Position numbers and translations under genes: made by a program. From assembly GCA_964035545.1 (NCBI GenBank), contig CAXIUT010000134.1:1-64000 (forward strand): a stretch of DNA of 64,000 nucleotides, written 5' to 3'. The notes below the pieces were generated by a model. It made no database searches and was not told where the DNA came from. It saw only the letters and a list, made by a program, of their open reading frames with translations. The first letter of the stretch is position 1. Each line of letters begins with the position of its first letter. This DNA is from Bugula neritina (lineage: Eukaryota > Animalia > Bryozoa). Positions 1 through 64,000 of this stretch are shown here, one piece after another.

Positions 1-3000
1 ATAGTATTAGAATATATAGTATTATAGTATTAGAATATATAGTATCATAGTATTAGAATATAGAGTATCATAGTATTAGAGTATATAGTATCATAGTATT
101 AGAGTATATAGTATCATAGTATTAGAATATAGAGTATCATAGTATTAGAATATATAGTATCATAGTATTAGAATATATAGTATCATAGTATTAGAATATA
201 TAGTATCATAGTATTAGAATATAGAGTATCATAGTATTAGAGTATATAGTATCATAGTATTAGAATATATAGTATCATAGTATTAGAATACATAGTATCA
301 TAGTATTAGAATATATAGTATCATAGTATTAGAATATAGAGTATCATAGTATTAGAATATATAGTATCATAGTATTAGAATATATAGTATCATAGTATTA
401 GAATATATAGTATCATAGTATTAGAATATAGAGTATCATAGTATTAGAGTATATAGTATCATAGTATTAGAATATATAGTATCATAGTATTAGAATATAT
501 AGTATCATAGTATTAGAGTATATAGTATCATAGTATTAGAATATAGAGTATCATAGTATTAGAATATATAGTATCATAGTATTAGAATATATAGTATCAT
601 AGTATTAGAATATATAGTATCATAGTATTAGAGTATATAGTATCATAGTATTAGAATATATAGTATCATAGTATTAGAATATATAGTATCATAGTATTAG
701 AATATAGAGTATCATAGTATTAGAGTATATAGTATCATAGTATTAGAATATATAGTATCATAGTATTAGAATATATAGTATCATAGTATTAGAATATATA
801 GTATCATAGTATTAGAGTATTTAGTATCATAGTATTAGAATATATAGTATCATAGTATTAGAATATATAGTATCATAGTATTAGAGTATATAGTATCATA
901 GTATTAGAGTATATAGTATCATAGTATTAGAGTATATAGTATCATAGTATTAGAATATAGAGTATCATAGTATTAGAATATAGAGTATCATAGTATTAGA
1001 GTATATAGTATCATAGTATTAGAATATATAGTATCATAGTATTAGAATATATAGTATCATAGTATTAGAATATATAGTATCATAGTATTAGAGTATATAG
1101 TATCATAATATTAGAATATAGAGTATCATAGTATTAGAGTATATAGTATCATAGTATTAGAGTATATAGTATCATAGTATTAGAATATATAGTACCATAG
1201 TATTAGAATATAGAGTATCATAGTATTAGAGTATATAGTATCATAGTATTAGAGTATATAGTATCATAGTATTAGAATATATAGTATCATAGTATTAGAA
1301 TATATAGTATCATAGTATAAGAATATAGAGTATCATAGTATTAGAATATATAGTATCATAGTATTAGAGTATATAGTATCATAGTATTAGAGTATATAGT
1401 ATCATAGTATTAGAGTATATAGTATCATAGTATTAGAATATATAGTATCATAGTATTAGAATATATAGTATCATAGTATTAGAATATAGAGTATCATAGT
1501 ATTAGAATATATAGTATCATAGTATTAGAATATATAGTATCATAGTATTAGAGTATATAGTATCATAGTATTAGAATATATAGTATCATAGTATTAGAAT
1601 ATAGAGTATCATAGTATTAGAATATATAGTATCAAAGTATTAGAGTATATAGTATCATAGTATTAGAATATATAGTATCATAGTATTAGAATATATAGTA
1701 TCATAGTATTAGAATATATAGTATCATAGTATTAGAATATATAGTATCATAGTATTAGAATATATAGTATCATAGTATTAGAGTATAGAGTATCATAGTA
1801 TTAGAATATAGAGTATCATAGTATTAGAATATATAGTATCATAGTATTAGAATATATAGTATCATAGTATTAGAGTATATAGTATCATAGTATTAGAATA
1901 TAGAGTATCATAGTATTAGAGTATATAGTATCATAGTATTAGAATATAGAGTATCATAGTATTAGAATATATAGTATCATAGTATTAGAATATATAGAGT
2001 ATCATAGTATTAGAATATATAGAGTATCATAGTATTAGAATATATAGTATCATAGTATTAGAATATATAGTATCATAGTATTAGAGTATATAGTATCATA
2101 GTATTAGAGTATATAGTATCATAGTATTAGAGTATATATTATCATGGTATTAGAATATATAGTATCATAGTATTAGAGTATATAGTATCATAGTATTAGA
2201 GTATAGAGTATCATAGTATTAGAGTATAGAGTATCATAGTATTAGAATATATAGTATCATAGTATTAGAGTATATAGTATCATAGTATTAGAGTATATAG
2301 TATCATAGTATTAGAATATATAGTATCATAGTATTAGAGTATATAGTATCATAGTATTAGAGTATATAGTATCATAGTATTAGAATATATAGTATCATAG
2401 TATTAGAATATAGAGTATCATAGTATTAGAATATAGAGTATCATAGTATTAGAATATATAGTATCATAGTATTAGAATATATAGTATCATAGTATTAGAG
2501 TATATAGTATCATAGTATTAGAATATATAGTATCAGAGTATTAGAATATATAGTATCATAGTATTAGAATATATAGTATCATAGTATTAGAATATATAGT
2601 ATCATACTATTAGAATATATAGTATCATAGTATTAGAGTATATAGTATCATAGTATTAGAATATATAGTATCATAGTATTAGAATATATAGTATCATAGT
2701 ATTAGAATATATAGTATCATAGTATTAGAGTATATAGTATCATAGTATTAGAATATATAGTATCATACTATTAGAATATATAGTATCATAGTATTAGAGT
2801 ATATAGTATCATAGTATTAGAATATATAGTATCATAGTATTAGAATATATAGTATCATAGTATTAGAATATATAGTATCATAGTATTAGGATATATAGTA
2901 TCATACTATTAGAATATATAGTATCATAGTATTAGAGTATATAGTATCATAGTATTAGAATATATAGTATCATAGTATTAGAGTATATAGTATCATAGTA

Positions 3001-6000
3001 TTAGAATATATAGTATCATAGTATTAGAATATATAGTATCATAGTATTAGAGTATATAGTATCATAGTATTAGAATATATAGTATCATAGTATTAGAATA
3101 TATAGTATCATAGTATTAGAATATATAGTATCATAGTATTAGAATATATAGTATCATGCTATTAGAATATATAGTATCATAGTATTAGAGTATATAGTAT
3201 CATAGTATTAGAATATATAGTATCATAGTATTAGAGTATATAGTATCATAGTATTAGAGTATATAGTATCATAGTATTAGAGTATATAGTATCATAGTAT
3301 TAGAATATATAGTATCATAGTATTAGAGTATATAGTATCATAGTATTAGAATATATAGTACCATAGTATTAGTATATATAGTATCATAGTATTAGAATAT
3401 ATAGTATCATAGTATTAGAATATATAGTATCATAGTATTAGAATATATAGTATCATACTATTAGAATATATAGTATCATAGTATTAGAGTATATAGTATC
3501 ATAGTATTAGAATATATAGTATCATAGTATTAGAATATATAGTATCATAGTATTAGAGTATATAGTATCATAGTATTAGAATATATAGTATCAGAGTATT
3601 AGAATATATAGTATCATAGTATTAGAATATATAGTATCATAGTATTAGAGTATATAGTATCATAGTATTAGAATATATAGTATCATAGTATTAGAATATA
3701 TAGTATCATAGTATTAGAATATATAGTATCATAGTATTAGAATATATAGTATCATACTATTAGAATATATAGTATCATAGTATTAGAGTATATAGTATCA
3801 TAGTATTAGAATATATAGTATCATAGTATTAGAGTATATAGTATCATAGTATTAGAGTATATAGTATCATAGTATTAGAGTATATAGTATCATAGTATTA
3901 GAATATATAGTATCATAGTATTAGAATATATAGAGTATCATAGTATTAGAATATATAGTATCATAGTATTAGAATATATAGTATCATAGTATTAGAATAT
4001 ATAGTATCATAGTATTAGAATATATAGTATCATAGTATTAGAATATATAGTATCATAGTATTAGAATATATAGTATCATACTATTATAATATATAGTATC
4101 ATAGTATTAGAGTATATAGTATCATAGTATTAGAATATATAGTATCATAGTATTAGAGTATATAGTATCATAGTATTAGAGTATATAGTATCATAGTATT
4201 AGAGTATATAGTATCATAGTATTAGAATATATAGTATCATAGTATTAGAGTATATAGTATCATAGTATTAGAATATATAGTACCATAGTATTAGTATATA
4301 TAGTATCATAGTATTAGAATATATAGTATCATAGTATTAGAATATATAGTATCATAGTATTAGAATATATAGTATCATAGTATTAGAGTATATAGTATCA
4401 TAGTATTAGAATATATAGTATCATAGTATTAGAGTATATAGTATCATAGTATTAGAATATATAGTACCATAGTATTAGAATATATAGTATCATAGTATTA
4501 GAATATAGAGTATCATAGTATTAGAATATATAGTATCATAGTATTAGAATATATAGTATCATAGTATTAGAGTATATAGTATCATAGTATTAGAATATAT
4601 AGTATCATAGTATTAGAATATATAGTATCATAGTATTAGAATATAGAGTATCATAGTATTAGGGTATATAGTATCATAGTATTAGAGTATATAGTATCAT
4701 AGTATTAGAATATATAGTATCATAGTATTAGAATATATAGTATCATAGTATTAGAATATATAGTATCATAGTATTAGAGTATATAGTATCATAGTATTAG
4801 AATATATAGTATCATAGTATTAGAATATATAGTATCATAGTATTAGAATATATAGTATCATAGTATTAGAATATATAGTATCATACTATTAGAATATATA
4901 GTATCATAGTATTAGAGTATATAGTATCATAGTATTAGAATATATAGTATCATAGTATTAGAATATATAGTATCATAGTATTAGAATATATAGTATCATA
5001 GTATTAGAATATATAGTATCATACTATTAGCATATATAGTATCATAGTATTAGAGTATATAGTATCATAGTATTAGAATATATAGTATCATAGTATTAGA
5101 GTATATAGTATCATAGTATTAGAATATATAGTATCATAGTATTAGAATATATAGTATCATAGTATTAGAATATATAGTATCATAGTATTAGAATATATAG
5201 TATCATACTATTAGAATATATAGTATCATAGTATTAGAGTATATAGTATCATAGTATTAGAATATATAGTATCATAGTATTAGAATATATAGTATCATAG
5301 TATTAGAATATATAGTATCATAGTATTAGAATATATAGTATCATACTATTAGAATATATAGTATCATAGTATTAGAGTATATAGTATCATAGTATTAGAA
5401 TATATAGTATCATAGTATTAGAATATATAGTATCATAGTATTAGAGTATATAGTATCATAGTATTAGAATATATAGTATCATAGTATTAGAATATATAGT
5501 ATCATAGTATTAGAATATATAGTATCATAGTATTAGAATATATAGTATCATAGTATTAGAATATATAGTATCATAGTATTAGAATATATAGTATCATAGT
5601 ATTAGAATATATAGTATCATACTATTAGAATATATAGTATCATAGTATTAGAGTATATAGTATCATAGTATTAGAATATATAGTATCATAGTATTAGAAT
5701 ATATAGTATCATAGTATTAGAGTATATAGTATCATAGTATTAGAATATATAGTATCATAGTATTAGAATATATAGTATCATAGTATTAGAATATATAGTA
5801 TCATAGTATTAGAATATATAGTATCATACTATTAGAATATATAGTATCATAGTATTAGAGTATATAGTATCATAGTATTAGAATATATAGTATCATAGTA
5901 TTAGAATATATAGTATCATAGTATTAGAGTATATAGTATCATAGTATTAGAATATATAGTATCATAGTATTAGAATATATAGTATCATAGTATTAGAGTA

Positions 6001-9000
6001 TATAGTATCATAGTATTAGAATATATAGTATCATAGTATTAGAATATATAGTATCATACTATTAGAATATATAGTATCATAGTATTAGAGTATATAGTAT
6101 CATAGTATTAGAATATATAGTATCATAGTATTAGAATATATAGTATCATAGTATTAGAATATATAGTATCATAGTATTAGAATATATAGTATCATACTAT
6201 TAGAATATATAGTATCATAGTATTAGAGTATATAGTATCATAGTATTAGAATATATAGTATCATAGTATTAGAATATATAGTATCATAGTATTAGAGTAT
6301 ATAGTATCATAGTATTAGAATATATAGTATCATAGTATTAGAATATATAGTATCATAGTATTAGAATATATAGTATCATAGTATTAGAGTATATAGTATC
6401 ATAGTATTAGAATATATAGTATCATAGTATTAGAATATATAGTATCATAGTATTAGAATATATAGTATCATAGTATTAGAATATATAGTATCATAGTATT
6501 AGAATATATAGTATCATAGTATTAGAATATAGAGTATCATAGTATTAGAGTATATAGAGTATCATAGTATTAGAATATATAGTATCATAGTATTAGAATA
6601 TATAGTATCATAGTATTAGAGTATATAGTATCATAGTATTAGAATATATAGTATCATAGTATTAGAATATATAGTATCATAGTATTAGAATATATAGTAT
6701 CATAGTATTAGAGTATATAGTATCATAGTAATAGAATATATAGTATCATAGTATTAGAGTATATAGTATCATAGTATTAGAGTATATAGTATCATAGTAT
6801 TAGAGTATAGAGTATCATAGTATTAGAATATATAGTATCATAGTATTAGAATATATAGTATCATAGTATTAGAATATAGAGTATCATAGTATTAGAATAT
6901 ATAGTATCATAGTATTAGAATATAGAGTATCATAGTATTAGAATATATAGTATCATAGTATTAGAATATATAGTATCATAGTATTAGAGTATATAGTATC
7001 ATAGTATTAGAGTATATAGTATCATAGTATTAGAGTATATAGTATCATAGTATTAGAATATAGAGTATCATAGTATTAGAGTATATAGTACCATAGTATT
7101 AGAATATATAGTATCATAGTATTAGAATATATAGTATCATAGTATTAGAGTATATAGTATCATAGTATTAGAATATATAGTATCACAGTATTAGAATATA
7201 TAGTATCATAGTATTAGAATATATAGTATCATAGTATTAGAATATATAGAGTATCATAGTATTAGAATATATAGAGTATCATAGTATTAGAATATATAGT
7301 ATCATAGTATTAGAGTATATAGTATCATAGTATTAGAGTATATAGTATCATAGTATTAGAATATAGAGTATCATAGTATTAGAATATATAGTATCATAGT
7401 ATTAGAATATATAGTATCATAGTGTTAGAGTATATAGTATCATAGTATTAGAATATATAGTATCATAGTATTAGAATATATAGTATCATAGTATTAGAAT
7501 ATATAGTATCATAGTATTAGAATATATAGTATCATACTATTAGAATATATAGTATCATAGTATTAGAGTATATAGTATCATAGTATTAGAATATATAGTA
7601 TCATAGTATTAGAATATATAGTATCATAGTATTAGAGTATATAGTATCATAGTATTAGAATATATAGTATCATAGTATTAGAATATTTAGTATCATAGTA
7701 TTAGAATATATAGTATCATAGTATTAGAGTATATAGTATCATAGTATTAGAATATATAGTATCATAGTATTAGAATATATAGTATCATAGTATTAGAATA
7801 TATAGTATCATAGTATTAGAATATATAGTATCATACTATTAGAATATATAGTATCATAGTATTAGAGTATATAGTATCATAGTATTAGAATATATAGTAT
7901 CATAGTATTAGAGTATATAGTATCATAGTATTAGAGTATATAGTATCATAGTATTAGAGTATATAGTATCATAGTATTAGAATATATAGTATCATAGTAT
8001 TAGAGTATATAGTATCATAGTATTAGAATATATAGTACCATAGTATTAGTATATATAGTATCATAGTATTAGAATATATAGTATCATAGTATTAGAATAT
8101 ATAGTATCATAGTATTAGAATATATAGTATCATACTATTAGAATATATAGTATCATAGTATTAGAGTATATAGTATCATAGTATTAGAATATATAGTATC
8201 ATAGTATTAGAATATATAGTATCATAGTATTAGAGTATATAGTATCATAGTATTAGAATATATAGTATCATAGTATTAGAATATATAGTATCATAGTATT
8301 AGAATATATAGTATCATAGTATTAGAGTATATAGTATCATAGTATTAGAATATATAGTATCATAGTATTAGAATATATAGTATCATAGTATTAGAATATA
8401 TAGTATCATAGTATTAGAATATATAGTATCATACTATTAGAATATATAGTATCATAGTATTAGAGTATATAGTATCATAGTATTAGAATATATAGTATCA
8501 TAGTAATAGAGTATATAGTATCATAGTATTAGAGTATATAGTATCATAGTATTAGAGTATATAGTATCATAGTATTAGAATATATAGTATCATAGTATTA
8601 GAATATATAGAGTATCATAGTATTAGAATATATAGTATCATAGTATTAGAATATATAGTATCATAGTATTAGAATATATAGTATCATAGTATTAGAATAT
8701 ATAGTATCATAGTATTAGAATATATAGTATCATAGTATTAGAATATATAGTATCATACTATTATAATATATAGTATCATAGTATTAGAGTATATAGTATC
8801 ATAGTATTAGAATATATAGTATCATAGTATTAGAGTATATAGTATCATAGTATTAGAGTATATAGTATCATAGTATTAGAGTATATAGTATCATAGTATT
8901 AGAATATATAGTATCATAGTATTAGAGTATATAGTATCATAGTATTAGAATATATAGTACCATAGTATTAGTATATATAGTATCATAGTATTAGAATATA

Positions 9001-12000
9001 TAGTATCATAGTATTAGAATATATAGTATCATAGTATTAGAATATATAGTATCATAGTATTAGAATATATAGTATCATAGTATTAGAGTATATAGTATCA
9101 TAGTATTAGAATATATAGTATCATAGTATTAGAATATATAGTATCATAGTATTAGAATATATAGTATCATAGTATTAGAATATATAGTATCATACTATTA
9201 GAATATATAGTATCATAGTATTAGAGTATATAGTATCATAGTATTAGAATATATAGTATCATAGTATTAGAGTATATAGTATCATAGTATTAGAGTATAT
9301 AGTATCATAGTATTAGAGTATATAGTATCATAGTATTAGAATATATAGTATCATAGTATTAGAATATATAGAGTATCATAGTATTAGAATATATAGTATC
9401 ATAGTATTAGAATATATAGTATCATAGTATTAGAATATATAGTATCATAGTATTAGAATATATAGTATCATAGTATTAGAATATATAGTATCATAGTATT
9501 AGAATATATAGTATCATACTATTAGAATATATAGTATCATAGTATTAGAGTATATAGTATCATAGTATTAGAATATATAGTATCATAGTATTAGAGTATA
9601 TAGTATCATAGTATTAGAGTATATAGTATCATAGTATTAGAGTATATAGTATCATAGTATTAGAATATATAGTATCATAGTATTAGAGTATATAGTATCA
9701 TAGTATTAGAATATATAGTACCATAGTATTAGTATATATAGTATCATAGTATTAGAATATATAGTATCATAGTATTAGAATATATAGTATCATAGTATTA
9801 GAATATATAGAGTATCATAGTATTAGAATATAGAGTATCATAGTATTAGAATATATAGTATCATAGTATTAGAATATATAGAGTATCATAGTATTAGAAT
9901 ATATAGAGTATCATAGTATTAGAATATATAGTATCATAGTATTAGAATATATAGTATCATAGTATTAGAGTATATAGTATCATAGTATTAGAGTATATAG
10001 TATCATAGTATTAGAGTATATATTATCATGGTATTAGAGTATATAGTATCATAGTATTAGAGTATATAGTATCATAGTATTAGAGTATAGAGTATCATAG
10101 TATTAGAGTATAGAGTATCATAGTATTAGAATATATAGTATCATAGTATTAGAGTATATAGTATAATAGTATTAGAGTATATAGTATCATAGTATTAGAA
10201 TATATAGTATCATAGTATTAGAATATATAGTATCATAGTATTAGAATATATGGTATCATAGTATTACAATATATAGTATCAAAGTATTCGAATATATAGT
10301 ATCATAGTATTAGAGTATATAGTATCATAGTATTAGAATATATAGTATCATAGTATTAGAATATATAGTATCATAGTATTAGAATATATAGTATCATAGT
10401 ATTAGAGTATATAGTATCATAGTATTAGAGTATATAGTATCATAGTATTAGAATATATAGTATCATAGTATTAGAGTATATAGTATCATAGTATTAGAAT
10501 ATATAGTATCATAGTATTAGAATATAGAGTATCATAGTATTAGAATATATAGTATCATAGTACTAGAATATAGAGTATCATAGTATTAGAATATATAGTA
10601 TCATAGTATTAGAGTATATAGTATCATAGTATTAGAATATATAGTATCATAGTATTAGAGTATATAGTATCATAGTAATAGAGTATATAGTATCATAGTA
10701 TTAGAATATATAGTATCATAGTATTAGAGTATATAGTATCATAGTATTAGAATATAGAGTATCATAGTATTAGAGTATATAGTATCATAGCATTAGAGTA
10801 TATAGGGTCATAGTATTAGAGTATAGAGTATCATAGTATTAGAGTATATAGTATCATAGTATTAGAATATATAGTATCATAGTATTAGAATATATAGTAT
10901 CATAGTATTAGAATATATAGTATCATAGTATTAGAATATATAGTATCATAGTATTAGAATATATAGTATCATAGTATTAGAATATAGAGTATCATAGTAT
11001 TAGAGTATATAGTATCATAGTATTAGAATATATAGTATCATAGTATTAGAATATATAGTATCATAGTATTAGAGTATATAGTATCATAGTATTAGAATAT
11101 ATAGTATCATAGTATTAGAATATATAGTATCATAGTATTAGAGTATATAGTATCATAGTATTAGAGTATATAGTATCATAGTATTAGAATATATAGTATC
11201 ATAGTATTAGAGTATATAGTATCATAGTATTAGAGTATATAGTATCATAGTATTAGAGTATAGAGTTTCATAGTATTAGAATATATAGTATCATAGTATT
11301 AGAATATATAGTATCATAGTATTAGAGTATATAGTATCATAGTATTAGAATATAGAGTATCATAGTATTAGAATATATAGTATCATAGTATTAGAATATA
11401 TAGTATCATAATATTAGAATATATAGTATCATAGTATTAGAATATAGAGTATCATAGTATTAGAATAATTATATAGTATCATAGTATTAGAGTATATAGT
11501 ATCATAGTATTAGAATATATAGTATCATAGTATTAGGGTATATAGTATCATAGTATTAGAATATATAGTATCATAGTATTAGAATATATAGTATCATAGT
11601 ATTAGAGTATATAGTATCATAGTATTAGAATATATAGTATCATAGTATTAGAATATAGAGTATCATAGTATTAGAATAATTATATAGTATCATAGTATTA
11701 GAATATATAGTATCATAGTATTAGAATATAGAGTATCATAGTATTAGAATATATAGTATCATAGTATTAGAATATATAGTATCATAGTATTAGAATATAT
11801 AGTATCATAGTATTAGTATATATAGTATCATAGTATTAGAATATATAGTATCATAGTATTAGAATATATAGTATCATAGTATTAGAGTATAGAGTATCAT
11901 AGTATCAGAATATATAGTATCTTAGTATTAGAGTATATAGTATCATAGTATTAGAGTATATAGCACCATAGTATTAGAATATATAGTATCATAGTATTAG

Positions 12001-15000
12001 AATATAGAGTATCATAGTATTAGAATATATAGTATTATAGTATTAGAGTATATAGTATCATAGTATTAGAATATATAGTATCATAGTATTAGAATATATA
12101 GTATCATAGTATTAGAATATATAGTATCATAGTATTAGAGTATAGAGTATCATAGTATCAGAATATATAGTATCTTAGTATCAGAGTATATAGTATCATA
12201 GTATTAGAGTATATAGTACCATAGTATTAGAATATATAGTATCATAGTATTAGAATATAGAGTATCATAGTATTAGAATATATAGTATTATAGTATTAGA
12301 GTATATAGTATCATAGTATTAGAATATATAGTATCATAGTATTAGAATATATAGTATCATAGTATTAGAATGTAGAGTATCATAGTATTAGAGTATAGAG
12401 TATCATAGTATTAGAATAATTATATAGTATCATAGTATTAGAATATATAGTATCATAGTATTAGTATATATAGTATCATAGTATTAGAATATATAGTATC
12501 ATAGTATTAGACTATATAGTATCATAGTATTAGAGTATAGAGTATCATAGTATCAGAATATATAGTATCTTAGTATTAGAGTATATAGTATCATAGTATT
12601 AGAGTATATAGTATTATAGTATTAGAATATATAGTACCATAGTATTAGAATATATAGTATCATAGTATTAGAATATAGAGTATCATAGTATTAGAATATA
12701 TAGTATCATAGTATTAGAATATAGAGTATCATAGTATTAGAATATAGAGTATCATAGTATTAGAATAATTATATAGTATCATAGTATTAGAGTATATAGT
12801 ATCATAGTATTAGAATATATAGTATCATAGTATTAGAGTATATAGTATCATAGTATTAGAATATATAGTACCATAGTATTAGAATATATAGTATCATAGT
12901 ATTAGAGTGTATAGTATCATAGTATTAGAATATATAGTATCATAGTATTAGAGTATATAGTATCATAGTATTAGAGTATATAGTATCATAGTATTAGAAT
13001 ATATAGTATCATAGTATTACAATATAGAGTATCATAGTATTAGAATATATAGTATCATAGTATTAGAATATATAGTATCATAGTATTAAAATATATAGTA
13101 TCATAGTATTAGAGTATATAGTATCATAGTATTAGAATATATAGTATCATAGTATTAGAATATATAGTATCATAGTATTAGAATATATAGTATCATAGTA
13201 TTAGAATATATAGTATCATACTATTAGAATATATAGTATCATAGTATTAGAGTATATAGTATTATAGTATTAGAATATATAGTATCATAGTATTAGAATA
13301 TATAGTATCATAGTATTAGAATATATAGTATCATAGTATTAGAATATATAGTATCATACTATTAGAATATATAGTATCATAGTATTGGAGTATATAGTAT
13401 CATAGTATTAGAATATATAGTATCATAGTATTAGAATATATAGTATCATAGTATTAGTATATATAGTATCATACTATTAGAATATATAGTATCATAGTAT
13501 TAGAGTATATAGTATCATAGTATTAGAATATATAGTATCATAGTATTAAAATATATAGTATCATAGTATTAGAATATATAGTATCATAGTATTAGAATAT
13601 ATAGTATCATACTATTAGAATATATAGTATCGTAGTATTAGAGTATATAGTATCATAGTATTAGAATATATAGTATCATAGTATTAGAATATATAGTATC
13701 ATAGTATTAGTATATATAGTATCATAGTATTAGAATATAGAGTATCATAGTATTAGAATATATAGTATCATAGTATTAGAATATATAGTATCATAGTATT
13801 AGAATATATAGTATCATAGTATTAGAATATATAGTATCATACTATTAGAATATATAGTATCATAGTATTAGAGTATATAGTATCATAGTATTAGAATATA
13901 TAGTATCATAGTATTAGAATATATAGTATCATAGTATTAGAATATATAGTATCATAGTATTAGAGTATATAGTATCATAGTATTAGAATATATAGTATCA
14001 TAGTATTAGAATATATAGTATCATTGTATTAGAATATATAGTATCATAGTATTAGAATATATAGTATCATACTATTAGAATATATAGTATCATAGTATTA
14101 GAGTATATAGTATCATAGTATTAGAATATATAGTATCATAGTATTAGAATATATAGTATCATAGTATTAGAATATATAGTATCATAGTATTAGGATATAT
14201 AGTATCATACTATTAGAATATATAGTATCATAGTATTAGAGTATATAGTATCATAGTATTAGAATATATAGTATCATAGTATTAGAGTATATAGTATCAT
14301 AGTATTAGAATATATAGTATCATAGTATTAGAATATATAGTATCATAGTATTAGAGTATATAGTATCATAGTATTAGAATATATAGTACCATAGTATTAG
14401 AATATATAGTATCATAGTATTAGAATATATAGTATCATAGTATTAGAATATATAGTATCATAGTATTAGAGTATATAGTATCATAGTATTAGAATATATA
14501 GTATCATAGTATTAGAATATATAGTATCATAGTATTAGAATATATAGTATCATAGTATTAGAATATATAGTATCATAGTATTAGAATATAGAGTATCATA
14601 GTATTAGAGTATATAGTATCATAGTATTAGAGTATATAGTATCATAGTATTAGAATATATAGTATCATAGTATTAGAATATATAGTATCATAGTATTAGA
14701 ATATATAGTATCATAGTATTAGAGTATATAGTATCATAGTATTAGAGTATATAGTATCATAGTAATAGAGTATATAGTATCATAGTATTAGAATATATAG
14801 TATCATAGTATTAGAGTATATAGTATCATAGTATTAGAATATAGAGTATCATAGTATTAGAGTATATAGTATCATAGCATTAGAGTATATAGGGTCATAG
14901 TATTAGGGTATAGAGTATCATAGTATTAGAGTATATAGTATCATAGTATTAGAATATATAGTATCATAGTATTAGAATATATAGTATCATAGTATTAGAA

Positions 15001-18000
15001 TATATAGTATCATAGTATTAGAATATATAGTATCATAGTATTAGAATATATAGTATCATAGTATTAGAATATAGAGTATCATAGTATTAGAGTATATAGT
15101 ATCATAGTATTAGAATATATAGTATCATAGTATTAGAATATATAGTATCATAGTATTAGAGTATATAGTATCATAGTATTAGAATATATAGTATCATAGT
15201 ATTAGAATATATAGTATCATAGTATTAGAGTATATAGTATCATAGTATTAGAGTATATAGTATCATAGTATTAGAATATATAGTATCATAGTATTAGAGT
15301 ATATAGTATCATAGTATTAGAGTATATAGTATCATAGTATTAGAGTATAGAGTTTCATAGTATCAGAATATATAGTATCATAGTATTAGAATATATAGTA
15401 TCATAGTATTAGAGTATATAGTATCATAGTATTAGAATATAGAGTATCATAGTATTAGAATATATAGTATCATAGTATTAGAATATATAGTATCATAATA
15501 TTAGAATATATAGTATCATAGTATTAGAATATAGAGTATCATAGTATTAGAATAATTATATAGTATCATAGTATTAGAGTATATAGTATCATAGTATTAG
15601 AATATATAGTATCATAGTATTAGGGTATATAGTATCATAGTATTAGAATATATAGTATCATAGTATTAGAATATATAGTATCATAGTATTAGAGTATATA
15701 GTATCATAGTATTAGAATATATAGTATCATAGTATTAGAATATAGAGTATCATAGTATTAGAATAATTATATAGTATCATAGTATTAGAATATATAGTAT
15801 CAAAGTATTAGAATATAGAGTATCATAGTATTAGAATATATAGTATCATAGTATTAGAATATATAGTATCATAGTATTAGAATATATAGTATCATAGTAT
15901 TAGTATATATAGTATCATAGTATTAGAATATATAGTATCATAGTATTAGAATATATAGTATCATAGTATTAGAGTATAGAGTATCATAGTATCAGAATAT
16001 ATAGTATCTTAGTATTAGAGTATATAGTATCATAGTATTAGAGTATATAGCACCATAGTATTAGAATATATAGTATCATAGTATTAGAATATAGAGTATC
16101 ATAGTATTAGAATATATAGTATCATAGTATTAGAATATATAGTATCATAGTATTAGAGTATAGAGTATCATAGTATCAGAATATATAGTATCTTAGTATT
16201 AGAGTATATAGTATCATAGTATTAGAGTATATAGCACCATAGTATTAGAATATATAGTATCATAGTATTAGAATATAGAGTATCATAGTATTAGAATATA
16301 TAGTATTATAGTATTAGAGTATAGAGTATCATAGTATTAGAGTATATAGTATCATAGTATTAGAGTATATAGTATCATAGTATTAGAGTATAGAGTTTCA
16401 TAGTATCAGAATATATAGTATCATAGTATTAGAATATATAGTATCATAGTATTAGAGTATATAGTATCATAGTATTAGAATATAGAGTATCATAGTATTA
16501 GAATATATAGTATCATAGTATTAGAATATATAGTATCATAATATTAGAATATATAGTATCATAGTATTAGAATATAGAGTATCATAGTATTAGAATAATT
16601 ATATAGTATCATAGTATTAGAGTATATAGTATCATAGTATTAGAGTATATAGTATCATAGTATTAGAGTATATAGTATCATAGTATTAGAGTATATAGTA
16701 TCATAGTATTAGAATATATAGTATCATAGTATTAGAATATATAGTATCATAGTATTAGAATATATAGTATCATAGTATTAGAATATATAGTATCATAGTA
16801 TTAGAATACATAGTATCATAGTATTAGAGTATAGAGTATCATAGTATCAGAATATATAGTATCTTAGTATTAGAGTATATAGTATCATAGTATTAGAGTA
16901 TATAGTACCATAGTATTAGAATATATAGTATCATAGTATTAGAATATAGAGTATCATAGTATTAGAATATATAGTATTATAGTATTAGAGTATATAGTAT
17001 CATAGTATTAGAATATATAGTATCATAGTATTAGAATATATAGTATCATAGTATTAGAATATAGAGTATCATAGTATTAGAGTATAGAGTATCATAGTAT
17101 TAGAATAATTATATAGTATCATAGTATTAGAATATATAGTATCATAGTATTAGTATATATAGTATCATAGTATTAGAATATATAGTATCATAGTATTAGA
17201 ATATATAGTATCATAGTATTAGAGTATAGAGTATCATAGTATCAGAATATATAGTATCTTAGTATTAGAGTATATAGTATCATAGTATTAGAGTATATAG
17301 TATTATAGTATTAGAATATATAGTACCATAGTATTAGAATATATAGTATCATAGTATTAGAATATAGAGTATCATAGTATTAGAATATATAGTATCATAG
17401 TATTAGAATATAGAGTATCATAGTATTAGAATATAGAGTATCATAGTATTAGAATAATTATATAGTATCATAGTATTAGAGTATATAGTATCATAGTATT
17501 AGAATATATAGTATCATAGTATTAGAGTATATAGTATCATAGTATTAGAATATATAGTACCATAGTATTAGAATATATAGTGTCATAGTATTAGAGTATA
17601 TAGTATCATAGTATTAGAATATATAGTATCATAGTATTAGAGTATATAGTATCATAGTATTAGAGTATATAGTATCATAGTATTAGAATATATAGTATCA
17701 TAGTATTACAATATAGAGTATCATAGTATTAGAATATATAGTATCATAGTATTAGAATATATAGTATCATAGTATTAGAATATATAGTATCATAGTATTA
17801 GAGTATATAGTATCATAGTATTAGAATATATAGTATCATAGTATTAGAATATATAGTATCATAGTATTAGAATATATAGTATCATAGTATTAGAATATAT
17901 AGTATCATACTATTAGAATATATAGTATCATAGTATTAGAGTATATAGTATCATAGTATTAGAATATATAGTATCATAGTATTAGAATATATAGTATCAT

Positions 18001-21000
18001 AGTATTAGAATATATAGTATCATAGTATTAGAATATATAGTATCATACTATTAGAATATATAGTATCATAGTATTAGAGTATATAGTATCATAGTATTAG
18101 AATATATAGTATCATAGTATTAGAATATATAGTATCATAGTATTAGTATATGTAGTATCATACTATTAGAATATATAGTATCATAGTATTAGAGTATATA
18201 GTATCATAGTATTAGAATATATAGTATCATAGTATTAAAATATATAGTATCATAGTATTAGAATATATAGTATCATAGTATTAGAATATATAGTATCATA
18301 CTATTAGAATATATAGTATCATAGTATTAGAGTATATAGTATCATAGTATTAGAATATATAGTATCATAGTATTAGAATATATAGTATCATAGTATTAGT
18401 ATATATAGTATCATAGTATTAGAATATAGAGTATCATAGTATTAGAATATATAGTATCATAGTATTAGAATATATAGTATCATAGTATTAGAATATATAG
18501 TATCATAGTATTAGAATATATAGTATCATACTATTAGAATATATAGTATCATAGTATTAGAGTATATAGTATCATAGTATTAGAATATATAGTCATAGTA
18601 TTAGAATATATAGTATCATAGTATTAGAATATATAGTATCATAGTATTAGAGTATATAGTATCATAGTATTAGAATATATAGTATCATAGTATTAGAATA
18701 TATAGCATCATTGTATTAGAATATATAGTATCATAGTATTAGAATATATAGTATCATACTATTAGAATATATAGTATCATAGTATTAGAGTATATAGTAT
18801 CATAGTATTAGAATATATAGTATCATAGTATTAGAATATATAGTATCATAGTATTAGAATATATAGTATCATAGTATTAGGATATATAGTATCATACTAT
18901 TAGAATATATAGTATCATAGTATTAGAGTATATAGTATCATAGTATTAGAATATATAGTATCATAGTATTAGAGTATATAGTATCATAGTATTAGAATAT
19001 ATAGTATCATAGTATTAGAATATATAGTATCATAGTATTAGAGTATATAGTATCATAGTATTAGAATATATAGTACCATAGTATTAGAATATATAGTATC
19101 ATAGTATTAGAATATATAGTATCATAGTATTAGAATATATAGTATCATAGTATTAGAGTATATAGTATCATAGTATTAGAATATATAGTATCATAGTATT
19201 AGAATATATAGTATCATAGTATTAGAATATATAGTATCATAGTATTAGAATATATAGTATCATAGTATTAGAATATAGAGTATCATAGTATTAGAGTATA
19301 TAGTATCATAGTATTAGAGTATATAGTATCATAGTATTAGAATATATAGTATCATAGTATTAGAATATATAGTATCATAGTATTAGAATATATAGTATCA
19401 TAGTATTAGAGTATATAGTATCATAGTATTAGAATATATAGTATCATAGTATTAGAATATATAGTATCATAGTATTAGAATATATAGTATCATAGTATTA
19501 GAATATATAGTATCATACTATTAGAATATATAGTATCATAGTATTAGAGTATATAGTATCATAGTATTAGATTATATAGTATCATAGTATTAGAATATAT
19601 AGTATCATAGTATTAGAATATATAGTATCATAGTATTAGAATATATAGTATCATACTATTAGAATATATAGTATCATAGTATTAGAGTATATAGTATCAT
19701 AGTATTAGAAGATATAGTATCATAGTATTAGAGTATATAGTATCATAGTATTAGAATATATAGTATCATAGTATTAGAATATATAGTATCATAGTATTAG
19801 AATATATAGTATCATAGTATTAGAATATATAGTATCATACTATTAGAATATATAGTATCATAGTATTAGAGTATATAGTATCATAGTATTAGAATATATA
19901 GTATCATAGTATTAGAATATATAGTATCATAGTATTAGAATATATAGTATCATAGTATTAGAATATATAGTATCATACTATTAGAATATATAGTATCATA
20001 GTATTAGAGTATATAGTATCATAGTATTAGAATATATAGTATCATAGTATTAGAATATATAGTATCATAGTATTAGAGTATATAGTATCATAGTATTAGA
20101 ATATATAGTATCATAGTATTAGAATATATAGTATCATAGTATTAGAATATATAGTATCATAGTATTAGAGTATATAGTATCATAGTATTAGAATATATAG
20201 TATCATAGTATTAGAATATATAGTATCATAGTATTAGAATATATAGTATCATAGTATTAGAATATATAGTATCATAGTATTAGAATATATAGTATCATAC
20301 TATTAGAATATATAGTATCATAGTATTAGAGTATATAGTATCATAGTATTAGAATATATAGTATCATAGTATTAGAGTATATAGTATCATAGTATTAGAA
20401 TATATAGTATCATAGTATTAGAATATATAGTATCATAGTATTAGAATATATAGTATCATAGTATTAGAATATATAGTATCATACTATTAGAATATATAGT
20501 ATCATAGTATTAGAGTATATAGTATCATAGTATTAGAATATATAGTATCATAGTATTAGAATATATAGTATCATAGTATTAGAGTATATAGTATCATAGT
20601 ATTAGAATATATAGTATCATAGTATTAGAATATATAGTATCATAGTATTAGAGTATATAGTATCATAGTATTAGAATATATAGTATCATAGTATTAGAAT
20701 ATATAGTATCATACTATTAGAATATATAGTATCATAGTATTAGAGTATATAGTATCATAGTATTAGAATATATAGTATCATAGTATTAGAATATATAGTA
20801 TCATAGTATTAGAATATATAGTATCATAGTATTAGAATATATAGTATCATACTATTAGAATATATAGTATCATAGTATTAGAGTATATAGTATCATAGTA
20901 TTAGAATATATAGTATCATAGTATTAGAATATATAGTATCATAGTATTAGAGTATATAGTATCATAGTATTAGAATATATAGTATCATAGTATTAGAATA

Positions 21001-24000
21001 TATAGTATCATAGTATTAGAATATATAGTATCATAGTATTAGAGTAAATAGTATCATAGTATTAGAATATATAGTATCATAGTATTAGAATATATAGTAT
21101 CATAGTATTAGAATATATAGTATCATAGTATTAGAATATATAGTATCATAGTATTAGAATATAGAGTATCATAGTATTAGAGTATATAGAGTATCATAGT
21201 ATTAGAGTGTATAGAGTATCATAGTATTAGAATATATAGTATCATAGTATTAGAATATTTAGTATCATAGTATTAGAGTATATAGTATCATAGTATTAGA
21301 ATACATAGTATCATAGTATTAGAATATATAGTATCATAGTATTAGAATATAGAGTATCATAGTATTAGAATATATAGTATCATAGTATTAGAATATATAG
21401 TATCATAATATTAGAATATATAGTATCATAGTATTAGAATATAGAGTATCATAGTATTAGAATAATTATATAGTATCATAGTATTAGAGTATATAGTATC
21501 ATAGTATCAGAATATATAGTATCATAGTATTAGGGTATATAGTATCATAGTATTAGAATATATAGTATCATAGTATTAGAATATATAGTATCATAGTATT
21601 AGAGTATATAGTATCATAGTATTAGAATATATAGTATCATAGTATTAGAATATAGAGTATCATAGTATTAGAATAATTATATAGTATCATAGTATTAGAA
21701 TATATAGTATCATAGTATTAGAATATAGAGTATCATAGTATTAGAATATATAGTATCATAGTATTAGAATATATAGTATCATAGTATTAGAATATATAGT
21801 ATCATAGTATTAGTATATATAGTATCATAGTATTAGAATATATAGTATCATAGTATTAGAATATATAGTATCATAGTATTAGAGTATAGAGCATCATAGT
21901 ATCAGAATATATAGTATCTTAGTATTAGAGTATATAGTATCATAGTATTAGAGTATATAGCACCATAGTATTAGAATATATAGTATCATAGTATTAGAAT
22001 ATAGAGTATCATAGTATTAGAATATATAGTATTATAGTATTAGAGTATATAGTATCATAGTATTAGAATATATAGTATCATAGTATTAGAATATATAGTA
22101 TCATAGTATTAGAATATATAGTATCATAGTATTAGAGTATAGAGTATCATAGTATCAGAATATATAGTATCTTAGTATTAGAATATATAGTATCATAGTA
22201 TTAGAGTATATAGTACCATAGTATTAGAATATATAGTATCATAGTATTAGAATATAGAGTATCATAGTATTAGAATATATAGTATTATAGTATTAGAGTA
22301 TATAGTATCATAGTATTAGAATATATAGTATCATAGTATTAGAATATATAGTATCATAGTATTAGAATATAGAGTATCATAGTATTAGAGTACAGAGTAT
22401 CATAGTATTAGAATAATTATATAGTATCATAGTATTAGAATATATAGTATCATAGTATTAGAGTATATAGTATCATAGTATTAGAATATATAGTATCATA
22501 GTATTAGAATATATAGTATCATACTATTAGAATATATAGTATCATAGTATTAGAGTATATAGTATTATAGTATTAGAATATATAGTATCATAGTATTAGA
22601 ATATATAGTATCATAGTATTAGAATATATAGTATCATAGTATTAGAATATATAGTATCATACTATTAGAATATATAGTATCATAGTATTAGAGTATATAG
22701 TATCATAGTATTAGAATATATAGTATCATAGTATTAGAATATATAGTATCATAGTATTAGAATATATAGTATCATACTATTAGAATATATAGTATCATAG
22801 TATTAGAGTATATAGTATCATAGTATTAGAATATATAGTATCATAGTATTAGAATATATAGTATCATAGTATTAGAGTATATAGTATCATAGTATTAGAA
22901 TATATAGTATCATAGTATTAGAATATATAGTATCATAGTATTAGAATATATAGTATCATAGTATTAGAGTATATAGTATCATAGTATTAGAATATATAGT
23001 ATCATAGTATTAGAATATATAGTATCATAGTATTAGAATATATAGTATCATAGTATTAGAATATATAGTATCATAGTATTAGAATATATAGTATCATAGT
23101 ATTAGAATATAGAGTATCATAGTATTAGAGTATATAGAGTATCATAGTATTAGAATATATAGTATCATAGTATTAGAATATATAGTATCATAGTATTAGA
23201 GTATATAGTATCATAGTATTAGAATATATAGTATCATAGTATTAGAATATATAGTATCATAGTATTAGAATATATAGTATCATAGTATTAGAGTATATAG
23301 TATCATAGTAATAGAATATATAGTATCATAGTATTAGAGTATATAGTATCATAGTATTAGAGTATATAGTATCATAGTATTAGAGTATAGAGTATCATAG
23401 TATTAGAATATATAGTATCATAGTATTAGAATATATAGTATCATAGTATTAGAATATAGAGTATCATAGTATTAGAATATATAGTATCATAGTATTAGAA
23501 TATAGAGTATCATAGTATTAGAATATATAGTATCATAGTATTAGAATATATAGTATCATAGTATTAGAGTATATAGTATCATAGTATTAGAGTATATAGT
23601 ATCATAGTATTAGAGTATATAGTATCATAGTATTAGAATATAGAGTATCATAGTATTAGAGTATATAGTACCATAGTATTAGAATATATAGTATCATAGT
23701 ATTAGAATATATAGTATCATAGTATTAGAGTATATAGTATCATAGTATTAGAATATATAGTATCACAGTATTAGAATATATAGTATCATAGTATTAGAAT
23801 ATATAGAGTATCATAGTATTAGAATATATAGTATCATAGTATTAGAGTATATAGTATCATAGTATTAGAGTATATAGTATCATAGTATTAGAATATAGAG
23901 TATCATAGTATTAGAATATATAGTATCATAGTATTAGAATATATAGTATCATAGTGTTAGAGTATATAGTATCATAGTATTAGAATATATAGTATCATAG

Positions 24001-27000
24001 TATTAGAATATATAGTATCATAGTATTAGAATATATAGTATCATAGTATTAGAATATATAGTATCATACTATTAGAATATATAGTATCATAGTATTAGAG
24101 TATATAGTATCATAGTATTAGAATATATAGTATCATAGTATTAGAATATATAGTATCATAGTATTAGAGTATATAGTATCATAGTATTAGAATATATAGT
24201 ATCATAGTATTAGAATATTTAGTATCATAGTATTAGAATATATAGTATCATAGTATTAGAGTATATAGTATCATAGTATTAGAATATATAGTATCATAGT
24301 ATTAGAATATATAGTATCATAGTATTAGAATATATAGTATCATAGTATTAGAATATATAGTATCATACTATTAGAATATATAGTATCATAGTATTAGAGT
24401 ATATAGTATCATAGTATTAGAATATATAGTATCATAGTATTAGAGTATATAGTATCATAGTATTAGAGTATATAGTATCATAGTATTAGAGTATATAGTA
24501 TCATAGTATTAGAATATATAGTATCATAGTATTAGAGTATATAGTATCATAGTATTAGAATATATAGTACCATAGTATTAGTATATATAGTATCATAGTA
24601 TTAGAATATATAGTATCATAGTATTAGAATATATAGTATCATAGTATTAGAATATATAGTATCATACTATTAGAATATATAGTATCATAGTATTAGAGTA
24701 TATAGTATCATAGTATTAGAATATATAGTATCATAGTATTAGAATATATAGTATCATAGTATTAGAGTATATAGTATCATAGTATTAGAATATATAGTAT
24801 CATAGTATTAGAATATATAGTATCATAGTATTAGAATATATAGTATCATAGTATTAGAGTATATAGTATCATAGTATTAGAATATATAGTATCATAGTAT
24901 TAGAATATATTGTATCATAGTATTAGAATATATAGTATCATAGTATTAGGATATATAGTATCATACTATTAGAATATATAGTATCATAGTATTAGAGTAT
25001 ATAGTATCATAGTATTAGAATATATAGTATCATAGTATTAGAGTATATAGTATCATAGTATTAGAGTATATAGTATCATAGTATTAGAGTATATAGTATC
25101 ATAGTATTAGAATATATAGTATCATAGTATTAGAATATATAGAGTATCATAGTATTAGAATATATAGTATCATAGTATTAGAATATATAGTATCATAGTA
25201 TTAGAATATATAGTATCATAGTATTAGAATATATAGTATCATAGTATTAGAATATATAGTATCATAGTATTAGAATATATAGTATCATACTATTATAATA
25301 TATAGTATCATAGTATTAGAGTATATAGTATCATAGTATTAGAATATATAGTATCATAGTATTAGAGTATATAGTATCATAGTATTAGAGTATATAGTAT
25401 CATAGTATTAGAGTATATAGTATCATAGTATTAGAATATATAGTATCATAGTATTAGAGTATATAGTATCATAGTATTAGAATATATAGTACCATAGTAT
25501 TAGTATATATAGTATCATAGTATTAGAATATATAGTATCATAGTATTAGAATATATAGTATCATAGTATTAGAATATATAGAGTATCATAGTATTAGAAT
25601 ATAGAGTATCATAGTATTAGAATATATAGTATCATAGTATTAGAATATATAGAGTATCATAGTATTAGAATATATAGAGTATCATAGTATTAGAATATAT
25701 AGTATCATAGTATTAGAATATATAGTATCATAGTATTAGAGTATATAGTATCATAGTATTAGAGTATATAGTATCATAGTATTAGAGTATATATTATCAT
25801 GGTATTAGAGTATATAGTATCATAGTATTAGAGTATATAGTATCATAGTATTAGAATATATAGTATCATAGTATTAGAATATATAGTATCATAGTATTAG
25901 AGTATATAGTATCATAGTATTAGAATATATAGTATCACAGTATTAGAATATATAGTATCATAGTATTAGAATATATAGTATCATAGTATTAGAATATATA
26001 GAGTATCATAGTATTAGAATATGTAGAGTATCATAGTATTAGAATATATAGTATCATAGTATTAGAGTATATAGTATCATAGTATTAGAGTATATAGTAT
26101 TATAGTATTAGAATATAGAGTATCATAGTATTAGAATATATAGTATCATAGTATTAGAATATATAGTATCATAGTATTAGAGTATATAGTATCATAGTAT
26201 TAGAATATATAGTATCATAGTATTAGAATATATAGTATCATAGTATTAGAATATATAGTATCATAGTATTAGAATATATAGTATCATACTATTAGAATAT
26301 ATAGTATCATAGTATTAGAGTATATAGTATCATAGTATTAGAATATATAGTATCATAGTATTAGAATATATAGTATCATAGTATTAGAGTATATAGTATC
26401 ATAGTATTAGAATATATAGTATCATAGTATTAGAATATATAGTATCATAGTATTAGAATATATAGTATCATAGTATTAAAGTATATAGTATCATAGTATT
26501 AGAATATATAGTATCATAGTATTAGAATATATAGTATCATAGTATTGGAATATATAGTATCATAGTATTAGAATATATAGTATCATACTATTAGAATATA
26601 TAGTATCATGGTATTAGAGTATATAGTATCATAGTATTAGAATATATAGTATCATAGTATTAGAGTATATAGTATCATAGTATTAGAGTATATAGTATCA
26701 TAGTATTAGAGTATATAGTATCATAGTATTAGAATATATAGTATCATAGTATTAGAGTATATAGTATCATAGTATTAGAATATATAGTACCATAGTATTA
26801 GTATATATAGTATCATAGTATTAGAATATATAGTATCATAGTATTAGAATATATAGTATCATAGTATTAGAATATATAGTATCATACTATTAGAATATAT
26901 AGTATCATAGTATTAGAGTATATAGTATCATAGTATTAGAATATATAGTATCATAGTATTAGAATATATAGTATCATAGTATTAGAGTATATAGTATCAT

Positions 27001-30000
27001 AGTATTAAAATATATAGTATCATAGTATTAGAATATATAGTATCATAGTATTAGAATATATAGTATCATAGTATTAGAGTATATAGTATCATAGTATTAG
27101 AATATATAGTATCATAGTATTAGAATATATAGTATCATAGTATTAGAATATATAGTATCATAGTATTAGAATATATAGTATCATACTATTAGAATATATA
27201 GTATCATAGTATTAGAGTATATAGTATCATAGTATTAGAATATATAGTATCATAGTATTAGAGTATATAGTATCATAGTATTAGAGTATATAGTATCATA
27301 GTATTAGAGTATATAGTATCATAGTATTAGAATATATAGTATCATAGTATTAGAATATATAGAGTATCATAGTATTAGAATATATAGTATCATAGTATTA
27401 GAATATATAGTATCATAGTATTAGAATATATAGTATCATAGTATTAGAATATATAGTATCATAGTATTAGAATATATAGTATCATAGTATTAGAATATAT
27501 AGTATCATACTATTAGAATATATAGTATCATAGTATTAGAGTATATAGTATCATAGTATTAGAATATATAGTATCATAGTATTAGAGTATATAGTATCAT
27601 AGTATTAGAGTATATAGTATCATAGTATTAGAGTATATAGTATCATAGTATTAGAATATATAGTATCATAGTATTAGAGTATATAGTATCATAGTATTAG
27701 AATATATAGTACCATAGTATTAGTATATATAGTATCATAGTATTAGAATATATAGTATCATAGTGTTAGAATATATAGTATCATAGTATTAGAATATATA
27801 GAGTATCATAGTATTAGAATATAGAGTATCATAGTATTAGAATATATAGTATCATAGTATTAGAATATATAGAGTATCATAGTATTAGAATATATAGAGT
27901 ATCATAGTATTAGAATATATAGTATCATAGTATTAGAATATATAGTATCATAGTATTAGAGTATATAGTATCATAGTATTAGAGTATATAGTATCATAGT
28001 ATTAGAGTATATATTATCATGGTATTAGAGTATATAGTATCATAGTATTAGAGTATATAGTATCATAGTATTAGAGTATAGAGTATCATAGTATTAGAGT
28101 ATAGAGTATCATAGTATTAGAATATATAGTATCATAGTATTAGAGTATATAGTATAATAGTATTAGAGTATATAGTATCATAGTATTAGAATATATAGTA
28201 TCATAGTATTAGAATATATAGTATCATAGTATTAGAATATATGGTATCATAGTATTACAATATATAGTATCAAAGTATTCGAATATATAGTATCATAGTA
28301 TTAGAGTATATAGTATCATAGTATTAGAATATATAGTATCATAGTATTAGAATATATAGTATCATAGTATTAGAATATATAGTATCATAGTATTAGAGTA
28401 TATAGTATCATAGTATTAGAGTATATAGTATCATAGTATTAGAATATATAGTATCATAGTATTAGAGTATATAGTATCATAGTATTAGAATATATAGTAT
28501 CATAGTATTAGAATATAGAGTATCATAGTATTAGAATATATAGTATCATAGTACTAGAATATAGAGTATCATAGTATTAGAATATATAGTATCATAGTAT
28601 TAGAGTATATAGTATCATAGTATTAGAATATATAGTATCATAGTATTAGAGTATATAGTATCATAGTAATAGAGTATATAGTATCATAGTATTAGAATAT
28701 ATAGTATCATAGTATTAGAGTATATAGTATCATAGTATTAGAATATAGAGTATCATAGTATTAGAGTATATAGTATCATAGCATTAGAGTATATAGGGTC
28801 ATAGTATTAGAGTATAGAGTATCATAGTATTAGAGTATATAGTATCATAGTATTAGAATATATAGTATCATAGTATTAGAATATATAGTATCATAGTATT
28901 AGAATATATAGTATCATAGTATTAGAATATATAGTATCATAGTATTAGAATATATAGTATCATAGTATTAGAATATAGAGTATCATAGTATTAGAGTATA
29001 TAGTATCATAGTATTAGAATATATAGTATCATAGTATTAGAATATATAGTATCATAGTATTAGAGTATATAGTATCATAGTATTAGAATATATAGTATCA
29101 TAGTATTAGAACATATAGTATCATAGTATTAGAGTATATAGTATCATAGTATTAGAGTATATAGTATCATAGTATTAGAATATATAGTATCATAGTATTA
29201 GAGTATATAGTATCATAGTATTAGAGTATATAGTATCATAGTATTAGAGTATAGAGTTTCATAGTATTAGAATATATAGTATCATAGTATTAGAATATAT
29301 AGTATCATAGTATTAGAGTATATAGTATCATAGTATTAGAATATAGAGTATCATAGTATTAGAATATATAGTATCATAGTATTAGAATATATAGTATCAT
29401 AATATTAGAATATATAGTATCATAGTATTAGAATATAGAGTATCATAGTATTAGAATAATTATATAGTATCATAGTATTAGAATATATAGTATCATAGTA
29501 TTAGAATATATAGTATCATACTATTATAATATATAGTATCATAGTATTAGAGTATATAGTATCATAGTATTAGAATATATAGTATCATAGTATTAGAGTA
29601 TATAGTATCATAGTATTAGAGTATATAGTATCATAGTATTAGAGTATATAGTATCATAGTATTAGAATATATAGTATCATAGTATTAGAGTATATAGTAT
29701 CATAGTATTAGAATATATAGTACCATAGTATTAGTATATATAGTATCATAGTATTAGAATATATAGTATCATAGTATTAGAATATATAGTATCATAGTAT
29801 TAGAATATATAGAGTATCATAGTATTAGAATATAGAGTATCATAGTATTAGAATATATAGTATCATAGTATTAGAATATATAGAGTATCATAGTATTAGA
29901 ATATATAGAGTATCATAGTATTAGAATATATAGTATCATAGTATTAGAATATATAGTATCATAGTATTAGAGTATATAGTATCATAGTATTAGAGTATAT

Positions 30001-33000
30001 AGTATCATAGTATTAGAGTATATATTATCATGGTATTAGAGTATATAGTATCATAGTATTAGAGTATATAGTATCATAGTATTAGAATATATAGTATCAT
30101 AGTATTAGAATATATAGTATCATAGTATTAGAGTATATAGTATCATAGTATTAGAATATATAGTATCACAGTATTAGAATATATAGTATCATAGTATTAG
30201 AATATATAGTATCATAGTATTAGAATATATAGAGTATCATAGTATTAGAATATGTAGAGTATCATAGTATTAGAATATATAGTATCATAGTATTAGAGTA
30301 TATAGTATCATAGTATTAGAGTATATAGTATTATAGTATTAGAATATAGAGTATCATAGTATTAGAATATATAGTATCATAGTATTAGAATATATAGTAT
30401 CATAGTATTAGAGTATATAGTATCATAGTATTAGAATATATAGTATCATAGTATTAGAATATATAGTATCATAGTATTAGAATATATAGTATCATAGTAT
30501 TAGAATATATAGTATCATACTATTAGAATATATAGTATCATAGTATTAGAGTATATAGTATCATAGTATTAGAATATATAGTATCATAGTATTAGAATAT
30601 ATAGTATCATAGTATTAGAGTATATAGTATCATAGTATTAGAATATATAGTATCATAGTATTAGAATATATAGTATCATAGTATTAGAATATATAGTATC
30701 ATAGTATTAAAGTATATAGTATCATAGTATTAGAATATATAGTATCATAGTATTAGAATATATAGTATCATAGTATTAGAATATATAGTATCATAGTATT
30801 AGAATATATAGTATCATACTATTAGAATATATAGTATCATGGTATTAGAGTATATAGTATCATAGTATTAGAATATATAGTATCATAGTATTAGAGTATA
30901 TAGTATCATAGTATTAGAGTATATAGTATCATAGTATTAGAGTATATAGTATCATAGTATTAGAATATATAGTATCATAGTATTAGAGTATATAGTATCA
31001 TAGTATTAGAATATATAGTACCATAGTATTAGTATATATAGTATCATAGTATTAGAATATATAGTATCATAGTATTAGAATATATAGTATCATAGTATTA
31101 GAATATATAGTATCATACTATTAGAATATATAGTATCATAGTATTAGAGTATATAGTATCATAGTATTAGAATATATAGTATCATAGTATTAGAATATAT
31201 AGTATCATAGTATTAGAGTATATAGTATCATAGTATTAAAATATATAGTATCATAGTATTAGAATATATAGTATCATAGTATTAGAATATATAGTATCAT
31301 AGTATTAGAGTATATAGTATCATAGTATTAGAATATATAGTATCATAGTATTAGAATATATAGTATCATAGTATTAGAATATATAGTATCATAGTATTAG
31401 AATATATAGTATCATACTATTAGAATATATAGTATCATAGTATTAGAGTATATAGTATCATAGTATTAGAATATATAGTATCATAGTATTAGAGTATATA
31501 GTATCATAGTATTAGAGTATATAGTATCATAGTATTAGAGTATATAGTATCATAGTATTAGAATATATAGTATCATAGTATTAGAATATATAGAGTATCA
31601 TAGTATTAGAATATATAGTATCATAGTATTAGAATATATAGTATCATAGTATTAGAATATATAGTATCATAGTATTAGAATATATAGTATCATAGTATTA
31701 GAATATATAGTATCATAGTATTAGAATATATAGTATCATACTATTAGAATATATAGTATCATAGTATTAGAGTATATAGTATCATAGTATTAGAATATAT
31801 AGTATCATAGTATTAGAGTATATAGTATCATAGTATTAGAGTATATAGTATCATAGTATTAGAGTATATAGTATCATAGTATTAGAATATATAGTATCAT
31901 AGTATTAGAGTATATAGTATCATAGTATTAGAATATATAGTACCATAGTATTAGTATATATAGTATCATAGTATTAGAATATATAGTATCATAGTGTTAG
32001 AATATATAGTATCATAGTATTAGAATATATAGAGTATCATAGTATTAGAATATAGAGTATCATAGTATTAGAATATATAGTATCATAGTATTAGAATATA
32101 TAGAGTATCATAGTATTAGAATATATAGAGTATCATAGTATTAGAATATATAGTATCATAGTATTAGAATATATAGTATCATAGTATTAGAGTATATAGT
32201 ATCATAGTATTAGAGTATATAGTATCATAGTATTAGAGTATATATTATCATGGTATTAGAGTATATAGTATCATAGTATTAGAGTATATAGTATCATAGT
32301 ATTAGAGTATAGAGTATCATAGTATTAGAGTATAGAGTATCATAGTATTAGAATATATAGTATCATAGTATTAGAGTATATAGTATAATAGTATTAGAGT
32401 ATATAGTATCATAGTATTAGAATATATAGTATCATAGTATTAGAATATATAGTATCATAGTATTAGAATATATGGTATCATAGTATTACAATATATAGTA
32501 TCAAAGTATTCGAATATATAGTATCATAGTATTAGAGTATATAGTATCATAGTATTAGAATATATAGTATCATAGTATTAGAATATATAGTATCATAGTA
32601 TTAGAATATATAGTATCATAGTATTAGAGTATATAGTATCATAGTATTAGAGTATATAGTATCATAGTATTAGAATATATAGTATCATAGTATTAGAGTA
32701 TATAGTATCATAGTATTAGAATATATAGTATCATAGTATTAGAATATAGAGTATCATAGTATTAGAATATATAGTATCATAGTACTAGAATATAGAGTAT
32801 CATAGTATTAGAATATATAGTATCATAGTATTAGAGTATATAGTATCATAGTATTAGAATATATAGTATCATAGTATTAGAGTATATAGTATCATAGTAA
32901 TAGAGTATATAGTATCATAGTATTAGAATATATAGTATCATAGTATTAGAGTATATAGTATCATAGTATTAGAATATAGAGTATCATAGTATTAGAGTAT

Positions 33001-36000
33001 ATAGTATCATAGCATTAGAGTATATAGGGTCATAGTATTAGAGTATAGAGTATCATAGTATTAGAGTATATAGTATCATAGTATTAGAATATATAGTATC
33101 ATAGTATTAGAATATATAGTATCATAGTATTAGAATATATAGTATCATAGTATTAGAATATATAGTATCATAGTATTAGAATATATAGTATCATAGTATT
33201 AGAATATAGAGTATCATAGTATTAGAGTATATAGTATCATAGTATTAGAATATATAGTATCATAGTATTAGAATATATAGTATCATAGTATTAGAGTATA
33301 TAGTATCATAGTATTAGAATATATAGTATCATAGTATTAGAATATATAGTATCATAGTATTAGAGTATATAGTATCATAGTATTAGAGTATATAGTATCA
33401 TAGTATTAGAATATATAGTATCATAGTATTAGAGTATATAGTATCATAGTATTAGAGTATATAGTATCATAGTATTAGAGTATAGAGTTTCATAGTATTA
33501 GAATATATAGTATCATAGTATTAGAATATATAGTATCATAGTATTAGAGTATATAGTATCATAGTATTAGAATATAGAGTATCATAGTATTAGAATATAT
33601 AGTATCATAGTATTAGAATATATAGTATCATAATATTAGAATATATAGTATCATAGTATTAGAATATAGAGTATCATAGTATTAGAATAATTATATAGTA
33701 TCATAGTATTAGAGTATATAGTATCATAGTATTAGAATATATAGTATCATAGTATTAGGGTATATAGTATCATAGTATTAGAATATATAGTATCATAGTA
33801 TTAGAATATATAGTATCATAGTATTAGAGTATATAGTATCATAGTATTAGAATATATAGTATCATAGTATTAGAATATAGAGTATCATAGTATTAGAATA
33901 ATTATATAGTATCATAGTATTAGAATATATAGTATCATAGTATTAGAATATAGAGTATCATAGTATTAGAATATATAGTATCATAGTATTAGAATATATA
34001 GTATCATAGTATTAGAATATATAGTATCATAGTATTAGTATATATAGTATCATAGTATTAGAATATATAGTATCATAGTATTAGAATATATAGTATCATA
34101 GTATTAGAGTATAGAGTATCATAGTATCAGAATATATAGTATCTTAGTATTAGAGTATATAGTATCATAGTATTAGAGTATATAGCACCATAGTATTAGA
34201 ATATATAGTATCATAGTATTAGAATATAGAGTATCATAGTATTAGAATATATAGTATTATAGTATTAGAGTATATAGTATCATAGTATTAGAATATATAG
34301 TATCATAGTATTAGAATATATAGTATCATAGTATTAGAATATATAGTATCATAGTATTAGAGTATAGAGTATCATAGTATCAGAATATATAGTATCTTAG
34401 TATTAGAGTATATAGTATCATAGTATTAGAGTATATAGTACCATAGTATTAGAATATATAGTATCATAGTATTAGAATATAGAGTATCATAGTATTAGAA
34501 TATATAGTATTATAGTATTAGAGTATATAGTATCATAGTATTAGAATATATAGTATCATAGTATTAGAATATATAGTATCATAGTATTAGAATGTAGAGT
34601 ATCATAGTATTAGAGTATAGAGTATCATAGTATTAGAATAATTATATAGTATCATAGTATTAGAATATATAGTATCATAGTATTAGTATATATAGTATCA
34701 TAGTATTAGAATATATAGTATCATAGTATTAGAATATATAGTATCATAGTATTAGAGTATAGAGTATCATAGTATCAGAATATATAGTATCTTAGTATTA
34801 GAGTATATAGTATCATAGTATTAGAGTATATAGTATTATAGTATTAGAATATATAGTACCATAGTATTAGAATATATAGTATCATAGTATTAGAATATAG
34901 AGTATCATAGTATTAGAATATATAGTATCATAGTATTAGAATATAGAGTATCATAGTATTAGAATATAGAGTATGATAGTATTAGAATAATTATATAGTA
35001 TCATAGTATTAGAGTATATAGTATCATAGTATTAGAATATATAGTATCATAGTATTAGAGTATATAGTATCATAGTATTAGAATATATAGTACCATAGTA
35101 TTAGAATATATAGTATCATAGTATTAGAGTATATAGTATCATAGTATTAGAATATATAGTATCATAGTATTAGAGTATATAGTATCATAGTATTAGAGTA
35201 TATAGTATCATAGTATTAGAATCTATAGTATCATAGTATTACAATATAGAGTATCATAGTATTAGAATATATAGTATCATAGTATTAGAATATATAGTAT
35301 CATAGTATTAAAATATATAGTATCATAGTATTAGAGTATATAGTATCATAGTATTAGAATATATAGTATCATAGTATTAGAATATATAGTATCATAGTAT
35401 TAGAATATATAGTATCATAGTATTAGAATATATAGTATCATACTATTAGAATATATAGTATCATAGTATTAGAGTATATAGTATTATAGTATTAGAATAT
35501 ATAGTATCATAGTATTAGAATATATAGTATCATAGTATTAGAATATATAGTATCATAGTATTAGAATATATAGTATCATACTATTAGAATATATAGTATC
35601 ATAGTATTAGAGTATATAGTATCATAGTATTAGAATATATAGTATCATAGTATTAGAATATATAGTATCATAGTATTAGTATATATAGTATCATACTATT
35701 AGAATATATAGTATCATAGTATTAGAGTATATAGTGTCATAGTATTAGAATATATAGTATCATAGTATTAAAATATATAGTATCATAGTATTAGAATTTA
35801 TAGTATCATAGTATTAGAATATATAGTATCATACTATTAGAATATATAGTATCATAGTATTAGAGTATATAGTATCATAGTATTAGAATATATAGTATCA
35901 TAGTATTAGAATATATAGTATCATAGTATTAGTATATATAGTATCATAGTATTAGAATATAGAGTATCATAGTATTAGAATATATAGTATCATAGTATTA

Positions 36001-38634
36001 GAATATATAGTATCATAGTATTAGAATATATAGTATCATAGTATTAGAATATATAGTATCATACTATTAGAATATATAGTATCATAGTATTAGAGTATAT
36101 AGTATCATAGTATTAGAATATATAGTATCATAGTATTAGAATATATAGTATCATAGTATTAGAATATATAGTATCATAGTATTAGAGTATATAGTATCAT
36201 AGTATTAGAATATATAGTATCATAGTATTAGAATATATAGTATCATTGTATTAGAATATATAGTATCATAGTATTAGAATATATAGTATCATACTATTAG
36301 AATATATAGTATCATAGTATTAGAGTATATAGTATCATAGTATTAGAATATATAGTATCATAGTATTAGAATATATAGTATCATAGTATTAGAATATATA
36401 GTATCATAGTATTAGGATATATAGTATCATACTATTAGAATATATAGTATCATAGTATTAGAGTATATAGTATCATAGTATTAGAATATATAGTATCATA
36501 GTATTAGAGTATATAGTATCATAGTATTAGAATATATAGTATCATAGTATTAGAATATATAGTATCATAGTATTAGAGTATATAGTATCATAGTATTAGA
36601 ATATATAGTACCATAGTATTAGAATATATAGTATCATAGTATTAGAATATATAGTATCATAGTATTAGAATATATAGTATCATAGTATTAGAGTATATAG
36701 TATCATAGAATTAGAATATATAGTATCATAGTATTAGAATATATAGTATCATAGTATTAGAATATATAGTATCATAGTATTAGAATATATAGTATCATAG
36801 TATTAGAATATAGAGTATCATAGTATTAGAGTATATAGTATCATAGTATTAGAGTATATAGTATCATAGTATTAGAATATATAGTATCATAGTATTAGAA
36901 TATATAGTATCATAGTATTAGAATATATAGTATCATAGTATTAGAGTATATAGTATCATAGTATTAGAGTATATAGTATCATAGTAATAGAGTATATAGT
37001 ATCATAGTATTAGAATATATAGTATCATAGTATTAGAGTATATAGTATCATAGTATTAGAATATAGAGTATCATAGTATTAGAGTATATAGTATCATAGC
37101 ATTAGAGTATATAGGGTCATAGTATTAGGGTATAGAGTATCATAGTATTAGAGTATATAGTATCATAGTATTAGAATATATAGTATCATAGTATTAGAAT
37201 ATATAGTATCATAGTATTAGAATATATAGTATCATAGTATTAGAATATATAGTATCATAGTATTAGAATATATAGTATCATAGTATTAGAATATAGAGTA
37301 TCATAGTATTAGAGTATATAGTATCATAGTATTAGAATATATAGTATCATAGTATTAGAATATATAGTATCATAGTATTAGAGTATATAGTATCATAGTA
37401 TTAGAATATATAGTATCATAGTATTAGAATATATAGTATCATAGTATTAGAGTATATAGTATCATAGTATTAGAGTATATAGTATCATAGTATTAGAATA
37501 TATAGTATCATAGTATTAGAGTATATAGTATCATAGTATTAGAGTATATAGTATCATAGTATTAGAGTATAGAGTTTCATAGTATTAGAATATATAGTAT
37601 CATAGTATTAGAATATATAGTATCATAGTATTAGAGTATATAGTATCATAGTATTAGAATATAGAGTATCATAGTATTAGAATATATAGTATCATAGTAT
37701 TAGAATATATAGTATCATAATATTAGAATATATAGTATCATAGTATTAGAATATAGAGTATCATAGTATTAGAATAATTATATAGTATCATAGTATTAGA
37801 GTATATAGTATCATAGTATTAGAATATATAGTATCATAGTATTAGGGTATATAGTATCATAGTATTAGAATATATAGTATCATAGTATTAGAATATATAG
37901 TATCATAGTATTAGAGTATATAGTATCATAGTATTAGAATATATAGTATCATAGTATTAGAATATAGAGTATCATAGTATTAGAATAATTATATAGTATC
38001 ATAGTATTAGAATATATAGTATCATAGTATTAGAATATAGAGTATCATAGTATTAGAATATATAGTATCATAGTATTAGAATATATAGTATCATAGTATT
38101 AGAATATATAGTATCATAGTATTAGTATATATAGTATCATAGTATTAGAATATATAGTATCATAGTATTAGAATATATAGTATCATAGTATTAGAGTATA
38201 GAGTATCATAGTATCAGAATATATAGTATCTTAGTATTAGAGTATATAGTATCATAGTATTAGAGTATATAGCACCATAGTATTAGAATATATAGTATCA
38301 TAGTATTAGAATATAGAGTATCATAGTATTAGAATATATAGTATTATAGTATTAGAGTATATAGTATCATAGTATTAGAATATATAGTATCATAGTATTA
38401 GAATATATAGTATCATAGTATTAGAATATATAGTATCATAGTATTAGAGTATAGAGTATCATAGTATCAGAATATATAGTATCTTAGTATTAGAGTATAT
38501 AGTATCATAGTATTAGAGTATATAGTACCATAGTATTAGAATATATAGTATCATAGTATTAGAATATAGAGTATCATAGTATTAGAATATATAGTATTAT
38601 AGTATTAGAGTATATAGTATCATAGTATTAGAAT
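1..38634. repeat. 23-bp tandem satellite array, left block (consensus TAGTATCATAGTATTAGAATATA), runs off the left window edge
   Basis: ATAGTATTAG recurs every 23 bp from position 1. Common variants are GAATAT/GAGTAT, TATATAG/TATAGAG and CATAGT/CATACT, with rare +2 (TATATAGAG) and +4 (GAATAATTATA) monomers. It ends abruptly at ...ATTAGAAT|CAGTG. Confidence 0.99.
38627..38634 (+). repeat. Left target-site duplication ATTAGAAT
   Basis: Immediately precedes CAGTG and is identical to 58715-58722. Confidence 0.9.
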
Positions 38635-39699
38635 CAGTGCATCACACGGCTTTTACGACTGTCAGGGTCGATCCTCATTTTGCCATTTCGCGATATTAGC
38701 CGCAATAAACAATATATTTTCGTGCGATAACATCGACTGTCTAGGGCGCTACTGTTGACGAATCAGAACAAAGAGAGCACATGAGCGCTGTAAACATGTA
38801 CGTGTTGTTATGGTTACTAATGATGATCTGCTACGTAATTTTTGTAGTAGACAACTCTCACAGAAATCATTAATTTGTCTTTTTATTATTTAGCTAACAA
38901 CTTTTGCCTAGAAAAAAGCAAAGGTAAGGTGGCTCAAGCAATCCTGTATTTTTTTAGAATGTTTTAGCTTAAATTCTGTTTGGTTTATCCTACTAGAATG
39001 TTACCTGCTGCAGCATCAACACTATCATTGCAAAACTATATCTACTTATAACAAAATCTTGATGCACATAGCAAAATTATCTACTTTATTGTGGCGGATG
39101 TGCAAGAGTTTGGAGTCATCTCATCAATTACACATAGCAACAGAAGAACACAATATAGAAATAACAGAAAGCCAAAGACAGTATACCTTTATTTTTAACC
39201 AAAAAAGAATTTTGTTAAACATTATATTGTTTAGTTCACCATAAAAAAACTGATTTTACAAGTGGTTACATCTTTTCCGAAAATAAAAGTGCCATGAAGC
39301 AGCCGAAAATGAAGTCGTCCGCTCACCAGACACCTAAAAAATAATTATGCAACATGATATTTTTAAAATTAAACACAGATATGCAAAAGTCATCACCTAC
39401 ATAATTTTTTATAAATTTAACAAGCTTGTTTAGTGAAAGTGTATAATACAAACACTAATGTTGATAGCGAAAATGCCATGTTCATGCAAGATAGTAAATC
39501 AATATAAATAAGGAGTCATATCATATCTATGTTATATATGTATTCAATTCTGGTTTATGCTTTATGCCTTTAACTATGAGTGCACAACCACTAATCCTAT
39601 TTCTACCAACACCATCTCTACCACTAACAGTACTAACGTCAGAATCAAAAGCAACTTCACCACTACTACTAATAATGTTATTATTTTATTATTATTACT

Positions 39700-39723
39700 T
39701 CTACTACTATACTACTGCTACTA

Positions 39724-39766
<43 letters not shown>

Positions 39767-40275
39767 GCTACTGCTACTACTACTACTGCTACTACTACTA
39801 CTACTACTACTGCTACTACTACTACTACTACTACTACTGCTGCTACTGCTGCTGCTACTACTTCTACTACTGCTACTACTACTGCTACTGCTGCTGCTAC
39901 TACTTCTACTACTGCTACTACTACTGCTACTACTACTACTGCTACTACTACTTCTACTACTGCTACTACTACTACTACTGCTGCTACTACTGCTACTGCT
40001 GCTGCTGCTGCTGCTGCTACTACTTCTACTACTGCTACTACTACTGCTACTGCTGCTGCTACTACTTCTACTACTGCTACTACTACTGCTACTACTACTA
40101 CTGCTACTACTACTTCTACTACTGCTACTACTACTGCTGCTACTACTGCTACTGCTGCTGCTGCTACTACTTCTACTACTACTACTACTACTACTAACTA
40201 GTACTACTACTGCTACTACTACCAGTACTGCTGCTACTACTACTTTTACCACTACTGCCGCCACCACCACTACTA
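39700..40275. repeat. Compound trinucleotide microsatellite (ACT/GCT/TCT)n
   Basis: About 570 bp of ACT triplets interspersed with GCT and TCT. It produces the spurious poly-T, poly-L and poly-S ORFs. Confidence 0.97.
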
Positions 40276-40448
40276 ATATTGTTTCTACTACAAGTACTGT
40301 AAATCTTACCAGCAGCAAGTTATATTGGAAACTGTTTGCTCATTTTATCATTGTATTAGTGCAATAACAAAATGTTTATATTTTAATATAGTCAAACCTT
40401 TTAAAAAACTAGGCTGCTACTTATGAACTAAGAAGTTGTGCTACCCAC

Positions 40449-42489
40449 CTTGATATGCACTCGGCTCCAACACCAAGCAGGTGGTTATGATGCTTCTCCA
40501 CAATGGCCAGGCCATCCAGCTGTCCGATTGTATGCATCTACGTAAAAATTATTGGCATATGGTGCAAGAAATGATTAAAAACCAGATAGGTGTGCTAGAA
40601 TTTATACAGCATAATATAGAGTAAGGTAAAAGAGAACAGACCGTCAAGTGGTACAGCATAGAAACAATTACTAGCTATTATATGCTTTGTAGAAGTTGGC
40701 AAATTGTAGCCCACTAGATATGAACTTTGGTTAGCATTTTATTTTGGCTTTCAGCAACTGCTTTAATCAATAATCTTGGTAAAACCAATATGTTTACAAA
40801 TTAACACCTCCACTAGATAGGTATACAGGTCAAAATATTCCAATTGGTGACATACTAAAAGAAAATGTATATTTATTCATCTTTGAAAGATTGCTAATAA
40901 TTTATAAAACAGCGTCGAAATCACTAAAGTAACAGCGCAAATAAGTTTATTAAACAGCATTATAGGATTGCCTATTACTAGTTTCATGATTTCTATTATT
41001 TTACTGGTTTTAAACATAATATAGGCTGAAAAAGCAATATTAGTTCTCTCACTTTTGCTAACTACATTGCTTGGAAGGCCATCATAATTAGATCAGATCA
41101 AACAAATGTGTTGACAGGTAGACTGGAACAGGCCTAAAATTTGCAAGGTATAATTTAAATTTATCTGGCCTGAAATTGCTGAAACTGACAATACAATAAT
41201 ATGAGAAACAAGCAGGGTTTTTTAATAAAGCTAGCAAAAATAATTCCTCTACATATAATTAACATACAGTCCATACATATAATATATTACTATGTCCAGG
41301 CAGCAGTGCTTGTTCTAGCCAAAAGAAAACTGATTTAATGGCTGATTTTAATGGCCAACAAGAAATTTATGGCGCACAGTGGCATTGTCATATTTTTAAT
41401 ATTCAAAATTACAGTTCTAATCTATCAATCATTTTATCAATACTACTATACTATGATCTACTACTGCTGCTGGTTCTACCACTGCTACCATACTGCTGAG
41501 TAATGCAAGCTAAGTAATTTAAATTGCAATTAAAAAAATTATCGGACTTTCTTTTCTATTACCTGTCCAGTTTAGCATTTCTTTCATCATAGCTTGCCAT
41601 AGTAACTTGAAAATTCACAGGGTTTGAGTTAGACCTATGGAATATACTTACAAGTAGAATGAACCCACAGTTCTGCAATATATCATAAAAACATTCAAAA
41701 TAAAACTATAGGAAAACCAAGTAAATGCTTCTAAGTATTAGTGCAAGTAAAGATGCTATGCAATCTATCCAACAAGCAGCCAAATGTCTCAAAATAAGCT
41801 TCAGAGTTATAAATATAAAATGTTTCCAAATCAAGGCTAGCAACACTTCTGTTGTTGTGATAGCAAATTTTGCTTAATAAAGTAAGGAAACCAGCTTCCC
41901 TTGCATGACTCAATTTCTATTAAAGAAAAATTATACTCTCCTATAATCGCTGAAACACAGGCCTGTCACAAGTACATGAATGGTAAATCTAGATGTTTCC
42001 CTAAAACCATCATCAAAACAGTAAACACACTGCAAAATATTTATTTTTACTTTTTCTGCTCAAACATTTAAATGGGCTCTGCAGGATATGACAAATACCA
42101 AAATAATTCCGCTTTGTGAACTAGCAAATATGGACAAACACCCTAATATTCACGCCAATAGAAAAGTCTACGCATTTTGTGTTCTCAGCATTCTTCCTTG
42201 TGGATGAAAAAAATGGGCAACATGTGGACTGCAAGAATCAAAGCTCAGCACTTTTCATACCTGGAGTTTAAAATGCATGTTGAGTAAAATCTGGGAAGAT
42301 AAAATGGTAAATGAAGATGTATTTGAAATCACAGACCCGGATTCTCCATCGTCAAAACTGAATTTCTTCTGTCTTCACTGGGCTGGTCAACATGCCAAAG
42401 TATCTCATCCACCGCACTCGATTGCATGCATTAATATCAAAAGGAACTCATCCAGCTAGAAGAACTTATATCTAAGGTTTGAGGATGTC
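40449..42489 (-). pseudogene. Degenerate exon-like remnants of a minus-strand gene inside the element, product unknown
   Basis: AG/GT-bounded segments on -: 42489-42261, 41634-41563 (SNSNPVNFQVTMASYDERNAKLDR) and 40537-40449. A further segment ~41916-41731 has a good acceptor and reads KLSHAREAGFLTLLSKICYHNNRSVASL. Stops and frameshifts prevent a continuous ORF. Confidence 0.35.
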
Positions 42490-43849
42490 CTGAAACAAGA
42501 GCTTAAGGAATTTTACATAAAATCCAATCAATTTACCACCTCCCAAATGAAGGCAAAGCATTCATGCAGGATGGGCATTCAACACTGAAAACAATATAAA
42601 GGGATCCATGGCTAGATGTTCAAGACATGAATGCTAAGGGTGTCATGCATATGATCACTGAGATATTTATGACAATCTCTCAATATACCTTAGCATATTA
42701 AATATGCTTGTAGTTATAGCTATTACTATAGTTGTTATATATGCTACTAACTAACAAGCAATAACCGTATTACAAACATAGGTGAATGAGAAAAATAATT
42801 CAATAGTGGTGATATCAGTATGGGTATTATAATTTAGCAATTGGCATAAAAATTAAAAATGATGAATGTAATGATGGTTAAAGTTATTAGATACCTAAAC
42901 TTATACCTATATTAATTAAAACAGTGACTTGTTGAAATATAAATAAATTAATATTCATTAAAACTTCATTGAATTAAAAGATAATTTTGAAGCAAAATGA
43001 ACAGTTAAAATAAATTTATTCACAATAATTTTAACCCTTTATGATCAACCTTAAAATTAAAACTCAAGTATTTGTAGCAAAGTTTTGAATAAAGTTGGAT
43101 TTTGCAACGGTTTGAGATACTTTCACTAGCACTATGTGCATAACTGTATAAGTTTCATCATATTGATACAGTTACATACTCATACTCAAATATATAGTAA
43201 CATTCTCAATAAATCAGGTATTAGTATTGAGATTGCGTTGGTCGAGATAACATCATGGTTACTCACTTATGGTTGTATACTTTAGCTTATACTTCTAGTT
43301 AAATGTACTACTGCCCTATTATTAAACTTAATCTTAGTCTGTCATCACTTAGAAAACATAGTTCAGTCTTGAGGCAAATCAGTTTGAGTGTCGTTAGTTT
43401 CATTACCAGTAGTCATTAGATTTAGTCAGTGTACTTGAAATTTATTGATCAATATTACCATCAAATTTAAGTGACTATTATTATGAATACTATATCCATC
43501 AAATATCAAAAACTGCAAACTTAATAAGTATGATTAAGAAAATCACAGCCAACATGGCGATGATTGAATTGTATGCTCGTGCTATTGAGATTCCTAACAT
43601 AAAGGTTAACCTCACATAATGATTAGATAACAATCATATTCAATTTTTCATTACTGCCATTTGTTAGGAAAAGCATCCAGTCATAATTGCTCCTATGCTC
43701 CAAATAAATAATTCCTTAGCCCCATTTAACAAAAAAACCTTTCCCATCAGGGGTTTCTCACAGGGATGCCAACTATAAACTTGCACAAGTTTTATTTAAT
43801 AGTAAATTAATTTACTTATATAAAAATTATTACATTCACAGTGATACAT

Positions 43850-46400
43850 TGATGGTCATAATATTTTATATATCAATATCATCATTATGATACAATTATC
43901 ACTATTACTATTAGTATTACTATATGATAACTTATCAATAAAACTTCATAAAGTTCATGAAAAACATTAAATATAACAATTTAATCAAAACTAAATCAAT
44001 GCCAAAGGGCAAGGTAGAGTCAAAATTAAATAAGCTATAGGGCGTAGGCTATAAGTATAAGTATAATTATCACTATAAAACTAAGTGACTGATGAGTTGG
44101 TACTTGGTAGCATAAACATAAAATGAGCATAAACAAACATAAACTAAAACACCATTACATATATGATTTATGACCCTTAGGTTTCTACTTTTAATTTTAG
44201 CTTTACCTTGTCTTTTGGCATTGGTTATTGTATTAGTTTAGGTTACACCACTATCAATTACTATGACTATGAATATGAGTGAGTAGCCTTGCCCGTAGAA
44301 CTAGGAGTAGGAGTAGATCACTAGTAGTAGAAGTATGGGTATCGGGGTATGACTATAAGTATAACTCATAGTCACAGTATGAGTATCTTACTGAAAGTGA
44401 TACTCATAAACCTAAAGTGATAATCATAATGATACTCAGCATGACATGTAAGGTGTATGATACTCAGTCTCAGTTATACAGAGTAGAATATCAAACTTTA
44501 AGTTTAACTGCTACTTTAAAGTAGGACTTAGACATCACCATTTATGGGTATGTCATACCGTCATAGACTATAGACATAGTATAAGGTTCTAATACTATAA
44601 GCATAACTATTACTATTAGTATTACTACTATAAGTATAAGTCTTTAAGTTTAAGTATAACTATATTTACTATTGATCAATTTCGATTTGATACTATCACT
44701 ATTAGTATTAGTATTACACTTTACAGTATTACTATTAGTATTAGTTGGTCCCATACTGATAGTGATACTCATATCACTACCATTATGATTATCATAATCA
44801 TTATGATTATGATTAAGAGTACTACAGTGATAGTTATACCCACATTTATGCTGATTACTAATTTAATATCACTCTAATCAGTAACTGTTATCACTATGAC
44901 TATCAGTGAATTATTTATCATTTTATGATTTTATCATAGTCATAATGAAACTGATTGAGTGATACTTATAGTAATAGTTATAGCTATACTGGCAGTGATA
45001 CTGATAGTGATACTGATAGACTTAGACTTAGAGTGAGAGTCAGAGAGAGAGTGATATTCATATTTATAAATATGATTATTATTATTATAAGTATAACATT
45101 AACTAAGAGTAAGAGCAAATGTAATGTCTAATCGTGACATTATAACTATTACCATTAGTGCATTCGTATTAGTATTACTATTAGTAGTAGTATTACTAAT
45201 AATTATTAATCTATTTTTCAATAATAACCATGCATATGCCCTAGCCTATAAGTTTGAGTACGCCTATGGTATTCCTAATTTAAATTGGATCTTTGGGTCA
45301 TTTGATCAAAGGAGCAGCGGACTCCGATTAGGCATTGGACCTTGGGGCGAGGTTCAAGTAAAACCGATATTCGGTCAAAACAGGTCTAGTCTATCATAGT
45401 GGCCAGTAATTTATCTGCGCAAGCTTACTCGCCTCTTGTGTTCATAATAAATTCGGCCTAACTGCTCCGCAAATGGGGCGATAATCATAAGTTTCATAAT
45501 AATATATTATTAGAGACTAATTTAGTATGTACAGTATACACATGTTAGTAATTACAATCTAGTTCCATTCTTCAAGAAAACCCATTACGAATCAGGTTGG
45601 TACTATTGCTATTAGGTTGATAATATTATTAGTAAAACAATGTGCTCATTTTTGATATAAATTATTATTACTACTAGTACAGTAGACGTAGTAGTACTAG
45701 TAGTAGTAGTAGTAGTACAGTAGTACTAGTAGTAGTAGTAGTACTCTAGTTACTAGTAGTAGTACTAGTAGACCTACTAGTAGTTCTGATGTCTAATACC
45801 TTAATAGTTAGTTATTACTATTACTGATTACTCAATTAGTATTACCAGTAGGTAGTAAGAGTAAGTCTAATCTAATGCTGTAATAGATAATTTTTATGAC
45901 TATCACTACGCCCTATGACTATGAGTTGGTATCAAGTTATATTTCATTATTAATTGATTATGCGTTTGTTTACTAAGAAAAATCTAATGGTAGTCTCAGT
46001 CCGTTAACTTATATTTAGTTATAATCACTTACAGTACTGATTCTTTCTCTTTCAATTTGGAACTTCGTTGTTTTCTGTTCCAATAATTATAATCATAATG
46101 CAATAAATTTAAAAGTTACCCAGTGTGAGTGACTAACTAACTACAATTTAGGTTCATTCTTGATGAAAACACTATGAGTATAACTATAAGTATTTACTCA
46201 CTTATAATCGACGCAATAGTAATAAAAAGAAGTTTTGCAATGAATTGGGATCCTAGCCTGGAGCTGGTGAAATTGCATATAGCTAATTAACACGGGGTAT
46301 ATTATGTTTCTGAATATTATTATATGTATTTAACTGTTAAGAATGTAGTGAACAATATTGGTGTATAGATAATTAGGGTTCACTATTACTATGAGTGTCC
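43850..46400. other. Low-complexity TAG/ACT/TGA/ATC-rich zone of micro-tandem duplications around a CpG-containing core (~45220-45480)
   Basis: Many 3-6 bp stutters: AGTATAAGTATAA, GAGTAGGAGTAGGAGTAG-like runs, GATACTGATAGTGATACTGATAG, GACTTAGACTTAG. It lies between the two divergent gene remnants. Confidence 0.7.
45670..45785. repeat. Imperfect (TAG)n microsatellite with ACTAGT/AGTACT palindromic interruptions
   Basis: TAGTAGTAGTAGTAGTACAGTAGTACTAGTAGTAGTAG... read directly. Confidence 0.9.
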
Positions 46401-46505
46401 TAGTCATAGTTGAAAATAAGATGTTCATAATGGTCATTCTCAAAATATAAAAATATATGCATAACCATTAACAAGTTGAAAATATTTGTTTAAAATGATT
46501 TATAG

Positions 46506-47986
46506 ACCATGGATAACGATGAATAAAGCTATTCAGTCTGTTTATCCCAACTTGAGGCTTTGGCAGAAAAAGGTATCGAGGAAGATAAAATCAAAAATGG
46601 TACTGAAACAATTTGCAACTTGAAAAACGATGATTGAAAAGGCGTCAAGAAAGTAAGTGCATGTTATACTAACTATGATGAGTTTTGTAGCTTGGTTTTT
46701 AATCAGTTTTCTCCATACACAATATTGAATTTGTTCAATCTTTTAGAATTGTCACAAACCTGTTAGACCAAGCTGAAAATATAAGTGATGAGTTGAAAAA
46801 AGCTGCCTCAGAGCAATTGACAGGTTATTTTTACATCTATTCTAAAGAAAAGTTCTGGTGAATACATAAATGTTGTTTTTGTACTGGCACAATTTTTGCT
46901 GCACAATTTTGATATGTTCATTTTAGATTTTGATAAACATAACCATCACACAATGATCCTAAATGTTGTAGTACTGTAAATGGCGAAAATGAAAAATTAT
47001 TGCGTGAACGTAAAGTTTCCTACCTAATTTTGTATTTTAGCCACCTAATCAACTTGTAAAAACACGAATAAATAATATTAAGTCCAAATTAGGCTTTTTA
47101 CAGCCAATAAGCACCTGATAATATTCATGTATTTATGGCTCATAGAATGTAATGAATTGTACATACAACTTCTTTATCTCACTTTCAAAATACTGTCAGA
47201 CACCTATATATATGCTAACTTTTTTACTACAATTTAAGGCTGTTTATGTTTTCAGATGTTCAACAATTGTTAGAACTCCTTGAGCAGTATGCCCGACAGC
47301 CTCAAAGAGCACCAATGTATATAGAGGCTACCTCAGTTAAATGGGACAAAATCCGATCAATTCTTCATAGGAATACAATTACTGGCATGGGAACTAGGAA
47401 ACTCTTGATTAGTAGGTAATTTTTAGTAACTTTTATTTTAATTAACCAGCCATCACCAATTTTAGGTGTTGTTACTATTATTTTGCATTTTTTATACCCA
47501 ACAATTTATAATGTGTTGTTTTAAGCTAAAACACTGTTTTAGCTTGTAATCTATGTTTTAGGTGAAAGGCTGTCTCTACTCCCATCAACTTGCCAATTGT
47601 GTAACAATACAATGGTTAAAAAATTTGTAGCTTACACCCTCAAAGTCATCTCTATAATCAATGGTAAATTATTCAAATTGTCCAATCAAATTCTAAAAAA
47701 TATTTGGGTCATTTGTGTTTCAAATAATCGCTAGTATTTTATATTATATTTAAGTGAAGTGAAATTATTGGTCATCTATGTTTATTCAATCAGTTGTCAA
47801 TTATGCATTTATCTGTTACATGATAACTTCTAGAGTATACATATAATTTCTTAACATTTTTGCCTTATTTAGCTATTGTTATAATTTGCTTCTCACAATT
47901 TCATATATTGACACTATCTTTTTTCTAGGGCGCACTGAAACGGTGATTCTCCTTATTGTGAGCTATGCTCATGGACACGTGTTCAA
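46506..47986 (+). pseudogene. Multi-exon Cys-rich gene remnant, possibly the N-terminal part of a CxC3-type KDZ-family transposase
   Basis: Five AG/GT-bounded, phase-compatible exons: 46506-46652, 46747-46823, 47256-47411, 47562-47663, 47929-47986. They splice to PWITMNKAIQSVYPNLRLWQKKVSRKIKSKMVLKQFAT*KTMIEKASRKIVTNLLDQAENISDELKKAASEQLTDVQQLLELLEQYARQPQRAPMYIEATSVKWDKIRSILHRNTITGMGTRKLLISERLSLLPSTCQLCNNTMVKKFVAYTLKVISIINGRTETVI, with a frameshifted PYCELCSW next. There is one in-frame TGA at 46621. More decayed exon-like pieces lie at ~48455-48790 and 49452-49560. The gene structure is well supported; the family call is by eye. Confidence 0.55.
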
Positions 47987-48340
47987 GTGAGTGAAAATTT
48001 TCCTAAACTCAGGCTGTGGCCACTAACTCCCCAAGGAAAAGTATTCGTGACCTTCAGTTATTTGTTACACATCAGCACCTTACAGCATCATTCTCCAACT
48101 TTAAGCATGAAACGCTTGTTCTCTAGTCTAAAGTTCTTGGCAGTATTGGATGGCAGGGTTAATTTTATTAGTTTTTAATGCTTTCGAACACATTTGTTCA
48201 TTTACTATTTGTTCACTGTTAAAATGTAGCATTCATTTATAAGCTTTTTATAATCGTAAATTTGCATGCTAAAAGAAGTTAGCATAATTTATTACTCCCC
48301 TGCACAGTTTTACTGGATGTGGATGCTTAACATCAAAGAT

Positions 48341-48413
48341 GGCTTTTACTGGGCAGTGAACCCATGACTACTGGCTTACTAAACCAGATTTCTAAACCCT
48401 AGGCCACAGCTGC
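48341..48413 (-). pseudogene. tRNA-derived (Thr-AGT-like) SINE head or tRNA pseudogene
   Basis: Minus strand reads GCAGCTGTGGCCTAGGGTTTAGAAATCTGGTTTAGTAAGCCAGTAGTCATGGGTTCACTGCCCAG. It has an A-box-like TGGCCTAGGG, a stem CTGGT/GCCAG around loop TTAGTAA and a B-box-like GGTTCA. The acceptor stem is broken. Confidence 0.55.
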
Positions 48414-50990
48414 TCCTTGTAATGAAATTTATATCTATTTGTATTATATTTTAGACCATTGGAAATGAAGATCATTTCTTTTTAGTCTGTTTGCTAACCA
48501 CTAATAGACTATCAAAAGAACTATGAAACTAGAGGAAAACAAAATAATGTTGTACAAATTTGAAGCTCAGAAAGTGTGGGTAGGTGTTAAATGCTATGAA
48601 AAACCTAAAATCTCCAGTATCTACTTGAGCAGATGTCTAATCTGTAGTGAGCACCATTGTAGTACGTAATCTATTGTTTTGTGTTCACTAAGTTTAAATT
48701 CCGATTAACTATTCCAGAGGCTATCGCAAAATGCTGCTCTCTGATGTAATGCTGAAGAGGCAACCATGCATTAAAACCAGCTGAACATATGTAGGAATAG
48801 ACACATATTTTCATGTGATGTTAGTTGAACAATTATTCAGTGTAGGTTTTGAATTATTTGAGTTCAATGCTGTAAATGTATCATGTTATGTTTCATGTAT
48901 TATTTTTAGTCACTTGTTAATTTTGCATCAAATAACTTTACAAAAATAGTAGTAAATTATTATAATGGTACGCAATATCGTTAAAATGCTACAGTAGCAA
49001 GTGGCAGAGACTCGGCATGTATAGCTAATTTTGATATTGCTAGGTCTCTCTCTGCCTCCCCCCCCCCTCTCTCTAGGCCTCCCCTATTTCTTTCTTCATC
49101 TTTCAATTGAGAGTAAAGCAGCTGTCTTGGTCACCAACTATTTCCCATTCTGTACACTTGGCCTAACCATCTCAGACTCTGCAAAACTTGTTGGTCATAT
49201 TGCCAGAAACTTAAAAATCTGTTTCAATGTAGAAAGCAGACCTGGCAGCCATTGGTTCATTGTTTATAGTTTGATAAAGGGCTTCATAGCTTGTTGATAA
49301 TTGTTTTGACCCTAAAGGTGGCTAATTCATATTTAATGTTGGCTGATCTTGTTTGTATTTTCCCAAAACTTCATAATTCATATTTGGTATTTTTGATTGT
49401 CATTTTAATGGTTAGTGTATAATATTCTCATGTACTATTATTTCTTTTTAGTGTTGAAGGAAAGTTGCCCGATCCATCTTTCACCAGGAAAACTAAGAGC
49501 TCCGATATTTGAATTATAGCATAGAAGAGGTTAGCACAAGGGTTTTCTACACCAGTTCAGGTAAACTGGCTACATGATAATGGTGCAAGGTTTTAAACTT
49601 ACTATCATTCCATTTTGATTTTGCATTATGGGAATGGATGCTCATACATATGGACTTGTGCTTGTGGTTTGCATTTACTTATGGTTGGGGTCTCATCTTT
49701 CCAAACATATTTTAATGAAAAATCAATTTGGAAATGCAATGCTTGGTAACTTAGTGTATAACATCAATCATATTTAGTGAAAATACTTAGTTTTTTCACA
49801 TCTGCTCCAGTTTAACAATATGCTGCTGTGATAGACTTTTTAGTACAGGTCTGAAATCACCTATATAACCCCATTGAAAATGTAAATTAGCATTTGGAAA
49901 TGAATTATTCTTTTAATAATGTGTCACAAGCAGCCAATTATATACATTATTTTCGCTTTCTGTAAGCGTTTTATTAGGTGTTGCATTTTTGGTGTTTTAG
50001 GATTTGAGATTGACTTCAAAACTCCAATTTGCAACATTTTAGGAATGTCATGTCTAAATATTTATTTGTTAGGTTTACCAGGAACGTACCAGATCATTTC
50101 TAGGGGTTATTTAGTGCAATTCTGCATTTAGATCATGTAAACATCCACTCAAGTTAGTGCATTGACAAATTCACAATAGTGGTAAAAACCAGGTTCATAT
50201 TACGTTGTCATTATGTTGCAGCAAGTAACCTCTGATGTAAATTTATGTTTACAACCTATCAATATGCTCTGACCTACAGTCTTTATTGCCATTCAAGGTG
50301 TTCCTCACTGCTGGTCAACCCCATTAACCCCCAACTTACTGCCTACATAGAAGACTGTCTACTCTCCCTTCATTGTACATAGCTCATACAATAATTTGGA
50401 TATTTGCTTTTGCAGATTCATTACATAAAATACCAGCCATTGTGCTAAAAAGTAAAGTTTTGTTGTAGTCTCATCTACTAGTACTCATAGTTCTACCACA
50501 AGTGTTATGTTTTTTATGAAATTTTTGTTTTGAGGTTTTTCAGTTTCACTAATTACTGCTTTAATGGTCATTGTCAATCGATTTCTGGTATAGAAACAAG
50601 TTGTTTCAGAAAAGCTGTACATATAAATTCTTAATTCCCCATGTTATTTTTATTATTGTAGATATCTTGGTCTGCCTCCCAGTTTGCTCCTGATAAGTGG
50701 TGAAGAAATCGGCTGATATGTAGATGCATTAGTGGAGAAATTGAGATAGACTAAGGTCTTTAATTTTCCTAATTATCGCAATAACATAACTTTTCTTGCT
50801 AAGTTTATAACCTGTATAATACATGTTTTTCTCAATTTTCATATCACTTCACTTGCCTCAGGAAATGACACTAACTTTGAACCTAAGCATTCTAAGTGCT
50901 TGAATCTTTCACAGCAAATAATTATTATACAAATTATTCTCAGTCACTGAATAAAGGATTTGTGAGATTCATGCTGATTGTCTTATTTAA

Positions 50991-51131
50991 TACTTCTCTA
51001 TTGCTCTTATAAAAATTACAGCTTTTAATTGTTGAAATATTTACAGTTAATAATTAAAGGGGTGAGCCCATCATCCGTTGTTTAGCCTCAGCATCATAAC
51101 TCTATAGAGGCTGCTAATTCACTGAATACCA
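50991..51131 (+). repeat. ~140-bp segment with an inverted copy at 54604-54746
   Basis: TACTTCTCTATTGCTCTTATAAAAATTACAGC...ACTGAATACCA matches the reverse complement of TGGTATTTAGTGAATTAGCAGCC...GAGCAATAGAGAAGTA. Confidence 0.93.
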
Positions 51132-52465
51132 GGTTATTCTAGTTTATGTTTACATAACTGGTATGACCATATCTTAGTTTAATATATGCAGCTTGAATTT
51201 TTTAAAGTCGAAGAGCTATAATAAAGTTCTAGCTAAGATTTTATAGTTCAAAGCATAATGAATATACTGATATTATAAACTGCTGGCTCAGCCACTTGCC
51301 CAGTTTACATGTTGGTAACCCACTGCAGCATGAACTCTGACGCTAATGTGCTTTGACATTTTAGTTTATAAAACATTGATTTGTGATGTACATTTTGATG
51401 TGCACTTGCAGAAATTGAGGAGCTGTTGATAAAGGTTGATCAATGCTTGGCCAGCCATAATATAATTGCTGTATGAAGATATACTAGTTCTCCCAGTTAT
51501 AGCATGTACATACTTACTAGTAATAAGTGAATTTCCAGACAACCTATTTAATGAAGCAACCGCAAATGATAATAGCAGCAACAAGTGTTGGTAATAAAAT
51601 CTGAATAGGAATTGCACATAGCTGTTAATTAGTTCACACAATGCTCTTATCACTTGAGTAACACAAACAAGTAGCCCATGCCAGCAACTGCTAGTAGGTT
51701 TCAGAACATAAATTTGCTATAGTGGATGGCTTTGGAATGATGAAAGTCATGAATACTCGAAGTGCTACAGTGATCAGCTTACAATTATGAAAGTTTGCAC
51801 ATAATATGATATCTAATTCCTATTTTAATGATGAAATTCAAACTTGACATTCCTTGATATGTTTTCTCTAATATCTTTCTTTGTTTTTCGAAATTATGTT
51901 TATGCTCTTCACAATTTGGTCAAAACGTACACCATTTTTCAAGTTTCACTGCAATTATCTAAATTCTTCATATAGTGGTTCTAGTTACGCTCCTGTGACT
52001 AATTATAACGTTCCTAGTACGTTTGCTGCTCTGTGCGCTATCACAATAACATATAGTACCCTCTCGCACAAATTGGCAATATATTGGATATCTGCCAATG
52101 TAATGTACCCTATTTTACATTAGCAGTTAGTTGCATCTTCTCACCATGTTACAATCTGTTGAAAATGCCTCAGCAAAACATAGTTCTTCGTTTGTTTGGC
52201 AGAGTTAATTTCAGCTAAATCACCTCACTTCACTTTGCAGTCTTGTCAGTAAAGGTCTGTCTATAGTGCAGCAGGTGCACTTTCAGTTTCTCTAACTCAC
52301 ATGTAATTCATTTATGTACATTGTATTCCATAAAATCAATTTAAGGTTTAGCCCATGCAGTGTTCAGTAACTAATTAGTATGCATGTATGTTGTCCTCCT
52401 GTTGAATAATAATATTTCAAAATAGCCATATTTATTATGCATGAGTAGGATTTGCATAAGTTGAC

Positions 52466-52546
52466 AAAAAAATTTGCCACAGAGTAGGGTTGAACCACCA
52501 CCAACAAACACATCACTGGCGCCTTTAACCTCTGGACCACACAGCC
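52466..52546 (-). pseudogene. tRNA-derived (Ser/Leu-like 5' end) Pol III element or SINE head, left-arm copy
   Basis: Minus strand reads GGCTGTGTGGTCCAGAGGTTAAAGGCGCCAG...GGTTCAACCC...TTTTTTT: A box, B box and oligo-T. Confidence 0.55.
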
Positions 52547-52800
52547 ATCATGAATAGTATGAGCACTATATTAGAAACTATCATTACATAAATATTTGGA
52601 GCCTCAAAATATGGGTTTTAATTATTAGGCTGTCAATTAATGTTGACTATAGCAGTGGCTAGCTATTTTCATAAACTGTTGCAATAGTCTCGGGTTACTA
52701 GCAAAGCTAATGGTTTTGAACAAATAACCCAAAAGTTAAAAAATAAGTATAGCTTGCATATTACTAGCTACAAAAACAGGTCTGAAATAGACTGGTAAAG

Positions 52801-52912
52801 CATGCTCTTGCCTATTATTGTAGAGTTTGCAGATGTGCTCCAAAATAAAACTTGAACATGCTCTTGCCTATTATTGTAGAGTTTGCAGATGTGCTCCAAA
52901 ATAAAACTTGAA
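52801..52912. repeat. Perfect 56-bp tandem duplication
   Basis: CATGCTCTTGCCTATTATTGTAGAGTTTGCAGATGTGCTCCAAAATAAAACTTGAA occurs twice. The right arm has a single copy (~56125-56170). Confidence 0.95.
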
Positions 52913-54547
52913 CTGTATGTTATTACATAAGTATTTGTATGCAAAAGAGTGATGGACAAAACTGAGTTTTTGGAAAACAACATACTTGAAGTAAACTTTG
53001 ACAATGGTGTGTTTTTTCTTCATAGACTAGCACAGTTATAGGGCCTATAGCATAACTCTCTAATCATATGAATGTTTATGAAGCCCACAGCTCCTGTAAG
53101 GGTGGCATTGTAATTTGAAACTAAAAATTATGTTGCTGCATTGTGTTTAAGGTATATTATGGAGCAAAATTTGGTGTTGGTAGCCTACCCCAACTGGCAG
53201 TTGTATATAATAAGTACTGATAATAGCAAGGTTAGTATGACCACGTGCTGGCTCTCTGCAGTGTGTATATAACTAACCTCTTGAATAATTGCGCCAATTT
53301 TAAACTCTTGGAAGTTGGCCAAGTTAACAGATCACAGCCAGCCACAGGAGACAAAGCATTACAGCTAGCCATATATTATATACTGATGCACTTGGTAGCA
53401 GAGTGGCTAATCTAATATAGTTCATATTTCAACACCCTTTACTTTGGGAATACAGCCTCTTTTTTTAGGTTTACCTAACAAACTATGAAAATATTTAAAC
53501 TAATATTCTGATAATTTAGAGGTACATTTTAAAAACTAGGTTAATTGCACTTGTTTGCGCAACAACAATAATAAAATATATATTATGCGCAATATGATAA
53601 AAAACACATGATACTATATTATAATATATTATAATGATAATAATATATTATTATAGGTACCATTACTGTATTTAATAACTCTGATGGTTGCCAAAAAAAT
53701 GTATCACACCAATTCTGTAATTACATCAAAGATTATGATAAGAAAATAGAACTAGCTAGGCAGCAGGTTGGAATATAGAGTATCAGTGGAACATTGTTCA
53801 TATAGAACGTAAAGCACCTGGCAAACAGCCAGAAACTGAAAAGCACGACCTCAAACTAACTGTGAATTAAATTGATCAACATAAGCTTTGAGCTAGAATG
53901 CTGTTAAAATTCATATACAAACTGCAATAAAAAGGATTGAATGGCCAGTTGAGATAATTTCATGCTTTGAATATATATTATATTCTAATTGTCACCATTT
54001 AGGTGCATGCAGTAACTATATAAATAATAAAACTGAGCTTGCCTAATAAGTTCTAGTTTACGTTGCTCATATAAATTCTTGTGAAAACATAAACTCTTTT
54101 GCTACGTTTCAACATGAACATAATATGTTCATGTATATGTTCTAGTATATTATACTAGAACACTAGAATACTCGAACATGCTTTATCTGTTAACTTTGAA
54201 ATTGCAGTAACCATCAGTCAAAAAATGCATCTATAGCAGTTCAAGGAAAAAAGTTTTAAAAATAATAAATCATGCTTATATTGTATTAGATTATTTATTA
54301 ATATATTATATATATGTATATAGACGTGTGTGTGCGCGTGTATCTATAAGGACCTATAACAATAATAAACATATAGAAAACACAAAGCCAAAATTGTCTT
54401 CTTTCAATGATATATTTTTAATGATGCTGAGGAAGAAGTTGATAATGCAACTCCTAAAAGCATATGTTGCTCAATGTTTTTTTTTGTATCTGCCGCCAAT
54501 ACTTGTATGTGGTTGCCAACATGTATTTTAAGTTAAATCTTTGCAAA

Positions 54548-54659
54548 TGTTGTTTAGCCTCAGCATATTACAACTCTATTATAGGGGCAGCTAATTCTCT
54601 AAATGGTATTTAGTGAATTAGCAGCCTTTATAGAGTTGTGATGCTGAGGCTAAACAACA
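54548..54659. repeat. ~112-bp imperfect foldback palindrome (MITE-like)
   Basis: TGTTGTTTAGCCTCAGCAT...GCAGCTAATTCTCTAAAT pairs with ATTTAGTGAATTAGCAGCC...ATGCTGAGGCTAAACAACA. Confidence 0.9.
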
Positions 54660-54812
54660 GATGGTGGGCTCGCCCCTTTAATTATTAACTGTAAATATTT
54701 CAACAATTGAATAAGCTGTAATTTTTATAAGAGCAATAGAGAAGTATAATATATGCTTGCTCATGTTTATGTTCACGCATGCGTGTGGATGTCTGTGCAA
54801 GAACACAACATG

Positions 54813-57110
54813 CACAGTTAGTTTAAGGTCACACTTTTCATTTTCTGGCTCTTTGCCAGGTGCTTTATGTTCTATATGAACAATGTTCCACTGATAGCTC
54901 GAACAGGTTGAATGTCACAGGAACAAAAAAAATATGAAAAGATAAAGAAACTTATGTTCTCCAATATACTTTTTTATTTTTTTCAAAAGCCAATTCATGT
55001 TTAAGTTATAGCTTGTTGAAAAACATAGTCCCCCTTCCACATTCTTTTCAATTTATACGCTCCTGACTTGTTATTGTGTCTCAATATGCCTTGTATTTGA
55101 GTGCTTGTTAGTCTCGCTTCACTAACTTTGCCTATACTTCACAAGTGCCAGTGCTGCTGGCTCAAAAGCTAAATGTTATAAACTGTCAGCTAAAACCCAA
55201 TCTTGTATTCCTAGGTTGGTTGGCCTAAATAAAACAATAGTCAAATCATGATTTCATGTTTTAAAAATTTACTCTATTCTAACCTGCTGCCTAGCTATAG
55301 TTCTATTTTTGATGTATAATTACAAAATTTGTGATACATTTTTTTGGCAACCATGTGATTTATAAAATGCAGTAATGGTACTTATAATATTATATTATTA
55401 TCATTATAATATATTATATAGTATTATGTGTGTTTTTATTATACTGCATAATATCTATTTTATTATTGTTGTTGTGCAAACAAGTGCAATTAACCTAGTT
55501 TTCAAAATGTACCTCTAAATTATCAGAATATCAGTTTAGATATGTTCATGCTTTGTAAGGTAAACCTAAAAAAAGAGGCTGTATTCCCAAAGTAAAGGGT
55601 GTTGAACTATGAACTATATTAGATTAGCCACTCTGCTACCAAGTGCATCAGTATAATATTATATGAATAGCTCTGATGCTTTGTCTCCGGTGGCTGGCTG
55701 CGATATGATAACTTGGCCAACTTCCAAGAGTTTAAAATTGGCGCAATTATTCAAGAGGTTACATACTGCACAGAGCTAGCAGTGATAGTAACCTTGCTAT
55801 CGGCTGTACTTATTACAACTGCCAGCATATAAGCTGCATTGTAGAATGCCGTTGGGGTAGGCTAGTAAAACCAAATTCTGCTCTCTAATATACCTTAGAC
55901 ACAATGCAGCAACATAATTGTTCGTTTCAAATTACATTGCCACCCTTACATGAGCTGTGGGCTTCATAAAGATTCATATGATTAGAGATTTATGCTATAG
56001 GCTAGCTATGATGAAAAGAAAACACCATTGTCAAAGTTAACTTCAAGTATGTTGTTTTCCAGAAACTCAGTAATGTCCATTTATATCTCTCGCATACAAA
56101 TACTTATGTAATAGCATACAGTTTAAGTTTTATTTTAGAGCACATCTGCAAACTCTACAATAAGAGCTTGCTTTACCAGTCTATTTCAGACCTGTTTTTG
56201 TAGTTAGTAATACGCAAGCTACTTATTTTTAAACTTTTGGGTTATTTGTTCAAAACCATTAGCTTTGCTAGTAACCCGAGACTATTGCAACAGTTGACTG
56301 CTATCAACATGAATTGACAGCCTAATAATTATAACCCATTTGCACGCAAAATATTTATGTACTCATAGTTACTCATATAGTTGGCAATTTATTAACGATG
56401 ACTGCGTGGTCCAGAGGTTAAAGGCGTCAGCGAGAAGCTGGTTGGTCATGGTTCAATCCTATTATGCTGCATTTTTTTTTGTCAATTTATGCAAATCCTA
56501 CGCATGTATAATAAATATGGCTATAATTGTAAAGTTTTTTTTAACTTTTGTTCAACAGTAAGACAACATACATGCATAATACTTAGCTACTGAACACTGG
56601 GCTAAACTTTAAATTGATCTTATAGAATACAATGTACTTAAAATAATCATATGTGAATTAGAGAAACTGGAAGTACAACTGCTGCACTATAGACAGACCT
56701 TTACTGACAAGACTGCAAAGTGAAGTGATTTAGCTGAAGAAATTAACTCTGCCAAACAAACAAAGAATTATGTTGTGCTGAGGCATTGTCAATAGATTGT
56801 AACATAGTGAGATGATTCAGCTAAGTGCTAATGTAAAACAGGGAACATTATATTGGCAGAAATCCAATAGATTGCCAATTTGTGCGAGAGGGTACTATAT
56901 GTTATTGTGATAGCGCAGAGCGGCAAACGTACTAGGAATGTTATAATTAGTCACAGGAGCGTAGCTAGAACCACCATATGAAGAATTTAGATAATTGCAG
57001 TGAAACTTGCAAAATGGTGTATGTTTTTACCAAATTGTGAAGAGCATAAACAGAATTTCAAAAAACAAAGAAAGTATATTAGAGAAAACATATTAAGGAA
57101 TGTCAAGTTT
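54813..57110 (-). repeat. Right arm of large inverted duplication, with an extra ~374 bp (54897-55270) absent from the left arm
   Basis: 54813-54896 pairs with 53781-53864, and 55271-57110 pairs with 51840-53781. Confidence 0.97.
56400..56480 (+). pseudogene. tRNA-derived Pol III element or SINE head, right-arm copy
   Basis: GACTGCGTGGTCCAGAGGTTAAAGGCGTCAG...GGTTCAATCC...T9. A box, B box and terminator are present but there is no clean cloverleaf. Confidence 0.55.
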
Positions 57111-57214
57111 AACTTTTAGACTTTATAAAATGAATCCCCTGTGCTACAGCAGTGGAACATGGAGGGTGTAAAATTTTACTTATTATGCAACAACGTTCTC
57201 AGAAAATTTTTTAT

Positions 57215-57378
57215 TGAAAAATTAAAAAAGTATATGAAAGAGGAATGCAAGAGCTATCTTTTCATGTAAAATTTGTTAATGTGAGACAAAAACTGTTCGA
57301 GCTATCCCCTGGAAACCGTTTATATATAACATAAAGCAGTGCCTGAATGTGGAAAGTAATGACCTTAAACTAACTGTG
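57215..57378 (+). repeat. Older, diverged third copy, inverted relative to 54813-54985
   Basis: TGAAAAATTAAAAAAGTATAT, TATCTTTTCAT, CTGTTCGAGCTATC and GACCTTAAACTAACTGTG match the reverse complement of 54813-54985 in order. Confidence 0.75.
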
Positions 57379-58714
57379 TGGCACATACTGAGATCGATAT
57401 GTGCCATGAATTGTGTTAGTTTATATGCATGGCGTATGGCATGGCGACATAGTCACAAGAGTTTGTTATGCAAGTGCAGGCTAAAAAATAATATTCTATA
57501 TAATAAAAAAGTGTTATAAGTTATTTTATTGCAAATAAATGGTATGTGATAATAAATTGCATAGCATAGCAAAAAATGCTGCACATGTATAGTTACCACT
57601 AATCAAAAATATTAAATTATATTCATATATTTTAAATAGCATGCATGAATGCAAGATTTTAACTCAAATGTGAAACAAATTTTACTATAGTGTTGTATTT
57701 CAATGGGTTACAGATATTTACTAAAATGTCAAAAATTATAGGTCGACTCAATTTTCATCTGTGCCATTTGCTCATTTTCTAAATTCTACGTAATAATTTA
57801 TATGTGCATCTATAGGTGTGAAATAGAATGGTTACATGTGCCTGTACAACTGGTAAAAGTATAGTAAAACAAGAAAAGAATTAATGTTTACAAGCAAATA
57901 AATTACTATTGAAATTCAATTTTGGGCATTATAAAGCTTTCCATATGCAATATTGTTTTACATTTATTCATATGCCAAAAATTATTTATATATATATATT
58001 TCTTAAAATTATATTTTCTCTCATCAGCTTGAAAATTGTTTTTTTATATAAAAGAGTTTGAGAGTTTATATTAATAAACCAAAAACTGTTATAACATTTT
58101 AATTTTTTACAAGAGTGTATGAATTATGGTGGCATTCAGTCTGCAAAACTATTATTTAATGAGAAGACAATTATGTTTTAATCATGCAGATAGATTCAAG
58201 GAGTTATAAACATATATGAATTGAAATAGAGTGAGAAGACAATTATGCTTCAAGTAAAACTATAAGACCAAGTTCCTATCCAATAGATACAGTGATATGA
58301 GCCTTTCTCTAGAACAAAGTCTAAAAGGAGTGGATTTATATCAAAAAGTCAGACCTGCATCTATTAAGATTTTTCATTCAAAAGTGATAAATTTTGTTAA
58401 TTTTTATTCATAACTCATAGCTTTTGAAATATTTTGGAAGAAAATATTTTTTCAAAATACAGTTACTGCTAAGAATATCTGTATTGATATCACCCCTAAC
58501 TTTATCCACCACTTGTTCTAATTGCTATAATCATCACCTAGCCAATGAAATTAAACTGGCTGTAGCTACAGCCAATCAATTACTCATAACGATTGCGCCT
58601 CGTTAGGCGAACATTGATGACCATTTCTATATAACTCAATACAAAGCCCATTACCACTGATTGACCCGAAGTTCTCTACGACTTCTATAGTGGTATAGGA
58701 TAATAGATATACTG

Positions 58715-58722
58715 ATTAGAAT
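58715..58722 (+). repeat. Right target-site duplication ATTAGAAT
   Basis: Immediately follows ...ATACTG and is identical to 38627-38634. Confidence 0.9.
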
Positions 58723-61700
58723 ATATAGTATCATAGTATTAGAATATATAGTATCATAGTATTAGAATATAGAGTATCATAGTATTAGAGTATAGAGTAT
58801 CATAGTATTAGAATAATTATATAGTATCATAGTATTAGAATATATAGTATCATAGTATTAGTATATATAGTATCATAGTATTAGAATATATAGTATCATA
58901 GTATTAGAATATATAGTATCATAGTATTAGAGTATAGAGTATCATAGTATCAGAATATATAGTATCTTAGTATTAGAGTATATAGTATCATAGTATTAGA
59001 GTATATAGTATTATAGTATTAGAATATATAGTACCATAGTATTAGAATATATAGTATCATAGTATTAGAATATAGAGTATCATAGTATTAGAATATATAG
59101 TATCATAGTATTAGAATATAGAGTATCATAGTATTAGAATATAGAGTATCATAGTATTAGAATAATTATATAGTATCATAGTATTAGAGTATATAGTATC
59201 ATAGTATTAGAATATATAGTATCATAGTATTAGAGTATATAGTATCATAGTATTAGAATATATAGTACCATAGTATTAGAATATATAGTGTCATAGTATT
59301 AGAGTATATAGTATCATAGTATTAGAATATATAGTATCATAGTATTAGAGTATATAGTATCATAGTATTAGAGTATATAGTATCATAGTATTAGAATATA
59401 TAGTATCATAGTATTACAATATAGAGTATCATAGTATTAGAATATATAGTATCATAGTATTAGAATATATAGTATCATAGTATTAGAATATATAGTATCA
59501 TAGTATTAGAGTATATAGTATCATAGTATTAGAATATATAGTATCATAGTATTAGAATATATAGTATCATAGTATTAGAATATATAGTATCATAGTATTA
59601 GAATATATAGTATCATACTATTAGAATATATAGTATCATAGTATTAGAGTATATAGTATCATAGTATTAGAATATATAGTATCATAGTATTAGAATATAT
59701 AGTATCATAGTATTAGAATATATAGTATCATAGTATTAGAATATATAGTATCATACTATTAGAATATATAGTATCATAGTATTAGAGTATATAGTATCAT
59801 AGTATTAGAATATATAGTATCATAGTATTAGAATATATAGTATCATAGTATTAGTATATATAGTATCATACTATTAGAATATATAGTATCATAGTATTAG
59901 AGTATATAGTATCATAGTATTAGAATATATAGTATCATAGTATTAAAATATATAGTATCATAGTATTAGAATATATAGTATCATAGTATTAGAATATATA
60001 GTATCATACTATTAGAATATATAGTATCATAGTATTAGAGTATATAGTATCATAGTATTAGAATATATAGTATCATAGTATTAGAATATATAGTATCATA
60101 GTATTAGTATATATAGTATCATAGTATTAGAATATAGAGTATCATAGTATTAGAATATATAGTATCATAGTATTAGAATATATAGTATCATAGTATTAGA
60201 ATATATAGTATCATAGTATTAGAATATATAGTATCATACTATTAGAATATATAGTATCATAGTATTAGAGTATATAGTATCATAGTATTAGAATATATAG
60301 TATCATAGTATTAGAATATATAGTATCATAGTATTAGAATATATAGTATCATAGTATTAGAGTATATAGTATCATAGTATTAGAATATATAGTATCATAG
60401 TATTAGAATATATAGTATCATTGTATTAGAATATATAGTATCATAGTATTAGAATATATAGTATCATACTATTAGAATATATAGTATCATAGTATTAGAG
60501 TATATAGTATCATAGTATTAGAATATATAGTATCATAGTATTAGAATATATAGTATCATAGTATTAGAATATATAGTATCATAGTATTAGGATATATAGT
60601 ATCATACTATTAGAATATATAGTATCATAGTATTAGAGTATATAGTATCATAGTATTAGAATATATAGTATCATAGTATTAGAGTATATAGTATCATAGT
60701 ATTAGAATATATAGTATCATAGTATTAGAATATATAGTATCATAGTATTAGAGTATATAGTATCATAGTATTAGAATATATAGTACCATAGTATTAGAAT
60801 ATATAGTATCATAGTATTAGAATATATAGTATCATAGTATTAGAATATATAGTATCATAGTATTAGAGTATATAGTATCATAGTATTAGAATATATAGTA
60901 TCATAGTATTAGAATATATAGTATCATAGTATTAGAATATATAGTATCATAGTATTAGAATATATAGTATCATAGTATTAGAATATAGAGTATCATAGTA
61001 TTAGAGTATATAGTATCATAGTATTAGAGTATATAGTATCATAGTATTAGAATATATAGTATCATAGTATTAGAATATATAGTATCATAGTATTAGAATA
61101 TATAGTATCATAGTATTAGAGTATATAGTATCATAGTATTAGAATATATAGTATCATAGTATTAGAATATATAGTATCATAGTATTAGAATATATAGTAT
61201 CATAGTATTAGAATATATAGTATCATACTATTAGAATATATAGTATCATAGTATTAGAGTATATAGTATCATAGTATTAGATTATATAGTATCATAGTAT
61301 TAGAATATATAGTATCATAGTATTAGAATATATAGTATCATAGTATTAGAATATATAGTATCATACTATTAGAATATATAGTATCATAGTATTAGAGTAT
61401 ATAGTATCATAGTATTAGAAGATATAGTATCATAGTATTAGAGTATATAGTATCATAGTATTAGAATATATAGTATCATAGTATTAGAATATATAGTATC
61501 ATAGTATTAGAATATATAGTATCATAGTATTAGAATATATAGTATCATACTATTAGAATATATAGTATCATAGTATTAGAGTATATAGTATCATAGTATT
61601 AGAATATATAGTATCATAGTATTAGAATATATAGTATCATAGTATTAGAATATATAGTATCATAGTATTAGAATATATAGTATCATACTATTAGAATATA

Positions 61701-63800
61701 TAGTATCATAGTATTAGAGTATATAGTATCATAGTATTAGAATATATAGTATCATAGTATTAGAATATATAGTATCATAGTATTAGAGTATATAGTATCA
61801 TAGTATTAGAATATATAGTATCATAGTATTAGAATATATAGTATCATAGTATTAGAATATATAGTATCATAGTATTAGAGTATATAGTATCATAGTATTA
61901 GAATATATAGTATCATAGTATTAGAATATATAGTATCATAGTATTAGAATATATAGTATCATAGTATTAGAATATATAGTATCATAGTATTAGAATATAT
62001 AGTATCATACTATTAGAATATATAGTATCATAGTATTAGAGTATATAGTATCATAGTATTAGAATATATAGTATCATAGTATTAGAGTATATAGTATCAT
62101 AGTATTAGAATATATAGTATCATAGTATTAGAATATATAGAGTATCATAGTATTAGAATATATAGAGTATCATAGTATTAGAATATATAGTATCATAGTA
62201 TTAGAGTATATAGTATCATAGTATTAGAGTATATAGTATCATAGTATTAGAATATAGAGTATCATAGTATTAGAATATATAGTATCATAGTATTAGAATA
62301 TATAGTATCATAGTATTAGAGTATATAGTATCATAGTATTAGAATATATAGTATCATAGTATTAGAATATATAGTATCATAGTATTAGAATATATAGTAT
62401 CATAGTATTAGAATATATAGTATCATACTATTAGAATATATAGTATCATAGTATTAGAGTATATAGTATCATAGTATTAGAATATATAGTATCATAGTAT
62501 TAGAATATATAGTATCATAGCATTAGAGTATATAGTATCATAGTATTAGAATATATAGTATCATAGTATTAGAATATATAGTATCATAGTATTAGAATAT
62601 ATAGTATCATAGTATTAGAGTATATAGTATCATAGTATTAGAATATATAGTATCATAGTATTAGAATATATAGTATCATAGTATTAGAATATATAGTATC
62701 ATAGTATTAGAATATATAGTATCATACTATTAGAATATATAGTATCATAGTATTAGAGTATATAGTATCATAGTATTAGAATATATAGTATCATAGTATT
62801 AGAGTATATAGTATCATAGTATTAGAGTATATAGTATCATAGTATTAGAGTATATAGTATCATAGTATTAAAATATATTGTATCATAGTATTAGAGTATA
62901 TAGTATCATAGTATTAGAATATATAGTACCATAGTATTAGTATATATAGTATCATAGTATTAGAATATATAGTATCATAGTATTAGAATATATAGTATCA
63001 TAGTATTAGAATATATAGTATCATACTATTAGAATATATAGTATCATAGTATTAGAGTATATAGTATCATAGTATTAGAATATATAGTATCATAGTATTA
63101 GAATATATAGTATCATAGTATTAGAGTATATAGTATCATAGTATTAGAATATATAGTATCATAGTATTAGAATATATAGTATCATAGTATTAGAATATAT
63201 AGTATCATAGTATTAGAGTATATAGTATCATAGTATTAGAATATATAGTATCATAGTATTAGAATATATAGTATCATAGTATTAGAATATATAGTATCAT
63301 AGTATTAGAATATATAGTATCATACTATTAGAATATATAGTATCATAGTATTAGAGTATATAGTATCATAGTATTAGAATATATAGTATCATAGTATTAG
63401 AGTATATAGTATCATAGTATTAGAGTATATAGTATCATAGTATTAGAGTATATAGTATCATAGTATTAGAATATATAGTATCATAGTATTAGAATATATA
63501 GAGTATCATAGTATTAGAATATATAGTATCATAGTATTAGAATATATAGTATCATAGTATTAGAATATATAGTATCATAGTATTAGAATATATAGTATCA
63601 TAGTATTAGAATATATAGTATCATAGTATTAGAATATATAGAGTATCATAATATTAGAATATATAGTATCATAGTATTAGAGTATATAGTATCATAGTAT
63701 TAGAGTATATAGTATCATAGTATTAGAATATAGAGTATCATAGTATTAGACTATAGAGTATCATAGTATTAGAATATATAGTATCATAGTATTAGAATAT
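58715..63800. repeat. 23-bp tandem satellite array, right block (continuation of the same array)
   Basis: Same monomer and orientation. The variant order continues in register from the left block and the array ends at 63800 against unique, GC-richer sequence. Confidence 0.99.
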
Positions 63801-63818
63801 CCACTAGAGTTGCCCCAC

Positions 63819-64000
63819 CTTTCGCAACACCTTGGCCTGCACACTCTCAGAGAAAGGGTTGCTGGGATCAATGAAGACAGTGGTGTTCAGCATAGCCTCG
63901 GTGAGCTCCGGGGGTTGATAGAACGTCGTATCCACCACTGGCGTCATTCTCTGTAACATCAGATCTGATTTCACCATGTCATCCGCTCCAGCCGCCATCT
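63819..64000 (-). CDS. Probable internal exon of a host gene, cut by the window edge; weak resemblance to the segment preceding the BUB1/BubR1 kinase domain
   Basis: GC content jumps abruptly and only one minus frame is open: MAAGADDMVKSDLMLQRMTPVVDTTFYQPPELTEAMLNTTVFIDPSNPFSESVQAKVLRK. A candidate donor AAG|GTGGGG sits at 63819/63818, just before the in-frame TAG. Coding status is moderately supported; the BUB1-like identity (NPF..hh..hL motif) is weak. Confidence 0.55.

Follow-up and report, generated by a model that had tools for sequence, protein, structure and literature searches.

The KDZ (Kyakuja-Dileera-Zisupton) transposons count among the most poorly characterised DNA transposons of eukaryotes. 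Elements described in full, down to their ends and target site duplications (TSDs), come mostly from fungi and a small number of fish; to our knowledge, there are none from Bryozoa. According to the literature, Zisupton and Dileera generate TSDs of 8 bp, and Kyakuja elements are bounded by CA..TG and lack terminal inverted repeats (TIRs) (PMC12730594). The Cryptococcus KDZ1–3 elements are 9–11 kb long, an 8-bp TSD being stated for KDZ1, and KDZx1 combines an 8-bp TSD with the absence of a detectable TIR (PMC11343200). Animal Zisupton genes consist of 18–31 exons, with which a large, intron-rich element is in agreement (PMC9297572). The window analysed here comprises the first 64,000 nucleotides of contig CAXIUT010000134.1 from the cheilostome bryozoan Bugula neritina (assembly GCA_964035545.1). 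It contains a 20,080-bp block, which we regard, with a probability of about 0.5, as an old copy, now immobile, of a KDZ-group cut-and-paste transposon.

The block interrupts a single, homogeneous 23-bp satellite array. Its orientation was taken from the transposase remnant that it carries. An exact copy of ATTAGAAT is found on both sides of the block, a duplication equal in length to the TSDs of Zisupton and Dileera (7 bp in Kyakuja). With the block removed and the flanks joined minus one ATTAGAAT, 117 of the 120 positions agree with the periodic 23-mer, and the lag-23 identity over the junction of this reconstructed empty site is 1.0. The left and right flanks harbor the same set of monomer variants at similar frequencies, and no higher-order satellite periodicity traceable across the junction was found. 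Thus, the preliminary description of the locus, a transposon with an exact 8-bp TSD and almost no TIR inserted cleanly into a satellite monomer, holds: the block behaves as a cut-and-paste DNA transposon insertion.

The block begins with CAGT and finishes with ACTG, and its start (CAGTGCATC) agrees with the reverse complement of its end (CAGTATATC) at 7/9 positions, as had been noticed before. The anchored inverted identity of the termini is above chance (7/9, p ~0.003; 16/30; 24/50, empirical p = 0.0034) and independent of the 8-bp overlap. When the subterminal regions (40–400 bp) were aligned locally without anchoring, the score fell under the background median (p ~0.86). Two further motifs of the preliminary description are present, but add little: the subterminal inverted pair, GGGTCGATC at 38665–38673 and GATTGACCC at 58659–58667, is at chance level (by our own estimate, ~0.9 matches of this quality, 8/9, would arise by chance), and TACGACT, at 38654–38660 and 58677–58683, is in direct rather than inverted orientation, with one other direct 7-mer being shared as well. 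Both ends are rich in CpG, a post hoc observation, with 11 CpGs in the first 150 bp (top 0.2% of the block's 150-bp windows) and six in the last 150 bp (top 1.4%). Self-BLAST revealed no terminal direct repeats, the ends being CA..TG, and an A-rich tail is missing from both; the marks of LTR retrotransposons (TG..CA LTRs with a 4–6-bp TSD) and of non-LTR retrotransposons (a 3′ poly(A) or simple-repeat tail) are not observed. Neither terminal region (400–1600 bp) showed significant similarity to the eight fetched loci. Weak AT-rich matches to positions 4300–4460 of the B. neritina contig L002 were rejected as low-complexity alignments on inspection. A search of the Bugula contigs for CAG...CTG pairs with flanking 8-bp repeats gave one candidate, likewise rejected, in low-complexity DNA of L002, which is about the chance expectation. 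The ATTAGAAT duplication, the in-register terminal inverted similarity and the CpG-rich ends together favour a real transposition.

Bioinformatics analysis of the interior revealed the 5′ third of a transposase gene, with exon borders of the GT-AG type that were read from the sequence; the gene remnant contains introns, in line with the original proposal. The Pfam scan covered 180 stop-to-stop ORF pieces of at least 38 aa on both strands, and the only credible match was to CxC3 (PF18804) at 47939–48175 (E = 2.3e-4; 21.4 bits, below the Pfam gathering cut-off of 26.6 bits), the remaining ones (E 0.002–0.1) being noise. The CxC3 assignment relies on this sub-threshold score together with the identity of the exon to its best relatives, the proteins P0001 (71%) and P0002 (60%, itself with a precomputed CxC3 match), and with collinearity to a KDZ-bearing gene on contig L001. 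The remnant thus carries the CxC-type cysteine cluster that precedes the transposase domain in KDZ proteins. The KDZ domain itself (PF18758) had no match among the 180 pieces, tblastn with the KDZ-domain exons of L001 found nothing in the window, and a six-frame regular-expression search for KDZ catalytic motifs returned nothing convincing. As the catalytic domain is missing from the window, the copy can be no more than a deletion derivative. The earlier claim of two divergent gene remnants did not survive this analysis: these probably correspond to the arms of an inverted duplication, for which no protein homology was found, and only one transposase remnant, devoid of the catalytic domain, is present. 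No Pfam matches were obtained for the ORF at 63807–63998 on the minus strand.

The remnant is about 70% identical to multicopy genes on B. neritina contigs. On the metagenome contigs L001, L002/L003 and L008, ~70% nucleotide identity to the window exons is found in the same exon order, and the remnant is collinear with L001, L002 and L008. In L001 and L008 this identity covers the introns too, whereas the comparison with L002 shows conservation in the exons but not in the introns, which indicates a spliced gene that was once under selection. The stretch 46743–48246 of the window is collinear with L001, and further downstream in L001 exons match positions 55–99, 120–165 and 165–203 of the PF18758 profile in order, while the window copy ends after the CxC3 exon. 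Beyond the breakpoint of the window copy, L001 and L008 are still 82% identical to each other for ~700 bp, a stretch that runs into an exon with the HIDGNMKLYKYK motif and is followed in L001 by the KDZ-domain exons. Since L001 and L008 are 82% identical paralogues, the family is a multicopy one, with relatives in B. neritina that look intact. The same SINE family as in the window occurs near these genes, and none of the contigs L001, L002/L003 and L008 reaches a recognisable element terminus. A phmmer search against 1.84 billion representatives yielded 20 short fragments, a word-indexed protein search for further copies returned only P0001 or nothing, and none of ten window ORFs was found by exact look-up in the protein collection. 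A single metagenome scan gave four distant loci with 41% identity, without element boundaries.

The block is as large as first described, but its 20-kb size is inflated by a microsatellite of about 560 bp, retroposon fragments, low-complexity DNA and an inverted duplication spanning 5.3 kb in total (Table 1). The (TAC)n microsatellite accounts for the long low-complexity "ORFs". The putative LINE tail, which we take to be such from the motifs ..LHWAGQHAKV.. and ..LRFEDVLKQELKEF.., has no Pfam match and no homologue. The SINE copy in L002 is headed by a tRNA-like part and flanked by a 13-bp TSD of its own, and the two insertions are therefore independent; for the same reason, the conserved block at 43662–43785 was rejected as a 5′ region of the KDZ gene. 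Within the low-complexity repeats, 44589–44746 is weakly similar to L002 3533–4022, both lying at the same position relative to exon 1. The arms of the inverted duplication are 82% identical over 1991 aligned columns, mostly 91–94% in ungapped blocks (self-BLAST). A nested long-TIR element was considered here and rejected, as the outer borders have no TSD. A short palindrome lies between the arms at 54548–54659. Searching the block for tRNAs and with Rfam, in both gathering and E-value mode, yielded nothing beyond a chance hairpin match at 54546–54659.

Table 1. Features of the inserted block and its borders (window coordinates; L002 is a B. neritina metagenome contig).
Feature	Position	Strand	Basis or remark
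Left TSD copy, ATTAGAAT	38627–38634		Read directly; satellite sequence; one copy surplus to the 23-bp period by phase analysis
Inserted block	38635–58714	+	GC 32% vs 19% in satellite; CpG o/e 0.33
Left terminus	38635–38684	+	Starts CAGTGCATC; weak in-register inverted repeat with right terminus; within CpG-rich stretch
(TAC)n microsatellite, ~187 copies	39696–40256		TRF and ORF list
Possible degenerate 3′ end of LINE ORF2	41886–42750	+	Three-frame translation
5′-truncated tRNA-derived SINE	43655–43787	+	Family shared with B. neritina; 86.5% identity to L002 4723–4846
Low-complexity repeats (18-, 12- and 3-bp periods)	44300–45800		Upstream of transposase gene
5′ third of intron-rich CxC3-KDZ transposase gene, five exons	46509–48157	+	Pfam, identity, collinearity, GT-AG borders
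Exon 1	46509–46598 (approximate)	+	ATG; stop at codon 6
Exon 2	46747–46823 (approximate)	+	
Exon 3	47256–47415 (approximate)	+	
Exon 4	47562–47653 (approximate)	+	
Exon 5, CxC3 domain	47929–48157 (approximate)	+	
Breakpoint	48241–48250		Similarity to Bugula KDZ genes ends abruptly at ~48246, in the intron that follows the CxC3 exon (~90 bp from its start)
Inverted duplication, left arm	51834–53778	+	Self-BLAST
Inverted duplication, right arm	55272–57116	−	Self-BLAST
Right terminus	58665–58714	−	Ends ..GATATACTG; CpG-rich
Right TSD copy, ATTAGAAT	58715–58722		Sequence reading and phase analysis

If the block is a KDZ copy, a KDZ transposase, acting in cis or supplied by another copy, would have made 8-bp staggered cuts at ATTAGAAT in one satellite monomer, the CA...TG ends would have been joined to the target, and the 8 bp would have been doubled by gap repair. 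On this view, the KDZ remnant would be part of the same element as the outer termini. In the order of decay that we infer, the transposase gene was reduced to exons 1–5, which reach from the N-terminus up to the CxC3 zinc cluster, and gained the stop at codon 6, while all that lay beyond exon 5, starting with the next intron and including the catalytic KDZ domain, would have been deleted or replaced; later, the microsatellite would have expanded, retroposon fragments would have been inserted, and a 1.9-kb segment would have been duplicated in inverted orientation.

In favour of the KDZ reading, one large element with an internal deletion requires fewer events than a small foreign element that gained, and then mostly lost, a KDZ insertion. 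On the other hand, the block holds unrelated repeat fragments, and the KDZ piece could thus be one more nested passenger; it begins 7.9 kb from the left end, the window lacks the superfamily-defining domain, and the TSD and the CAGTG end suit hAT equally well. The outer element might accordingly be a non-autonomous hAT-like element, or a member of another superfamily with 8-bp TSDs, that captured the KDZ fragment, or received it as a nested insertion, much as it did the SINE and the possible LINE pieces, although we consider this unlikely. In hAT elements, 8-bp TSDs with the consensus nTnnnnAn are the norm, the termini follow 5′-YARNG, short imperfect TIRs are typical, and in animals KDZ elements are far rarer than hAT elements. 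ATTAGAAT, with T at position 2 and A at position 7, fits the target consensus, as do only 2 of the 23 possible 8-mers (phases) of the satellite monomer, and the left end fits YARNG; moreover, the KDZ remnant is internal, distant from both ends and broken at a non-natural point. The right end (reverse complement CAGTA), however, departs from YARNG at position 5, and hAT transposase, BED and dimerisation (PF05699) domains had no match at E ≤ 0.1 among the 180 ORF pieces, which would be expected anyway of a non-autonomous member. A hAT shell of 20 kb would also require that a complete large KDZ element was inserted and then mostly lost. No internal KDZ terminus or internal TSD is seen.

It is improbable that no single transposition took place and that the block is a repeat-rich island between satellite stretches, or DNA captured during break repair, with a coincidental 8-bp overlap and CA..TG ends. 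Any block placed in a 23-bp tandem repeat displays an apparent duplication of 0–22 bp; an overlap of exactly 8 bp thus has a probability of 1/23, and the TSD, which moreover rests on a single copy of the element, is weaker evidence than it appears. The mosaic of unrelated repeats inside, and the lack of convincing TIRs past the first few bases, with free local alignment of the ends at background, would suit such an origin as well. However, the joint probability of an 8-bp overlap and a 24/50 anchored identity of the termini is only ~1.5e-4, both ends are CpG outliers, the same array variants flank a perfectly periodic empty site, and the 8-bp length agrees with the family of the gene inside. 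Long satellite arrays are hard to assemble, but a contig of unique sequence misjoined into a collapsed array would not be expected to give an in-phase, exact 8-bp duplication, inverted CAGT ends and the same array in the two flanks, and we consider an assembly artefact highly improbable.

Thus, the block is most likely a decayed KDZ/Zisupton-type element and does not represent a new class. The suggestion of a KDZ-related family proved sound for the remnant, as judged from the CxC3 match and the collinearity with a KDZ-bearing B. neritina gene, but calling the family undescribed was overstated, since 8-bp TSDs (Zisupton, Dileera, Cryptococcus KDZ1–3, KDZx1), TIR-less CA..TG ends (Kyakuja) and absent TIRs (KDZx1) have been published (PMC12730594, PMC11343200). 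The copy is dead, its hallmarks are already on record for the superfamily, and it opens no new mechanism. A bryozoan copy with precisely defined ends would start to define the termini and target preference of animal CxC3-KDZ elements, and would aid the annotation of large heterochromatic insertions in new bryozoan assemblies. Speculatively, and with considerable doubt, the locus might represent an uncharacterised bryozoan CxC3-KDZ lineage with huge, nearly TIR-less non-autonomous derivatives that are mobilised in trans and may prefer the quasi-palindromic ATTnnAAT, present once per satellite monomer; if this preference were real, the array would be a safe harbour for the family.

In comparison with known systems, the block resembles non-autonomous hAT elements in its 8-bp TSD, nTnnnnAn target, CAG-type ends and short imperfect TIRs, but it holds no hAT protein remnant, its right end is off YARNG, and its size is several-fold above that usual for hAT. 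With Zisupton and Dileera (fish Zisupton, Zisupton-1_PGr and Cryptococcus KDZ1–3) it shares 8-bp TSDs and large size, 9–11 kb in Cryptococcus (PMC12730594, PMC11343200, PMC9297572). In their transposase, the KDZ domain is preceded by a CxC zinc cluster at the N-terminus, and the animal gene has many exons, whereas the window copy lacks the catalytic domain; its cluster is of the CxC3 type, as against CxC1 in Cryptococcus KDZ1–3 and CxC4 in the Zisupton-type KDZx1. The TIR of Cryptococcus KDZ1 is 236 bp long, while only ~9 bp are recognisable in the block. Little or no TIR, as in the block, is found in KDZx1 of Cryptococcus deneoformans and in Kyakuja of Laccaria (PMC11343200, PMC12730594). Kyakuja also shares the 5′-CA..TG-3′ termini, but has 7-bp TSDs, and both of these elements are fungal, 6–10 kb long and coding-competent, whereas the window copy is a dead, 20-kb element of an animal.

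In positions 1-38634 and 58715-63800, an AT-rich monomer of 23 bp (consensus ATAGTATTAGAATATATAGTATC; GC content, 19%) is repeated in tandem as a single array, which accounts for at least 43.7 kb of satellite in the window. Recurrent monomer variants are few (AGAAT/AGAGT, a 27-bp form carrying an AATT insert, and 46-bp dimers), and a search for higher-order periodicity up to 4 kb found none. As the same variants are found at similar frequencies in both flanks, it was one array that was split. The 20,080-bp block between its two parts (38635-58714) differs in composition (GC content, 30-34%) and is flanked by an 8-bp duplication, ATTAGAAT (38627-38634 and 58715-58722). When the flanks are joined minus one copy of this duplication, 117 out of 120 positions match the periodic monomer, and the lag-23 identity across the reconstructed joint is 1.0.

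The junction sequences are as given in the preliminary description of this block as a transposon: catagtATTAGAAT followed by CAGTGCATCACACGG on the left, and GATATACTG followed by ATTAGAATatatag on the right. A foreign block in any 23-bp repeat will show an apparent duplication of 0-22 bp, and a length of exactly 8 bp has a chance of 1/23. Support for an insertion independent of the 8-bp duplication comes from the similarity of the two ends. Aligned in register with the outermost base as anchor, the left terminus matches the reverse-complemented right terminus at 7/9, 16/30 and 24/50 positions, with about 28% expected by chance (empirical p = 0.003). When the subterminal 40-400 bp of both ends were aligned locally without anchoring, the score did not exceed background (p about 0.86), and thus no weight can be given to the subterminal 9-mer pair or to TACGACT, a 7-mer in direct orientation, both of which had been pointed out near the ends. 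The underlying observation is real and the transposon reading well supported; by far the best reading of the junctions is a real cut-and-paste insertion, with a probability of roughly 0.8.

The block ends also share a symmetric CpG richness, absent from the preliminary description. CpG is depleted in the block overall (o/e 0.33), with a mean of 1.2 per 150 bp, versus 11 in the first 150 bp (38635-38784; top 0.2% of windows) and 6 in the last 150 bp (58565-58714; top 1.4%). The two stretches may bind proteins close to the termini or be shielded from methylation.

Apart from a translated 560-bp (TAC)n microsatellite, the block contains no long ORFs. A Pfam scan of 180 ORF pieces of the block gave one credible match, CxC3 (PF18804; 47939-48175, plus strand), a cysteine cluster located N-terminal to transposases of the Kyakuja-Dileera-Zisupton (KDZ) group. 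A search of 1.84 billion protein representatives returned short ORF fragments alone, the best being P0001 (71% identity) and P0002 (60%). The contigs that encode these fragments (L001, L002/L003 and L008) are collinear with the window: conservation is limited to exons in L002, and extends to introns, at about 70% nucleotide identity, in L001 and L008. The sole coding homology of the block, together with one SINE fragment, matches contigs of JGI metagenomes 3300002729 and 3300003318, which are presumably Bugula neritina host DNA; the window is not human and probably comes from a related cheilostome bryozoan. Five exons of the gene were delimited in the window (see the table). Codon 6 of exon 1 is a stop, where L002 has a sense codon.

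Features of the inserted block (L002 is a Bugula metagenome contig with a CxC3-KDZ gene)
Feature	Position	Strand	Remark
SINE copy, 5'-truncated	43655-43787		86.5% identity to L002 SINE
Low-complexity DNA	44300-45800		part resembles L002 stretch at equivalent position upstream of exon 1
Transposase exon 1	about 46509-46598	+	GT-AG borders
Transposase exon 2	about 46747-46823	+	GT-AG borders
Transposase exon 3	about 47256-47415	+	GT-AG borders
Transposase exon 4	about 47562-47653	+	GT-AG borders
Transposase exon 5	about 47929-48157	+	GT-AG borders
Inverted duplication arms	51834-53778 / 55272-57116		82% identity including gaps; ungapped blocks mostly 91-94%

Further downstream, the L001 gene has an exon with HIDGNMKLYKYK, and then three exons matching KDZ (PF18758; profile positions 55-99, 120-165 and 165-203), none of which is found anywhere in the window. 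Homology to L001 and L008 breaks off sharply at about 48241-48246, some 90 bp inside the following intron; past this breakpoint L001 and L008 are still 82% identical to each other. What the window contains is thus the 5' third of a KDZ transposase gene whose family is multicopy in Bugula.

An isolated CpG-rich, GC-richer stretch (45224-45521; 8 CpG per 150 bp) precedes the transposase start codon by about 1 kb. It has no Rfam match and may be what remains of a promoter, or else a small, unrelated insertion. In L002, the contig with the second KDZ copy, retroelement-like ORFs, including a weak Asp_protease_2 match, are located upstream of the KDZ gene (338-1718, minus strand), so this copy may be interrupted at its 5' end. 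In four contigs from other metagenomes (L004-L007; ENA assemblies ERZ17400xx), the CxC3 exon is more divergent (41% identity) and occurs in two sequence versions, 80-88% identical to each other; related CxC3-KDZ families thus exist in one or more other hosts.

A tRNA-derived SINE family is common to the window and the Bugula neritina contigs; its L002 member (4639-4852) is full length, has a head resembling a tRNA and is flanked by a separate 13-bp TSD, TATTAGTTATTAA, so the insertions in the window and in L002 were independent. That both carry this family favours a bugulid origin. The segment 41886-42750 (plus strand) resembles the C-terminal end of LINE ORF2 proteins; no tool confirmed its LINE identity. 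A 5.3-kb near-palindrome (51834-57116) consists of two 1.9-kb arms around a spacer holding a 112-bp perfect-type palindrome (54548-54659); no TSD was found at its outer borders, and additional inverted matches link 50984-51131 with 54604-54753. The two divergent gene remnants reported earlier are probably paired ORF fragments in these arms. Beyond the block, the array stops abruptly at 63800 (ATTAGAATA followed by TCCACTAGAG) and GC-rich (about 52%) DNA follows (63800-64000). There, a minus-strand 64-codon open frame (63807-63998), its stop adjoining the satellite, resembles the last part of a gene belonging to another inserted element; it matches no Pfam family and is similar neither to the block nor to the fetched loci.

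We infer that the outer termini and the KDZ gene belong to the same element. The main alternative is a hAT-like non-autonomous shell as the outer element: ATTAGAAT matches the hAT target nTnnnnAn, a fit given by only 2 of the 23 monomer phases, and the left end, CAGTG, matches hAT YARNG. The right end, however, departs from YARNG, no hAT protein trace is found in the block, and such a shell requires more events than the KDZ reading. The KDZ assignment of the block, resting on one truncated internal gene, is plausible, at about even odds. Under this assignment, a KDZ transposase would have cut ATTAGAAT with an 8-bp stagger and placed there an element bounded by CA...TG. Later the portion of its gene that encodes the catalytic domain would have been lost, a stop codon would have arisen, repeats would have expanded, and small pieces of retroposons and the internal inverted duplication would have been added. 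The block is a dead, rearranged copy. With a single stop in roughly 210 retained codons, the exons have not been drifting for very long, which suggests that the element had almost no TIRs from the start and did not lose them by decay.

The block has a CxC cluster and a TSD of KDZ length; the catalytic domain is absent from the window copy. Among known KDZ elements, 8-bp TSDs are found in Zisupton and Dileera, and Kyakuja, which lacks TIRs, is bounded by CA..TG and makes TSDs of 7 bp (PMC12730594). In Cryptococcus, KDZ1-3 are 9-11 kb long; KDZ1 has an 8-bp TSD, KDZ2 and KDZ3 have TSDs and TIRs too, and in KDZx1, which has an 8-bp TSD, no TIR can be detected (PMC11343200). In animals, Zisupton genes are split into 18-31 exons (PMC9297572). 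Thus, the 8-bp TSD, the near-lack of TIRs and the large, intron-rich structure, which had seemed exotic, are already published hallmarks of the superfamily, and an under-studied phylum is the setting of this element of a known kind.
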